From: Mytilus edulis
Taxonomy: Eukaryota
Reading direction: 5' to 3'
Length of the DNA: 64,000 nt
Assembly (NCBI RefSeq): GCF_963676685.1
Contig: NC_092352.1
Coordinates: 11,780,001 to 11,844,000, forward strand
Part shown: one piece after another, positions 1 through 64,000 of the stretch
Layout: every line of letters begins with the position of its first letter
Numbering within the stretch: position 1 is the stretch's first letter
The notes under the pieces: model-generated
Seen by the model: only the letters and a program-made list of their open reading frames with translations
What the model was told of the DNA's origin: nothing
Databases searched by the model: none
Position numbers and translations under genes: made by a program

Positions 1-547
1 AGTTTATTTCCATAAAGTAGTATATTTTTCCCTCATTATAAAGGGTGAATTTTTTTTTACTTTGTATTCCCTTTGTGCGAAATGAGTTTTCTGCCCGATG
101 TTGTCAACATACCGAGAAGTGTGTTGTTCTTTTCTGCATTTCTAATATCTTTTATTTCAGAAATCAGGTTTATTCGTATGATGGTCTGAATTAAACATAT
201 ATATGTTCAAAAACAACGTTATTCATTTTATCCGATATACGAGAAATTAAATGTGACTCCAGGAATACGGTACCAATATTTTGAAACAGTGAAATGACTA
301 TGCCGTGAAATTAGTGTATGCAATATGAATACACGATTTTAATCAACAACAACAAAAAATCCAAACAACATTTAAAGATAATTTTGTGGATCTTCTCAAA
401 AGACAAGTGTCTTTTTAATTTTCAGTGAAACTTTCCATCAAAGATCTGCAATCTAATTAAAATCTTTAAAGGAAACAAAAACATTTACAAAATATAAAAG
501 ACAAACACTGGCGAATTTTAAGGCTGAGGACAAGCAGTGCAACTTGT

Positions 548-1250
548 CGAAGGATACCAGAGGGAGAGTCAAACTCATAAATCGAAACTTAACTGACAAC
601 ACCATGGCTAAAAATGAAAAAGACAAACAGAAAACCAATTGTGCACATGAAACAACATAGAAAACAAAAGAATAAGCAGCACGAACCCCACCAAAAACTA
701 AGGATGATCACAGGTGCTCCGGAAGGGTAAGCAGATCCTGCTCCACATGTGGCACCCGTCGTGTTGCTTATGTGATAACAAATCCGGTAAATAGTCTAAT
801 TCGGTAACATGTTTGGATTCGAGCGTCACTGATGAGTCTTTTGTAGACGAAACGCGCGTCTGGCGTATATACTAAATTAAGTCATGTTATCTTTGATGAT
901 TTTATTTAATATTATTACAAGATGAAAGAGAGTTAGATTGTATGTACTCTAAAAGTGCTTTAGAATTTTTAAGTATCCACATCTGATTCACGCCACCTCT
1001 AGAATAGGCAGTTTTACAATAACTTTGAAGCCCGTCTTTGATTGGTGATAAAATAGATGTTAATGATTTAGAAAAAGGTTTCGTGGAGACTTGGAAGACC
1101 CAGCAATTTACTGGTGTTTGTAAGGACACTTGTGTAGTTTATGTATCCATCACAGTGATGGAAGATCCAGTTCTTCATCTTTGGTTGAAATTCCAAAGGA
1201 ACATAGAACAGATCTTTGATTGTCGAAGAGTTTCGGATTTAATTTAATGT
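548..1250 (-). mobile_element. Penelope-like (Naiad-type) retroelement remnant: 3' tail 548-806 and RT N-part 905-1250, separated by a hammerhead repeat fragment
   Basis: STKPFSKSLTSILSPIKDGLQSYC..SRGGVNQMWILKNSK; homologous to 7071-8510. Confidence 0.8.
821..866 (+). ncRNA. Minimal type I hammerhead ribozyme, intact core
   Basis: gcgtca-CTGATGA-GTCT(tttgt)AGAC-GAAAC-gcgc-GTC^tggcgt; predicted cut after 860. Confidence 0.85.
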
Positions 1251-1872
1251 TTTATTTATTTGCATCTGACAATCGTAATAACAATCGCGATACAATCTAT
1301 CAAATTATAAAGAAAGTGTAATAAATCTACGAAAGAAATGACGAGAAAAATACATTGTTACGCTTAAAGTAAGAGATAGTTCTTTAAATCTTTCTACAGA
1401 ATTTAGTTGTTAAAGTTGATGTTGTATGGTCGTAAATATTTCATTTTAAGATATCAAAATACTATTGCAGTACCAGATTTGAGGTCAATGATTTATTGTC
1501 AATGTTCTATTCAAAAACATGTAAAAGTGACTTTATCATGAATTTACTTTGATTTTTATGTACTGTTTTTTATTGCCAAAAAGCGATTAAACGGACATGA
1601 TCATAGCAATAAAATGTCATTGAAATGAAACTCAAATATGTGTTTAATCCTATAAAAGCCTCCAACTTTGTGTCAATGTCGTCTTTGTAGGTTATGTAAT
1701 AAAAATGTTAAATATATTTGCAAACATGACGCCTCGTCTCTGGAGAAGTTTTAATAATTCAGAAAAACCGTAATGATGAATCTGTAAATATCTTCCATAA
1801 AATTAATATAAAACCATTGTTTTGCACCAAATGATTAGTCGGAGCATGTGTATCAGATAATATTGTGAAACT

Positions 1873-1954
1873 ATGATTTTGTTTTTGTTTTTTGGATGGA
1901 TTTCTTTTCTCGGGTATATTTATCCTTTCATTGTGCCATCAGCTTCTGAACCAG
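1873..1954 (+). CDS. Exon 1 (tentative): signal peptide MILFLFFGWISFLGYIYPFIVPSASEP
   Basis: ATG at 1873, hydrophobic N-terminus, donor CAG|GTATTG in phase 1 matching exon 2; implies a 10.8-kb first intron. Confidence 0.55.
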
Positions 1955-4900
1955 GTATTGTTTTAATCAATATATTTTTCGTTTTTCTTCAAATGTTTAT
2001 TTTGAAAAACAGATATTTTGTCAATAAACTTAAAGCGCGTGTTTTTTTTAGTCCAATATTTCATTGTTAGCAATAATCTCTCTTTTATTCTATTGACCAA
2101 GTATCGTTAATTTCTGTCCTTCAATTGCGAGTTTGGTTTTGTAAAACAGATGAATATAGTACATATGATGCCACTACTGATTGAGTAACTACTAATGAAC
2201 TTATAAGAGAAACAAAAGAGATAAAATAGATTAAAATCCCTCTTTTAGTTGATCGAAGTCAGAAATAAGAATGACTCACCAATATTGTTTTGATGGTTAT
2301 TTGCGTTAACGATTTCAAAATGTTACGTCATTGTGGAGTATCGTTTTCGGACTGAAAAGAATATTTCGGCAAATCGCGTGCAGTATAATATTGGATTTTA
2401 ATGATATTAGTCTGACACCTGATTCTTTTATTTAGAGACTAAACTTTTAAGATTACAAACTTGGATGTATCTATATCAAAATTAAAGATCCGCTAATCAT
2501 TCTTATAGAATGTCTCCCTTTTTGGTGACAAAAATATAGTAGAATGTTATGATTTTTAATGAGACAGCTGCCCATCAAAGTTCAAATGAAATTGATTTAA
2601 TGAATAACAGGCAACCGTACGACCTTCAACATTAAGAAAATCCAATACCGGATGGTCGGTTATAAAAGACTAAATAATTCAATGGAGAAAAATAACGGCC
2701 TAATTTATAACAAAACAATTTAGCGTAAATCAAATATGACAAACATAAACCATGGACAACGACAGAACTACAGAAGGCACACAAAGAATATGGCGGTGTT
2801 AAATATGAGTGTCAGCGCTCAATTCTATTCTAATATGGAACAGTGATGTAACAATTCAAAATTAGAATAAAATATAACCATTTTGAATGCTCATAAGATG
2901 AATTTACATATAAATGCATCTAACAAAACACATAGTTGACGTGTACGGGTACTTATCCATCGTAAAACACGGCTGGTACAAATACTGGGATAATGTTTTA
3001 AATTATATTTTTAAATCTAGAAATGAAAGTAATGTTTTTATTTATTTCTGAATTATTTTCGAATTGTGATATGTGAATATCAATCATATTAGGACATTCA
3101 TGTAAATAGGGATTACGTAACTTTTTTGTCAAGTTTCTCCCGTTTACACCATTTTTTTTCAAGATGATGAGTTGTACAAAGAAAATGTCAACACTTTACA
3201 TAGATATTAACATAAAAAATATTCTTATGCATGTGCCTCTCCCAAGTCAGGAGCCTGTAATTCAGTGGTTGTCATTTGCTCATATGTTACATATTGGTTT
3301 TTTGTTCATTTTTTTTTATATACAAATAAGGTCGTTAGTTATCTCTTTTGAATTGATTAACATTGTTATTGCGGGTCCTTTTATAGCTGACTATGCGGTA
3401 TGGGCTTTGTTCATTGTTGAAGGACGTACGGTGACCTATAGTTGTTAATTTTGGTGTCATATTGGTCTCTTTTGGAGAGTTGTCTCATTGGCAATCATTC
3501 CACATCTTCTTTTTTTATAATTATAGTATTGTCTGTCATTGTAAAAACAATATCGATATCAGAAAATGCACGTACGAACAAATACATACATCAAATTTGG
3601 GTTAATTTCTACTAAAAGGTAAAATCACAAAAATACTGCCTTCCGAGTATAATTCATCAAACAGATATAATAGGTAAAATTGCCAGAATAGGGGTACAGC
3701 AGTTATCACAATGTCACAATTTCAATCAGAACAAAAACAAACACATATTTAACAAAGATGCACAAAAAAACATATTTCAAATTTAACAGCCACGTTCATT
3801 GCTAACTTATTTTTGTATTTTATTCATGTATGATAAATCAACCCATAAAATTTCAGGATTGAACTATTTTAAGTCCTGTGATAAAATGGCGAGATTTAAA
3901 TCCACGCTGGTGTAGAATCACGTGTATGACATCGGAATGTAAACGTCACACAGGTAAAGATATAAAATTGTCTTTGTATACACAAAAATTATATGGGCAT
4001 TTGTATAAATTTCCTGTTTGAATTTTTCGAAAAACTAAGGATTTTATTATCCAAAGAATAGATTACCTTGGCCGTATTTGTCATAACTTTTTTGGAATTT
4101 TGGGTCTTCAATGCTCTTCATTATTGTACTTGTTTGGCTTTATAACGTTTTTGATCAGAGCGTCACTGATGAGTCTTATGTAGACGAAACGGTCGTGTGT
4201 CGTATTAAATTATAATCCTGGTATCTTTGATAACTTTTTATAATAGAACAATAACATAATCACGGGATGTTTAAAAGTCCGGAGCCACGTCATATGTATC
4301 AAAGAAATACAAAAAGTCACATGGACAAAAAACACTAGTAAAAATGAAAGATAATATAAACAAGACATTAACGGAATGATAAGTACCGACTCATTTCAAA
4401 CAGATATCGCCAAAAACAGACCAAAAAGTAAAAGTAATATAAATATAGACAAATAAAAGAACAATAAAACACCTTATTAAGATGATAAAAAAACGTCATT
4501 TCGCAGAATCTATATACTAAGATTAATAGTATGTATTATTTGTGAAGTTGATACGGAATATTTATCAACAAGGTCTTGGTACCTTCCGATGAAACGGAGA
4601 CTTTCTTTGACTTACACCTGGTTCATTAACTTTCTGCTAATCCACTAGTACACGTCTGAGTAGGAGCTGCAAGCTCTTGAATACCGAATAAGTCGAGAAA
4701 TGTATATCCCATCTACAGGTGCAGTTGGTATATTGCTACTAAGGTGGGGGAATTGATAATTTCTAAATTAAAATTGTCTCGTTTGTCATAGATTCTGGTA
4801 CTGAGATGACTGTGGTTGTCAAATTCGAAATATAAATTTTAAAATGAAGCAGAGGAACCCGTGTCTGTTGTTTCTTCAATTTTTTGTTCTAGTTCTAAAC

Positions 4901-7900
4901 TACTTACTAGTATTTGTATTAAAATTTTGTTGTTATATTAAAGAACGAACACATTATGATAACCTTGTCAAAAAAAGTTTCTGAAAAAATTACTTAACAT
5001 CAGGGGGCTACCCTTTAATTAATCTATGTAAAACCTATTTCAATTGTTATCGTATACTAGTATATGGTTTAATTTTTAGCATCACGGAAACATTCACACA
5101 TTAATAGGTGGTTTTATTTTGCTTTTCCTCAATAATTTCATCGATTATGTATTTAACACATTGATTTTAATCACTTAATATTGGGTTGACCGCGGTAAAA
5201 AGATTGATTCTATTTTAAATTATTTATATAAACTCATCAAGTACCAGTATGGAAATTTTATGTTTGTGCCAAACGCACGTTACGTCTACAAAGGACTCAT
5301 AAGTGACGCCAGAATAGAACAAAAAGTACATTAAGGTAACACAATACAAAGATTTTATGACTCCAACTCCCAAGTTTTAAAATGCTGTAACTTTCTTAAT
5401 AATGTTTGAAAAGGAGTAGGTCCAGTAAGACCCCTTTTAAGCCCCAAAATATAGCAGTTTTACAAAATTGTTCAAATGTAAACTTTTAGTAATTTATTGG
5501 ACAGAAGAATGCTTCTGCTACATAAATATGGGCTGTTTTTGACAATACAATGAAAATATATCGGGTACTAGCACCACAGAGTCATGCTAAATTACTGAAA
5601 TCTTCACAATTCTAGCATTTTAGTTGAATTTTAGAAGGTTTTCGTGTAAAATGAAAGTGGCCGCATTCGTGTTCATCCTTAATATTAAAATGTAAGTTGT
5701 ATTTTATGATAATAAATAACATATATAAAGGTTGAGGATGAACACGGACGCGGCCACTTTCATTTTTGACAAAAAAAACATCTGAAAAGTGACTATTTTC
5801 GGCATATTTGGTAGATTTTTCAGATTTCAGCTTGAATCGGTGCGTTTTTTATGATTAAATCAGTTAAAATCTTTCACAAAAACTAGTTGATTCAAATAAA
5901 ATAGACACTTAAGTGTTTAAAAAGTGGTCAAAATCATTCGTCAGATGAACCTGAAATTTGAGGCCAAAATTGGTCCTTACCGGACCTTTTCCTTTATAAA
6001 AGTGGTAGTTTTTGATAGCTAACAGATTACTTTTTCAAATTAATGCAATGTTAGTATTATGCAACAATTATGTAACCAATTATAATGTTAACTGTGTCTA
6101 AAATATTTTTCACCAAATTTCCACTTTCAAATGAATTTAGCTTCTGCATCGGTATCCCTAAAGGGTTGATTTTATTATATGTTGTTCCTATTGCCATTAT
6201 CTACAAAATGGTGTCTCAGAGTTCAGAAAGAATGTATAGAAAATTTTTTACACCTAATCAAACATTTTCTTCTTTTATGTGGTTAATATGTTTACACTAA
6301 TTAGAGATTTATGAGAGAATGGAATACCATAAGGACAATTTGAGACACTATTTTGAAGCCCATGATGTGTTGTTTAAGATTTCGTTTTATTGTAAAGTTA
6401 AAGAGATGATAGAGCTAAATCCATTCAAGTGAACTGACCCAGATTTTGCCACTAATTACATAATAATTGATTACATAATGATTGCATAATAAAAATATTG
6501 CAACCGTTTAAAAGATTAATCTTTTATCTATCTATATATACCTATTATTATTTTCTATGCATTCATAAGAAAGTTACAGCATATTAAAGGTTAGTGATTG
6601 GAAGTAAAAAAATCTTTGTATTGTGCTACCTTGAAAAGGCAAATTAAAATACGAAGTTGAAAGTATGACACTTAAGGTAGTTCCCTTATCAAGTTTTGGA
6701 ATTTTTGTCAGATTTTCGGAATCCTCTGGATTTATCCATTTGAAAGCCTAAACATTTTGCCTATTGATCCATTCATCTTTCGATAAATTATTTACATGTA
6801 TTATTATAAGCCGTCTGTAAAACTTATAAAATCGTTGATATTATTTAATCTTTTTTTAGCACCTAAACTTGTCAATGAATGGTAAAGCTATAAAAAATCA
6901 AGAGAGAACATTTCCCCGCCAAAGTTGCAATGGCTTATCTATCGAAAACAAACATATTGACCTATATTTTCTTTTTTCTTTTTTGGTTCATTTGTTAATC
7001 CATTATCAAAATATACTAGTGTTATGAAAAGCTTGTTATTTTTAAACCTAGTAGCGAAGTATAAACCTTAAAAGAGGGACGAAAGAAACCAGAGGGACAG
7101 GCAAACTCATAAATTGAAAACACTGACAATGCCATGGCTAAAAATGAAAAAGACAAACAGACAAACAATACTACACATGACACTACATATGAAACTATAG
7201 AATAAGCAACAAGAACACTGCCAAAAACTGGGGGTGATCTCAGATGCTCCGGAAGGGTAAGCAGATCCTACTCAACATGTGGCACCCGTCGTGTTGCTCA
7301 TGCTATAACAAATCCGGTAAATAGTTTAAGTCGGTCAGTCAAATTCATGAAAGGGAAGGGGATTGTAGTAACGACGTAAGGAACATATCCGATCTCATCT
7401 GTGAAACGGTTATTCCATAACGGTCAACCAAGTTGTAATGGTTTCCGTAAAATTTACGAAGGGATGATTTCAACTTCACCATTTGGAACTCTTGGTTTAA
7501 TAGCTTTCTTGAGAGCAGCTACCCTCTATCAAGAAAATCATGAAAGGAAATACTAGCACAGAAATATCGTATCAATTGGGAGACATATACCCCATATGCA
7601 GGTGCTGCTGGCATGTTGTTACTTAGAAATGGAAAGTTCACAATTGTAAAGTTGAAATCATCTCTTGTTCGTACAGTTTTGTTTTCAACCGGCCCTCATT
7701 TTCAATTTCGAGATGTAAGTCAAGATATGAGGCCGACTTAACTGTATCTGTTGTATCTGTTATCTCTAGTTCGATTGGAAAGATGCGTTCAAAATACTCA
7801 CTAAATTTTGAATTATTTAGTGAGAGAACATCATCTATATAGCTGAAAGTAAAGTTAAAGGATATTGCTAACTTCTTATCTTTCATCCTAAGAAGTTCTT

Positions 7901-10900
7901 GTATGAAGTCAGCCTCATAATAATGGAGAAACCAGTCGGCAAGAAAAGGGGCACAATTGGTTCCCATTGGAATGCCGACAGTCTGTTGAAAAGCACGTCC
8001 TCCGAGCGCAATAAACATGTTGTCAATCAAGAAATCCAACATCTTGATAATGTCAGATTAGGAGTTTTTTGTTTGAATCAGAGTGATCCTGTACAAAGGA
8101 GAATTTATCCCTCCATAAGACAAGATACTTGTATATACGTTTTCCATTCTTTATTATGAAACAAAGCAATACCAGCTCTTTCAATTTGTCTTTTAGTTAG
8201 AAATGTGGAATACTTGTGTAAAGTGTAGAAAAGTCAAATGTTTTAATACTATTGCGAGTTGAAAGAGAATTAGATTGTATGTACTCTGAAAGATCTTTGG
8301 ATTTTTTTAGTATCCACATCTGATTCACGCCAACTCTAGAATAGGCAGTTTCACAATAACATTGAAGCCCGGCTTTGGTTGCTGATGAAATAGATGTTAA
8401 TAAGTAAGAAAGAGATTTCGTGGAGCACTTGGAAGACCCAGCAATATATCGTTGTTTGTAAGGACACTTATGTAGTTTAGGTATCCAATACAGTGATGGA
8501 AGTTCCAGTTGCTCTGATTATCCAGGATTTCCACTTTGGTAAGTGTCGTAAGGGTTTATGTTGAGTTTCCAAATGAATTGTTTTAATCTCTAATTTGTTG
8601 ATCAAGCAGTTAATGTGATGAGTTTTACACACAAAAACGAGGATCATGAAATTTAAAAAAAATCGATTCAAATGAAAATGCATACAGATATTTTAGTTGG
8701 TTGCATGACTCTCTTAGTTCGCACTTATTACAATGAATAAGAATAAGTGATCTTTGCATACTGCTTGTCTATGAAAAACCTATAAGGCAAAACGATGAAC
8801 TTCAGATCATTGAGTTTATTATTGTCATAGAATTTTCAAAGTGCATTTCATTAACGATCCTTTTCTATAATACAGACTGTAGAAAATATTTCAGTTAGCT
8901 TTGGCTTAAACTGCATTCTGAAAACAAACATCGAAACAAATTATGTGTTGGCTTCATCTAATGGATCACTAATGAATCAATTGGTAATGGATTGGTATTA
9001 AACTCATATATTGTACAGAAATATTTCGTCGCTCATATCTAAACATTACAAACGGTTATGCTTTTCCTAGACAGCTTATTAAGTTTTCACACTACATTCA
9101 TTATCAGTATGCTGTTTGACATTCAAGTCACTGTTTTTATATTCATGAATTCAAGCAATAGTGATTTACCGACCGTCAATTGTCATAAACTACTCTACAA
9201 TATTTACCCAAACTGAAGTTATCTACACAAAGGAGAGAGAACGTTAGCGAGATTTAAAAACAATGTCATTTAAGTAAAATATTAATTCTAATGAATCCAT
9301 GTATTTGTTCAGTTATACGATTGTCACTTTGTGACAGTTACTTTAGGCAGTCGACTGCATAATCATTAAAAAAGATGAAAATCCATCTGCATTAATTTCA
9401 GTATTTCGATTTTCAAACATAATTTAACATTAATGTTATTTATGCAGTCATTTGTTCATGTGCTTGCTTGAAGTTCATTTTGTAAAATTTGCCAGTAATC
9501 TACAGTTCAGTAAAAAAAATGTTGTGCACATGAAAGAAGACTATTGCCGTTTTACGCGCTCAAGCTTATTCATTTTGTCTTTAAATTGATCTGTGACAGA
9601 GTCGTCTTTTCCTATTTGCATTTCTTTTATAAATCACATATTAACTAGTATTTTAAACAAACTTATACACGTATTGGTATTACTATTGATTTTTTTTCAG
9701 TAAATTAAAAGCAAACTAAATATTCTTGTTCTATACATATACAAGTTTATGAATCTACAATCTATCGATACCTGTATTTTGGCTTTGCATAAGGTTATGC
9801 TTTTCTCTAACTGTTTATGAAGTCTTTACACTAAATCCATTGGATGTTGGATGATAATTGATTGATAATTTGGTCAAAGATGCATGTTTTGATATTGGTT
9901 ATTAGTGGCTTTGAACTAGCTGTCAGTAACTAAGAGTAATCTCAGATCTGTACTGGTGTGTTAAGCCTTTTTCAACTGATTTTTGTTTTAATGTTGCACC
10001 GATGTCTCAGGTTAGAGGGAGGGTTGGGATCCCTTTGACATGTTTAACCCGGCCACATTCTATATGTTTGTGTCTGTTTTAATTCAAGAGCCTGTAATTC
10101 AGTGGTTGTCGTTTGTGGATGTGTTTCATATTTGTTTTTCATTCCTTTTTTGTACATAAATTAGGCCGTTGGTTTCCTCGTTTGAATTGTTTTACATTTG
10201 TTATTTCGAGGGCTTTTATAGCTGACTATGCGGTGTGGGCTTTGCTAATTGTTGAAGGCCGTACCGTGACCTATAGTTTTTAATTGTTTTGTCACTGGTC
10301 TCTTGTTGACAGTTGTCTCATTGGTACTTATACCAAATCGTGGAGTACTTTAATCAATTAAAAGGATAAAACAAAATATTATTGGGTGATTATGAATAAA
10401 ATAAATATGTGCAAATTACGAAAATAAACATATATTTTGTACTTGATTAACCTGCCTTTTTGGTTATTCCTTTTAATCCCCTCATTTGTCATACTCTCCA
10501 TCAGTTTTACACTGTTGACTTTTTTAAGGTATGTGTTCTTGTTGCAATTGAAAAAAGCACAATGAAAGAATCAAATGTTTAAAGTGTTGATTTAATCTTG
10601 TATACATCTAAATTGTTTTAAATTAATTTATTTCGGAAAACTTTAGATGGCGAATTAAATTAGATTTCATAGGTTGAAGTTGGTGTTGCTTAGACTTTAG
10701 TTTTCTATGTTGTGTCTTTTGTACTCTTATTTGTCTGTTTGTCTGTTATTTTTAGCCATGGTGTTGTCAGTTTATTGTCGATCAGCGTGTTTGACTGTCC
10801 CTCTGGTATCTTTCGTCCCACTTTTTATTCAATCATTGCTTAAAAAATTAAACCACATACAGTCAGATGCATTTCAAGTTTTAGAAGGCACTAAATGATC

Positions 10901-13900
10901 ATATCAATATTTGAACAAAAGAAAATATATCAATTTAAATAAATTGTCGATTTGTTTGATGTAAGTAACAAATAACAGACTTAACCGAGGCATTTTGATA
11001 CCAATGACCGCATTCAGATTCAAAAGATATTAATCATAGCATGCCAAAAGTGAATTTGGTAACCTAAATAGATAACATGAAATCAAAAATTAAGGCATGG
11101 AAAAAGAAACTATGGTGTTGAAAGTAATGATTATAAAATCTTTGAAACTACTAAATAAAATTGATAATGGAAATGGGGAAGGTTTCAAAGTGACAACAAC
11201 CGGACCATAGAACAGACAACAGCAGAAGGTCACCAACAGTTCTTCAATGTAGCGAGAAATTCCCGCACCCGAAGGCGTCCTTCAACTGACCCCTAAACAA
11301 ATATGTATACTAGTTCAGTGATAATGAACGCCATACTAAACTCCAAATTGTACACAAGAAACTAAATTTAAAATAATACAAGACTAACAAAGGCCAGAGG
11401 CTCCTGACTTGGGACAGGCGCAAAAATGTGGTGTGGTTAAACATGTTTATGAGATCTCAACCCTCCCCCTATACCTGTAGCAAAGTTTACATTTTTGGCT
11501 TTTTTTTCATGTTGTACCCGACAAACATATCGAAATAACTGAAAGGTTTGGTTTTAGACATATTTGGGAAGGAAAAACACTGATAGGCGAATATCATTCA
11601 ACAGCACTGAAATGATCATGGGTTATGGGTTAAATTCAACCATTCTGCCTAACTGGAAGATTATTCTTACCAAATATTTTAACAATCTGGGTAAATTTAA
11701 CAGAATTTAGATAATAAAAATTAATGAAAAGACTTCTGGAAAATACTAAGATTTTAGTAGCAGGTAATTTTAAGTCTGGGGAAAGTAGAAGGAGGTCTAA
11801 TAAAAGTCGAAAATAGTTTGGAAGAATAGACACATAAAACATTGCACTTCAAGCATGCTCTTTTCATGCTTGAAAACAAGTGGATTGTGTTAATTTACGT
11901 TTCTTGATTGAGTTAAGCCTTCCAATTGATATTTTATCGTGTGTTTTTCTATGTTGTAATGTTATGCTATTGTTTCAGAAAAAGGGAGAAGATTTGGTAC
12001 TATTAAAACGTTCAATTCAACCCACCATTTTTTCATAAAATGCCCTGTACCAAGTCAGCAAAATGGCCATTGTTACATTATAGTTCTTTTCTGTGTGTGT
12101 TACGTTTCGGTGTTGTGTCTCTGTTGTGTCGTAGTTCTCTTATATTTGATACGTTTCTCTAAGTTTAAGTTTGTAACCCGGATTTGTAATTTTATCTATC
12201 GATTTAGGAATTTTGAACAGCGGTATACTAATATTGCCTTTATTAATCCCGCTGCAAATGTTTGCACCTGTCCTAAGTCAGGAATCTGATGTACAGTAGT
12301 TGTCGTTTGTTTATGTAATTTATACGTGTTTCTCGTTTCTCGTTTTTTATATAGATTAGACCTTTGGTTTTCCCGTTTGAATGGTTTACACTAGTAATGT
12401 TGGGGCCCTTCATAGCTTGTTGTTCGGTATGAGCCAAGGCTCCGTGTATATTCAAACTATACAAAGAGAAAACTTGAATTCAGTGTCGATCAATTTTCTT
12501 ATTGACTACGCGTTGATTCTAGAAAAAAAGAAATACTTATAACGCATATCACGATTTACGTCAATGCGAAGAATTTCTTGAACTGAATTTGTATTTACGT
12601 TGTTCTGCAAGTTAATTTGTTAATCAATTGACTTAAGATCTAAAACAATTAAGTTGATAGCATAAAACAGTTTTTTTAAATATCTTATTACACATTTTAC
12701 CGGGTTTTTTTTTATTTATCAGCATGTCCAGGTATAGAATGTCTGTCTGGTCAAGAGATGAATATTACCACGTGTAGGTGTATCTGTAACGAGAGTAATT
12801 GGCCATGTTCTAATGGTAAGTAGTTAGTTGTTATAAAAAAAAGAACAAGTACTTACAGTTCTTTTATTTGTTTTTTTATTCCTAAATATAAGCGTTGTTT
12901 AAACTCATCTAAATGAAAATACTCAATGCTGTTAATTATGAGTTGTAAAACAATTGTGAGTTATAAATTGAGATATATAGGATGCACGTCTTGAAATTTC
13001 AATTGCACATGTCAAGGAAATTTCAACTTTTTAATATTATTTATTCTAATCGACTCCAAAGGAAATTGATTTAAAAGTATATACTTTACCATATGAGTGG
13101 GAAACGAAATGATTGAAAAAAGGCAATATCAGAGCGAGGTGCATACATGCAAAATGGCTTACTATACAGTTTAGGATCTACTCATTATTGAAGGCTTTAC
13201 GTAAAGGTAGTCTTTTTAAGGTAGTCTGTTTGGAAATCCTGCAACACATTTTCTTATTTTCCTTCTGGGTGAATAACTGCTGGAAAAAGAATAGGATATA
13301 GGTCGGAAACTTTTAGTATAAAGGTCGAACGACTATATAATAAAGTTTTGAAGCCTAAATGATAGAGGTCGAAAGACCTAAGAATAGAGGTTAAAGACTT
13401 TAGGATAATATTAAGGTCGGAAACCTAACAGATAGATGTCGTTAACCATAAAATTGAAGTCAAAAGACTAAATAATACGATAGATGTCAGAGGTTTAAAT
13501 GAAAGAAGTCAAAAACCTAAATGATAGAGATGGATATCTAAATGATATTTGACCTAATCTCTACCCCCCCCCCCCCCCCCCCAAAAAAAAACACACATTT
13601 TCTGAGTTTTAAATTTGATAATAATTTTCTTCTCTTATTGAAACTATAATGCATACCGGTAATTATCTCTTTCTAGAACTTGCAATTGCGATTGAAATAC
13701 ACTGAAAATGTTGGTCCAACTTTTGATAGATATAACATATAATATATTAATAAAATCACCTACACCTTCATACATTGTATGTTTTGGGGACGAAAAATCA
13801 AACTTATTTAATCTCTGTACAGATTCATATCCTCCTAGTATCTGGCCAACAGGAAGCTACGCGCTACCATCCAGCATGTATGGATGTCCTGAAGATAACT

Positions 13901-16900
13901 GGGAGATGTGGTATATCAATTTGACACTACCAATTTCATCAAACGATATGTACTGGAAGAGCAGTGGAACATTTTACCTTATTAGATTCAATTATTATGC
14001 ATATTATTCACATAGGAAAGATTTGCACATTTTGGGACCTTATTCAAATAGAAGTTTCCAGCTGAATTTTTGTGTCAGAGAAAGTAATGACTCGTCTGGA
14101 ATTCAAACAACACAAGGAAATTTCTGTGTGTTCGACATCGGGAAAGGTTGCGCAATTGGTAAGTTTTGAATGCACAAAACTAAACAAGGTAAAGAAATGA
14201 TAAGATTATGTATGGTCAATATAAGAAGGGCTGTATTTATTAATATGATGCAGGCATTACCTGTGGGACGAAGTCTGTATGATTATTTTTTTTCAATTCC
14301 AACATATTAAAACTTTAAAATGTGTTAAAAAAAAAGAAACGGATACACCGTGACGTTTCCGATTTTGGTTCTGTTGTTAGGGATTTTAGTTGTGACGTCA
14401 TACTCGATGTAAACAAAGAAACGATATCATCAGGTAACGTTTTGTTCATATCAAAGAATTATTAAAAATGAAATTGGTATTGAGTTCCTTCCTATAATTA
14501 CTAGACTGATAAATATAAATATATTATTTTTACTCAAAGTCTCACGAAAATGCCACCGGAAAAATGAAGAAGAATTTTGATTTCTGCGTAGATGCGGGAA
14601 TTAAAAAAGTGACAAATAAAAGTTAACGATTTTGAGTTCATTTGTACAATGAAAAATTTTCCCGGTTTTTGTTTTTGTTATTGATTTTTCTACTGTTATA
14701 TTTTATTTTACTACTATTTTTGCAACATTCCAGCAGCACCGGCATACGTATATATCTTCCAATTGATACGACATTCCCATGCTTGTATTTCCTATCATGA
14801 TTTTATTGATAGAGGGTTGCTGTTCACAAGAAAAGTATTCAACCAAGAGTTCCAAATGGTGATGTTGATATCATCCCTTCGTAAATTTTACGGACGATAT
14901 CACTAGTTTGTTGACCGTTATGGAATAACTGTTTCACAAATGATATCGGATATGTTCCTTACGTCTTAAATACCATGCCCTTCCCTTTCATGAATGTGAC
15001 CTACCGAATTAGACTATTTACCGGATTTGTTATCAAATAAGCAACACGACGGGTGCCACTTGTGGAGCAAGATCTGCTTACCCTTCCGAAGCACCTGAGA
15101 TCACACATAGTATTTTGTGTGGTTCGTGTTGTTTAATATTTAGTTTTCTATGTTGTGTCATGTGTACTATTGTTTGTCTGTTTGTCTTTTTAATTTTTAG
15201 CCATGGTGTTGTCAGTTTATTTTTGATTGATGAGTTTGACTGTCCCTCTGGTATCTTTTGTCCCTCTTATTTAGGGTACTTCGTCCCTTTATTATTTTTT
15301 TTCATCTAAAGAAAGAATTATCTTGTAAGTTATGGATGATGTTCTGTCATTATATACATACATTTCACATTAAACTTAAAATAACAAACGTGATTGTTCT
15401 ATTTTTTCGAACTTTCAATTCTCAAAAGTAGTATATCCTTGACCCCTAACCGGAGGGATTGTGCCTGATATTCATATGATGAAGACATAATCTTTCAATC
15501 AGTTTAATTGAGGTCTGGAGCTGGCATGTCAGTTAACTGCTAGTAGTCTGTTGTTATTTATATATTATTGTCATTTTATTTATTTTCTTTTGTTACATCT
15601 TTTTGACATCGGACTCGGACTTCTCTTGAACTGAATGTTAATGTGCGTATTGTTATGTGTTTACTTTTCTACATTGGCTAGAGGTATAGGGGGAGGGTTG
15701 ATATCTCATAAACATGTTTAACCCCGCCGCAATTTTGCGCCTGTCTCAAGTCAGGAGCCTCTTGCCTTTGTTAGTCTTGTATGATTTTTAATTTTAGTTT
15801 CTTGTATATAATTCGGAGTTTAGTATGACGTCCATTATCACTGTACTAGTATACATTTGTTAGGGGCCAGCTGAAGGACACCTACGGGTGCGGGAATTCT
15901 CGCTACATTGAAGACCCATTAGTGGCCTTCAGCTGTTGTCTGCTCTATGGTCGGGTTGTTGTCGCTTGGACACATTCCCCATTTCCTTTCTCAATTTTAT
16001 CCTTGACGTTGACATATCGAAATCAATACGTTACGCTCCTGAATTTTTAAACACTGTACTCACATTAGTAACAGGGTAGTGCTCCAATCAAAGTTACTGG
16101 TCTAATAGTGAAAAAAATATGATTGAAACAAACAGTTAAACAGTTGTATGGCCACCATCACAAACTAGTTGACATATACTCTTCCAAAATGTTTTTGAAA
16201 CCTTTGATCTTGAGATATCAGTAAAATTATCTGACATATATTTAATTAAATCGAATGTATCCAATTCCCCATTTGACATTTTGACTGACAGTGATGAATA
16301 CATAGAAAAATACCCTTACCATGTCGATACAGACGATTTTCTCCGTCTTTCATTTGATGCGATTCCCCTTTTTTGGAACTATGTTTGTCTCTTTTAACCC
16401 TGAATTGGGACAGGCGCAAAATTTCGGCGGGGTTAAACATGTTTATGAGATCTCAACTCTCCCCTATACCTCTAGCCAATGTAGAAAAGTAAACGCATAA
16501 CAATACGCACATTAATACGTTCTCCTATCTATTTGTATTGTAGTCCTGTAATATTATGTTGTCATTTCAATGTTATATTTAACATTGCCATTAAAGTGCG
16601 AGGTTTGGCATGCCACAAAACCAGGTTCAACCCACCATTTTTTCCTTTAAAAATGTCCTGTACCAAGTCAGGAATATGGCCATTGTTATAGTATTGTTCG
16701 TTTCTGTGTGTGTTACATTTTAACGTTGCGTCGTTTGTTTTCTCTTACTTTTGAGTGTAATTTCACATTGCGATAAGACGTGTCACGGTACTTGTCTATC
16801 CCAAATTCATGTATTTGGTTTTTATGTTATATTTGTTACTCTCGTGGGATTTTGTATGATGCTTGGTCCGTTTCTATGTGTGTTAGAATTTAGTGTTGTG

Positions 16901-19900
16901 TCGTTGTTTTTCTCTTATATTTAATGCGTTTCCCTCGATTTTAGTTTGTTACCCCGATTTTGTTTTTTTGTCCATGGATTTATGAGTTTTTAACAACGGT
17001 ATACTACTGTTGACTTTATTTAAACAATTTACGAATTTAAACACTATTTTATTTGAATGGGCTTTCAGATTCATCTTTACCGATTTGACTCAGATTTTCA
17101 TATTTGATATATAATAATGTAAAACATTTATCCAAATTGTAAAAAGTCTAGGTCTGTTGAATTTCATATCATAGATTAAATATGTATGATAATAATCGCT
17201 TGTTACTGTATAAGAATGATTTTCGTCGATCAAATCAGTCAATCAAATTATTTACCTTTGTTTTACTTTCAATGTTGACATTCTTTTCCCTTTAAATAAC
17301 TAAACACGCACTATGCATGATGTATCCATCTCTAGCTCAGGGTTTTAATTGAATTTCTCGTGAATACGGATTCAACGTGGTCGAATTATTCACCTACAAG
17401 TGAATAATTCATCATCAATGTCTCTTAGCTAATTTTGATAATATTGAACAATAATGGCTGCTTAAAACGATTAATAGTTGAATAAAAATAATCATACTTT
17501 AGATTTTTTACATATATTGTAGCTAGTGCCCCTTTAACTATAGCACCATAAAATTCAGAAATAGTTTTTTTGTTTGTTAATTCTTTAAAAAAATATGTTT
17601 ATTCTATTAGGAATAGTATAAAAAAAACTGGTACTCTTATTTCAAAACCATCAGCTACTATGTCAAAAACAAGTAAGGGCAGAAACAATTCGTATAAATG
17701 CAATGTAAAATTTAAGAAGAAGAATATACAAATTGATTTAAAGAGCATTAACTGATAAGTCTATACACGACTGCATATAAGATAAACTCATCTTTATACA
17801 ATTGGTAGGTTTTAAAGAAGGCAATATGACTTTAAGAGGCTATCACATTAACATGGTGGGATTCGGTATACATTCTGAGAAGTCAACAAGTGTGATATTT
17901 TGTTGCAAAGAAGATAATACCAGCAATTTGTCCGAAGTATTTCCACATGAGTACCCGTTCGTTTTATTAAAGGTATGACGCACTTTACACAAAAAAAGCC
18001 CCTGTCAAGCAACAAGTGTTGCAATGTTGATTTGTAACCAGTTATGTATATAAAATTTTGTGCGTATTACATTATATAATCATAGTCTTTCAATGAGTCA
18101 ATATGAATTAAAAGATTTTAAAAATTTGCAGATGTGATTTATATATAGATGTCTAAAATAAAATACGATAGGCTGCCAATAATATCATTATTGTTTGACG
18201 CAAATTTTATATTGCGGTTCTTCAAAAGTAAATCATCAACATTCCAACTGGCTCAGTTTTCGGAAAATGACATCGTAACAAACATTAGGGTGTTACTACC
18301 TCTTTAAAAGCAGAACATAAACAAATAAAAGTTCCAACTACTAGTATGTACTGGCTTCCATATCTGCACAAAACACCTTTTGAACCCATTAATTTACCAC
18401 TAAACTGTCTATTTGAGTTACTTGTAACCTAGTATTGTTTATTTGTTTTAAATCAGGTATCAAAAATAGTCGAATTAATTACTTTCTGTCGAAATTCGTT
18501 TTGACTAATAAGATTTGTGCTTTCGAATCAGTTAGTTTTGATTTTTCTACTGCATAAACCACTTTGCCTCATATATATAATCTCATTTAGAAAAACATCA
18601 CATACCTAATCAAATCGGCATTACGTCTACTTTATTTGGACTTCGGTGGATAGTTGTCTCATTGCCATTCATACCAAATCCTGTTATTTTTACAAATGAA
18701 AAAAGTCAGAATGTGAAAATATGTTTTCAAATTCTTTATGTAACGACGATCAAAATTACATATCACACTTAGCCTATATGTATATGCATGGCCGTGGGAT
18801 ATGCTAATGGTTTGTATTGTGTTATAAGTTCCAAGATATTTTTGTATTGAATAGGGTCCAAGCAAAGCCCATTGCGAACATATAAACGATATGACTGTTA
18901 GTGAAGACACGATGTTCATGATTAGACATGGTGTACAGTGGCCATTTCATGGAACGATTCCTAATGTGACATTGACTGATACACATATCGGAATTCCATT
19001 TTGTGTCTATCAACCGAAAAGTTACAGTAATCCTATTGGTTTAGAAGGTACGTATTCATATTTCAAAAGACGTCTGGTAGACTTTTAGGGAAATAAAAGG
19101 CCAATATATAGAAGCATGAAACTACAGAAATATCAGTTAATTTGAAACACTGTCATCAATTTAACTAGCAGTACACAGGATAGGAAAGACAAGGTTTTTT
19201 TTCTAAATCATTCGATTTTCTATCTGTTTGACCAGCCCAGGAGTCAGCACCTCTGTGTTAACATGAATTATCATTGATATGGTCATATTTATAAATTAAC
19301 TGGTAACTGAAATAATAAGGCTTTTCTACCTCAGGAACATATTACCGTCGCTGTATTTGGTAAAACTTTTAGTAACTTAAGTCCCCAATGCTCTTTAACT
19401 TACTACTGTATTTGGTCTTTTTAACCTTTTGGGATTGGAGCGTCACTGATGATTCTTTTGAAGACGGAACGCGTGTCTGGTTTTAATATAAAATGTTATC
19501 CTGGTATCTACGTTGAGTTTTTTTTATGCAAACTAAGAATATAATACTGATTATCCCTTCAGTACGACACCCTGTTTTAATTGGGTTCTGTATTGTCTGT
19601 AATTTTCTCGCAAACTCTTCCATTTGTTTTTTTAGCTATGGTGTAGTCTCTTTTTCTTCAATTTTTTTTTTAATTTATTTTCTTCATTCCTTCTTGGTAT
19701 ATTATGTGCCTTTTTAATTACCAAGTAAGATCAACTTTTCACACAAACACAACAAAATTCTTGAGAAAAAGTAATATTCATTGAATAATCCAAAGAATTA
19801 CTGAGCTTCATTGTCAAACAAGAAATATATTTTAGGATGTTCCCTGCTTTCTTTCAAAATACCAAACTCTATAAAATACCTTAATAGTATATAAAAACAG

Positions 19901-22900
19901 GATCTAAAAAAGCAGGACAAAATATGAAGGATTCGAGTGCTAGTTTTCGAGTTAACAGTCTTTGAAAATTTGGTGGTAAATGATAAGCTTTAGTTTTTTC
20001 ATACATTTAACATTGGCATCTTTTCTCTTCAAATACTATTAAGAAATAACAAGGATTTAATAAATTTTAAACTACATGTTTATCTAATGAAACGAACAGT
20101 AGGATTAGTGGGGAAAATATTGTAAGGCACCACATGCAAAAAAACCACAGGATTCCAGTAATCTGGCAAAATTTTTAAACAAGATAAACGATAATCCTTA
20201 ATATATATGTATGCTTTGTTTATATAAACCGAATCCAAATATTTGAGCGATTATGCAGAACCAAAAAAAAAAATCAAACAATCAAATATTAGCAGCAAAA
20301 CTTTGTCTTCAGTAATGTGAATTCGATATTAACATGGAATTTTATAAAATGACTGATTTGGACAGCCCTAAAATATAAAATTAAAAATAATCATACTTTT
20401 TACTCCAGCATATATATTTTAAATTAGCTATGTTCAGGTGAAATTAAACAGTTCTTTAGCTTAATTTTTTATTTCATTTGTTTTACCATTTTCCTGCACA
20501 TATGATTTCTAATAAATTTAGATAGCTGAGATTACACACATACACTACTACATGACATGTGTGTCACCGAATATAAAAGTGCATTCGAAACACTTTTTTA
20601 ATATGATTTCTATTCCAATTAAAAAGTGACTATGCATCTTTGCAATTACATGCAATATGAAGATGGAAACATTTGATTCATTTTTCTCAATACTTTCTAG
20701 AACTACAGAATCCGTATCCATTATCAGAAGTGTATAGTATTGGAAGGCCAGTATATTCATCGCCATACTTGAAATCATCCAGCAATAACCCGAACTTTGT
20801 AGTCGATGAAGGTAAAGGAAATTCAATTATTAAGAGCATTGCTCTGTAACCGCCAACCAACTCATATAGGCGGGTCGGCACGCAACGTTATTAATTTTCC
20901 AAGAATTGTTCAAAAGTCATTTTTCATTGTATTAATTGTGTAATTAAACACAGTTTGAATAACCAAACATTATATGTCAAGTTTCTAGTCAATTAATGAT
21001 AAAAGAATGAACTGATAGGAGGACGATCAAATTAGTTAATTGGTTGGTGTTGGGCCTTTTAGCAAGAGTTTTTTTTTATAGACAGGATAAACATTTTCAC
21101 TCGTTATCATGGGTTTTGATAACAATGATCATGTTATTGTCCAATAAATTTTAAATTTACAAAATGATAAATAAAGTATCGACAATTGTGTTTGAAGAAA
21201 TAAAGCATTCTTTGACTTTAATCATAATCATATATTAAATTTTTGATTTATATTAGTATGAAAAGTGTTTTTTTTTTTTTAGTTCTCTGTAAATAAGAAT
21301 TTTAATATGATACGCTTCGTATATGCTTTGTATTCAACCTCGTGATAATTTATTTGATAAATCTATACTTAGCGCAGACTCCGAGGCTGTTAAAATCTCC
21401 CATGTTATCCCACATGTATCGTAACGTATGTGTAAACGCTATGTCGATTACTTTGTTTAAAAAATTGTAATTGAAAAAAAACATAACCTTTCTTCTTATT
21501 CTGCGGAATAACAGAAAGAACTAATTCATTAAAGCTCAGAAAAATGTAAAAAGTAAAGATGATTTAAAGATTTATCTAACTGGTTAATAAAACTTTTTAA
21601 AAAAATGTCAATTTTGATAGTAGTGTTATTGGTTGCCATTTCAAACACACGAAAATTTGTCGCAAGTAAACTTGGAAAGTTAAAAATCACGTACACTTAC
21701 ATTTAATAATTAGAATGAGTATATTTAAACCCCTTTTAGAAAAAAATGATACTGATATTTCTTCAAATTGATTTATTTCTCAAGCAAGATACTTTGAAGG
21801 TTTAAAAGAGGGTCGAAAGATACCAGAGGAACAGTCAAACTCATAGATAAGAAATAAACTGACAACGTCACGGCTAAAAATGAAAACGACAAACAGACAA
21901 ACAATATTACACATGACACACCGTAAAAAACTAAAGAATAAGCAACACGAATCCCACCAAAAACTGGGGGTGCTGCCGAAGGGTAAGCAGATTATGCTCC
22001 ACATGTGGCACCCGTCGTGTTGCTAATGTTATTAAAAAATCCGGTAAATAGTCTAATTCGGTAGGTCGCATTCATGAAAGGGACGCGGATTGTAGTTACG
22101 ACGCAAGGAACATATCCGATATCATCAGTGAAACGGTTATGCCATAACAATTAACCAACTCGTGATGGCGTCCGTAACATTTACGAAGGAATGATTTCAA
22201 CTTTACTATTTGGACCTCTTGGTTTCATAGCTTCCTTGTGAGCAGCAACCCTCTATCAAGAAAATTATGATAGGAAATACAAGCACGGGAATATCGTATC
22301 AATTGGGAGATATATACCCCGTATGCAGGTGCTACAGGAAAGTTGCTACTTAGAAATTGAAAGTTCACAATTGGAAAGCTAAAATCACCTCTTTTGTCGT
22401 AAAGTTTTGTTTTCAACCGACCCTCGTTGTCAATTTCTAGATGTAAGTCAAGATATGAGGCCGACTTATTTGCTGTATAAAGTCAGACTCATGATAGTTG
22501 TTACATAAAAAAATCTTATTTGACTTTAGAAATGTATTGTTAGAAAAAGTAATACTTGAATCTAAGTTACAACTTAAGAAACTTCCAAAAATAGCACACA
22601 CAGTAGCATAATCATTTATTGGATTTTAGGAATACTTACCATAAAACAAGAATTTTAAGTATGGTAAATTTATTTGAATGTTGTTTGTATTTCCTCACAG
22701 GCCTTCCAGGAGTGTTTTCGGGAATGTTTTCTACAGTTCTGACAGTAAGACCGTGGATTCAGATTGATCTTCAACAATTTATCAATGTCACTCATATTAT
22801 TTCTCGAGATGAAAGAAGTAAGTCAATTAAACAAAGGAGATTTTTGCATCTATACAATTGTCAAGTGAAAGAGACACCATTAGGCTTCTAACATTGGGAT

Positions 22901-25900
22901 CGTCCAATAAAAATGGATCACTAAATTATTATAATAAAAATTAATGAAAAAACAAAGCAATTTATAAAAAATCACTCATTTGTTTTATTCTGAGCGATAG
23001 TTCACTAAAAATATCAAGGTGAAAACTATTGCATTATATCCTACTTTATTAAAGTTTCATTGAGGCAAGGATAAAATTATAACAATTCAAACTGCCTTGG
23101 ATGTTATATTATAGAAGATTAGAAACATATGTTTCTTACACGTTATATGTAAATCATTGAAAGTGTTCGTGGAAAAAAAAAGATATTTTAAAAAAATTAA
23201 ATAAAAATTAGTAAACCATATTCTAACCTTGGGATATAAGATAAACAACAATCACTTTTGCAATTTGAAATGCTTATCATATTCCTGAAGGTCTGAATGC
23301 AGATGAAAACCTGTACATACTGTTGCCATTTTCAAATCAAATTTCAAGAAATATCAGAAATGGAGTTTAAACGGCAGGGTTAACTTTGTTAACTGAATCA
23401 AACTACATACATGTTTATCTTTTCATTCTTTTATATTTAAGATTGATATAATATAAAGTATAATCAATCATGTGATCAAAACCATATACTAAGATAGCAT
23501 CTATGTAGGTGTATAAGCTAAAAATTGTGTGTTGATGTATAAACCCCAAATGGCACAGAACAAGATCTGCTCTAGGTAGTCTATTGTAGACAAGACGGTA
23601 CATTTTTGCATCATGGGTTACATTGTTCGCACTATTGTCGAATTGAAAAAATAAGGGGACACAAGAAGATTTTTGAAATGAATGATATATCTTCTTGTCT
23701 TCAATTATGAAGTAAATAAGCAAGTTGAATTATCCACTTTTGGTTCACTGAACGTTAAATTTGACCGATATAGTTTGTTGTCCATTCATTTGATGTTTTT
23801 GAGCTTTTAATTTTGCCATTTGAATAAGGACTATCTATTTTGAATTATCCTCGGAGTCAGTATTTTTGTGTGTTTACTTTTATTCAAAGAATAAAAACAT
23901 TCGAATAAATATATACAAGTATAATAAACCTTACATATAAAGTCATTTTTCTTAATAGCAAGCTAATTATCTATAAAACATACCTATATCAAATATGATA
24001 GTAAAACTTTAAATAAACAAAAAAGTAGCACATGTAGGTTTCAATAGTAGTATTTCCTGGCCAATTAGGATAATGATAGCTTTTTGGCATTTTTTTGACT
24101 TATTAACACTAACCAAATACATACATACACTGTTTATTGAAGTTATATCTTAAAACAATTTTGAATTTCTTTGATGACTGTATACTCTTTCTGTTATCTT
24201 TATAAACTTGGCCACTGGTATTTTTATGTATTTTATCATGCGGTGAATTTGACATTTTAAATATTACTTCAAAAGTTATTTTCATCTGCATGTAAAATAA
24301 TTTCAATTCTAGGTTACACAAAAGAGCAACCTTAATGACGAAACATAAAAACTATTGTGCCACTTTAACAAAGACATAAAAAAAAAACTTTAAACCAGCC
24401 ACGGCAGTTATGGTGAATATATTTCTTACTAGGAAACATATAACAATAAAGAAAACTCGTCTGTTTTTTTTTAAGCAAACAATTACTAACAGATAATAAC
24501 CCTATTCCTGCTGGCGGCAATTTTTTTTTATGACATATAAACGTTTTATTCCTTAATATTTCCTGTATACAATTACCTTAGTCGTCCAGGAACAGGCTAA
24601 GGGTCCCTGTTTACAAAATGAACCATCTATCCAGGGGAAATAGAAGGCAATAAAAAGGTAGTCCACCTTTTACCTTGGATTTACAATTAGTGTAAAAAAA
24701 ATATAACCATATAATGTTAGAAGCATCTAACAGTTCCATAATTATTTTAAAGTACAGTAAGTACATGTAAATAATAAGATACCCACACAAGAGATGTGCA
24801 TTTACTACAATAAACATGATAGTTTAACTTTTTTATCATTTTTTTTTTATATTTGTATAAATTGTTAACATCGATATTCTTATACGATAACCCATTAAAA
24901 AAATGCACTTTGACTCAAGCTTATACCATAATTATTGTCTACATTTTCATTATTGCCAACTCCCAATTTTGTCTTATCAATGTTTTTTTTTATTTTACCA
25001 TTTTTTCGTAAGCAGCGAACAAAAACCGATCATCAGATGTCTCAAATCAGAAAAAAGTAAAATATGGTGATTCATAAGAAAGTAATGGATTGCCAACTCT
25101 ATTTCTAGTTAATATGGCTCTGAACGCAAAAGTGAAAGTACAAAATAAAAAAAAAAAAAAAAACATTACCGAACTCCGAGGAAAATTCAATCGTAAAGTT
25201 TCAAATCAAATAGCAAAATCAAATGACAAAACACATCAAACGCATGGACAACACTGTCATATTCCTGACTTGGTAAAGGCATTTTCAAATGTAAAAAATG
25301 CCGATTCAACCTTGTTTTATAGCGCTTAACTTCTCACCTGTATGACAAAGAAAGAAATTTTGTCGTCCAATGTTTATTCAAAAATTATAATTTCACATTG
25401 GGAATGGTGGTATACAGGGTAAAAAAATCAAAAGTTAAGTTAAAATTAATTTCAGAAAGAGACCAAGATTTAAAATTGTCCAGACGTTCTTTAAGAATCC
25501 ACCTATGATTAGTAATATTACGCGAGTAAAATAATTTTGTCGTTTGTCATTCAAAGTATTTTTAAATTTATAATAGAAAAATAACATAATGTAAGATAAT
25601 TGAACAATAACATAATGACGGGATCTTTTAAAGCATAGAGTCACATTATAAGAACCAAAGAAACACAAAAACGATAGTTCATTCAACATATTACAGCATG
25701 TCTTACATTCCATTTAACATTTGTAGGTTATGTTGGCAACATAACAAGATTCTTAAAATGGCATTCCACTCTTATTTTTTAAATAATTTGACAATATAGG
25801 AAAAAGGATATATCTCGAAGTTGGCTGTTTGTCTCTTTCTTTTTTAGGAAAAATTTGTCCCCTTACTTAATTAATTTACCTTTTTGGTTATTACTATGGT

Positions 25901-28900
25901 CGGAAAAGAAAAAAAAATCATGACAATTACATAACTTTCTACTCAATCTGATATATAACAACAATCCCATTATTTAATCAAACACAACACAAAGTATTTC
26001 CGGTCCCGGAACGTGGAAAAAACTCATCAGTTATTCAATCAGATATATTTAGAGATACGTTCAAAAGCTTTAAGGGAAAGTGGAAAATAAAAAAAATCAG
26101 TTCGAAAATTATCTTGAATAATGGGAGGAAACTAAGATAAAAGCAGGGTTCAGGTTGCTAAGTCTTTAGTTTTCTATGTTGTGTTTTCTGTACTATTATT
26201 TGTCTGTTTGTCTTTTTGTTTTTAGCCATTGCGTTGTCAGTTTATTTTCAATCTATGAGTTTGACTGTCCCTCTGTTATCTTTTGCTCCTCTCATACTGC
26301 ACGATATGTTTGATTTTTGTGAATAAGAAAATGAGGAGGGCGCGATCGTATTTTTGATTCAACAAAAAGCATTTGATAATGCGGATTATTTTACGTCCTT
26401 TCACTAGATAAAGGCAACACTAGTGTACCTCTGTTTTGATAGAGCAAACACAAATCCGGGTCACAAGAAACAATATTTCAACATTACATTAGTTTTCTTT
26501 TGTTAATTTGCTTGACTTTATTGTTCTACTTAAGATAATTCAGGTAGAAAAAACATGACAGAATTTTCTTATAAAATTTCCAAAATGAAGATTTTACAAT
26601 GCTTTAAAAAAAAAATTTTAAGATACGAGTCGTTCAAAATTACCAAAATTTTCTTAGATTGTTCATGAAAAAACCCCACATTTTTGTGCATTAAAAGAGG
26701 TCTACGAAACTTAATTATGAAATCAAGTATAAGAAGATAGGTTTTATAATACATTTTAGTAAAATAAAAAGAAAAATATTATGTCAGCGAACTTGTTATC
26801 TTGCTACAAATAAAACATGAAAATTTCCCTGTATGTCCAGTATAAATTTTGTACTAAAAGAGTTTTCTCCCCTGATATGGTTTCTTAATAAATAAAAAAT
26901 AATTCTAAAAGCACAAATATTTGGAATTTATTTAAACATTTTCGATAATGTAATGAATAACTAAGTTTCCTTTATATAGATAAACAGTATAACCAATAAT
27001 TTTCGAGTCTGTCTCGAAATTTGCAGATTTGGACAACTATCACTTATATAAATAGAAATGTTATCAAAGTGTAGCAATTGTTATGAGATGTTACCAAATT
27101 TAAAAGTTTTTGTTAATGGTGGTAGAAACAAACATGGCAATTAAAATAAAACAGTTGTATTTTTTTTCCTTACAGGTACTTCCAATCAAATTCCGCAGAA
27201 CTTGTATGGAATGTTTGTCAGTATAAATCAATGGGATTTTGTAAACAGAGGAGCTTTAACATGTTTCTTTGGGCTAACGGTGTTTAATTTTCGTTGTCGG
27301 CGTCCAATTACCGGACAGTATGTAACACTTACAGTGGAATATGAACACATGTTTCACCTCAGTGCCTTAACGGATTTGAAAGTCTTTGGTTTTCGTAAGT
27401 TTATACAATGGGACTGTTTATACGTCAAAAAAAAATAATACTGAATTTCAAATAATCGTTATTTACAATGTTTTCAGTTATGGTTGATAGGCTGTTAGAC
27501 AACATGGAGGCGATATTTCTTTTATAAATTGGTGCAGTAACAGTTTTAAGAAAAAAATGCCGATATACTGTGTGAATGTATAATTGTCCGATTCAGTCTT
27601 CTGTTGAAAATCCTATTGAATTATCATAATACCTGTCGACTGTCGTACAGTTTTTACGTCGTAATCGAATTTTACAAAACATGGGTAATATACGTGGCTT
27701 TACAATTTAAAAACAAAATCCTGATCTAACTCGGTTTAATTAGTAAGTCTCGATGATGTCAGCAATAGTTGGCTTTAAAATCATTAACTATTTATCAGCT
27801 TTTAATAACTTCCAGAAAAGGAAATATAAAACTCGCGAGTTCCCAAAAATTGAGAACACAATAACAATCAAAACCAAGGAGTAAACAAAGACTCACAAAA
27901 CCAAAGGACATTTACATCAACAGTTATAAATAATAAATAAGAAACACACGATCTCCACTAAAAACCGGAAGTAAACTCAGGTGCTCCGGAAGGGTAAGCA
28001 TTTCCTGCACCGTAAACGGCACCCGTCGTGTTATTTCTTTGTTAAGTTCGGTAATGATGGAAGGTTATTATGACAGAGGAAGAATATCAGATTTGATTTT
28101 TGACACATTTTCGTCATAATGGCCAATCAGCTCATGATTCATTCATAGCCCTGTCTTAGCAAGTATTCCTCGTTCAACAAAATCAACGTACTGTTAGCTA
28201 GCTCTAGAGTAACGTATCAATTGAGACATATATACTCCATTTGAAGGTGCCGCTTAAATGTTGCTACACAGAAATGGAAAGTTGACTATAGGAAAATTAA
28301 AATCATCGCGTTTGTCATAAATTTTGGTATTTAACCTACCATCAGTAGTCATTTCGAGAAAAAGGTATAAATATGAAGCAGATTTATCTGTGTCGGTAGT
28401 ATCTTAAATTTCAAGTTCACTTGGATATATTAAATGTAAGTGATCACTGAATCTATAAAACCACGGCAAAACCGGACTTATGGTTGATGGTTCAATATTA
28501 ACTATTTCCTAAGTATTATTCATAGTTGTGAAAAAGGAATTGATTTTTACTGTAATAGGATACGTGCTCCTTTGTTTGTTTACCGCACTATATTGTGATG
28601 TGGAAGTGTAATCAAAGCATGATGACATTTAGAAATAAGAAAATGTCCTGGTCATCCGATAATTCGGATTCGAAGGAATCATTTTAATGGAAAGTTTTAA
28701 TAGAAGTCTGTACTGAAAGTGAAAGAAATTGTATGGCTAATCTGCAAATTTGATTTTTCAAGATATTGAAATGAACCACCAACATTTGTCTTACTGAAAA
28801 AAAAACCAACAACACTTATACATGATGTTATATATTGCGTCCTTTTAGCACGGTTTGTCTCTTAACTATTTATCATGTTATTGTTTTTAATCATTATTTC

Positions 28901-31900
28901 CAATCAGTGAATATACATTATTTATAGCCACAGGATGCGGGCGTAACCTTGGAATGATTACAGGTGACATTAAGGATTACCAGATAGAGACATCATCCAA
29001 CTATAAAGATATTCACCAAAGCAGAGCAATGCAAGGAAGAGAGGGCTGGTGTTCGTCACCTGGAGACAGGGATAGGTGGTTAATGGTAAATATAAAAAAG
29101 AAGATGTTGTATGATTGCCAATTAAGATAGTTCTCCACAAGTGAGCAAATGGCATAGAAATTAACCATAGGTCACCGTAAGGTTCGACAATGAGCAAAGC
29201 CCATACCGCAGAGTCAGCTATACAAGGCCTATAAATGACAAATGTAAAACTTTTCTAACGAGAAAATTATCAAATGTACAATATACAATGTTAAGTACTG
29301 TACTGATTGGTGTATTTCTTCAACTTTTTTGTTCTGTTGTCCTATGATTGCGGTTTTTATTGCCCTGTTAGTATCATCTTGCTTTATCCATTCTGATATG
29401 ATAACTCCAATTAAGGATCAAATGTATCGTTCAACGAGTTATTTTGTATTATGATTGACAACTGTTGGTTTAAAAGTCGAACCTATGTTGTCTTTTGTTT
29501 AACGTTAATTGTTTTGAGCAGTTTTAAATGTTAGTATTATTTATGATTCTGAATTACGATTGTTTTTTTTTTCTCTTTTAATAACCTAGGTTGATCTTAT
29601 TGTACCAACAACAGTTCAGGGAATAACACTTCATGGATGGTATCAGATGAAAAGGATGTTCATTCATTCGTTTGTGGTAGAGCTTGGTCTTCAAGAAAAT
29701 AATCTTATACAGTATGGTGAAGATGGTTTTAATCCTAAGGTAATAAAATTGAAACTAATTTTATAGCTTGTTTTCTTGTTAGGACGATGTTAAGTAAAGT
29801 TATTACTTCTTTGTTCGCGATTCGCTATCGTTCGCGTGATATTGTTTTTCATCATGATATACCAACCTGGATATTTTGTCAGCCTCTAATGTCATTGCGT
29901 TAAGCCCAAAAAACAACAATAAAGTGTAAATTATCTTCATAAATTTCAAAGTGTGTCCTTAACTAATTCCAGGTCAATCAAAATGTGTGTATAACAGATA
30001 GAATGACTGGTTTAACATTGTTTGTCGACATGTTTAAAAAAATATTTTGGAACATATATTAAACGGGTCCTAGAATCGTAGCAAATAATTAGACCAAAGC
30101 AGAACAAAATGCACGAAAGACGAACAAAATTATTTATTTAAATTATTTATATTGAATCTAGTAAAAAATATGTAAAAACAGTAGAACCTAAACAGTTTGC
30201 GCCAGAAAAGAAGGAGGTATTTGTTTTTGTTCCATATTCTGCCGTTTTTTTAAATTAATCAACGTTGTTTACATCTGATACGTTGTTATTATGTCTAGTT
30301 CAGATAAATTAATTATGTAATTTATAACTACATTTACTATTGATGCAGATTAATAGGAATTGAACAATTCATCTTCACCTTAATATTCCAATATACATTA
30401 CACAGGTATCAGTTTAAAAATGAAATGATTTTAATGACTCAAAACGATAATTTCCTCAGTCACCGTTAACGTTTCTTTCAATTTAGAAGACAAAAATGAA
30501 AACCGGATGTTTTGCGACAATAGTAAAACGACCAATTCAGGACTCATTTCAGGTTTAGTTCTGGCTTATCAAATTCACAGGAAAATATCGGCTTTTTATT
30601 TTTTTTACCTTTGATCGTGTTTGAATATCAATGATTATAGTTGCACTTGTTTTATTTAGCATGAAATCATTTTAATTTACGATTTAGTGTCTAATTTGCG
30701 GAAGAGAATTTCAAGCATGCGTATTACATAGTAAACAAAGCACGTGTGTTGGCAGTGAAACAAATGTAAAATATAATGTAACACTCTATTTTGAATTACT
30801 CGAACTAGCTATAGTCATGAAGTACTGTCGGGTACTATTAACTTCGACTTATCGAGGTACTGTAGATATATATATATATAAAATTCTGAGGACTTGTGCA
30901 ACGGTAGTAAGATACGGAGATGATGTTATAAAATCGGGTTTGACAAATATTTCTGTTTATCACATAGCTTTCGTCAATGTCAATAGTTTTAGCAGTACTA
31001 AATATTTGTGTAAAATAACTTAATAGTATAGAAAAGGTTTGAACTATTGTATATATTTAAAATCTCGAAACTCATCAATAAAAAAAATTTAATAGTCTAT
31101 AAACGTGGTTCCGTATCTGTAATCCCAAATTGTTCAAATGCAGTTTTATGTATAAATGTTTGTAAAATATTAGAAGAACCTCTCTATCAAACTGCTAGTA
31201 CTTCATGTTGGTATCGTATGAATGAAGTCACATTTAGTTCCTTTATCCAGAATTTTTTCCGAACATGTCGCTGGGTATCACTCCAGTTCTATAATATCAC
31301 TAGGACGTTCATGCTGCAAAAGTCTCAAGTCTATAATTCGACTGTCTAAAGTGCTGGCTAACTGGGAAGAGTGGATTGTTTTAGCGATATCACTTCTACT
31401 TATTGAGGCGTCAGTGGAAAGGCTGCTTTGACTCTTCAACATATTGGAGGCCACAAATCGAACATTCTAGAAAGCACATAGCATTAATCCTATTGCAGGT
31501 CATATTGCTAATTATTCAATAGTTGTTTTCGGTTGCCTTTCTGTAGACATTTGAGGAGCGATGTATTTGTAGGAGCATTTGCAGCATTTTTCATCACAAG
31601 AACAACACAAACCAGAAGTACACCCGGATCAGACACATCAGCCGCACCAGCAGTTTTAGCAGACTATTGGGTTGTTTAAAAGCAACCATGAGGATTCGGC
31701 AAAAATCTTGGACTGTTTGTAATTCTTGCAGAGTTGATGTCATAACACAGGCACTTGTTTCTATCCATAGGAAGGTCGACTATCCATATAAATAGAAGAA
31801 GGTGGCTAACGAAATTTTTTTTTAGGTCACGACAGTCTCCACTTCGGACGCTTTTTCTACCCTTCAACTTAACGCTAAAAATCCCTACCTTATATGAATC

Positions 31901-34900
31901 GATTCAGTGAATATTTTCCTTTAACACTAAACTAATTTCATAATCCCCACAGTGTTCCTCTTCACGGTAATCTACTCTCAATTCACTAAACCATGTCGAA
32001 AACTTGAACTACCATCTTTTCAATGTATCTACTTCTGGTTGACATCGCAGTAAATTTATTTTGTTTTCATTGACTCAGTTTCTTTCCCCTAATTCTTATA
32101 ATAGTTATCAAAGGTACCAGGATTATAATTTAGTACGCCAGACGCGCGTTTCGTCTACATAAGACTCATCAGTGACGCTCATATCAAAATATTTATAAAG
32201 CCAAACAATTACAAAGTTGAAGAGCATTGAGGATCCAAAATTCCAAAAAGTTGTGCCAAATACGGCCAAGGAAATCTATGCCTGGAATAAGAAAATCCTT
32301 AGTTTTTCGAAAAATTTAAACTTTTGTTAACAGGAAATTTATAAAAAAAAATTACCACATTATTGATATTCATGTCAACACCGAAGTGTTGACTACTGGG
32401 CTGGTGATACCCTCGGGGACGAAACGTCCACCAGCAGTGGCATCGACCCAGTTATAAATCTGAATACGTTTTTTACCTCCAAAATAAAAGATCGATGAAA
32501 ATCTTTAGAGTTACCATATACATTCGGAATTCTCTAGTATTATCGAATTCATTCAAATAAGTTTCTGACTTTCTGATTATTTTAATAACAACCATAAATG
32601 TACTTATTTCGGTGAAATTCCAGCTTTAAAAATATATTGATAATGAAAATAATAACCTGGTAATTTTACAGAATCATTTCGTTTTTAAAAAGATAGCATT
32701 CTGCCCACAACCGGAAGTAGATACATTGAAAAGATGGTAGTTCAAGTTTTCGACATGGTTTAGTGAATTGAGAGTAGATAACCGTGAAGAGGAACACTGT
32801 GGGGATTATGAAATTAGTTTAGTGTTAAAGGAAAATATTCACTGAATCGATTCATATAAGGTAGGGATTTTTAGCGTTCAGTTGAAAGGTAGAAAAAGCG
32901 TCCGAAGCGGAGACTGTCGTGACCTAAAAAAAATTTCGTTAGCCACCTTCTTCTATTTATATGGATAGTCGACCTTCCTATGGATAGAAACAAATGCCTG
33001 TGTGTCATAAACCGCATGAAAAGCTTAGTGAATGAACAAAACATCCAGTCGAGTGATGATCAGGGATAGGTTCGGCAAAACATCTGGATACAGAAACTTA
33101 TTGTCTAAACGGAATCAACCGGAAGAACTACCAGTTTACACATTTATACATTCTACTGTATTTTGACAATTTAAGATGTAAAGATGCTCAGTCACGTTTC
33201 TAGAATATTGTGTTTTATTTTTATGAGAATCCAGATTTAGGATAAAATCAATGAATCAAACGAAAATGTATTACTGAGCTCTTTTACGCAAAGAATTAGT
33301 ATTGTAAAAATTATTGACATTGATGAAGGTAATTTGTTCAACTGAAATATTTGTGGACACGATTTGATTATTAGTACCGTTCTGCAGATCTTACGACATT
33401 TATATGTTTTCCCTTGTCGTCGGAGTATCATCTGGTCCGGTACATTTTAAATTTGATGGTCGTTCCTTTTTGTAGACTTTTAGATATATAAAAAAGCACA
33501 TGATTGTGTTTGTGATTCTTATACACAGGTATTAACCTAAATATATATGTACTACATTTTTATGAAAATTCATTTTGTGTTTATGAATACATATTTTTGT
33601 ATGAATAATTTTTACATTATTTTCTTTAAATGTATATGACGCAACAAAGCTGCACAATGTTCTTCGCGCAATACTTACTTATTTGTCATAATTCTAAATC
33701 ATTTTATGGAGTAAACTGTATTAATTATAAATCTTACTTGTATTCGATTAAAGTTTATAATGCATGTATTCATCATTTATGTTTTGTTTCTAAGTCAAAA
33801 CTAGGTAAGAATATTTTGTCAATAATTTAAGTTTGCTGAATCTAAAATTGAATATAAATATTTTCATTTTTTTTAGATTTTCACTGTCAATACCATCCAA
33901 GATGTACACATTCTACAAAAATTTTGGTTTTTGCATGAAATACTTGCAAGATATATAAAGATAAAAGTCATAGAGCCCAGTGACGAAATTGCTTGTTTCA
34001 AAGCAGAATTCATTGGATGCCAAATATATGGTAATACATTTTAAAAAGATTTAAAATTAAACTCATCTCGTACATTTTAAAATATTCTACTATATAATTA
34101 TGTGGACTGCTGAACTTGTGACTTGTACTTTTATTTGTATAAAACAGATTTCGAAAGGAACCCAATAAGACGTAAAACTAGAAACAATGCAAGAAGCAAT
34201 TACATTCATAATTCAAGTAAAAACAGACAACGACATAACACATAAAAACAAACTAAACATTGAGATAGACATACACCTGGAAACAACCTGATTCAATGCT
34301 GACGTTTGTCTTGATACTCCAGCGAATGAACATTGGACGATAAGTTGCTTTCGGAGATTTAACAAATAAGGAAAAGAAGATGTTACAAATTGAACATATT
34401 CATATTTAGAATTCTTGATTTTCAAAGCTTTTAAGCAGAAGCTGTAATCACTTCCGGAAAACACGAATGATACCTCTTGATTTATATTGATAAGTTGTAA
34501 CATTGGTAAACTAGCGTTGCCTTAAGCAAGTTTTCAATGTTGTGTTTAATAGGATGTTTATATGTCTATTCATCTTTTGTTTTCACCTCTGAGTTGACTG
34601 TTTTCTTTGTACGGCTTTTGATTTAATTCCCTCATTAATAAAAATTAATGGGATCACATCTTGTTTTGGTACCAATCTTAAGTTGACGACAAATTAGTAG
34701 TATATATTGAAAAGTTAAAAAAGTAAAAGCGTTGTAAGTTTTCTTTTCGACTCATTTTTTTTGTTTTATTGTTTTGAAAATTTTAGTCAGAACTCTTGAT
34801 AAAGATAAATAACAAAAAGATAAAATAATACATTTCATTAATCAAAGGGAAACTGTATGCAACTCAATTGAATGTCTTTATTGTAAATAAAGGCAACAGT

Positions 34901-37900
34901 AGTATACCGCTGTTCAAACTCATAAATCCATGGACAAAAAACAAAATCGGGGTAACAAACTGGGAAACGTATAAATATAAGAGGAGAACAACGACACAAC
35001 ACTACAATGTAACACAAACAGAAACAGACCAAGCATCAGACAAAATCCCACGAGAATAACAAATATAACATCAAACCCAAATACAGGAAATAGGGATAGA
35101 CAAGTACCGTGACACGTCTTATCGCAATGTGAATTTACACTCAAAAATAAGAGAAAACAAACGACGCAACATTAAATTGTAACACACACAGAAACGAACT
35201 ATAATTTAACAATGACCATATTCCTGACTTGGTACAGGACATTTTTAAAGGAAAAAATGGTGGGTTGAACCTGGTTTTGTGGCATGCCAAACCTCGCACT
35301 TTAATGACAATGTTAAATATAACATTGAAATAACAACATAATATTACAGGACTACAATACAAATAAATAGGAGAACGTATTAGACAAAGAAACACATGAT
35401 TAATGAATAACACAATTTTCAGGTTTAAAATTCAATACGCCAAAAACGCGCCTTGTCCAAACAAGACTCACCAGTTACGCCCAGATATAAAAGATCGAAA
35501 GCGATAAAAAGTACAAAGTTGTACAGCACCGAAGATCAAAAGGCTATGTTTTTATGCTTGGGATAAGAACATCCTTATTATTTAGAACAATTAATGCTAT
35601 TGCAAACAGTAAATTTTATCAAATGAATATAACAGATATACATAATGAAACTGAAATATTAACTCATTACATAAAACAAACACGAATACATAATGCAAAA
35701 AGACCCACACAGAATAGACACACCCGACTCAGTTCAGGCCTCAACGCAGTAAATTATGAAAATGACGTCACATACCATGATGAAAAGGCATTAAAAATTA
35801 CGTCACATTTGAATATATGAAATTTCTGAAACAACAGAAAAATGACGTCACATATGAAAAACTATATCTCAAAAGTAAGATAGAATTAGGATTGATTAAA
35901 GATTATAATAGAACTAAATACTGATATTGCATTTTAACACAATGCATATTGCATTACTTATTAATAGCAATTAACTATGATATATATATATGTCCAGTTT
36001 GTTATGAATCCAATTTCAAACGTAAATAATCGTACAAATTACGTTGACCAAAATTAAATCTAATAAATAACGGCGGTGATTAATTTTTCTTTCCATAACA
36101 CATAAATATAATAGAAAAGACGTCAATACATTTGACAAAATCCGATGAGAATTACAAATATAACATTAAACATTTAAACTAAATACATGAATTTGGGATA
36201 GACAAGTACCGTCACACGTCTTATAGTAATGCGAATTCACACTCAGCAAAGCAGTCACAATCGGGAATAAGTCACGTTTGGTAATTAAAAGATTAGACGA
36301 CATAATGACGAACCACAAAAGTGAGGCAACCGGTAACCAACGGATATTCAGACTTATATGTAAATTTATACATTTTTAATCAGACAACAATTACAATGTC
36401 TTTAGTTCTTTAAAAATAGCAAAAACATCTATGACGCTGAGACGATGTATATCCCAACTGTATCTCTACATAAGGTTCTGATGGTTTGGGGGAATACAAC
36501 GTTGTGAATTGTTAATTATCGAGGTGGTATGGTCGTCTAGACCAGTTTTATTTAAATTGATTGATATAGCCATGTATGCTTGAAGTGCAACATGATTCAT
36601 GATGGTAAACAATATAAACACAACCATAATCGACTGTTTTCTTACTATAGGTTGTCGTAATATATGGTGTAAAGAATCAGAAGGTAGTCTCTTCCGTCAA
36701 CCGAAGAAAAGCATTGATATGGGATTTGCTTCTGTTCGACATTTTGAAACACACTATTTCAGAATATGTGATAATTCAAGTATGAATTTTGAAGAATGCC
36801 AACAGCTGACTATGGCTAAAGGATACATTGGAAATGTTTATGAGGAATCAAGAAACCACTGTTGTTATTACAATACAAGTAGCACCAATAGACACTACAA
36901 ACATAATTGGAAAAGAAATGAATTCGAAGATGTAATAACATCCGAGAGACTTTGTTTCTCAGGTAAAGATCCAGTAAAATGTCTTTATTATATACATCAA
37001 TAACATCTATTATGAACATATTAAATAAGATGTAACAAATATATAAAAGTATAAAATACCAAATATACAAAAATATAAAATTACAAATGTGGTGTGTTAA
37101 ATTCACATGAGAATTGATATCAAAGAAATATCAAAACTCCTTGGTCTACTACAAACTGGCATGCGATGGCAAAAATTCAAAAAAAAACACAAAACACAAA
37201 GCAAAACGAGGGATCGGAAAGGGTTGGGTAAATACTGAATAGCAAATAGCATTTTTCAAAAGCCATCAAATTCATCATTACAACCTGCAATTCAAATATT
37301 AAGGGGTAATCTAAATGATAAGCGGAACGACAGTCAAAGATAAACTCTGTTTCTTCGGGAAGGTAAGCAAATACTGAAACTCGAGCATTAAGTACTTCTT
37401 TTATATTTGATATTTTGTTTAAATTTGAATGTCCTATTTACAACTATCCATACTTTCTACTTTTTACCCATGAACATTGGAGATTTATAATATATGCCAG
37501 GCATTAAAGAAGCGATACAAATTTACCATTTTTATTATCTTGACACGAAATTTGTACATTTTTGGGATTGATAAGACGTAAAGAAACACCAATTCTAACA
37601 TGACGTCCTTCAAACGCTTTGAGTACACAACCGTGGTAAAATATGAATATATTGCCAGTGCTGTTCCGATTGTACTCCCACGTCATATGCTTTTTTATGA
37701 ATGAGATACCCGACGTCATAGAACAATGACGTTAGAATTGTAAGCATTTTACGGGAAAATACACGCTTGTGAATCCGAAAATCATCACAAGGAAACATAC
37801 ACAAATGATGCTAAAATGTGGCAAAAGCCCTTTATTGTACATCATATATAAGACATATAAATAAATTATCATTCAAATTCATCCAAAACTGTCTAAATAC

Positions 37901-40900
37901 ATTATTTTAAATAGTTTAAGCATGTCACTAATGCAGTTTGCTCCGTTCTTTTACGCTAGTTTATTAGTGCGTTTATTTATGGGAACGGCAAATATTTGCC
38001 TACACCTAGAGCGCTTCGATCCAAAAGAATTGCCGTATGTGTCCTATCAGAATCGAAATAATTCATGGGGGCTTGAATATATCTAGATTTTACCACGGGT
38101 TGTCCCTTTATGCCGATATTTTACCCCTCGCTATCGCTCAGGGGTAAAATATTTGTCATAAAGGGCCAACCCGTGGTAAAATCAAGATATATTCAAGCCC
38201 CCATGAATTATTTCTTAATCAATCAACATGACTAAGTGCATCAACGATTTCTCTAATAATCTAAGTAATAAGGCATGCGCCTACAGTTTTAGTGGTAAAG
38301 CTTGTCTAATTGTTTTAACAATGATTCTTTTTTTAAGGATTTTACCGACTAACCTATCCGTTGACAGAAAGTAAAATGTTTCAAGCTACAGCAGGATATA
38401 TTGATAATATATATTCTCCATTGTTTCCATCAAATTATCCACAAGTAATAAATCAACATACAACAGTGCATTGCTCTCCAGGAATGTACTTGAAGTTGAC
38501 CATTATATATGCATCATTTGCCAACACTGAGACTGAAGAACAATTGCAACAAGTAAGTGAACCTTAGATTGCGATAAAAGAGGGTTGAAAGACACTAAAG
38601 TGAGAGTCAATTAGGTGTAAGCAGTTTTCACTTTATAGTTCTTCATGTTTTAAATATCATCTCTATTTATGAAAAATAATAGAGATCTTATAGCTGTTGT
38701 ACCTCAAAAAAAAATACACAAATATTTTTATTACGTATATTATACAAATATGAGAATCATTTATGAGCTTTGTCGGTATGAAACATGTCAATTGTGACAC
38801 ATCTCACTTCTGCAAATAACTTGATAATTTCTACACTCCATGAAATATAGTTGTAACAGGATGTCTGTGTAAAAGTCTGTGATTAATTATACTGTTTGTT
38901 TTTTTTTCTAAACAGAGTGGCCATTCATATATGCATCGAAGTACTTGTAAAGACACATTGTCTGTAGACATTGGAACAGGGAAAGATATACAAATTACCA
39001 GAAATAACCAGGAGAGATACAGATACGCGTCGTTCATGGCAACTAGGGATTACATCAAAATACATTTCAAATCATGTTTTACATACACTATAACAGAAAA
39101 CGCAATGTACCAACTTCAAATTGAATCTATCGGTAATATGTTATGCGTAACTTATTATTGTTTTATCTTCTTACGATATGTATTGAAATTTCAATTCAAA
39201 CACTGAGGAGAATCAGCCATTTTAAAAATCGATAAAAATATTTACAATATAAAAAATACCAGTGGAATCACCCCTTGATCCCCCTAAAAACACAAATATA
39301 AATGGGTATAGTTTTACTATCTAATCTTACATAAATAGTAAGGTCTTTCAACATCAACCTGCAATTGTTATCTTATTTTCTTTATCCATTAATCAGTATC
39401 AGTAACCATATTATTAACCTTATAAAGTCACGTTAAAATAACTATGTTTTTGATGCACTTGTTGCTGTTTTTATTTTGTTTTCTCATATCTTCTATGTAA
39501 ACTGCTAGTTTTGTGAATATTTTAAGAATTACTAAGCATGGTTATGAAGCTATAAGTTACAAAAACAAATTATTGTCTTCTAAGACAGGTCAAAGATATC
39601 ACATGGATATTCAAACTCGGAAATGAACTGCATGTTCAAGAATATTGGACATTTCCAAGCGAGATAACCCAAGTTGTTTAAGAATTTTTTTATAAAAACT
39701 CTGATAGTTTCAAATTGCTTATCGAGATATAATTTTATTATGACGCATGATATCTCGTATGTATATTTAAATTAAGTCTTCATAATTTTGTTAAATTGAC
39801 ATAACCTCGGTTTTGAATGTATCTGTGTTATTCTATTGTTCATTTTATTTTATGAAAACAAAATACGTCATTATGATACATTTTTCTGTATCAAATCTCT
39901 TAAAATTCGATAAAACTTTAAACTACAATTACCACTTTTTATTTCTAAATAATGAAAGTAGACAAAGCAGAAACTAATATAATGTCAACCTTTCTAATAT
40001 GTCGATCCATTTGTATACTGTACATACATCATCTATCGAACGGAGGTTTGGAGTGTGCATTTCAAAATACAGTTGACAACAGAAAACATTGATTTAAAAT
40101 AAATTTTTTTTAATAATTAGATTTTTTTTTTTATTATTTTTCAAACTTATCTGCTATGGAAAAATTAACTGCGACGAAAAATGGATTTTTTACGACTTTT
40201 TTTTAAAGCATCAACCCATAGTCAAAGTTATAATAACCACAATAGAAGCATAGTGGGTAAAGAAAAAAACATGAATGTTCTTTTTTTTTTTTTGAAGAAT
40301 CATATTTGGAAATCCTTCTAAAGTTCAATTGCAATGCATTTTTTTTATCACATTTAAGGTAAAACAAATATATTAAAAAACAGAGTATAAGTGTTTCTCG
40401 TTTACATCATTTATAACTATTTATAAAATTTATCAATGACATAGCACATGTACTAATTAATGTAAAGAAAATGTCCTTCATTCTTGTGTATGACAATGTT
40501 AGAATAAAAATCGAAAATCTACCCAACCGTATTATCCTTAACGTTACAGATAATCATCCTAATTATTTTAAAAAATGAATAATTTCAATTTTTATGGTAT
40601 TTTCTTAGTTTAAACAAAGGTCACATCGCAAAAGTTTCCCCTTCAAATTACATAATAATACATAAAGAACACGGTTACCCCCCTTATTTACTTCTAATGA
40701 AATGTGTAGTTTATATATATATATATATATTAATTAAAGTTACGGTATCAATTTAAAACCATATTCATATGAATTGAATACTTGATATGAATTTAGTTGC
40801 TAGAGATAACCATATATGGTACATTCAAAATCTCAACTTCACATTCTCGTAATTGTTCTCGGCAATTGATTTATCATTATTATTATGCGTGTTACCAGGT

Positions 40901-43900
40901 AGCTGTGTAGAATTGATTTATGTTCTTTCAAATGTTTTTGAGATTTCCCAGATAAATGCAAATGCAAAATATGCTTCAAAAGCAACATCACCATGCAATG
41001 CACAACAGTTTGACAAAAATCTGGCGGTTTAAAGACTTAAATGTTAATATTGCACATTTGCATGATTAAAGGTCTAGTGAAAAACTTCCTCTCATAACAG
41101 AATCCGCATTACAGCGTTTGTTTTCAAATAATTTAAAAATGATGTAGTATAACTTTTGTATTTTGAGTTCTGATATCATACATCATGATAAATTTTACTA
41201 GTAGTTTAATTATAACAAAAAATAAAATTACAAAAATACCGAACTCCGAGTAAAATGAATAACAACTGTCATATTCCTGACTTGGTACACTCACTATACA
41301 AATATAAATATATCAACAAAGAAAAACTGCCATATGAACAAAGCACATTAGCAAAAAGGATAATATCACAAATCAATAACACAATGACGGAATGAACAAG
41401 TACTTGCATCGTCGAATGGACACTACCAAAAATAGACTAAACAGAAAAAAGTAATAATTAACAAAGGCAAATAATAAAATACTATAATAAGTTATTAAGA
41501 GGATAAACAACGAACAAGTAAATTAGATCAGTAAATTTGTATTAGGCTCGAAACTTTTGAGGAGAGAGATAAACCTCTTCTGATATCATTTATAAGCTTA
41601 AAAAACTCTGTGACAATACGGTTCATAAAAGAATGATATATATTCCCTCAAAAGTTTCGAGCGGTATACAAAACATGCAATCTATCTGTTTTTGACCTGC
41701 TTACTTATAAGTTGTTTCTCATGTGCAAATGCATTTATCTAAACATTAAATATTGAAAGACATACTTTGTTGAATGTCAAAATGTATCATGCAGCTGCTT
41801 TAACTAGTTTGTAAACCATATATCCATCCATTGTTTTGTCTTTAAAGCAAAATAAAACATATTTCAGAATATCCTGGATGTGGAGTGAATACCATGAAGT
41901 ATGCACAATGTACTGCGAAAAAGGCATATATATCATCTTATTTATATCCATCGTTATATACAGCATCGGATACAAACACGTGGAAAATCAGAGGTCGCTA
42001 TGGACAATATATCGAACTTATGTTTATAGAACTCGATGTGAAAATCAAGTCATTAATTGATTCGTATGTTGAAGTGTTTGACTTTGATATCTCGAAAGAG
42101 CGATCCGAATCTTTTGGGCGATTTACCAAGGCTACAATGCCACACATAAGTTTGATATCAAGTTGGCATATAATGGATGTAGAATTCCGTGTTGGAAATG
42201 ACTTGACCGGAAGGGGATTTCTTGGTTTATATACGATAAAAGATACGGTGTTTGAAACCATTTCTAATGTCTCTGGTAAGATTTATATTAGAATTTTTGC
42301 TTGCACGAATACCAAATGTTCATTCCACCTATCAAACTATGGGTCAATTACATTGAAATGTAATTAACTAAATTACACATTATATTGCAAAAATGGTGTA
42401 ATACATTTATTATCATTAGACAGTTTTTTTTAATGTAATTACCTAAATTACAATTACTATACTAAAGTAATTAATTGAATTACACATTACGTTTTACCAT
42501 AAAAAAAAAATTAACAATATATATAGAAACGTCGCACGATACTGGTGTCACCTAACGTTACACACTCAAAGACGTAAGCCAAAATAAAAACGTTGGAATG
42601 CATGTTGTTCAGATGGCTTTTTACAATAAATTTTAAAGGATTGATTTTTTTTCCTAAAAAAGGATTGATTGTTTTTTCTTAGATAAAAGATGTTAAGCTT
42701 TAGTTTTATTAACAAATTAAAAATAAAAAAGTAACTTGAATTGAAACCATTTGTTTTATATACATTTTAATTATAAAGGCAATCGATTACTTTTTTTATG
42801 GATAAACTATGCACTGCAAATGCACTCATCTTTGTCATCTTTGCACTCCAGAATGTCAAGGTGAAAGTACTACGGCATATCTAGCATGTTAGTTCTGCAC
42901 AAATATATGCAAGGGAATTAGCGGGAACAATTATTATTGCGGGTTTTTTTTCTATTAATTTGTATTATAGCGGATCAGACTATTATAGTCCGGAAAACAC
43001 TTCAGTTCCACGAGAAAACTTCTCCCAACCCCTTCTTTATGAATCGGTAGAGCTTCCACATAAAACAATAATTTTTAAGTTTTCTTATTAAGCAACAAAA
43101 TAAAATAGCCGTATTCCAAATCGTCTGTGAAAACCGCAATAATGACAATTAGACGGAACGTTAGAAGTATATTTTATTAAATAACGTCAAAATCGTATGT
43201 GGGGACTTTGTATCGGACATTTTAGTTTTATCTGATATCTCGTATATTATATTTAATTTATGGGAATTTAATATCAAAATAGAGCTAATTTTTTGTACTT
43301 TTATCCATTATAATTTGTTTTATGTAGCGAATGGCACTGTATTAAATAAACATCATGAAAAAACAGAAAACGTAACCATACGTTTAATTTAGTTTGAAGG
43401 GGACAAAATGTCGGACATTGCTATTCAACTCGAATAATAAGAATTTATTTTTAAAAAAATCCTGATTATTGCATGAGGCGAAAGTGTGATCTTTGTACAA
43501 AATACTAGTATAAGAATTATTTACTTTCGACATGGGGATTACTCTGAAATTCCCTTTTTTGAGACAATTTAACAAAAATTACGGCAACCTTTCGTGCATG
43601 GGACAAATAATTTGTATCATCTTGATCCCTTTTTTTTAAATTCCCGTCTTTTCGAGAGAAAAAAATCGACAGTACGTCATCGCCCAATTATGAATTGCTT
43701 GTTCTAGACAAACTTTTATATCGTTTGGTAATAAAATTTATATGTTTTTTACGGTATTCAGAATTTCATAAAACTAAAAGTGTAACGCGGGACAAGGAAA
43801 TCATATTGCAAAGTAAAGGTTTTATTGAGTTTTAATTAATGAAAAGGGTCTGTTACATATACAAAATTGTAATAATATGAAAGAAGAGTTTAAAAGCTTT

Positions 43901-46900
43901 AAAATGATATACAACACTTTACAATATCAATTTTTATGTTTAAAAATTAATAAGATGAATGTGTCTTGTCCATGATTTTACCAAAGTAACACCAGTAGCG
44001 TGCGACGTTTCACAGCATGTGTAAATTATTCGTGTCAGCTTACGACATAGCTTAAGCGTGGCATTTGATCATTTTTTTTTTAGTTTTAATGTTTTGTCAT
44101 TTGAACTGCATATCTCTGGTCTGAATGTTTCCATTCTCAAATTTATGTATACTTTGCCAGCAATTTTATATAGTCTTTTGCCAGGAGCTGATGTGGCAGG
44201 TATTACTAGATCATAAGATATGTTGATAAAAGGGGAAATTTGTTCCTATTAACTTGCCAATACAATAAGGGGTATTAAGACATCTCAGAAATAAATTCAT
44301 TCAATTGAAATGATATAAATAAATCAGAAATGTCTTCATTTTGTTTTACCTTATAAATATTAAAAATTATTCTTGTCACAATATTGAAAATAATTGTTTG
44401 AGTACAAACAATTTATAATATCTAAATATTAGCATTGTTTTGCTAATTAGATAAAACACATGTAATAGTGGCATTTTCCGTAGGCTGTTTAATTACATAT
44501 TTTAATCTGATTAAATACTGTTTGTTTTACAGCAGTTTTTTTTATTTATTTAATCCATTTGTGAATACCAAATTTGACTAAATGGCTGAGTGCAGTGATT
44601 TAAAATTTTAAATATACGGTTTAAGAAAGATTATTCAACAATGTTTACACATTCATTTTACCATGGATACATGTATTGAGAGATACCAGGATGTACTGAT
44701 AAGGAACTGAAATGAAATTTGAGCTCCCAAAAAATTTAGTTAAATTTTGGAAGTGATTCTGAACGGAGGAGTGGGAAAGTATTCAGTAAAAGGATAATTA
44801 GTTAACATGCAATATTTATTAATCAAAATTTCAATGGTAACGTAAAGAATTTTTGATTTTTTTTTATCAGTGATACCTTCAACTTGACGACATCAACGTA
44901 GCACCCTCGCCAAAGTTTCATAATGTTGAAAAACTGTACATGAAAAATTCTCCCTCTCCCCAGGTCCGAAGGGCCCCGTGTGAGCTTATGGCATCTCTTG
45001 GCGTTAGTCGTCGTCCGTAGTCTGTCGTCGTTGTTAACTATTTCAAAAATCTTCTCCCCTGAAACGACTGGGCTAAATACCTTCAAACTTTAGGGTATCT
45101 AGTTTATAAATTGTATCCGAAGTTTTGATCCGCCAACAAATATGGCCGCCATGGCTAAAAATAGAACAAAGGGATTATATGCAGTTTTTGGTTTATATCT
45201 AAATCTAAAAAAACTCAAGCTTTAAGAGCAAATCCGACATGGGGTAAATTGTTCAATAGGTCAACATCTATCAGCCCTGAAATTTTCAGACGAATCGAAC
45301 AACCCATTGTTGGGTTGCTGCCACTAAATTGGTAGATTTAAGAAAATTTTGCAGTTTAATTGTAATTATCTTGAAAATTATTATAGATAGATATAAACTG
45401 TAATCAGCAATAATGTTCAGCAAAGTAAGATCTACAAAAAATATAATGTGACCAAAACTGTTTATTTACCCCTTAAGGAGTTATTGCCCTTTAAAGACAA
45501 TTTTACACAATTTGTTCATCAAGTTTGCTAATATTGAACAACCCATTGTTGGGATGCTGCTATCAAATTGCTATTAAACAGAAAAAAAGAAAGAAAATTG
45601 TATCTTATAATTTTTTCTACCACAAATATAAAAAGAAAAATCATCAACAAAATACATCAAACATAATAGTATATAATAAAAGATGTAGAACAAAATTCAG
45701 AAGGCATGCATAAAACATTGCGTATGTTAAAAGAATGCCATCTTAAATACCTGTATACTTATGTACTTCAATACACCAACATCACATATAACATAATAAA
45801 ACACGATAGTGTGTGATAAATGTGAACATCAATTCAGAAAAGACAACATATCAACATCGTAAAAATCCGATGAAGAAAAATCTGAAACCGTAATTGTTGA
45901 CATTAAATGGATGATTGGTAATTAGTGATTTTACGATTCCTGCAAGCGATTTCATTTTTCCATTATGCATCACTTTATGATGACATGTTGGTCCGTAGAA
46001 CGGTATAACTTCATAACGAAATTTCGTCTTTATTTTAGATTGTACTACAACATGGGTAAATTTTAAAACAAGTTGTTATAAGGTCTTTTACAATAATCAT
46101 ACGAATCAGCAAAAGGCAGAAATGGAATGTGTTAAAGAAGGTGGACACCTTATCAGTATAAACTCAGGAGAAGAAATGACATTTATTCATCAGTTTTTGT
46201 GTGCAACATATGAAGCAACAGTTGATAACGGGATTTACATTGGCAGGTTTTTTGTTTACAAAAAAATAGATACGCATCAGGACTTTGTGACTCTTTTTGT
46301 TAAATAAAAAAATGTGGTATATTTCCAATAAAATAAAAAAAAAAATAACAACATTATAGTCCAAATTTAAATTCACCGTGCAGTCCACGGCAATAACATT
46401 TAAATGGCATTTAAATTTCAAAGACAGTCCCAATTCAACCGTATAATCAAAAACAATAAACTAACATTTAATATGACAGACAACTACCAAGAATTATCAC
46501 TGGATTACAAGCTTGTGCCTTTGGAAAGCCAAACAAAAAATTGAACGAAAAAAAGTAAATGACAGACAGCTACTAATGGCAACAACACAATATTAATCTT
46601 TGGGTAAATACGTTTTTTTTTTGTGCTCAATCGCAAGGTTACACCCGAGTCACACTAGACTACAATCGCACCACGCTCATCGTGATCTACAATAAATTTA
46701 GATGAAGTCACGGTTTGAGCGGCATGAAAATGTAGATTTTCGTTGTTTTCACGATGCTACTACGTTCTCATTACACTTCTACAACCATATGCTACAATCA
46801 AACGAAATTCTCACCACGCTTATGCTGCGACCTCACCACGAGTATCAGGAGCTGAATACGATCATCACGTTATCACGACGACCATACCAAAGTTGATTCG

Positions 46901-49900
46901 ATAGGAACACGATCTTCTTTTGCGATTATAGCATGCTCTTACTAGAAACATTTTACGATCCTACCACGATCTTTCTACGATTTTACCACGTTAATATCGA
47001 GATCTAACTACGCCCTCATCAATAACATTTACACAATATTTCATATGAATACTGTTCCTTTCCTTCTAATTGTCATTTTAAAATCGTAGAATTCTCGGAA
47101 ACAACACAAGCTTCCCACCAAAATCTACCAGATCTCATGGACGTCGTGTTAGGGATAGTGGTATACTCAGAAAGGCTCTGATACCAATCCTGATCCAGTA
47201 GAGATGTCGAATCAACCAATCCAAGCTCAATAACAACGTACTAGTATTGCAAATCCATTTAGATGAAATGACGATATTTTATTGAACAATTTGAGAATGA
47301 TACAGATGTGTCAAGCATGGTTGAGCTGTTGGGAATTATGGACTTGCGGTCCAAATAACATACAGACAAACAAAACCTGGAGAGCTTTTATATATTCTTT
47401 ATGACAATGAGCACGGCTAGAACTCAAAAATGGTCGTAGTCATATCGTAAGACGAAGGTGATGAGGACGGCACTAGCGTCTTGGTCTTGAACAGCGTTGT
47501 ATAAAGGTGGTATAGTCGTAGGAGAACCGTTGTTGGGTCCCAGGGAGAACGTGATGGTTGTAGTGAGGTCATCGTAACGTCGTTGTGAGATCGTAGCACA
47601 ATCTCTCTGACAAAAATCGCGCATTAAATACGCCCTCCCTTCGATGGTACAGCGATCTTTGAGATCTTACCACGACAATAGTGCGCTATCGCCACGCTTC
47701 TACTACACCCTGGTTTCGCCACGACCGCACCACGATTGTTTTGAAATGTTCAAAGTTGGAGATGCTCATCAAGTTCATGATGACCTCACCACGACCTGAC
47801 TGCGATCTACATAATCGCTTCACGATAGTCTAAATTTTCATAGTGCAATCGTGGCCTTGTGTGACTGCGGTATAAGATTCAAAGTATTCTCGCAAAACAA
47901 TAAAAGAGGGACGAAAGATACCAAAGGGACAGTCAAACTCATAAATCTAAAACAAACTGACAACGCCATGGCTAAAAATGAAAAAGACAAAAAGAAAAAC
48001 TATAGTACACATGACACAACATAGAAAACTAAAGAATAAACAACACGAATAAATCATGGGAAATACTAACATAACTTTCGATTCCTTTAGTTAACTGTTA
48101 TCTGTTTATAAATCTTCTCCGGAAATGAATCAAATGTTATCTAAGTTATGTATAGAATTTAAACAATAAATCTTGTTCACATTTAAAATCAAACTGAAAG
48201 TGTTGGCTTATATTTGAAAAAAAAAGCAACTTGTGAATTACCAATAGTATAAACTAGTCAACAGAACAAGCTTTGATTTGTGATATTGAAATGGTGCTTA
48301 ATGCAAATATTTTAAACTTTATATGCCTCACACATTGTACTAGTATCTATGAAAATTATTAATAACTTTTTTGAAATTTTTGAAAAACTAAGGATTTTCG
48401 CATCCCAGACATAGAATACCTTAACCGTATTTGGCACAACTTTTTGGATCCTCAATGCTTTTAAACTTTTTCTTGTTTGGATTTATAAATATTTTGATAT
48501 GACCGTCACTGATGAGTCTTGTGTAGACGAAACGCGCGTCTGGCGTACTAAATTATAATCCTGGTACCTTTGATAACTTTTTCAGGTTTGGTAAAAAAGA
48601 ATAAAGGTTACAAGTTTTCCGATTACCAATGGTTAAATGGTGAACCCTTAGTTTATACAGCCTGGTAATATACTTCTAATTTCTTTTGTAAAAAAAAGAG
48701 CAATACACACAAATCGTAGATTTAAACAGAAAAAAAATCTACTAAAAGAGGTCTTCTTAAATTTAGAATATTAATTTTAAATTCAACTTCCTGATAAAAA
48801 GTGTTTCTGAAATAAAACGACGAGGTACATACGAAAAAGAAATTTAAACATATATAAACTACCTTAGGCATAGATTACCTTAGCTGTTTTTGGCAAAACT
48901 TTTAGGAATTTTGGTCCTCAATGCTCTTCAACTTCGTACTTTATTTGGCCTTTTTAACTTTTTTGAATTCGAGCGTCACTGATGAGTCTTTTGTAGACGA
49001 AACGCGCGTCTGGCGTTTATACAGAATTTAGTCCTGGTATCTATGATGAGTTTATTTAAACATATAAAGCTACGATTTCTATCTTTTCTGTGTATTATCT
49101 TATATGAAACTAAAGGACTCGTAAGGTGAAGAGTCTTTAAAAATAAGTCAATACAATAATAAACTAGAAGAGACACTAGGTAATTCGTTAATAATGTTGT
49201 TTTTTCATTGCATTTTACAATTTAAATGTTCAGCTTTTATCTGTATCTCTATGTTATATATTCTATTTACATCAAATATTAGTATGAACGCACTAATACC
49301 ATCTTTATTAATCAAAAGAGATAATGGAAGATGTGGTATGAGTGACAATGAGACAACTCTCCACTCAAGTAAAAATTTATAAAGGTAAACCATTATAGAT
49401 CAAAGTACGGCCTACTTAATTTACTGACCACGGGAAGAGTTAGCTTCAGATGAAATATATCGTTAAAAACGTTAAGAGGCCGTGCTTTCATTTCTTTTTT
49501 TTTATAGTACATATTGTTTTATGGCTTTCGAACAGAACACAAAATGGTACCTCATTAGTTTAATCGGCTTGATTATATTTATATTATAGCACTATGCCTC
49601 TGTATGAAAGTTATAAAATAAAACAGGTATGTATAATATAAGTTTTTTTATTCTTTCTTATGCTATGAAAATCTTTTATAAGACTACAAATCTTCTATCA
49701 TACACATAGCTAAGTAATGATTTATTCGTTATAAGGTTCAATAACTTGAAAGAATGGAAGATTCAACCGGATGGTTTTGACGACGAACAATGTACAGCAA
49801 TCATACTGAACAGTATCCACAATAAATTGAGCTGGCATGATGTTCCATGTGCTTATAACAAGATACACTATTTTATGTGTGAGACACAACTGGATACCCA

Positions 49901-52900
49901 TAACAGTCAAGGTATATTTCTAGAATTAAAGTTTTAAAACTAATATAAAAAACTATCTCAAGCATAATTCTTTGAAATATTAATTTAACACAACAACAAA
50001 AATTACAGTAGCAATCAATCAAAGCAGAATAAAAAAAAAGTCTTTTGTATTTTGGATAACAAAAAAATCCATTTGGTCCTCAACGCTCTTCAACTTTGTA
50101 CTATATTTGGCCATTTGCCCATTTTTTTTATTTGTGTCACTGATGAGTGTTTTGTAGACGAAAAGCACGTCTAGCGCCAATATAAAATTTCAATCCTAAT
50201 ATCTATAAATGTTCAAATTTCTTAAATCCATAAATCCATAAATCCATATAGAAAATAAGAATCAAGGTAAACATATAAATCGAGAGAATCGCACGAAATT
50301 CAAAAAGTTGTAAGAATTGTACATCAATAGAACAAACCTTCTAATACATATGTATCTTACGCCATACGGTTCCACATCAATAAATACAGGGAATAGGATA
50401 AAATCTAGAATCAACTAACCAGACTACTATTCAGGTATGTTATGATCTAAGAACGTTTAAACATGTCGCTTATGAACAAAAAAACAGACACACATCTAGT
50501 GTGTCCATTACGCGCAATTAATGTCGGTTTCAGTAGGTCTTCCTTTCAAAACTATTGAATATTATATGGGGAGGGTTTGACGCAAGCAAACACGTTTCAC
50601 TTATCTGTATAGCTCGTTCTTATGCTGTACTGTATGTATGTGCCTGTTTCAAGTCAGAAGCCAGTAATTCAGGGGTTTTCTTTGCTTACTCGATTACATA
50701 TTTGTTTTTCGCTTATGAACCAAAAAACAGACACACATCTAGTGTGTCCATTACGCGTAATTAATGTCGGTTACAGTAGGTCTTCCTTTTAAAACTATTG
50801 AATATTATATGGGGAGGGTTTGACGCAAGCAACCACATTTCACTGATCTGTATAGTTCGTTCTTATGCTGTACTGTATGTATGTGCCTGTTTCAAGCCAG
50901 TAGCCAGTAATTCAGGGGTTTTCTTTGCTTACTCGATTACATATTTGTTTTTCGTTCAATGTTTTGTTTCGGCTGTGGTTTTTCTCGTTAGAATTGTTAA
51001 AAATTTGTCGCAGTGGATCATTTTATAGCTGAATATGCGTAATGGGCTTTGTTCATTGTTGAAGGCCGTACGATAACATATAGTTGTTAATTTCTGTGTC
51101 ATTTGGTCTCTTTGGAAGAGAAATAATACCGCATATTCGTTTTTTAGATTAACGCCCGGAAATTGTGTATGTTTCTATACATAAATCTAATTTAGTTGAA
51201 TGGTTTTATATTTGTCATCTTCTGCTGTATAGTTAAATATATAATGATAACATGTCATACCAACTTTCTTTTGACCTAATAATATATATATACCAACCCT
51301 GAAATTGAATTTCAAGAGATAAACTTTTTTTCTGTTTCAGTGACAGATTTAAGAAAAATTTTACGTGGCAATAAAGGAATATCAAGTCATAACCAATCCT
51401 TATTTACATGTGGAAATGGCGAGGTTATATCACAGCTAGCAGTTTGTGATACTTATAATGATTGTTCTGACAGGTCTGACGAACAAAAATGTGGTACGAA
51501 ATATTTTCCGTATCAATTTCAAAGTAAAACATGAGATACTAGAATTCCCAATATCCTTTTGTAATAAAAAAATAAAGATTTTACAAATATAACAACCACT
51601 TGAATTGTTTTGTTAAATTAAGGTTAAAACAAGAAACCTGAATATAAAAAAAGTTATGTATTCATGGTACATTCTATTGCTTATAATACCAACCAAATAA
51701 CTTAACTGCAAACTTAAGTTCTTGAAAAGATCGCTGCTTGTTAAGAACAAAAAAGATAGGAATGTTTAGAAAAAATTGATAAACCACAGGATAAAAAATA
51801 CATGTAAGTAATTAAAAAAAATCTTTTGAAGTCAAGAAATTACTCTAATCATTGACATAGGCCATAAAAGAAAGCTTCACATAATCTTTCGTTTCTATGA
51901 ATTTTTTCAAAAGGACCCTTTACTAATTAAAGTTATTTAAAGTATAACGTTATTTTTATGGTGATTTTCTTAAATAAAGCAAAGGTGTAAACCAACGAAT
52001 GATAAATATCTTAACCGAAGTATTGTTTTAATTTTAGATATTTCACTAATTTCCTTTCAGTACGCAGTAGATTTTGCATGTATTCTACAAGATGTAAAAA
52101 TAACAATGTGAACTGTCAACATTGATCAAACTATATTTTGAATTTAAAAACAAAAACAGTTATAAATATTTTATTACAAATAAGTATATCGGTGTTATGT
52201 AACCATGGTTGATTTATATTGATCTTTCGGTTATGTAGATTTAGTTAGAGCATGCGAAAATCTATAGCATTTACCCTGTATTTGATTAATTTTGTGTTTC
52301 AATTTGGAACATGAGTCACAGATAAAAATTTCTTATACGACAATTATATGTCGTATTTGAAAGATCAAAGTAAAGCAGTATTATTTGATACATACAGGGA
52401 TCTGTAAATTATTAAGTTTTGTTTTGCTCTCATTAATATCTTTAATATGTCTATTGCTTTGTTTCATTTACAATTTGATTTTTATATGAATTAAAGAATC
52501 TGTTCACTTATATAAAACGCTTCGAATCGGAGTAAATAAAATTCTATTCGCTTTAGCAAAATCAACAATGCAGTTATTGAAATTTTCCATAGTACAGGTT
52601 AGTAAACCAGTTATATACGCCTGCCAATGTTATGCAGTTGGTACTTTTTTATGTATCATTAATAAGAGAAAATTAACTATCAATACAAAACTATGTTTAT
52701 TTGTCTAATAATCACGGAATTTTATTCGGCATCATTCGTGGCAATCTGTATTCGCCTGTATATTTTCATATTGTAGCCGTAATCGTATGTAGTAGTTCTT
52801 GTATATCCGTGACAGTTTTTGAACATGCGCAAACCAAAGTGCAGAGAAGTGGAAAACTTAATTAGCGATCCTCCTCATTAAAAAAATGTTTCATTTGTAC

Positions 52901-55900
52901 ACTGAAAATATATAAGCCTTTTAATGTTGACTTACTTGTGTCAAAGACCACTATAGGAAATTGTCTTATATCTTCTGTTGTCTATCAATACAAAATCATT
53001 GACGAAATAGATAAATGAATTTTGGTACATAGAACAAAAACTTGTATCAAATATGTGTAAAATGAATGGCTTTTACCTCAAGTTGAAAATATATGATGAC
53101 GGTTATGACTATTCAAATTGTATTTTTTTTATATTCTCAATTTATATTTTTCAAGGTGTTTTCAGATAAAATTATATATTTTTTTAGTTCTGAGGGTAAA
53201 GCATTTATGTTTCTAAACTCAGGTACAGCATGTTCAAGTTCCCAGTATCAATGTGCAGATGGTTCGTGTATACATTTTACCTTCTACTGTGACCACATCA
53301 AACACTGCAATGATGGATCAGACGAACAACACTGTCGTAAGTTCAATAATAAACCGAACCATTGTATCATATTATTTTTTATAAAAATGTATATATGAAT
53401 GTTTGTCAAAAGGGAACACCATGAGGACATGCTGTAAGCTTACAAAATAGCAGGAGTTTCTGACAATTTCCACACACCAGCATTTCCCCCTTTTGTGTTC
53501 TTGCTAAACTCTCTTTTTCCCCTCAATTTGTCTTTCCTTTATTGATTAATGAGATTTTAACACTAACTATGAAACCGCTGTTGTCTATGTTTTGGTAAAA
53601 AAAAAAAAAGATGCTGATTGCATCCGTATCAATTTCAAAAAGCTTTTGTTTTCAACTGTGAGACATAAGATTGAAAATCCAGCATTTCCAGAGTTGGAAT
53701 GCATGTTTAATATATCTTGTTATCAATTCATTTTCTCTTCCTTATTAACGGAAATGATAATCGCTGACAAATAATGATATTTTTGATTTGAAATGAGTGT
53801 GTTGTTTGAACATTTACTGCTGGATGCTTAAAATAATGATTTGTAGCCTCTTTTATTGTATAGAATGGAGAAGTTGTAAAGACGGAGAATGGCAATGTAA
53901 CAATAAACAGTGTATTTATTCAGCTAAACGCTGTGACGTCACAACTAATTGTTTTGATGAATCGGATGAGAAAGATTGTGGTATATTCACTTATATGATT
54001 ATTTAAATGCTCCTTCACAAAAGATAAATGTTCCACAAAAATTCTTTGAAAAACTAAATGTTAAATAGTGAATATGTGGACAATTGAATATTGTTTTCAA
54101 ATAAAAAGATACCAAAGAGAAATTAAAACTCATGGAACGAATTAAAATGATATCATTTTATACGAGTCACTTCCCCTTTTATACAGGTCTGAATCGTGAT
54201 AATTGTAATCTTCAGTGAGTTGTAAATAACAATTATGTATTAAACGTTTTGCTCGTGCTTGTTTGCACTTTATGGACTTCATAGTCGAAGTGTTTGCACT
54301 TTGCACAAATACTGTTCAAACTGAGTTATGAAGAAGCCTGACTTATATCGATATTATATAAGATATGCCGTCACAATCACATTGACTGACCGAACATATT
54401 GTACTGAGTTGAGATATTTATATTCAAGATGTGATTGTCTGATTGACCGAGAGATTACAATTTTTGATAGTGTCATGTTTTCTGAATGTGGATTAGTGCC
54501 GTGTTCTACATGCAAAAACAAGCAAAAGACAAAAATCAGAATATGACCTTCATCGATAACCTTGTCGTCATTTTATAAGGTAGGACACAAGGACATCAAA
54601 TAAAAAGACTAGGTTTATACGGCTCAAGGTTTATTACTTACAAAAACATAAAGACACATTTTTTGGGAAAGGAAGATAACTCCGATAAGATTTCGAAGGA
54701 TCGCTTTAAGCAAAATCAGTAAAAAAAATCGTATATAATATACAATACAATATAGGAATTATCCAAGCGACATGGGGTTTTTTGTGTGTTCATCTACTTC
54801 ATAACAAAAAAAGATATAGACAAAACTCTTTTTCTTAGTTGTTTGTTAAATCCTCATACAGTGTAACTAATTAACAATAAGCCGTAAAGAACTTACGACT
54901 TTTGATTTAAGATACTAAAGTCATAACTTGTAAAATAATTTCAAGGTCACAGGTCAAGGTCATATTCTAATTCTTTTCCTTTGATAGTGTGTGCATTTCC
55001 TCTCAAACTATGAAAAAGTAAAATAAAAAAAAAACTAAATTCCGATGAAAATTTTAGGTAAATCGAATATAAACTCATTCTGGTTCATGATAAAGCCATA
55101 GTGTCTTATGCAATGATTCAGTGACACATGACCTTGAAAAATATCAAGCGGAAGTCATCTGTAAACTGGAAATAGCTATTTTTGCTTTAATGCACAGGAA
55201 AAATCCCCAGAAACTAAATGTTTTTAGGATTCACATATTGTAAAATCTTAATGACACCATGAGCTGCCTTTTAAACATCGGAAGTAGACACTAATCTCCG
55301 TTATTGAAAAGAGAAGTATGTAGATATCATATATTTTCGGAATCAGACGAAAATGAGCTATCATACGTGACTGAAAGAATATTTTCTTAACTGGAAGTAA
55401 TAAAGTATCCCCAAAGTTTATAGAATCTACACATTTTTTCATTTAGTTTTAAGAAACCTATGACTAGACGCCATTGTATCTTTTGGTTAATCGAAAGTAT
55501 CTTCTTATCAATTATTTGAAAATGTAAGTTGGAAAGACTTTCAATTATTCTCTGAACAACTTGTTTTTAATTCTTTTCTTTCTTTCTTTCACCCGCCAAA
55601 TTTCTTTCGTTGAATTTTGTTTCAAACTTGTCACTTAGATACTTTTTAAATTGTATGGTATAGTTGAGGCGCTTTTGAATTGCACTCTGCTAAGAGTAAC
55701 ACATTTCTTTGTAAGAGTTATCTCCTAATTCACTGTTTATCTTGTGTATGGTTTTCCGTTGTAACAAAAAAGATATTGACAAAACACTTTTTTGGAATCG
55801 TCACATTATCACGATTTATTTGGCTAATTTGAATCGCAGCGATCTTGTGAAATCTTACAGGAGATATCTACCTTTACAAAATGAATTTATCGGTATGTTA

Positions 55901-58900
55901 TTTTAAATCATTAAAAAATAACCGTTAAACTCTATATTGTTTTTATTTTAGGCCTCGAGGACCTAACTTAGAAAATGAGGTCAAGGTCAAAGCTCAAGGC
56001 CTTTTTTCAATTTTTTTTCTAATTTTCCCAGACTCTTCCAGTTATGTATAAAAGACAAAGTTATATTTCCAAACATCTTACTTTTTTAACATTCCAGGAG
56101 AGAAAAATCTTAAAAAATGTAACCTCACCGCTTCAAATAACAATTTAGTGAAAACCTTCGTCGATTTAAATTAGCAAGAAATTAATACTTGACCTTGATC
56201 TCATATTCTTTTTGGTGGACCCAAGATCTCAAAATCAAAAGACCCTAGGGCCTTTATTACTAACGGTTCATGAGTTACTATTACATTTCTCTTATGTCAA
56301 ATACGTAAAGGGATATAAATCTCATATGAAAACTTCAGATCTCTAGATTCAAAGTTATTCTCGACAACCCGAGTTTAAAAACAAGCAATTTGATAAAATA
56401 TTTTGTTCGTAATCTTTTAGGGTTGTGAAAAATACTCGGCACAAGAAAACTACTGTTCAGGGAGATAACTCTTACAAAAACAAGTCTTCGGTTCAATAAA
56501 TCTCAAAGGTACCAGGATTATAACAGTATCAGTTTTAAAAGTATAAACGATTCGATAGCATGTACCAAAAGTCTTTTGATACACCAATACAGCCCAAGGA
56601 AAAACTTAAAGGTGATACAAATTTCCGGAAACCCTTCTTAAAATTCAATTATTGCTAGATGATATATATAGAAAATTGTGAAACAAATAAGTCTCATTTA
56701 TATATTCGTGTTTATTTCATTTCTGATAATTTTGTAACTTAGCTGAAAATTAAAACTAATGATACCTACAAGAAAACAACCCTGGATTTCTGGTATTATC
56801 AAACACACAGGACTTCTCAATGTTCCAGTGAAATACATTGATAGCAGCAGAAAGTGCAATTTTTTGTTGTTGAATAAAAACAAATGTCATTTTATACTAT
56901 TCGCACCACTATCCCGTTTCATAACAATATTTTATAAAGTATTTTTTCAGAAACTTGTAGTTTTAACACTTATCAATGTTTTGATAAATCATGTATCAGT
57001 CAAGATCGTGTATGTGATACAACACCTGACTGTCCTGGAAGATACTTAGAGGACGAGTATGGATGTTCATACAGTGTCATACATACATCGTGTGAACAGT
57101 GGTGGCTCAATGGAGCGAGATTAAATGGGATGTATTTAATAGATCAAGAAACGAAAGGTATATATTAAAACCGTATCCATATTTAGTTCCAAATAAAGTA
57201 TTGATGACCACAAAAAAACTTTATATCAAGTTTAATTTTATTAAGATGACCATGAAAACTAATTCAACAAACGGCCGAAGATTGACAAAACACACGTAGT
57301 TCATAAAAGGGTTAGGACTAAGGTTATAATATTTAAATAAACTAATCATAGATACCAGAATTGAAATTTTATATTACGCCATATATGTATGATTGTTTTG
57401 TTTTCCAACAAATACCTTTTTTAATGTAAATGCAAACAAAAAATGATTTCATAGCTAGAGTATGTTTGTCCGAAAAAATCCATGATAGTAAAATTAAAAA
57501 AAATAATAATTGGTCTTTTAGTTTTTTTCTTATTTTGATTGTTTCATATGCAACATAGTTGGGTTTTTATTGTCGACTATAGGGTCTTTGGTTTTTTCAT
57601 AAATGATGACCATTTGGTCGCCTTTCAATTCTTATATCCACTTCATTTGAACTTTGGTGGATATATGTCAAATTGGCAAGCAAACCATATCTCCTTATTT
57701 CACTAATGTCTATTATGCTAAACTGTCAGAATAATTTAATTAATTTAAGAAATTACATAGAAAAGATTCATTTTTCTATGAACATCATTTACTAATTATA
57801 ACATCTGTTTAATGAATAGATCAAAGGTGACATTGAGTTCACTCAACAAACAAGTCTTCCTCAGGTATAATATTAGAAATCAAAGTATGTCACATACGGT
57901 TATGGTTATATACTCGAAAACACAAGAACAACCATGTTTTATCGTTGACATGGTGGTTGATATTTTATGACAAACCAGATCCGATATTAGGAAAATCTTA
58001 CTTCGATGATTTTGAACTAAATTATCCCTTTGTATGAAAAAAAAATGTGTGGCTAAATAATTTTTCCTTTTTAAAGGTATATTGTTAAAAAAAATCCAAA
58101 CAAGCAACATTGTCATTGCCAATTATTCAATTTTCATAACAAGTGTTTCAATATTTTGGTTAAAAGACTTTTCCATGAAAAAGAGTATTGTTAAAATAAA
58201 TACAAATAAGTAACATTGTTATGCCATTTATTTAATTTTAGAAAAATATATGGTATACTGTGAATTCAACGATAAAGGCAATACACTACTGATATCAACA
58301 TTCTTCTTTTATAACAAAGCTAATTTTTCAATCACCAATTATGCGACTTTCTATGCAGAACATGAAGAATTTAGTTTTCCTTGGCAAATGATAAAGACTG
58401 TAATGAAAAGTGATAAATATACGTGTTCACAAAATGTTAAAGTGACATGCTATTTTCAAAACGCTATATCATATGAATTTTCAAGAACTCACGAAGAATA
58501 TTTTGGCGAGTACTACAATGAAAGGCAAGTATTTAAACGTTCTTTAATTCTAACAAAAATAGTATCACCAATCTCACATTCATGAATGTCGTGTCCTCTA
58601 CACAATGCTCTTCAACTTTGTACTTGTTTGGCTTTATAAAAATTTTGATATGAGCGTCACTGATGAGTCTTATGTAAACGAAACGCGCGTCTCGCGTACT
58701 AAATTATAATCCTGGTACCTCTATAAGCCATCTATAAATTCACTTTTGGAAATATTCCAAAAACAGAAGGCCCAAAATAAATTGTTTCAATAATTTCGAC
58801 TCTCTTTGATTATAATATTTGTAAGGTTGTTTCTGTTAAACGTTTATGAAATATATTTAAAAGCACATTAAAAAAATTATTTCGGATTTGAAATTTGGGA

Positions 58901-61900
58901 TAATTCGTTAAAAAAAAATGATAATGCGAAAGGGGAATCTATGTACTATGGAATAATTTTTGTTATTTCGATGCCTATAATTTATAACCTTGTTTTAGTA
59001 TTTTCCTTTTTATAACAGTTAATAAAGGATTAAATTAATCAACACATATAGGTCTTAAAACATGTTTTGTACAATGTACAATTTTTCTGAAAATAGTCTG
59101 TTTAATCATCATAAAATTATTTTCTTTTTTGTAGTTTTCATTGCTTTGGAGGCACAGACTGGAGACAAGCAGATGTCAACAGAGTGTTTACTGATGATGT
59201 AGTTATTTCAAATTCCGATATAATTCCCTTTTATTATTATACGGTTCCAAAAATATCTTACAGTGAAGAGGGGTTTTCTGATTTGAGAGTTGGACCTGTT
59301 GTATGTCGGTCAGGTATATCATCAAATATAGACAGCATGCTTATATGTTTAAGTGTTAAGATGAAAAAAGGTTTTAAAACTCAATACAATAATTATTGTT
59401 TCTGATGTTTTTGCAAGAAAAAAAAACACGCTTTACTAATGATGCTAAATTTATAATGTTCGCTGTTAAAGATTGTGACGAGATTAAACTGATCAATTAC
59501 GTGCTATCTTCTATTTAATGTCATATAAATTGTTGTACAGTTTTTTGTATTATTTAGATACGTACACCAATATTTAGTGTGTACTTGTACTTTTGAGTTA
59601 ATACTAAATAAGTATTTGAACTCAGACCATTAAAAATATGTTTGATTATGTCATTTTTAATAACTCAGAGTTCATGCAATTCCCAAGTTTAGCGGTGAAA
59701 TGATTTAAGCATATCATTTACTGACTTTATCATACGCAAATATGGATAATAAATCAATTCAGCATATGCTGAATTGTTCAATTTATACAGAAATTTTGGT
59801 TCGAAATTAATGTAATAAATATTAAACTTTGCATATGGGTCATACATACCAAGTTCTTTCAAGCATTTACCTAATTCATCTAGCATGTACTTAATTCAGT
59901 TACTTTTATAATGAATTAAGTTTATGCTAAAATGAATTTAAAAGTAAAATCACAAAAATAATAGATTGCGAGGAAAATTCAAAACGGAAATTCACTAATC
60001 AAATGGCAAAATTAAAGGCTCAAACCCATCAAACGAATGGAGAACAAATGTCATATTCCTGACTTTGTATAGTCATTTTCTTATATATGAAAATAGTTGA
60101 TTAAACCTGGTGTTATAGCTAGCTGAACCTCTCACTTGTATGAAAGTTCATAAAATTTCATTTTATTGACAACGATAAGTTATGCTAAAATAAATCGAGA
60201 TTATGTTAAAAGGTTGTGGTAACATTAATTGAGCTTATGCTAAAGTAAATTAAGCTTATCCTGAATCATAACCTGTATCTATATGATAAACTAATTGTGT
60301 TTTAAATGAAAAGCTCACTGTATTAACTAAGTGGTTGAAAAATTACTGCATGCAATCCTTACTTATACAAACATAACTCAACTTATTGATGATCAGACAA
60401 TTATTGATACTTAGGCCGTACTCTCATTGACCTAACCTAGTTTTTGAAAGCTATCAATCAAATAATTGTGTTCAAAATTTAACACTTTAAGGTATGGGGA
60501 AATCTGGATTCAGATTTTCTTTCCCTCATTGAACAGAATATTTTTCATCAATTTTAGAATCAGAACATTTTTTAGTTGTCTTTTTTAATAAACATCCAAA
60601 TGTGTTCAATTCCCCATACGTGTCTATACCAAGCTTTTTTTCCTTTACTGGAACTATCATTCGTGTCCATGTTATAAATACGTATGTTATTTGGTTCATG
60701 CTTCTAAATTAAAGTATAGTTATTTAACTATTTCATTAATAAAAAAAAATACTTTAGGTCTTTTATAACCTTGGTTAAGGATGTATTTAGGTGATATAAG
60801 GTAAAATTCAAGAATTTTATTGATTTATAGAATATGGCGAAAAAAGGCAGACTCGGACTTTTACCTTTTATTTGCATTGGTATTATTTGGGTCTCAAATC
60901 AAAAGAACGAAAATTGAGGATCTGTTTGAATTCTGTTAAATGACCTTTTATGATCTATTAAATCATATGTTAAAAAATAAATAGGTGTTAAGGGGCAACA
61001 TATTTTACCTTGCATGGTATAGAAAAACACCAAGGATTCCGAACTTTCACACTTATTCCAAAACCTCATCTAAGTACATCCTGAGCGTGGAGCGTTCGTT
61101 CGTCTATGTTGAATGTAAATGTTAGCAGCCATGCTCAGTTAAATTGGAGATATTAAATCAGATACCTCGTGTAGGTGAATGTCTCATTCTCTGCGCATTA
61201 AAATATTTGCAGCACTTCACTCTTTCTTTGTGTCATCAGTTGTCTGTTGGGAGGCAACTTTGTTTTAAATTTCCGCACATTTTAATTAAAACGGCATCTA
61301 TAACATATAGAGAAGATTGAAATAGTTCCTTACTTAAGTAAAATAAAATGGCCATTACTCGCTCCTATTTTTTTTTACATGAAAATCCCAACAAGTGTTT
61401 ATCCTGAATAGCCGTACAAATCTGTGCCAAATCCTAAATTCCGGGTATGGTAATATAACCTATATACAGTATGTATTGTTAACATGATGTCGTTCAAATA
61501 ATGCAGGAAATATGTGACACTGGACGTTATGCCTCTTGATCGTGTGTCTTATGTGATACTCGAAACTTAAAGTTTATTTTAAAAATCTCGATAACCAGTT
61601 TCTGATTCGAAGAGCTTTTAGAATATTACTGTTGACAAAAGGGAAGTCAATTCTGCTACATGAAAGCCCGCAATATTTGGATTAATATAAAAGGTATCAT
61701 TAGAGTTAATTAGTACAAAATAATTTACATAGTAAACGATTTAATCAACTCTTGAATTATTTGTATGTTTGCTCTTAATGAGCATGAAATACTTGCAACT
61801 GGACAATAAGCAATTTCAGTCAAAATCTACAAATTAAATTTGCAATTATGATAATCATTATAAACCGACACTTAAAAAACTAATGCTAATAAATGACAAC

Positions 61901-62367
61901 TTCATCAACTGTGTCCCCCATCATTGAATTACTTATGCTGAAATGAATTTAGCATATTCTGAAATGTGTTAAGCGTATGCTGAAATAAATGTTAGGCAGT
62001 ATTTCTGTATGAGCTTAATAAAGCAGCATATACTAAATCAAATTAAGCATACCCTATTATGGTAAAATACGCTGACATCAATAAAGTTTATGCCACATTA
62101 TAATTTAGCATATGCTAAAAGGATTAAAGTATATGATTAATTAAATATTTATGACACTGATTCTGCGTCATAGATATATAATATTTAAAAATGGGGTAAA
62201 CATTGTTGTTCATATTTATTTGTCAGAAATTTCTAAAAATGTTTCCCGTATCCAGTCCTTGTGTTATGATGGAAAGTTGTATAACTATACAGACCACTGT
62301 ATAATGCGTGTGAATGAAAGAAATGATGTAAATGGTTGTAGAGATATGGCTCAACTTCACAATTGTG
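1873..62367 (+). CDS. Multi-exon gene (25 exons in window, 3' end beyond window): mosaic extracellular protein ApeC-FTP-FA58C-PAN-like-CUBx2-CTLD-LDLax4-FBG/CASPR-like; probably the ectodomain of a GRL101-like LDLa/LRR GPCR
   Basis: Manual exon chain with AG acceptors, GT (two GC) donors and matching phases gives one open frame of 1527 codons; domain motifs recognisable in each exon. GPCR assignment is inference from the last exon; no LRR or 7TM is visible in the window. Confidence 0.85.
3225..3517 (+). repeat. Dispersed non-coding repeat (other copies about 2530-2850 -, 9760-10338 +, 29095-29270 -, 50950-51145 +); long copies carry the twister-like core
   Basis: shared gctgactatgcggtatgggctttg..ttgttgaaggccgtacggtgacctatag..gttgtctcattggcaatcat. 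Confidence 0.8.
4158..4203 (+). ncRNA. Degenerate hammerhead in retrozyme-like repeat (about 3995-4235)
   Basis: CTGATGA and GAAAC intact, but triplet is GTG and helix III is altered. Confidence 0.65.
4245..4891 (-). mobile_element. Diverged Penelope-like RT C-terminus and tail
   Basis: minus strand ETTDT.SSASF...TRIYDKRDNFN...SSNIPTAP..GIYISRLIRYSRAC with stops and frameshifts. Confidence 0.7.
5266..5311 (-). ncRNA. Degenerate hammerhead
   Basis: core reads CTTATGA...GTAAC on the minus strand. Confidence 0.55.
5411..5994. mobile_element. MITE / non-autonomous DNA transposon
   Basis: TIRs aaggagtaggtccagtaagacc / ggtccttaccggaccttttcctt; internal inverted repeat 5652-5679 vs 5735-5762. Confidence 0.75.
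6676..7067. mobile_element. TTAA-flanked MITE-like element (related inverted copy about 19834-20197)
   Basis: ttaa|GGT...ACC|ttaa; shared gaggattcc..aatctg..aaaatt subterminal sequence. Confidence 0.5.
7071..8510 (-). mobile_element. 5'-truncated Penelope-like retroelement, Naiad-type (RT is C-terminal), disrupted
   Basis: KTFDFSTLYTSIPH, QQTVGIPMGTNCAP, YIDD, SYLDL, AYGV..SQLIRY; ORF ends after the thumb with no C-terminal GIY-YIG; long insert between motifs A and B. Confidence 0.88.
10680..10822 (+). repeat. Penelope-like 3' tail fragment
   Basis: reverse complement of 7071-7210. Confidence 0.75.
11392..11481 (-). ncRNA. P5-type twister-like motif, same family, slightly degenerate
   Basis: minus strand ...agggggagggttgagatctc...tttaaccacaccacatttttgcgcctgtcccaagtcaggagcctctggcc. 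Confidence 0.65.
11967..12300 (+). ncRNA. Twister-like motif (P2 TCCC/GGGA, loop TCCTAAGT) split by a nested insertion at about 12016-12242
   Basis: 5' half ctattgtttcaga..GGGA-G-A-AGA; 3' half TAA-TCCC-GC-tgcaaatgtttgca-CCTG-TCCTAAGT-CAGG-aatctga..cagtag. Confidence 0.55.
12723..12815 (+). CDS. Exon 2: Cys-rich CxCxC module (CPGIECLSGQEMNITTCRCICNESNWPCSN)
   Basis: tttatcag acceptor, G|GTAAGT donor, phase 1-1, 93 nt. Confidence 0.8.
13295..13545 (+). repeat. Degenerate minisatellite, about 22-26 bp unit (gatagaggtcgaaagacctaa), followed by poly-C 13564-13582
   Basis: recurrent aggtcg.aa.ac.ta motif. Confidence 0.65.
13823..14158 (+). CDS. Exon 3: ApeC domain, N-part (WPTGSYALPSSMYGCP...LNFCV...GNFCVF...GCAI)
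   Basis: tgtacag acceptor, G|GTAAGT donor, phase 1-1; WPxGxYxLPxxxxGCP is the ApeC signature. Confidence 0.9.
14722..15268 (+). mobile_element. Penelope-like RT C-terminus plus 3' tail
   Basis: NIPAAPAY..ISQLIR..ACISYHDF.DRGLL; same tail as 7071. Confidence 0.85.
15445..16000 (+). repeat. Dispersed non-coding repeat carrying twister-like motif (inverted copy 11155-11481)
   Basis: reverse-complement identity between 15676-16000 and 11155-11481. Confidence 0.85.
15676..15766 (+). ncRNA. P5-type (circularly permuted) twister-ribozyme-like motif, near intact
   Basis: P5 ggctagaggt/gcctcttgcc; GGGG-G-A-GGG; T^AA-CCCC-GC; P3 cgcaattttgcg; P4 CCTG-TCTCAAGT-CAGG; predicted cut 15719/15720. Confidence 0.72.
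16399..16477 (-). ncRNA. Truncated twister-like motif
   Basis: same family, 3' P5 strand missing, T2 mutated. Confidence 0.5.
16581..16687 (+). ncRNA. Twister-like motif variant (T2 = ACC/GGT) in repeat 16515-17020
   Basis: G-A-GGT...C^AA-CCC-AC-P3-CCTG-TACCAAGT-CAGG, flanked by P5 gccat/atggc; P2 imperfect. Confidence 0.55.
17809..17972 (+). CDS. Exon 4: ApeC domain, middle (GFKEG...VIFCCKED...YPFVLLK)
   Basis: tag acceptor, AAG|GTATGA donor, phase 1-0; FCC and PFxLL motifs; absent from the ORF track. Confidence 0.88.
18240..18625 (+). mobile_element. Old Penelope-like RT N-part fragment
   Basis: MYWLPYLHKTPF and FDFST..TTLPH remnants. Confidence 0.55.
18855..19047 (+). CDS. Exon 5: ApeC domain, C-part (CEHINDM...IPFCVYQP)
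   Basis: aatag acceptor, G|GTACGT donor, phase 0-1. Confidence 0.88.
19438..19480 (+). ncRNA. Degenerate hammerhead in retrozyme-like repeat (about 19232-19524)
   Basis: CTGATGA present, GAAA mutated to GGAA. Confidence 0.6.
20701..20811 (+). CDS. Exon 6: start of F-type-lectin-like domain (SIGRPVYSSPYL...NPNFVVDE)
   Basis: tttctag acceptor, G|GTAAAG donor, phase 1-1. Confidence 0.78.
21804..22468 (-). mobile_element. Penelope-like RT C-terminus plus 3' tail
   Basis: KTKLYDKRGDFSFPIVNF.FLSSN.P.APAYGVYISQLIRYSRAC. Confidence 0.87.
22701..22817 (+). CDS. Exon 7: F-type-lectin-like domain (RPWIQIDLQQFINVTHIISRDER)
   Basis: ctcacag acceptor, A|GTAAGT donor, phase 1-1; PWxQxDL motif. Confidence 0.88.
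26148..26292 (+). repeat. Penelope-like 3' tail fragment
   Basis: matches 15120-15268. Confidence 0.75.
27176..27394 (+). CDS. Exon 8: end of F-type-lectin-like domain (CRRPITGQYVTL...LTDLKVFG)
   Basis: ttacag acceptor, C|GTAAGT donor, phase 1-1. Confidence 0.88.
27855..28452 (-). mobile_element. Second Penelope-like subfamily, RT C-terminus plus tail
   Basis: IYPSELEI.DTTDTDKSASYL...TKIYDKRDDFNFPIVNFPFLCSN. Confidence 0.8.
28928..29085 (+). CDS. Exon 9: F5/8 type C (discoidin) domain start (CGRNLGMITGDIKDYQIETSS...GWCS...RWLM)
   Basis: tttatag acceptor (in-phase alternative at 28934), ATG|GTAAAT donor, phase 1-0; classic LGMxxGxIxDxQI motif. Confidence 0.9.
29590..29739 (+). CDS. Exon 10: F5/8C middle (VDLIVPTTVQGITLHG...)
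   Basis: cctag acceptor, AAG|GTAATA donor, phase 0-0, 150 nt. Confidence 0.9.
31226..31740 (-). mobile_element. Penelope-like linker plus GIY-YIG endonuclease relic (C-terminal EN type)
   Basis: with frameshifts: MVAFKQPNSLLKLLVR, C.SCDEKCCKC, MTCNRINAMCFLECSICGLQYVEESKQPFH.RLN, PVSQHF, QRHVRKKFWIKEL. Confidence 0.75.
32101..32452 (-). mobile_element. Near full-length retrozyme-like monomer (about 350 bp, non-coding, hammerhead-bearing)
   Basis: Longest copy of the repeat also seen at 3995-4235, 48370-48577, 58602-58720 and 62775-62836; TTATAA on both flanks. Confidence 0.75.
32135..32180 (-). ncRNA. Minimal type I hammerhead ribozyme, intact core
   Basis: reverse complement gagcgtcactgatgagtcttatgtagacgaaacgcgcgtctggcgt. 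Confidence 0.88.
33014..33128 (+). mobile_element. Short GIY-YIG C-terminal relic
   Basis: MKSLVNEQN..SSDDQ..VRQNIWIQKL...NGINRK. Confidence 0.5.
33877..34030 (+). CDS. Exon 11: F5/8C end (ILARYIKI...CFKAEFIGC)
   Basis: ttttag acceptor, G|GTAATA donor, phase 0-1. Confidence 0.9.
35208..35314 (-). ncRNA. Twister-like motif variant in repeat 34887-35390 (inverted copy of 16515-17020)
   Basis: near-identical reverse complement of 16581-16687. Confidence 0.55.
35437..35483 (-). ncRNA. Highly degenerate hammerhead in related repeat
   Basis: minus strand gcgtaactggtgagtcttgtttggacaaggcgcgtttttggcgt aligns with the family. Confidence 0.45.
36651..36962 (+). CDS. Exon 12: Cys-containing module, possibly degenerate PAN/apple (SSMNFEECQQL...NHCCYY)
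   Basis: ctatag acceptor, CAG|GTAAAG donor, phase 1-1, 312 nt open; domain name uncertain. Confidence 0.82.
38055..38214. mobile_element. Palindromic foldback MITE (160 bp hairpin)
   Basis: gaaataattcatgggggcttgaatatatc... / ...gatatattcaagcccccatgaattatttc with a short central loop. Confidence 0.88.
38338..38552 (+). CDS. Exon 13: CUB domain 1, N-part (IYSPLFPSNYPQ...PGMYLKL)
   Basis: ttttaag acceptor, CAA|GTAAGT donor, phase 1-0. Confidence 0.88.
38916..39132 (+). CDS. Exon 14: CUB domain 1, C-part (CKDTLSV...IKIHFKS)
   Basis: aaacag acceptor, G|GTAATA donor, phase 0-1. Confidence 0.88.
41868..42275 (+). CDS. Exon 15: CUB domain 2 (ISSYLYPSLY...WKIRG...YVEVFD...MDVEF...GRGFLGLY)
   Basis: tttcag acceptor, G|GTAAGA donor, phase 1-1, 408 nt. 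Confidence 0.92.
44960..45575 (+). mobile_element. Helentron/HINE-like non-autonomous repeat with CGT/GTC microsatellite
   Basis: gtcgtcgtccgtagtctgtcgtcg tract then aatcttctcccctgaaac; internal duplication of aacaacccattgttggg. Confidence 0.45.
46039..46242 (+). CDS. Exon 16: C-type lectin domain, N-part (CTTTWVNFKTSCY...AEMECVKEGGHLISINS...IYI); GC donor
   Basis: ttttag acceptor; only G|GCAGGT gives the phase 1 needed to read IYIGL into exon 17. Confidence 0.85.
46642..47872. mobile_element. Non-autonomous TIR DNA transposon (possibly PIF/Harbinger-like)
   Basis: TIRs cacccgagtcacactagactacaatcgcac / gtgcaatcgtggccttgtgtgactgcggta; tta/taa flanks; CACGA/TACGA-rich interior. Confidence 0.7.
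47902..48049 (-). repeat. Penelope-like 3' tail fragment
   Basis: matches 7071-7215. Confidence 0.8.
48501..48546 (+). ncRNA. Minimal type I hammerhead, intact core, intron 16, gene sense
   Basis: ccgtca-CTGATGA-GTCT(tgtgt)AGAC-GAAACGCGCGTC^tggcgt; cut after 48540. Confidence 0.85.
48586..48664 (+). CDS. Exon 17: C-type lectin middle (GLVKKNKGYKFSDYQWLNGEPLVYTAW), 79 nt
   Basis: tttcag acceptor, TG|GTAATA donor, phase 1-2; WxNGxPxxYxxW motif. Confidence 0.88.
48971..49016 (+). ncRNA. Minimal type I hammerhead, intact core, intron 17, gene sense
   Basis: gcgtca-CTGATGA-GTCT(tttgt)AGAC-GAAACGCGCGTC^tggcgt; cut after 49010. Confidence 0.87.
49736..49911 (+). CDS. Exon 18: C-type lectin C-part (QPDG...EQC...WHDVPC...FMCE)
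   Basis: ataag acceptor, G|GTATAT donor, phase 2-1. Confidence 0.9.
50134..50177 (+). ncRNA. Degenerate hammerhead, intron 18
   Basis: CTGATGA intact; helix II and III mismatches (GAAAAGCACGTC). Confidence 0.6.
50467..50953 (+). repeat. Tandem duplication, 2 x 243 bp
   Basis: units start at 50467 and 50710; twin ORFs at 50555 and 50798. Confidence 0.92.
51341..51493 (+). CDS. Exon 19: LDLa repeat 1 (4-Cys variant FTCGNGEVIS...CDTYNDCSDRSDEQKC)
   Basis: tttcag acceptor, G|GTACGA donor, phase 1-1; DCxDxSDE motif. Confidence 0.9.
53223..53336 (+). CDS. Exon 20: LDLa repeat 2
   Basis: CSSSQYQCADGSCI...CNDGSDEQHC; ctcag acceptor, C|GTAAGT donor. Confidence 0.92.
53864..53980 (+). CDS. Exon 21: LDLa repeat 3
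   Basis: CKDGEWQCNNKQCI...CFDESDEKDC; tatag acceptor, G|GTATAT donor. Confidence 0.92.
56951..57157 (+). CDS. Exon 22: LDLa repeat 4 plus start of fibrinogen/CASPR-like module (TSCEQWWLNGARLNGMYLID)
   Basis: ttttcag acceptor, AAG|GTATAT donor, phase 1-1; frame not reported in the ORF track. Confidence 0.9.
58242..58524 (+). CDS. Exon 23: fibrinogen/CASPR-like module (MVYCEF...CSQNVKVTC); GC donor
   Basis: ttttag acceptor; AAG|GCAAGT donor in phase 2 matches exon 24. Confidence 0.87.
58652..58697 (+). ncRNA. Hammerhead with intact core but helix I/II mismatches, intron 23
   Basis: CTGATGA-GTCT..AAAC-GAAACGCGCGTC-tcgcgt. Confidence 0.7.
59135..59313 (+). CDS. Exon 24: end of fibrinogen/CASPR-like module (LRVGPVVC)
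   Basis: ttgtag acceptor, CAG|GTATAT donor, phase 2-1. Confidence 0.87.
60778..61082. mobile_element. MITE
   Basis: TIRs aggatgtatttaggtga / tcatctaagtacatcct. Confidence 0.6.
62227..62367 (+). CDS. Exon 25: Cys-rich module (HCIMRVNERNDVNGCRDMAQLHNC) of the kind preceding the last LDLa repeats and LRRs in GRL101-like receptors
   Basis: tgtcag acceptor, G|GTAAGA donor, phase 1-1. Confidence 0.85.
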
Positions 62368-62792
62368 GTAAGATAAACGAATTGTATTATAAAAACTAAA
62401 CATGTGGAACAGGAATTGTATCTAAGAGCAGTCCAGATTTTGGTTATGTTCACTCTTGTGTCTTCTATGTTATGTTTTGTAGACTGTTGTTTGGCTATTC
62501 GTCGTTTTTTGTCATGCCGTTGTCAGTAATTTGACGGCGGAATTCGAGTGTGTTGGTATCTGGAGCCTCTCTTTCAAGGGACCAAGGGTCTGACATTTAC
62601 TTGATATTTCATGACTGTAGTCTGACCTATACCTAACAGGCTGAACGAGTACACGACCAGTACTTAGCCATTCTATACGAGTCTGAACCATAGTCGACAA
62701 GTCGTAACGATTCTCAACCAAGTCCGAACCACATTCGAGTTAGTATGAATAATACTTATCCTAGTCTGAAAAAAAGTTATCAAAGATACCAG

Positions 62793-62836
62793 GCCAATCG
62801 CGCGTTTCGTCTACATAAGACTGCTCAGTGACGCTC
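62793..62836 (-). ncRNA. Degenerate hammerhead
   Basis: core CTGAGCA, triplet lost. Confidence 0.55.
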
Positions 62837-63559
62837 CATACTCAAAAACTGACAAAACTAAAACAGCAGAATACCCTTAAAAATACGGCACTAGTAAGCG
62901 CGCGAAAAAAAAGCAGAATATATATTTTGTTGAAAATAAAAGTCAGGATAAGAAAATCCTTCATGACCCCTCTCCTAGAAATGAAATGATTGCTCTGTTA
63001 TGTAAAGGGTGCACTCAGTGGATGATATTTTCTTTAAATTCAGAATTCGATATATACTTATTAATTAAGAATATGTTAAATTGAATTAAGCTAATACTGA
63101 AATGAGTTTAGCATATGCTGAAATGAGTTAAGCATATGCTATAATGAGTAAAGCATATGCAGGAGTAAATGTATAAGATAATGATTACCTTGATTCAGTA
63201 ATTGACTAATTCGTATTGAACAGATCTGTTTTGTATATATCTATTGTATTGCATCAAGTTAGGAACTGGTTTACACGCATATATTTATGCGCATCAACTA
63301 ATACAACTTGGTTGTGACATAAAAGATCTATGACGTTGTTTCTAGCAATGAAAAAACGTCAAATTATAACGTCCTATTTCGCGTTTTTCACGGATTCCAA
63401 CATTACATGGTGTACTCCTAAAAATACGTCTCCTAAGAAAAGAGGAATTAAGCGTTGCGCTGATATCTTGTGGAAATTTAACACAAATGAACACAATAGA
63501 TACTACACTATATTTAACCTTCAATCTGATAAAAATAATAAAATATAAATTTTGATCTC

Positions 63560-63815
63560 GAACTTTTTGCGCCGATCTGCATTTCATTTTTTTTTTTTTT
63601 ATTCTGTTACATGCGTAGATTTTATCTTATATTTACGCCGATCTGCACTTCATTTTTTTTATTCTTTCACTTGTGTGGATTTTGTCTCATATTTGCGCCG
63701 ATCTGCATTTTATTATTTTTATTCTTTGAATTTTGTAGATTTTGTCTTTCATTTTCGACGAAAGTGTACAGGTAACGTAGATTTTGTCCTTTATTTGCGC
63801 CGAATATGTACAGGT
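63560..63815 (+). repeat. Minisatellite, about 53 bp unit (gcgccgatctgca...gtagattttgtc)
   Basis: three full and two partial units. Confidence 0.8.
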
Positions 63816-63829
63816 TATCGGGGTTATTA

Positions 63830-64000
63830 GAATGGTGAAAGTTATTTATTATATGTCCAATTTATGTTTTCTGGTCTGTGCGTCCGTTTGTCAGTTCGTC
63901 CGTCCTTCCGTCCCAATTCAGGTTTAAGTTTTTGGTCAAGGTAGTTTCGATGAAGTTGAAGTCCTATCAATTTAAAACTTAGTATACATGTTCCCTATGA
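63830..64000 (+). mobile_element. Start of HINE/Helentron-like repeat with GTCC tract
   Basis: gtctgtgcgtccgt..gttcgtccgtccttccgtccc. Confidence 0.4.

What the first reader, a model, noticed from the sequence alone, without database searches (positions are those of the whole stretch)
1873..62367. Unusual mosaic receptor: ApeC + F-type lectin + discoidin + PAN-like + 2 CUB + C-type lectin + LDLa + fibrinogen-like, probably on a GRL101-like GPCR
Seen: at least four different candidate glycan or microbe-binding folds in one ectodomain of more than 1500 aa. Established: ApeC domains bind peptidoglycan components in amphioxus and usually occur alone or with MACPF; GRL101-type LGRs have LDLa arrays, LRRs and 7TM. 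Inference: an ApeC-tipped GPCR would be a candidate signalling pattern-recognition or settlement-cue receptor. The LRR and 7TM parts are not in the window.
Basis: partly seen in the sequence, partly recalled or inferred. Interest (0 to 1): 0.75.

Follow-up and report, generated by a model that had tools for sequence, protein, structure and literature searches.

The report
Mussel GPCR tipped with lectin-like modules
This is the front of one 31-exon mussel gene for a predicted 2,273-residue cell-surface G-protein-coupled receptor that carries a long string of lectin-like and protein-binding modules and a broken kinase remnant inside the cell, a bivalve family already listed in databases but never tested, which likely senses sugar-coated particles such as microbes.

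Summary
Confirmed and extended. The exons form one open frame of 2,273 aa (31 exons, from 1873 to about 11.5 kb past the window). Order: signal peptide, EGF-like, ApeC, F-type-lectin-like, discoidin, PAN-like, 2 CUB, C-type lectin (QPD/WHD), 4 LDLa, fibrinogen-N-like, 2 LDLa, LRR, relaxin-receptor-type 7TM, kinase remnant. The predicted LRR-7TM exon lies 4.2 kb beyond the window. Three paralogues keep the same 31 exons in open frame (dN/dS 0.30). Oysters and scallops share the architecture, and a 7,353-nt assembled contig encodes a whole 2,377-aa oyster relative without room for introns. The family is not new: its oyster and scallop members are 'Group 9' of a 2022 mollusc ApeC survey, untested and not called receptors in that text. 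This scan noted a similar clam gene before. New here: a Mytilus subclade that lost the kringle and has DRY changed to DCY, and a catalytically dead kinase remnant after the 7TM in most of the family. No splice junction of this gene was seen in RNA; ligand and signalling are inferred. One gene about 0.93; glycan or microbe sensing about 0.45.

The parts
1873..1954 (+). Exon 1: signal peptide and conserved mature N-terminus (aa 1-27)
   Evidence: hydropathy peak at aa 2-20; exon found in all five copies modelled
12723..12815 (+). Exon 2: six-cysteine EGF-like module (by eye)
   Evidence: no Pfam hit
13823..19047 (+). Exons 3-5 (13823-14158, 17809-17972, 18855-19047): ApeC domain, 8 Cys, 0 of 3 DXED motifs
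20701..27394 (+). Exons 6-8 (20701-20811, 22701-22817, 27176-27394): F-type-lectin-like galactose-binding-domain fold, no fucose motif; the kringle found before it in oysters and scallops is absent
28928..34030 (+). Exons 9-11 (28928-29085, 29590-29739, 33877-34030): F5/8 type C (discoidin) domain
36651..36962 (+). Exon 12: PAN-like module
38338..39132 (+). Exons 13-14 (38338-38552, 38916-39132): degenerate CUB 1
   Evidence: aligns to first CUB of oyster relatives; no Pfam hit alone
41868..42275 (+). Exon 15: CUB 2
   Evidence: E 1.1e-9
46039..49911 (+). Exons 16-18 (46039-46242, 48586-48664, 49736-49911): C-type lectin domain with QPD...ExC...WHD; GC donor after exon 16
51341..57157 (+). Exons 19-22 (51341-51493, 53223-53336, 53864-53980, 56951-57157): LDLa 1-4 and start of fibrinogen-N-like module
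58242..59313 (+). Exons 23-24 (58242-58524, 59135-59313): fibrinogen-N / neurexin-IV / COLFI-like module; GC donor after exon 23
62227..62367 (+). Exon 25: cysteine-rich linker
62368..64000 (+). Start of intron 25. The gene goes on past the window: exon 26 LDLa 5 (L010:1409-1525); exon 27 LDLa 6, LRRs, DEFSSC hinge, TM1-6 with D-C-Y for D-R-Y (L010:4189-5748); exon 28 TM7 with NPLLY (L010:6185-6306); exons 29-31 tail with protein-kinase remnant and stop (L010:9109-9178, L010:9532-9761, L011:1330-1470)

Best explanation
The window holds exons 1-25 of what is likely a single gene: its 31 exons read as one open frame for a predicted 2,273-aa relaxin-receptor/GRL101-type GPCR, which likely works as a sensor of large sugar-bearing particles such as bacterial walls or mucus. 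Shown: the exon chain, the domain order, purifying selection on every module, and conservation across mussels, oysters and scallops. Inferred: (1) the distal modules, above all the C-type lectin with its conserved QPD/WHD calcium site and the eight-cysteine ApeC, would bind the particle by avidity; (2) the membrane-proximal LDLa-LRR-hinge unit would relay occupancy to the 7TM as in RXFP1; (3) oyster, scallop and the other mussel subfamily keep D-R-F/L and would signal through G proteins, whereas this subclade has Arg3.50 to Cys and is predicted to respond weakly through G proteins and to lean on arrestin, uptake or docking at its dead kinase remnant. One gene about 0.93; the confidence given is for the glycan-sensing mechanism.
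For: Open frame and canonical splice sites. Paralogues B, D, E give open frames of 2,268, 2,267, 2,257 aa from the same 31 exons (the window gene's phases were imposed in that fit). All 8 full-length 7TM matches at 48% identity or more, of 17 matches in the genome, have an ApeC exon upstream on the same strand, and the frameshifted C12 copy has ApeC exon 5 upstream. Full-length ApeC+7tm_1 models in Ostrea, Saccostrea, Crassostrea/Magallana, Ylistrum, Mizuhopecten. P0156, 2,377 aa on a 7,353-nt Logan contig, needs 7,134 nt, so it is spliced. dN/dS 0.30 overall, 0.17 in 7TM, 0.32 ApeC, 0.46 in the F-type-lectin-like and fibrinogen-like modules. QP[DN]G..ExC..W[HN]D in 23 of 24 aligned rows. Best PDB match of exon 27 is RXFP1, E 1.2e-49 against 6e-37 for LHCGR. 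Short mollusc ApeC proteins bind Lys-type peptidoglycan, also one with all three DXED motifs changed (PMC9585378). V2R R137C in the DRY motif has small constitutive Gs activity, constitutive arrestin recruitment and weak agonist response (PMC2792721).
Against: No ligand, expression site or signalling data. In four RNA or presumed-RNA runs laid on exons 3-11, none of the 15 listed joints matched an intron (73 more not shown, repeats dominated) and several exon bins had depth under 2. RefSeq splits paralogue D into an ApeC-only model (P0002) and a model starting inside the F-type-lectin-like domain (P0006), and many Mytilus models are fragments. No full-length database protein for this very gene turned up; best identity among long models about 73%. 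ApeC has 0 of 3 DXED motifs; the F-type-lectin-like module lacks the fucose motif. Discoidin, CUB, PAN and LDLa often bind proteins or lipids, not sugars (established knowledge). RXFP1 itself has E-K-Y at this motif and is solved as a Gs fusion, so type C receptors tolerate change there.
Confidence: 0.45

Rival explanations
1. A receptor for an endogenous protein ligand (insulin/IGF-like peptide or a large lipoprotein complex) bound by the LRR and LDLa units, with the distal modules acting as tether or co-receptor.
For: 7TM and hinge are RXFP1-like. GRL101 was proposed to bind IGF or large (lipo)protein complexes (PMC8286064; PMC2396169). LRR-hinge and LDLa are among the most conserved parts (80% and 79% identity between paralogues).
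Against: A separate gene on C4 with a long LDLa array, the same hinge and D-R-L looks like the canonical GRL101. Receptors of this group were single-copy in the ambulacrarians surveyed, while this family has at least 8 copies here.
Confidence: 0.27
2. An adhesion or matrix-sensing receptor: discoidin, CUB, PAN and a neurexin-IV/Caspr-like module read extracellular matrix or a neighbouring cell (nerve, mantle, foot, gamete).
For: The fibrinogen-like module is nearest to neurexin-4/COLFI/GON clusters (0.90). PAN profile hits saratin (E 0.0076). Discoidin matches factor VIII and neuropilins. PMC9585378 describes the Group 8 and 9 domains as typical of extracellular and matrix proteins.
Against: It does not explain the conserved sugar site in the C-type lectin domain or the repeated tandem expansion.
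Confidence: 0.15
3. In this Mytilus subclade the protein is a non-signalling scavenger or decoy that binds and internalises ligand.
For: D/E-C-Y/F in all 10 rows of this subclade with TM3 aligned versus D-R-F/L in all other family rows; long stem branch (0.65); LDLa arrays are typical of uptake receptors (established knowledge).
Against: 7TM stays under strong purifying selection (dN/dS 0.17); CWxP, TM6 Asp and NPxxY are kept; R137C in V2R is not silent.
Confidence: 0.1
4. Two or more neighbouring genes: a secreted ApeC protein followed by a shorter GRL101-like receptor.
For: RefSeq models P0002 and P0006 for paralogue D; short models such as P0162 (695 aa) in oyster. No splice joint seen.
Against: The split falls inside one folded domain (exons 6-8); P0002 ends by reading into intron 6 and neither model starts with the signal-peptide exon; only one signal peptide in the chain; spliced full-length contig for an oyster relative. 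Short secreted isoforms are not excluded.
Confidence: 0.05

Closest known systems
Mollusc ApeC-containing proteins, Group 9 (Li et al. 2022, PMC9585378): XP_034305975-7, OWF42800 and others
   Same: Same family: three of these accessions came up as full-length relatives (P0177, P0182, P0030), colinear from ApeC to 7TM, one clade on the 7TM tree (98/97).
   Different: Group 9 lists no Mytilus member. The text calls them complex proteins with over ten domains and has no hit for 'transmembrane'; Figure 1B could not be seen and may draw the 7TM. The window's subclade lacks the kringle and has D-C-Y.
GRL101 / type C2 LGR (Lymnaea stagnalis GRL101)
   Same: Several LDLa repeats, LRRs, relaxin-receptor-like 7TM; DEFSSC hinge shared with the canonical-looking C4 gene of this genome.
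   Different: GRL101 has 12 LDLa and 6 LRR. Here 6 LDLa are split 4+2 by a fibrinogen-like module, about 1,140 aa of other modules precede them, and a kinase remnant follows the 7TM. Probably a paralogue, not the orthologue.
RXFP1 (relaxin receptor, PDB 7tmw)
   Same: Closest solved structure for LRR-hinge-7TM.
   Different: One LDLa, known peptide ligand, Lys at 3.50, no lectin-like modules.
GPCR-kinase fusions (GPCR-TKL/K, GPCR-TK; PMC12716839)
   Same: 7TM followed by a kinase-derived C-terminal domain.
   Different: Those are reported from choanoflagellates, oomycetes, amoebozoans and sponges. Here it is a rhodopsin-class receptor in a bilaterian and only about 120 residues of the kinase fold remain, without catalytic motifs.

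Membership tests
Type C LGR (relaxin-receptor/GRL101 group) | LRRs, hinge and rhodopsin-class 7TM with LDLa in the ectodomain | tested here: met
GRL101 (type C2) | Multiple LDLa repeats before the LRRs | tested here: met
   6 repeats, 4+2
GRL101 (type C2) | Ectodomain made of an LDLa array and LRRs only | tested here: not met
   many further modules; definition from PMC8286064
GRL101 (type C2) | Orthology to Lymnaea GRL101 on a 7TM tree | tested here: inconclusive
   No labelled GRL101 sequence was available; the family is a clade apart from the C4 LDLa-array gene, with a long-branch warning
Class A GPCR signalling motifs | Arg3.50 of the DRY motif | tested here: not met
   D-C-Y in this subclade; D-R-F/L in oysters, scallops and C1-type mussel genes
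Class A GPCR signalling motifs | CWxP and NPxxY | tested here: met
ApeC domain | Pfam PF16977 above cut-off and eight cysteines | tested here: met
ApeC domain | Three DXED motifs | tested here: not met
   0 of 3; also changed in BgACP1 and amphioxus ACP5
ApeC domain | Peptidoglycan binding | not testable with these tools
   bench assay needed
Mollusc ACP Group 9 | Homology over the whole complex architecture to the listed members | tested here: met
   (32.5% identity over 2,418 columns to P0156, which clusters with the listed oyster accessions)
F-type lectin | Fucolectin fold | tested here: met
   Model of relative P0032 (mean pLDDT 52): 1k12 Z 9.8, rmsd 4.7, 122 aligned; 3cqo Z 9.4, rmsd 3.1, 118 aligned; tied with CBM62; profile E 0.0033 to 3cqo but 1e-4 to factor V
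F-type lectin | Fucose motif H-x26-R-x-D-x4-R (motif recalled, not from a call) | tested here: not met
C-type lectin, sugar-binding | Calcium site 2: QPD or EPN, Glu, WND-like (motif from established knowledge) | tested here: met
   QPD..E..WHD; 23 of 24 rows; His replaces Asn
PAN domain | Pfam PAN match | tested here: inconclusive
   3 of 5 members hit PAN_1, best E 6.4e-6; window exon alone no hit
Fibrinogen-related domain | Full fibrinogen C-terminal domain with ligand site | tested here: inconclusive
   only about 40 N-terminal residues match, E about 0.7; atlas leads COLFI/GON/neurexin-4 at 0.90
Protein kinase | Kinase-derived fold | tested here: met
   Profile of 7 tails: SYK E 5.6e-5, 778 PDB sequences at E<=1, the 60 shown are kinases; oyster tail model pLDDT 78.5, Rad53 Z 9.5, rmsd 3.4, 107 aligned; nearly all 50 rows kinases or pseudokinases
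Protein kinase | Gly loop, VAIK Lys, HRD Asp, DFG | tested here: not met
   none present; most of the N-lobe and the activation segment are missing

The most novel reading that the evidence does not exclude
A GPCR that is itself a pattern-recognition receptor: ApeC and lectin modules bind bacterial wall or biofilm glycans and signal straight across the membrane, in this mussel subclade through arrestin or the kinase remnant rather than a G protein, giving bivalves a direct sensor for infection or for biofilm settlement cues.
Probability: 0.2. Interest if true: 0.85.

Novelty: new variant of a known kind. Interest (0 to 1): 0.55.

Why it matters
The ApeC functions in the papers read come from short secreted proteins, and GRL101 is called an orphan receptor (PMC11863921). 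A conserved, tandemly expanded family that joins an ApeC and lectin antenna to a type C LGR gives a defined candidate for how bivalves turn contact with microbes or matrix into a cell signal. The two mussel subfamilies lost complementary parts (kringle and Arg3.50 in one, most of the kinase remnant in the other), which makes a natural comparison for testing the signalling route. The kinase remnant extends 7TM-kinase fusions to a rhodopsin-class receptor of a bilaterian.

Tried and rejected
RNA: no RNA holder listed on record by the run search. The lay on exons 3-11 listed no splice joint and was swamped by transcribed repeats; no RNA result exists for the other exons, so splicing of this gene is not shown. 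First exon model missed exons 17 and 26 and two GC donors; corrected by paralogue comparison. Foldseek on the low-confidence 548-aa model gave nothing at E<=0.001; ApeC and the kringle were barely tested by the fold searches. A PAN profile built from the family did not recover the PAN of P0051. Literature: GRL101+apextrin 0 papers, GRL101+ApeC 0, six gene ids or accessions 0; some searches gave listings with no title on this receptor; the top 20 had no GRL101 mention. PMC11521371 passages were irrelevant. Figures are not held, supplements were read for one paper only, and the earlier ApeC survey cited there as ref. 5 was not read; any of these may show the architecture. No gastropod or non-mollusc full-length relative appeared, but these searches are limited and a Haliotis ApeC-only protein (P0044) is similar. 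Own-genome counts are lower bounds. Look-ups of earlier notes by place and by sequence gave nothing. No complex prediction was run.

Full report
Observation. Six-frame reading of the window shows short coding exons in AT-rich introns on the + strand. Single exons match Pfam ApeC, CUB and four LDLa above cut-off, and Lectin_C and F5/8C below it. The closest database proteins are from Mytilus. With these and the paralogues as guides, the exons join into 31 exons, 6,822 nt and 2,273 aa with one terminal stop. Two introns use GC donors, shared by 5 of 5 and 4 of 5 modelled copies.

What follows the window. A 1,560-nt exon 4.2 kb past the window (L010:4189-5748) encodes an LDLa, LRRs, a DEFSSC hinge and TM1-6. 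Exon 28 gives TM7 and exons 29-31 the tail. The best solved match is RXFP1.

One gene or two. For one gene: a single signal peptide. Four more copies (A, B, D on C9; E on C12) have the same exon order, and B, D, E read open to 2,257-2,268 aa (I imposed the window gene's phases in that fit, so phase agreement is not independent, but open frames and near-equal exon lengths are). All 8 full-length close 7TM matches among 17 in the genome have an ApeC exon upstream on the same strand. Oyster and scallop models are full length. P0156 is a 2,377-aa protein on a 7,353-nt Logan contig, which leaves no room for introns; it is 89% identical to Magallana models and colinear with the window protein at 32.5%. 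Against: RefSeq splits paralogue D into P0002 and P0006 and fragments many Mytilus copies, but that split falls inside the F-type-lectin-like domain. My RNA lay on exons 3-11 showed 0 of 15 listed joints at an intron, with 73 unlisted and very low exon depth. Splicing of this particular gene is not shown.

Domain checks. ApeC keeps 8 cysteines and none of the three DXED motifs. Exons 6-8 take the fucolectin/CBM fold in a low-confidence model of a relative but lack the fucose motif, which I recall from memory. The C-type lectin keeps QP[DN]..ExC..W[HN]D in 23 of 24 aligned rows, the exception being a model that lacks the stretch; it is the best candidate sugar site. PAN scores in 3 of 5 members. 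The fibrinogen-like module matches fibrinogen only weakly over 40 residues and is nearer to COLFI/GON/neurexin-4 clusters. Pairwise dN/dS among W, B, D, E is 0.30 overall, 0.17 in the 7TM, 0.46 in the F-type-lectin-like and fibrinogen-like modules and 0.61 in the signal peptide plus EGF part: below 1 everywhere.

First, the tail is kinase-derived. A profile of 7 tails finds protein kinases, 5 of 7 hit PK_Tyr_Ser-Thr weakly (best E 0.00067, below cut-off), and the oyster tail model aligns to kinase folds. It lacks the Gly loop, VAIK, HRD Asp and DFG, so it is predicted to be catalytically dead. Second, the 7TM tree (29 rows, none dropped) holds the family together at 98/97, apart from a canonical-looking LDLa-array LGR on C4, and shows two Mytilus subfamilies (the tool warns of long branches near the outgroups). 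The window's subfamily (99/97) lost the kringle that oysters, Mizuhopecten and the C1-type mussel genes carry after ApeC and has D/E-C-Y/F for DRY. The C1 type keeps D-R-F but has lost most of the kinase remnant.

Mechanism. Most likely the distal modules bind a large sugar-bearing particle by avidity and the LDLa-LRR-hinge unit relays this to the 7TM. This is inference from the parts. Short mollusc ApeC proteins bind Lys-type peptidoglycan, including one with all DXED motifs changed (PMC9585378). An Arg-to-Cys change in the DRY motif of the vasopressin V2 receptor gives small constitutive Gs activity, constitutive arrestin recruitment and weak agonist response (PMC2792721), but RXFP1 has Lys there, so the effect in an LGR is uncertain. 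Rivals are a protein-hormone receptor, as proposed for GRL101, a matrix or adhesion sensor, and a decoy. A GRL101-like gene is reported as tentacle-specific in a snail, with a speculative chemosensory role (PMC13403566). Nothing here points to settlement in particular.

What is known. The supplementary table and tree of PMC9585378 list XP_034305975-7 and OWF42800 as Group 9. Three of these are P0177, P0182 and P0030 here. The text describes Groups 8 and 9 only as complex proteins with over ten domains, tests neither, and has no hit for 'transmembrane'. Figure 1B was not visible. Databases label several members GRL101-like. Searches for GRL101 with apextrin or ApeC, and for gene ids, found no paper.

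What I saw of each paper. PMC9585378: abstract, parts 2-3 of 6 of the text, passages, and the text of its one supplement. PMC2792721: abstract and passages. PMC8361754, PMC8286064, PMC11863921, PMC2396169, PMC13403566, PMC12716839, PMC4079206, PMC11521371: passages only. All others: search listings.

Verdict. Real, most likely single, conserved and expanded gene. The family is catalogued but unstudied, and this subclade is a distinct variant. Interest 0.55.

Noticed in passing
G000:C9 paralogue A, about 151-261 kb upstream of the window, minus strand (within L030-L049): Lacks exon 9 and has a stop in TM6, so a null copy here; P0005, its nearest row on the tree, has both intact, which suggests a polymorphic loss.
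   Followed up: partly
window 85-188, minus strand: Remnant of the last exon of a further copy, in two frames.
   Followed up: no
L011:2558-3502, minus strand: Degenerate copies of exons 13-14 with stops, between the tail-to-tail genes W and D.
   Followed up: no
G000:C12:37.77-37.91 Mb: Two near-identical tandem copies; the second has a frameshift in the LRR-7TM exon. The first has tandem repeats of part of exon 28 and repeated tail exons.
   Followed up: partly
G000:C1:70.46-70.65 Mb: Three copies of the second mussel subfamily; a database member, P0202, has a further kringle-like stretch in front of the EGF-like module.
   Followed up: partly
G000:C4:19.34-19.40 Mb (L087-L092): Canonical-looking GRL101 gene: about 8 LDLa exons seen, DEFSSCEDLM hinge, D-R-L, introns inside the 7TM region, whereas the present family has LRR to TM6 in one 1,560-nt exon.
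   Followed up: partly
window 32100-32452: Intronic repeat with high RNA read depth; hundreds of reads join 32452 back to 32100 with a few letters between. Tandem copies elsewhere or a circular form; not resolved.
   Followed up: no
L012:7941-8951 and L013:8076 to L014:268: Reverse-transcriptase-like and THAP/transposase-like frames on the + strand inside introns of paralogue D, judged by eye.
   Followed up: no

What the first reader, a model, noticed from the sequence alone, without database searches (positions are those of the whole stretch)
15697..15721. Twister variant in which P1 is replaced by two short palindromic hairpins
Seen: where a P5-type twister would have a hairpin-closed P1, every family has TT(T)G, palindrome 1, a 3-4 nt spacer, then palindrome 2. 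Examples: gagatctc + aacatgtt (11440-11460; gatatctc here), gggatccc + gacatgtt (10026-10046), ggcatgcc + aaccaggtt (16607-16627), tggtacta + aaacgtt (11996-12012), agctagct + accaggt (60105-60124). The sequence changes while self-complementarity is kept. Inference: this is a novel structural subclass, or the palindromes drive dimerisation of ribozyme copies like the palindromic helix III of minimal hammerheads.
Basis: partly seen in the sequence, partly recalled or inferred. Interest (0 to 1): 0.72.

Follow-up and report, generated by a model that had tools for sequence, protein, structure and literature searches.

The report
Dimer-forming twister ribozyme in Naiad retrotransposons
Thousands of copies of a mussel jumping gene carry a twister-type RNA fold (predicted to cut itself, untested) whose first helix is replaced by two self-matching stretches; these stay self-matching as their letters change, so they likely zip two copies together rather than fold as hairpins.

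Summary
The motif is real. It is a type-P5 twister fold in the 3' tail (pseudo-LTR) of Naiad Penelope-like retrotransposons, a clade published as lacking canonical hammerheads. Three exact patterns match 9,182, 5,471 and 1,643 places in this genome. Where P1 should be there is UU, palindrome 1, 1-3 nt, palindrome 2, then the predicted cut. All 12 family representatives, and three published consensus Naiads from three mussel genera, keep both palindromes with different sequences. The 'two hairpins' reading fails: hairpins are unstable (-0.8 to +5.1 kcal/mol versus -5 to -18 as duplexes), and even the two central, adjacent bases covary, which only pairing between two copies explains. This window's copy is a point-mutated, 5'-truncated leftover. 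Cleavage and dimer dependence are unshown. RNA-seq shows no ends at the cut, and genomic 5' ends there are modest (0/100, 6/78, 4/100) and confounded by insertion preference. P1-less twisters can cut as monomers, so the dimer may serve retrotransposition instead. The scan noted this motif before in another genome (e1-9558858). I found no paper describing it.

The parts
15441..15999 (+). 5'-truncated copy of the 3' tail (pseudo-LTR) of a Naiad Penelope-like retrotransposon, family A
   Evidence: Fixed 3' end about 310 nt after the T1 strand and variable 5' ends across 30 loci; reads from other copies leave the window sequence before 15442 and after 16000; reverse transcriptase upstream in 11 of 34 family A copies
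15676..15684 (+). P5 5' strand (open end of the type-P5 ribozyme); pairs with about 15757-15765
   Evidence: Predicted in all folds of the family A copy
15689..15697 (+). P2 3' strand (15689-92), conserved G (putative general base, 15693), A, and T1 strand GGG (15695-97)
   Evidence: Aligns to the Rfam Twister-P5 consensus; T1 paired in 11 of 11 rows with two double changes
15698..15699 (+). Invariant UU where the first P1 strand should begin; faces UU, so no Watson-Crick P1
   Evidence: Invariant in alignment A1
15699..15708 (+). Palindrome 1 (family word TGAGATCTCA; broken here by G>T at 15702)
15709..15709 (+). Single spacer base; the only subfamily-variable linker position in family A
   Evidence: T 22, C 17, A 2, G 1 of 42 copies; all other positions at least 38 of 42 identical
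15710..15719 (+). Palindrome 2 (AAACATGTTT), ending at the base before the predicted cut
15720..15721 (+). Conserved AA; predicted cut between 15719 and 15720
   Evidence: Inferred from the twister consensus; not shown experimentally
15722..15739 (+). P2 5' strand, T2 dinucleotide GC (15726-27) and optional P3 hairpin
   Evidence: T2 paired 11 of 11 (GU 6, AU 5); P2 81.8% paired
15740..15755 (+). P4 and loop L4 (T1 and T2 partners); C>T at 15746 makes the middle T1 pair a wobble in this copy
   Evidence: P4 invariant and paired; reads carry C; this copy has no Rfam hit at E<=1
11403..11469 (-). Family A copy with intact palindromes
16399..16465 (-). Family A copy, 3'-truncated, with T1 and L4 substitutions
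10015..10060 (+). Family B copy (palindrome 1 GGGATCCC); P4/L4 decayed
16596..16672 (+). Family C copy (TGGCATGCCA + AACCAGGTT), intact core
11984..12282 (+). Family E ribozyme split at its predicted cut site (3' half resumes at 12245) by an inserted family C copy that itself starts near its own cut site
60058..60130 (-). Decayed family D copy (published Naiad_Mgal tail type)
35223..35295 (-). Family C copy, intact core
25264..25340 (-). Decayed family D2 copy (palindrome 1 AGCGCT)

Best explanation
This is a type-P5 twister ribozyme fold in the pseudo-LTR of Naiad retrotransposons in which helix P1 is replaced by two self-complementary tracts that likely pair with the same tracts of a second copy, and this pairing is predicted to license cleavage (untested). 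Shown: the fold's sequence covariation, its position in Naiad tails, and palindromy kept through sequence change, including the central bases. Inferred: a lone copy is predicted to fold its T1 strand plus the invariant UU back onto the cut site or palindrome 2. In a tandem Naiad transcript carrying two pseudo-LTRs, the two linkers would pair; palindrome 1 is the stronger duplex, and the palindrome-2 duplex would compete with the fold-back and stand in for P1 under the cut site. Both sites would be cut, releasing a unit-length RNA that could circularise and be copied by the element's reverse transcriptase. Single copies in circles and host introns would stay mostly uncut. This is the role described for dimer-cleaving hammerheads in other Penelope-like elements.
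For: Rfam Twister-P5 hit, 23.4 bits, E=0.0029, on intact copy L001. Structure count on 11 family rows: 93.9% of cells paired, T1 100% with two double-changed pairs, T2 100%, 0 of 500 shuffles as high; 4 of 5 palindrome-1 pairs change on both sides, including the adjacent central columns (AU 7, UA 2, GC 1). Sister subfamilies E1/E2, 0.06 and 0.048 changes per column from their node, differ by AT vs TA at the centre; held loci show AT 12, TA 11, non-palindromic 3 of 26. Duplex -10.9 to -18.2 (palindrome 1) and -5.3 to -8.6 kcal/mol (palindrome 2) versus hairpins -0.8 to +5.1. Published consensus Naiads of Mytilus, Gigantidas and Modiolus carry three further word pairs, with P4 covariation in Modiolus (PMC8557442 File S2 part 22). 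Full-length L031 has the motif at both ends, 3,968 nt apart. Monomer fold-back predicted in 12 of 12. PLE hammerheads with palindromic stem III are described as dimer-cleaving (PMC6765202 passages). Some copies start at the predicted cut: 6 of 78 in family B (5 by script, 1 by eye), 4 of 100 in family D by eye.
Against: No cleavage shown. Four RNA runs show continuous depth and no listed pile-up of ends at the predicted cuts (5 rows of table 6 were not shown); host transcripts dominate these reads. Family A has 0 of 100 copies starting at the cut (by eye). Three copies are split at the cut site by later insertions (window, L227, L299), so a target preference can mimic cut-site starts. P1 is dispensable or tolerant of defects in tested twisters. 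Nested co-folding forms the palindrome-1 duplex but keeps the T1 strand sequestered; the monomer fold-back margin (2.5-7.8 kcal/mol) ignores pseudoknot energy. Two duplexes between two closed loops may be topologically strained (reasoning, not modelled). The third T1 pair is mismatched in an abundant subfamily (G.A) and in Naiad_Mphi (U.U), and P2 is imperfect in families C and D. The Rfam score is below the gathering threshold of 37.6.
Confidence: 0.45

Rival explanations
1. The twister cuts as a P1-less monomer, and the two palindromes are a retroelement RNA dimer or end-joining signal (for packaging, template jumps or holding cut ends together), like PAL1/PAL2 of MoMuLV or the non-catalytic palindrome of hatchet.
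For: Same covariation evidence. P1 deletion retains near wild-type activity (PMC5408937); P1 defects tolerated (PMC11662667). The hatchet palindrome drives dimers but is not needed for catalysis, and MoMuLV uses two palindromes (PMC7357161). A second, twister-unrelated repeat motif also holds a sequence-variable 10-nt palindrome in other Naiad tails. 10 of 78 family B copies begin 8-12 nt before the cut, just 3' of palindrome 1, as if copying stalls at a helix there.
Against: Placement exactly in the P1 slot, abutting the cut, is not needed for a generic dimer signal. Monomer-active copies in thousands of introns would cut host transcripts, yet reads run through (weak, unstranded-looking data). 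The family B stall also fits an intramolecular hairpin or TA microhomology.
Confidence: 0.3
2. The palindromes fold as two small intramolecular hairpins forming a junction in place of P1.
For: Palindrome 1 folds as a marginal 3-bp hairpin in the linker-only minimum-energy structure of 4 of 12 representatives (-0.8 to -1.5 kcal/mol).
Against: Palindrome 2 hairpins are +1.9 to +5.1 kcal/mol; the loop bases of such hairpins would be free, yet five different centres (GATC, CATG, CTAG, GCGC, GTAC; plus TGCA) are all self-complementary.
Confidence: 0.04
3. Palindromy is neutral: inherited from one ancestor and re-perfected by template-switch correction of near-palindromes (mechanism recalled, not tested).
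For: All families share ancestry, so the 12 rows are not independent; representatives were chosen by recurring linker words.
Against: The words change on most branches of a flank-only tree, with length changes of 2 nt, and stay perfect; dead copies keep single mismatches uncorrected; flanks show no excess palindromes.
Confidence: 0.08
4. The twister is a catalytically dead scaffold kept as a protein-binding or reverse-transcriptase signal.
For: No RNA ends at the cut; imperfect P2 and third T1 pair in successful families.
Against: All catalytic-core positions are invariant across 11 families and three genera while stems covary.
Confidence: 0.08
5. The palindromes act in double-stranded DNA as sites for a dimeric protein.
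For: The words resemble dyad sites; the element encodes a GIY-YIG-like domain.
Against: Symmetry, not sequence, is conserved; G.U-compatible ends occur; spacing is fixed to an RNA fold.
Confidence: 0.05

Closest known systems
Type-P5 twister ribozyme (Rfam RF02684; definition in PMC5408937, passages read)
   Same: Termini in P5; P2, P4, T1, T2; conserved GA, AA at the cut, and L4; P1 slot of similar length (20 model positions vs 21-24 nt).
   Different: No base-paired P1 hairpin; two palindromes instead; T2 uses U (GU/AU) not C; below gathering score; untested.
Schistosoma T-variant twisters of Perere-3 (PMC8501958, passages read)
   Same: Twister with defective P1 attached to a retrotransposon; proposed to process element RNA.
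   Different: T-variants are open at P1 at the 5' end of an APE-type LINE, with P1 made from target DNA; here P5-type, in the 3' pseudo-LTR of a Penelope-like element, with a conserved, covarying P1 replacement. 'Dimer' and 'Penelope' have 0 occurrences in that paper.
Minimal type-I hammerheads of Penelope-like elements that cleave as dimers (via review PMC6765202 passages; the primary paper was not held)
   Same: Ribozyme in the pseudo-LTR; the helix next to the cut replaced by a palindrome; tandem arrangement offers a partner.
   Different: Different ribozyme class; two palindromes rather than one; dimer dependence not forced, since twister P1 is dispensable.
Naiad Penelope-like elements (Craig et al. 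2021, PMC8557442; passages and supplement parts 21-22 read)
   Same: Domain order, CxC and DKA motifs, fixed 3' end, tandem pseudo-LTRs; family D matches the Naiad_Mgal tail.
   Different: The paper reports no canonical hammerhead, searched only for hammerheads, and has 0 occurrences of 'twister' in the main text.
MoMuLV PAL1/PAL2 and hatchet ribozyme palindrome (PMC7357161 passages)
   Same: Palindrome-driven RNA homodimers, two tracts in MoMuLV.
   Different: There the palindromes do not replace a ribozyme helix, and hatchet catalysis does not need the dimer.

Membership tests
Twister ribozyme | Conserved core nucleotides in L1 and L4 | tested here: met
   Invariant G, A, A/A and U..AAG in alignment A1; match to RF02684 consensus
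Twister ribozyme | Pseudoknot T1 (3 bp) | tested here: met
   11 of 11 paired, two double changes; third pair mismatched in one abundant subfamily and Naiad_Mphi
Twister ribozyme | Pseudoknot T2 (2 bp) | tested here: met
   11 of 11 paired
Twister ribozyme | Stems P2 and P4 | tested here: met
   P4 100%, P2 81.8% (weak in families C and D); P4 covaries in Naiad_Mphi
Twister ribozyme | Stem P1 (consensus feature, experimentally dispensable) | tested here: not met
   UU faces UU; linker unpaired or marginal as monomer; Rfam leaves it unaligned
Twister ribozyme | Rfam gathering score | tested here: not met
   23.4 vs 37.6 bits for L001; none for the window
Twister ribozyme | Site-specific self-cleavage | not testable with these tools
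   Indirect tests inconclusive
Type-P5 permutation | Termini in P5, on the 3' side of L2 | tested here: met
   P3/P5 positions from PMC11662667 section 33; folds; best clan hit is P5
Naiad Penelope-like element | N-terminal GIY-YIG, CxC linker, DKA motif, C-terminal RT | tested here: met
   Motifs read by eye in L031/L032 translations; Pfam gave no hit for two pieces at E<=0.01, so this rests on motifs and on the match to Naiad_Mgal
Naiad Penelope-like element | Pseudo-LTR / partial tandem, fixed 3' end, 5' truncation | tested here: met
Dimer-cleaving ribozyme (PLE hammerhead-like behaviour) | Palindrome replacing the helix next to the cut, with covariation through its centre | tested here: met
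Dimer-cleaving ribozyme (PLE hammerhead-like behaviour) | Cleavage requires the dimer | not testable with these tools
   Folding gives no direct support

The most novel reading that the evidence does not exclude
Mussel Naiads replaced the hammerhead with a twister and independently evolved dimer-gated cleavage: two palindromes form a two-helix, crossover-like junction between two pseudo-LTR copies, so tandem element RNA is cut and circularised while tens of thousands of single copies in host transcripts stay silent. It would be a natural obligate-dimer twister with a new RNA architecture.
Probability: 0.35. Interest if true: 0.85.

Novelty: new variant of a known kind. Interest (0 to 1): 0.67.

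Why it matters
Naiads dominate bivalve genomes, and their lack of hammerheads was used to question whether ribozymes matter to Penelope-like elements (PMC8557442). A twister in the same position in mussel Naiads suggests ribozymes were swapped, not lost. A palindrome again replacing the helix beside the cut would be convergence on dimer control across two ribozyme classes. The question is testable with 100-nt RNAs, and a concentration-gated twister would be useful for RNA engineering.

Tried and rejected
Rfam at gathering level on the window and at E<=10 on 9500-17500 found no twister; only a short intact copy hits. I first read the topology as type P3 and corrected it to P5. A strict structure descriptor returned 5 junk hits because its P2 register was wrong; discarded. 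One search had mis-registered core columns; replaced. The viral contig scan found nothing. A recurring linker with broken palindrome 1 looked like a counter-example, but the three copies examined share one downstream flank, i.e. one insertion duplicated passively. Of 19 metagenome loci, 4 gave three new intact word pairs, 8 were family A-like (3 of them point-mutated), 6 from one record set were imperfect and not used, and 1 was unrelated. No run was listed as an RNA holder on record; raw RNA runs were laid instead and showed no ends at the cut. A helitron-type terminal inverted repeat reading was dropped once the RT was found. Naiad_Pmar and the Naiad before it show no twister by eye, and the Naiad_Mcor consensus ends before the expected position, so the motif is not universal in Naiads.

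Full report
Observation. All six cited strings are present at their coordinates, two on the minus strand. They lie in repeats that share a downstream core. Patterns that fixed only the flanking core and left the linker free matched 9,182, 5,471 and 1,643 places in the window's 1.37-Gb genome, with 0 for the reversed patterns. The copy at 15697 is damaged: G>T in palindrome 1 and C>T in L4, where reads from other copies carry the family letters; it gives no Rfam hit.

It is a type-P5 twister fold. An intact copy hits RF02684 at 23.4 bits (E=0.0029, gathering 37.6), with the P1 segment unaligned. On 11 family representatives, P2, T1, T2, P4 and palindrome 1 together were 93.9% paired, with 0 of 500 shuffles as high and slid controls at 31-50%. 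T1 changes on both sides between families. P3 lies on the 5' side of L2 and P5 on the 3' side (PMC11662667 section 33), so the open end is P5. Weak points: P2 is imperfect in families C and D, and the third T1 pair is mismatched in an abundant subfamily.

Host element. Copies end at a fixed point and are variably 5'-truncated. Long copies read into an ORF with a GIY-YIG-like N-terminus, CxC and DKA motifs and a C-terminal reverse transcriptase; L031 has the motif at both ends, 3,968 nt apart. Same-strand RT matches lay upstream in 11 of 34 family A, 2 of 15 B, 2 of 16 C, 1 of 11 E1 and 2 of 2 M copies, and none of 8 D, 5 D2, 11 E2 or 2 F copies within 1.5 kb; family D matches the published Naiad_Mgal tail. 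Pfam did not hit the two protein pieces tried. Craig et al. report that Naiads lack canonical hammerheads and searched only for those.

The palindromes are real but are not hairpins. Twelve of 12 representatives have two tracts, against about 1% in random genomic or flanking windows. I chose representatives by recurring linker words; the seven linkers seen with five or more distinct flanks are all double palindromes, and the next most frequent, broken one is a passively duplicated single insertion. Hairpins cost -0.8 to +5.1 kcal/mol, while self-duplexes give -10.9 to -18.2 and -5.3 to -8.6. The bases that would be hairpin loops are themselves self-complementary in five different centres, and the two adjacent central columns covary. 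Close sisters E1 and E2 differ by AT versus TA at the centre. In family A the single spacer base is the only position that varies between subfamilies. Published consensus Naiads from Gigantidas and Modiolus add new words for both tracts. Pairing between two copies is the simplest account.

What the pairing does is open. In 12 of 12 monomers the T1 strand is predicted to be paired in an alternative fold, mostly with the cut site or palindrome 2, 2.5-7.8 kcal/mol below the open core without pseudoknot credit. A rough ledger puts an open-core dimer with both duplexes below the nested dimer in 5 of 12 and within about 1-6 kcal/mol in the rest, ignoring junction cost. Nested co-folding does not itself free the core. 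Literature cuts both ways: PLE hammerheads with a palindromic stem cleave as dimers, but twister P1 is dispensable and the hatchet palindrome is not needed for catalysis. I put twister identity at about 0.9, pairing between copies at about 0.75, and dimer-licensed cleavage at 0.45 overall.

Indirect tests of cleavage. Genomic 5' ends at the predicted cut: 0 of 100 in family A (by eye); 5 of 78 in family B by script against 1.9 expected, P=0.04 with post-hoc bins, plus one by eye (11 family A-type rows and 2 tandem repeats dropped from 91); 4 of 100 in family D against 5 in the other 34 nt (by eye). The six family B cases have no 5' half within the 0.6-1.5 kb held, but three other copies are split at this site by insertions, so target preference is a rival. 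Ten family B copies start just 3' of palindrome 1, which fits a duplex, a local hairpin or TA microhomology. RNA reads cover the element, including the ORF, but no pile-up was listed at the cut in four raw runs.

Novelty. Eight full-text searches listed no paper describing a twister in Naiads or a palindrome-armed twister. A 2020 review mentions unpublished truncated twisters in RTE elements (PMC7761336 passages). A 2026 preprint on retrozymes and PLEs has 0 occurrences of 'twister'. Subscription papers and the supplementary candidate lists of PMC11662667 (bivalve twisters) and PMC8501958 were not seen and could hold some of these sequences. Papers seen as passages or named sections only: PMC11662667 (abstract, sections 4, 32 part 1, 33), PMC8557442 (passages, supplement parts 21-22 and searches), PMC5408937, PMC8501958, PMC6765202, PMC7357161, PMC7761336 and the preprint (passages). 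The scan itself noted a twister-like tail in this genome and the same palindrome-armed motif in another genome; I saw the second only after my tests, and neither is independent support.

Verdict. A new variant of a known ribozyme class in a retroelement clade thought to lack ribozymes, with good comparative evidence for pairing between copies and no direct evidence yet for cleavage or its control. Interest 0.67.

Noticed in passing
window 15044-15110 (+), 764 and 28031 (-); L034, L156 and others: A second repeat motif with a 10-nt palindrome (CCACATGTGG in 9 of 15 copies) in a conserved frame; published Naiad tails carry three different 10-nt palindromes in the same slot. Possibly another dimer-forming structured RNA or ribozyme of Naiads without the twister.
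   Followed up: partly
L031:6811-6813 and the matching place in L032: In-frame TGA at the same position after the DKA motif in two family A copies, consistent with selenocysteine as published for clam Naiads and noted earlier by the scan.
   Followed up: partly
window 11984-12282; L227; L299; G000:C1:22269984: Repeat copies inserted right at another Naiad ribozyme's predicted cut site; target preference or RNA-level joining.
   Followed up: partly
L284; L058-L060; window 50466-50954: Tandem units of 200, 207 and 243 bp containing the twister or a decayed form; could be retrozyme-like non-autonomous units.
   Followed up: no
L031:8762: 121 molecules begin at one place in run X22 only, about 150 nt downstream of the predicted cut; unexplained.
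   Followed up: no
window 12724-12817, 13820-14159: Apparent coding exons of a host gene with Cys-rich segments; several ribozyme copies lie nearby in both orientations.
   Followed up: no

Follow-up and report, generated by a model that had tools for sequence, protein, structure and literature searches.

The repeat closest to the elements analysed here is the non-LTR retrozyme of Mytilus galloprovincialis, described by Cervera & de la Pena 2020 (PMC7229834) with hammerhead families A and B and with the construct 'Rtz Genom mussel Mg353', which carries one hammerhead and self-cleaves in vitro at ~0.1 per min. Hammerheads with a short helix III and a palindromic loop, whose neighbours can share an extended helix III, are also found in newt satellite 2, in axolotl retrozymes and in the minimal hammerheads (min-HHRs) of Penelope-like elements (Forster 1988 as cited in PMC4209133; PMC7229834). 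However, a single newt or axolotl motif cleaves poorly, whereas the mussel motif, with its 2-bp helix III and tetraloop, cuts alone at the rate given above. The min-HHRs differ further in being nearly inactive; they are recognised by a helix III and loop 3 that are absent or vestigial, by a long bulged helix II, and by their location within the terminal repeats of Penelope-like elements (PMC4209133). Sense-strand ribozymes in introns of protein-coding genes, where cleavage and splicing are in a race, are known from the HDV-like CPEB3 ribozyme (PMC10919898) and from hammerheads engineered into introns (Dye 2006 and Fong 2009, in PMC2995048). Finally, in engineered tandem twister circRNA constructs a cargo lies between two self-cleaving ribozymes and its ends are joined by the tRNA ligase of the cell (PMC7229834).

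In the 64,000-nucleotide stretch of Mytilus edulis DNA analysed here (the window), two retrozyme copies, designated A and B, lie on the same strand on either side of exon 17 of a lectin gene. They belong to the same repeat family and carry the same hammerhead as the M. galloprovincialis retrozyme, whose tandem unit of 350-390 nt is also present in this genome (with 363 nt). In place of tandem units, however, the locus holds two solo, 5'-truncated copies, and what separates the cut sites is host sequence that includes an exon instead of retrozyme sequence. At its locus the CPEB3 ribozyme is conserved, with ~10 kb between it and the next exon, whereas the insertions described here are specific to one gene copy and are not conserved, and cut site A is 45 nt from the acceptor; moreover, two ribozymes are present, one on each side of an exon. 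The twister constructs were designed, with fast ribozymes and ligation stems, whereas the layout here is apparently due to chance. In our judgement it is probable that A and B are unrelated passengers without a role for the host, and that a repeat as common as this one has come to lie on both sides of the exon through a rare coincidence.

Hammerhead motifs and the exon between them

Hammerheads A and B (Table 1) have in common CUGAUGA, an unbulged helix II of 4 bp (GUCU/AGAC), GAAA, the palindrome ACGCGCGU and C17. All the elements of a type I hammerhead can thus be read in both copies, including the A15.1-U16.1 closing pair, C17 as the cleavable H17, and three helices of which helix I is open and helices II and III are closed; helix III consists of 2 bp and a GCGC loop. 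Helix I has 5 bp in A as opposed to 8 bp in B, since one G-to-C change relative to the relatives of A has produced a mismatch. The alignment to RF00163 covers the full model (positions 1-45) in both copies, and the scores, whose E-values refer to a search of 3 kb, narrowly miss the Rfam gathering score of 34 bits. A scan at gathering level therefore lists nothing. The B hammerhead matches the Mg353 construct letter for letter along 49 nt, beginning with the 5' strand of helix I and ending at TGGCGT. By its sequence, the motif belongs to the type I hammerheads, in the canonical form published for the Mytilus non-LTR retrozyme. An earlier note on this DNA had placed it with minimal hammerheads of Penelope-like elements and non-LTR retrozymes; we reject the assignment to the minimal Penelope-like type in view of the unbulged 4-bp helix II and the 2-bp helix III with its tetraloop; an origin from Penelope-like terminal repeats was ruled out as well, as the element that carries the motif is the retrozyme unit.

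Table 1. Positions of the exons, retrozyme copies and hammerhead motifs within the window
Feature	Position	Strand	Basis or remark
Exon 16 (preceding lectin exon)	46039-46242	+	Pfam Lectin_C E 9e-4; profile positions 7-71, rank 1/2126
Retrozyme copy A	48344-48577	+	blastn within window; alignment to 363-nt unit and nearest copies
Hammerhead A (type I)	48503-48546	+	Rfam RF00163 (Hammerhead_1), 31.2 bits, E 4e-5
Hammerhead A, CUGAUGA	48509-48515	+	sequence
Hammerhead A, helix II	48516-19/48525-28	+	sequence
Hammerhead A, palindrome	48532-48539	+	sequence
Hammerhead A, C17	48540	+	sequence; predicted cut after it
Hypothetical RNA between predicted cut sites, 470 nt	48541-49010	+	arithmetic
Exon 17, 79 nt, mid part of C-type lectin domain (..LVKKNKGYKFSDYQWLNGEPLVYTAW)	48586-48664	+	paralogue conservation and lectin profile
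Target-site duplication of B, 5' copy (ATTTAAACATATATAAA)	48842-48858	.	sequence read
Retrozyme copy B	48859-49057	+	match to published Mg353; other subfamily than A
Hammerhead B (type I)	48973-49016	+	Rfam RF00163, 32.5 bits, E 1.6e-5
Hammerhead B, CUGAUGA	48979-48985	+	sequence
Hammerhead B, palindrome	49002-49009	+	sequence
Hammerhead B, C17	49010	+	sequence; predicted cut after it
Target-site duplication of B, 3' copy	49054-49068		one TA different from 5' copy
Exon 18 (following lectin exon)	49736-49911	+	profile positions 91-138, E 9.5e-4, rank 2/2126

The host gene is a CUB / C-type-lectin / LDL-receptor-A gene, and the insertions lie in its introns 16 and 17. The acceptor (AG/G), the donor (TG/GT) and the sequence of exon 17 are kept in all five paralogues, and relative to the paralogue L014 the exon is 93.7% identical, compared with 71% for the flanking intron. 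Four of the changes from L014 are synonymous and one is non-synonymous, which suggests purifying selection and hence that the exon is still used. Single exons were compared with a home-made lectin profile instead of Pfam, which had no match for exons 17 and 18 and only a weak Lectin_C match for exon 16. In this profile exon 17 occupies positions 73-94 (rank 3 among 2126 six-frame segments), and exons 16, 17 and 18 are collinear. Exon 18 is joined to exon 17 as TG/G and is likewise 93.7% identical to L014, and the frame of exon 16 demands a GC donor at 46243 (G/GCAGGT), which is found as G/GCAKGT in six of six family members. With blastp, the lectin-domain matches of exon 17 were too noisy for it to be placed. 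In protein searches, which were conducted exon by exon, the matches of the exon 16 peptide among the protein representatives were confined to proteins with several lectin domains, at about 30-40% identity, and to short open frames (P0002 and P0015) that continue into intron sequence, as predictions from unspliced DNA; a search for homologous proteins, with a length window that left out long proteins, returned two such unspliced fragments. The earlier note was therefore correct in describing a real 79-nt coding exon flanked by two intact hammerhead cores, with predicted cuts after 48540 and 49010, and in stating that loss of this exon would shift the reading frame, as its length is not divisible by 3.

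Insertion history of the two copies

Copy A has an uncertain 5' edge (48344-48374) and a sharp 3' edge (...TTGATAAC) that leaves 8 nt up to the acceptor of exon 17, and similarity to the paralogues drops out at 48578-48582 in five of five. It lacks the GC-rich segment of the unit and its poly-T, no target-site duplication could be defined for it, and its identity to genomic copies is 88-93%. Copy B also lacks the GC-rich segment; it is 95-97% identical to many dispersed copies, is flanked by a target-site duplication, and has an empty counterpart in L014, where 10 nt stand in place of 222. Both copies end at the usual 3' end of the retrozyme family. Neither insertion was found in any of the five paralogues, and a conserved position such as that of the CPEB3 ribozyme or of the amniote HH9/HH10 hammerheads is not seen. 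These results confirm what the earlier note had supposed, that A and B come from different subfamilies and were inserted independently. B is young, as indicated by its identity to other copies, its target-site duplication and the empty paralogous site, and A is older. When the differences within the hammerhead of A were compared with those in the rest of A, the hammerhead was no better preserved (Fisher p 0.12-1.0), and thus there was no sign of selection on it.

The family to which both copies belong is abundant. Its 363-nt tandem unit was found in another locus (L010), arrays of more than 20 units are present in the genome, and the family was matched to the published Mg353 sequence and to the circular-RNA consensus; copies A and B are homologous to an AT-rich unit of 350-390 nt with a type I hammerhead. 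The retrozyme is a non-autonomous retroelement, probably copied by Penelope-like elements. The exact 32-nt core occurs 12,735 times genome-wide but not once in the reversed control, and therefore it is not a product of chance; the loop-2 variants UAUGU and UUUGU are both present in the genome. Within the window there are 11 retrozyme copies, seven on the + strand and four on the - strand, so that the sense strand of the gene is not avoided there. According to the earlier note the remaining sense-strand intronic copies (4158, 19438, 50134 and 58652) all carry defects, which is true for these four, but it had overlooked another copy on the + strand, at 829-860, whose core is fully intact. In Xenopus, 42-44% of retrozyme copies overlap introns (10.64898/2026.07.22.740005).

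For a genome of 1.37 Gb with ~12,700 cores, we estimate from the core count that chance alone would place two independent copies on the same strand within 1 kb of each other roughly 15-50 times, and that about one of these pairs would enclose a sense exon. Among the first 100 cores listed of the 12,735, no other same-strand pair at a distance of 380-1400 nt was found. The flanking arrangement is therefore rare among these 100 cores, an observation that counts against regarding the copies as passengers.

Predicted cleavage, splicing and the possible fate of the enclosed exon

Between the predicted cut sites lies first the tail of A, separated by 8 nt from exon 17; after the exon come 194 nt of intron 17 and then B up to its cut site. 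As far as sequence can tell, two intact hammerheads on the same strand, 470 nt apart, mimic a retrozyme dimer. In the fold of 48450-49060 the 8-nt palindromes of A and B are predicted to pair with a probability of 0.82-0.99, and helix III pairing between the two copies is thus thermodynamically plausible; however, nested folding cannot represent a double hammerhead in cis (104 crossing pairs), and these probabilities show palindrome attraction only. The strength of this predicted pairing is a further observation that counts against the passenger view. The earlier note had proposed that the hammerheads act as a dimer through their shared palindromes. The pairing itself is borne out by the prediction, but the dimer, although possible, is not required, since B is identical to the Mg353 hammerhead, which cleaves as a single copy.

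If the copies are passengers, as we consider probable, the hammerheads would owe their intact state to the youth of B and to the fact that A happened to take only two harmless changes, rather than to upkeep by the host. We infer that each hammerhead can probably cut the pre-mRNA slowly, within minutes, either singly or aided by palindrome pairing. Spliceosome assembly, on the other hand, could start seconds after ribozyme A is made, as the acceptor follows so closely. Because of this short distance and the slow cleavage, most transcripts are expected to be spliced before they are cut, and the 470-nt fragment with the exon would be a rare by-product at most. Splicing still takes place in introns that slow hammerheads cut, according to PMC2995048, which cites Dye 2006 and the Bentley laboratory. 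Against the passenger view, it has been reported for the intronic CPEB3 ribozyme that mRNA output can be lowered by an intronic ribozyme (PMC10919898). It should also be mentioned that the same hammerhead works in vivo on the transcripts of arrays, given the abundant retrozyme circles in mussels (PMC7229834), which counts against the passenger view as well.

Alternatively, A and B might pair via ACGCGCGU as a double hammerhead, cut at both sites, and free an exon 17 RNA that is circularised and perhaps reverse-transcribed, thereby mobilising the exon, competing with splicing and lowering the level of in-frame mRNA. The intact cores and the predicted pairing are consistent with such a process, as are the spacing, which is near the natural 363-nt unit, and the fact that a junction like that of a retrozyme would be restored once the A tail and the B body were joined in a circle. 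Furthermore, mussel tissues contain natural units that have been cut and made circular, RtcB ligase circularised such RNAs in vitro, and hammerhead cleavage would give ends like those joined by this ligase (PMC7229834). Dimers are described as the form in which canonical type I hammerheads of metazoans work best when their helix III is short and palindromic (PMC4209133). Nevertheless, we regard this explanation as unlikely. In addition to the single-copy cleavage of the identical hammerhead, the slow rate relative to the 45 nt between cut site A and the acceptor, and the splicing of introns with slow hammerheads (PMC2995048), the helix I of A is weakened to 5 bp, both copies lack the GC-rich segment of the unit, and the circular fold of the 470-nt piece is no more stable than that of shuffled sequence (z = +0.97). 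A search of the genome for retro-copies of the host stretch 48578-48868 returned none, the matches being paralogous genes only. That a fraction of the pre-mRNA is cut by both hammerheads before splicing, and that the exon 17 piece is then circularised by the tRNA ligase and could in principle serve as a retrozyme or Penelope-like-element template for exon movement, appears slightly less probable still.

It is also conceivable that the main effect is conventional and not due to the ribozymes, in that copy A displaced the ancestral branch point, along with most of the polypyrimidine tract, by ~230 nt, so that exon 17 would rely on a branch point in the retrozyme tail and its inclusion may be weakened. 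Copy A indeed ends 8 nt before the acceptor, where the T-rich tract of the paralogues is longer, and its tail contains the branch-point-like heptamers UACUAAA (48546-48552) and UGAUAAC (48571-48577). However, pyrimidines still make up ~72% of positions -20 to -3, compared with ~83% in L014, and the purifying selection on exon 17 suggests its continued use, and thus we consider a splicing defect of this kind improbable. Least credible by far is that the motifs only resemble hammerheads, or are dead ribozymes, and show no cleavage at all in their present context, which might be argued from the scores just below the gathering cut-off, from the helix I mismatch in A, and from minimum-energy folds (nearest-neighbour) of the local stretches that differ from the hammerhead fold (-11.7 vs -4.7 and -15.8 vs -8.4 kcal/mol), because all core positions are intact and because B is identical to the Mg353 hammerhead, which cleaves in vitro (PMC7229834) and has the same predicted competing fold.

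If the pair did excise the exon, an exon of the host would be found for the first time in a natural circular RNA made by ribozymes, and this would provide a conceivable route by which retrozymes contribute to exon shuffling. As matters stand, the locus mainly shows that sequence-intact retrozyme hammerheads are tolerated on the sense strand of a conserved gene, even 45 nt from an acceptor, and it offers a convenient natural substrate for timing hammerhead cleavage against splicing in a mollusc.

The hammerheads around exon 17 and their retrozyme

Exon 17 (48586-48664), a 79-nt C-type-lectin exon between introns 16 and 17, is flanked by two retrozyme insertions, copy A (48344-48577) and copy B (48859-49057). 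By sequence reading, the hammerheads of both have CUGAUGA, a 4-bp helix II (GUCU/AGAC), GAAA and the palindrome ACGCGCGU followed by C, and in a 3-kb search both aligned to the Rfam Hammerhead_1 model over its full length, which confirms the earlier note's observation of two intact cores around this exon. A gathering-level Rfam scan of the whole window returned no Hammerhead_1 match, because the scores of A and B fall slightly below the gathering score of 34. When C17 was assigned by the usual hammerhead numbering (table), the predicted cuts fell where the earlier note had placed them, with 470 nt between (48541-49010). Helix I is 8 bp long in B but 5 bp in A, and copy A carries one G to C change in this helix relative to its nearest relatives. 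A search with the 32-nt hammerhead core, two loop positions being left free, gave 12,735 matches in the 1.37-Gb assembly and none for the reversed control. Two further window copies have a perfect core; the four other plus-strand copies that had been named are indeed all defective in core or helix, but the one at 829-860 had been overlooked.

Coordinates of features in the window
Feature	Position	Strand	Details
Hammerhead A	48503-48546	+	C17 = 48540; Rfam Hammerhead_1 31.2 bits, E 4e-5
Hammerhead B	48973-49016	+	C17 = 49010; Rfam Hammerhead_1 32.5 bits, E 1.6e-5
Further retrozyme copy, perfect hammerhead core	829-874	+	core 829-860
Further retrozyme copy, perfect hammerhead core	32127-32172	-	core 32141-32172
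Lectin profile, rank 1	46017-46304		profile positions 7-71
Lectin profile, rank 2	49710-49934		profile positions 91-138
Lectin profile, rank 3	48552-48665		profile positions 73-94
Other copies of the ~150 bp repeat	548-685, 7063-7215, 10680-10825, 15123-15268, 21803-21952, 26154-26292		

Both hammerheads sit in a dispersed repeat of ~200-250 bp, which is present in 11 copies (7 plus, 4 minus) in the AT-rich window (31% GC). Elsewhere in the genome, units of the same repeat follow each other head to tail every 363 bp, for example five at the locus L010 and more than 20 on contig 10. Each unit consists of a tail 3' of the cut site, ending ...TTGATAAC, a GC-rich segment of ~105 nt (L010 1380-1500, in each 363-nt unit), a poly-T run (12-34 T, varying between adjacent units), and an AT-rich body with the hammerhead at its end. 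The 3' end ...TTGATAAC is common to arrays and solo copies; several solo copies in the window begin directly after the poly-T, shorter ones including copy B begin further in, and all are without the GC-rich segment. The repeat is the Mytilus non-LTR retrozyme of Cervera and de la Pena, for which ~5000 type I hammerheads, two families, repeats of 350-390 bp and abundant circular RNAs have been reported (PMC7229834), and the supplement of that paper contains a cloned genomic unit, Mg353, and a consensus of cloned circles. Copy B is letter-identical to Mg353 over 49 nt, TTCGAGCG through the entire ribozyme to TGGCGT. Mg353 has a single hammerhead, which cleaves during transcription at ~0.1 per min (PMC7229834).

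It has been reported that "canonical" metazoan type I hammerheads have a helix II of 4 bp, a helix III of 1-2 bp and a palindromic loop, and that "minimal" hammerheads of Penelope-like elements are without helix III and almost inactive (PMC4209133, PMC7229834). The motif in A and B belongs to the canonical kind by its helix II/III layout, and its description as a minimal type I hammerhead of Penelope-like elements was wrong. Canonical motifs with a short helix III were said in 2014 to work best as a double hammerhead (PMC4209133). The term "dimer-type" holds insofar as a double hammerhead is possible, because helix III is short and palindromic, but the Mg353-type sequence cuts alone too.

Other mobile sequences were also observed. 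Intron 16 contains, 5' of copy A, another dispersed repeat of ~150 bp (47900-48050), whose copies lie on both strands with 83-92% identity. Open frames with reverse-transcriptase-like motifs (..FSYIDDVLSL..) at 7641-8057 (minus) and 22228-22482 (minus) are probably decayed retrotransposons in upstream introns.

Insertion history

Copies A and B are 77% identical. Copy A falls into a group of copies marked by a shared 8-nt deletion and by the loop UAUGU/UGUGU; its closest matches in the genome reach 88-93% identity. For copy B, many dispersed Mg353-type copies reach 95-97%, and B is therefore the younger insertion. Both extend to the normal 3' end of the family, immediately ahead of the GC-rich segment, and are missing the unit's 5' part; judging from these ends, they look like 5'-truncated retro-insertions. 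Five paralogous genes (L014-L018) have retained exon 17 together with some of the adjoining intron sequence, and neither A nor B was found at the matching site. L014 has 10 nt where the window has 222 nt containing copy B, which is surrounded by a ~15-17 bp duplication, ATTTAAACATATA(TA)AA (48842-48858 and 49054-49068). Upstream of exon 17, similarity ends at 48578-48582, the end of copy A, in all five paralogues, and therefore A is also specific to this gene copy. Independent insertion from two subfamilies, as proposed earlier, is thus upheld by the divergence of A from B, the empty L014 site and the paralogue breakpoints. Copy A ends 8 nt (TTTTTCAG) 5' of the exon 17 acceptor, its 5' edge is bounded only to 48344-48374, and a target duplication was sought for it with none definable. 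Its tail contains two branch-point-like heptamers, UACUAAA (48546-48552) and UGAUAAC (48571-48577), ~34 and ~9 nt from the acceptor.

A genome search with the host stretch 48578-48868 found no copies beyond the five paralogous genes. The following exon also matches in four of these, and L014 has intron blocks in common as well; the paralogues therefore look like DNA-level duplicates and not retro-copies.

Exon 17 and its splice signals

On the plus strand, Pfam recognises a CUB exon (E 1e-9) and four LDL-receptor class A exons (E 1e-7 to 1e-10); a lectin exon matches Lectin_C weakly. When a profile built from 125 lectin domains of multi-lectin proteins was run on all stop-free segments of the six reading frames (2126 in the window), the top three segments were collinear and adjacent in the profile (table), and therefore represent one lectin domain spread over three exons, with exon 17 as the middle piece. 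Exon 17 is 93.7% identical to that of L014 (four synonymous changes, one conservative) versus 71% for the flanking intron, and its borders, AG/G and TG/GT (slashes mark junctions), are invariant across the family. With 79 nt, its loss would shift the frame, as the earlier note had stated. Four members of the small gene family lie within ~310 kb of contig 9 (11.58-11.89 Mb), and contig 12 carries two more (37.79-37.86 Mb). Intron 16 is ~2.3 kb here versus ~1.1 kb and ~0.5 kb in two paralogues, and has therefore expanded.

Reading of the frame suggests that intron 16 uses a GC donor. With the canonical GT at 46247, two bases are left over and a stop is reached in exon 17; splicing at G/GCAGGT (46243) gives ..IYIG-LVKK.., a WIGL-like motif. 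G/GCAKGT and the same exon 17 start are kept in all six family members compared (window 46240-46250 and the loci L030-L034). The branch point of exon 17 is probably now supplied by copy A, 10 nt past the predicted ribozyme cut.

Possible activity of the pair

The earlier note proposed that the two hammerheads could excise the 470-nt exon-bearing RNA, perhaps as a circle. As a possibility this is partly supported, in that the palindromes of A and B are predicted to pair (probability 0.82-0.99 in a thermodynamic fold of 48450-49060), but the proposal was built on the wrong ribozyme class. Helix II of A disappears in this nested fold, and a double hammerhead formed in cis would require kissing contacts (104 crossing pairs counted), which are beyond nested folding. 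The retrozyme hammerhead is clearly active on array transcripts in mussel tissues, because retrozyme circles are abundant there (PMC7229834).

Several observations argue against a role. Among them are the absence of A and B from the paralogues and the outcome of the search with 48578-48868, whose matches do not look like retro-copies. Hammerhead A differs from its relatives at 2-3 of 44 positions versus 12-23 of ~160 in the rest of A (Fisher p 0.12-1.0); on these counts it is no less diverged than the rest of A, and B is merely young. The GC-rich unit segment is absent from both copies, and a circular fold of the 470 nt between the cuts had no extra stability versus shuffled sequence (z +0.97). 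Furthermore, experiments of Dye 2006 and the Bentley laboratory, as described in PMC2995048, show that co-transcriptional cutting by a hammerhead does not impair splicing of an intron relative to an uncut one and that only a fast ribozyme aborts splicing. For the CPEB3 ribozyme, a natural counter-example, the half-life is 2-3 min and the next exon is ~10 kb away (PMC10919898), whereas here 0.1 per min implies a half-life of ~7 min, and the acceptor is 45 nt past cut A. In most transcripts, spliceosome assembly would begin long before cleavage.

Starting from the 12,735 cores, many of which lie in arrays, we estimate 15-50 independent same-strand core pairs within 1 kb genome-wide, with about one enclosing a complete sense exon. 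Among the first 100 cores listed (10.3 Mb), same-strand neighbours were 336-368 nt apart (tandem units), except for one pair at 145 nt and others at >1.4 kb, and no pair was 380-1400 nt apart. The paired arrangement is rare and explicable without selection. For Xenopus, an overlap with introns has been reported for 42-44% of retrozyme copies, the depletion being only mild (10.64898/2026.07.22.740005). A detectable exon-bearing RNA, linear or circular, is unlikely. We consider it probable, with good confidence, that A and B are passenger insertions of a known retrozyme that is very abundant, and that their hammerheads may cut a minority of pre-mRNA molecules.
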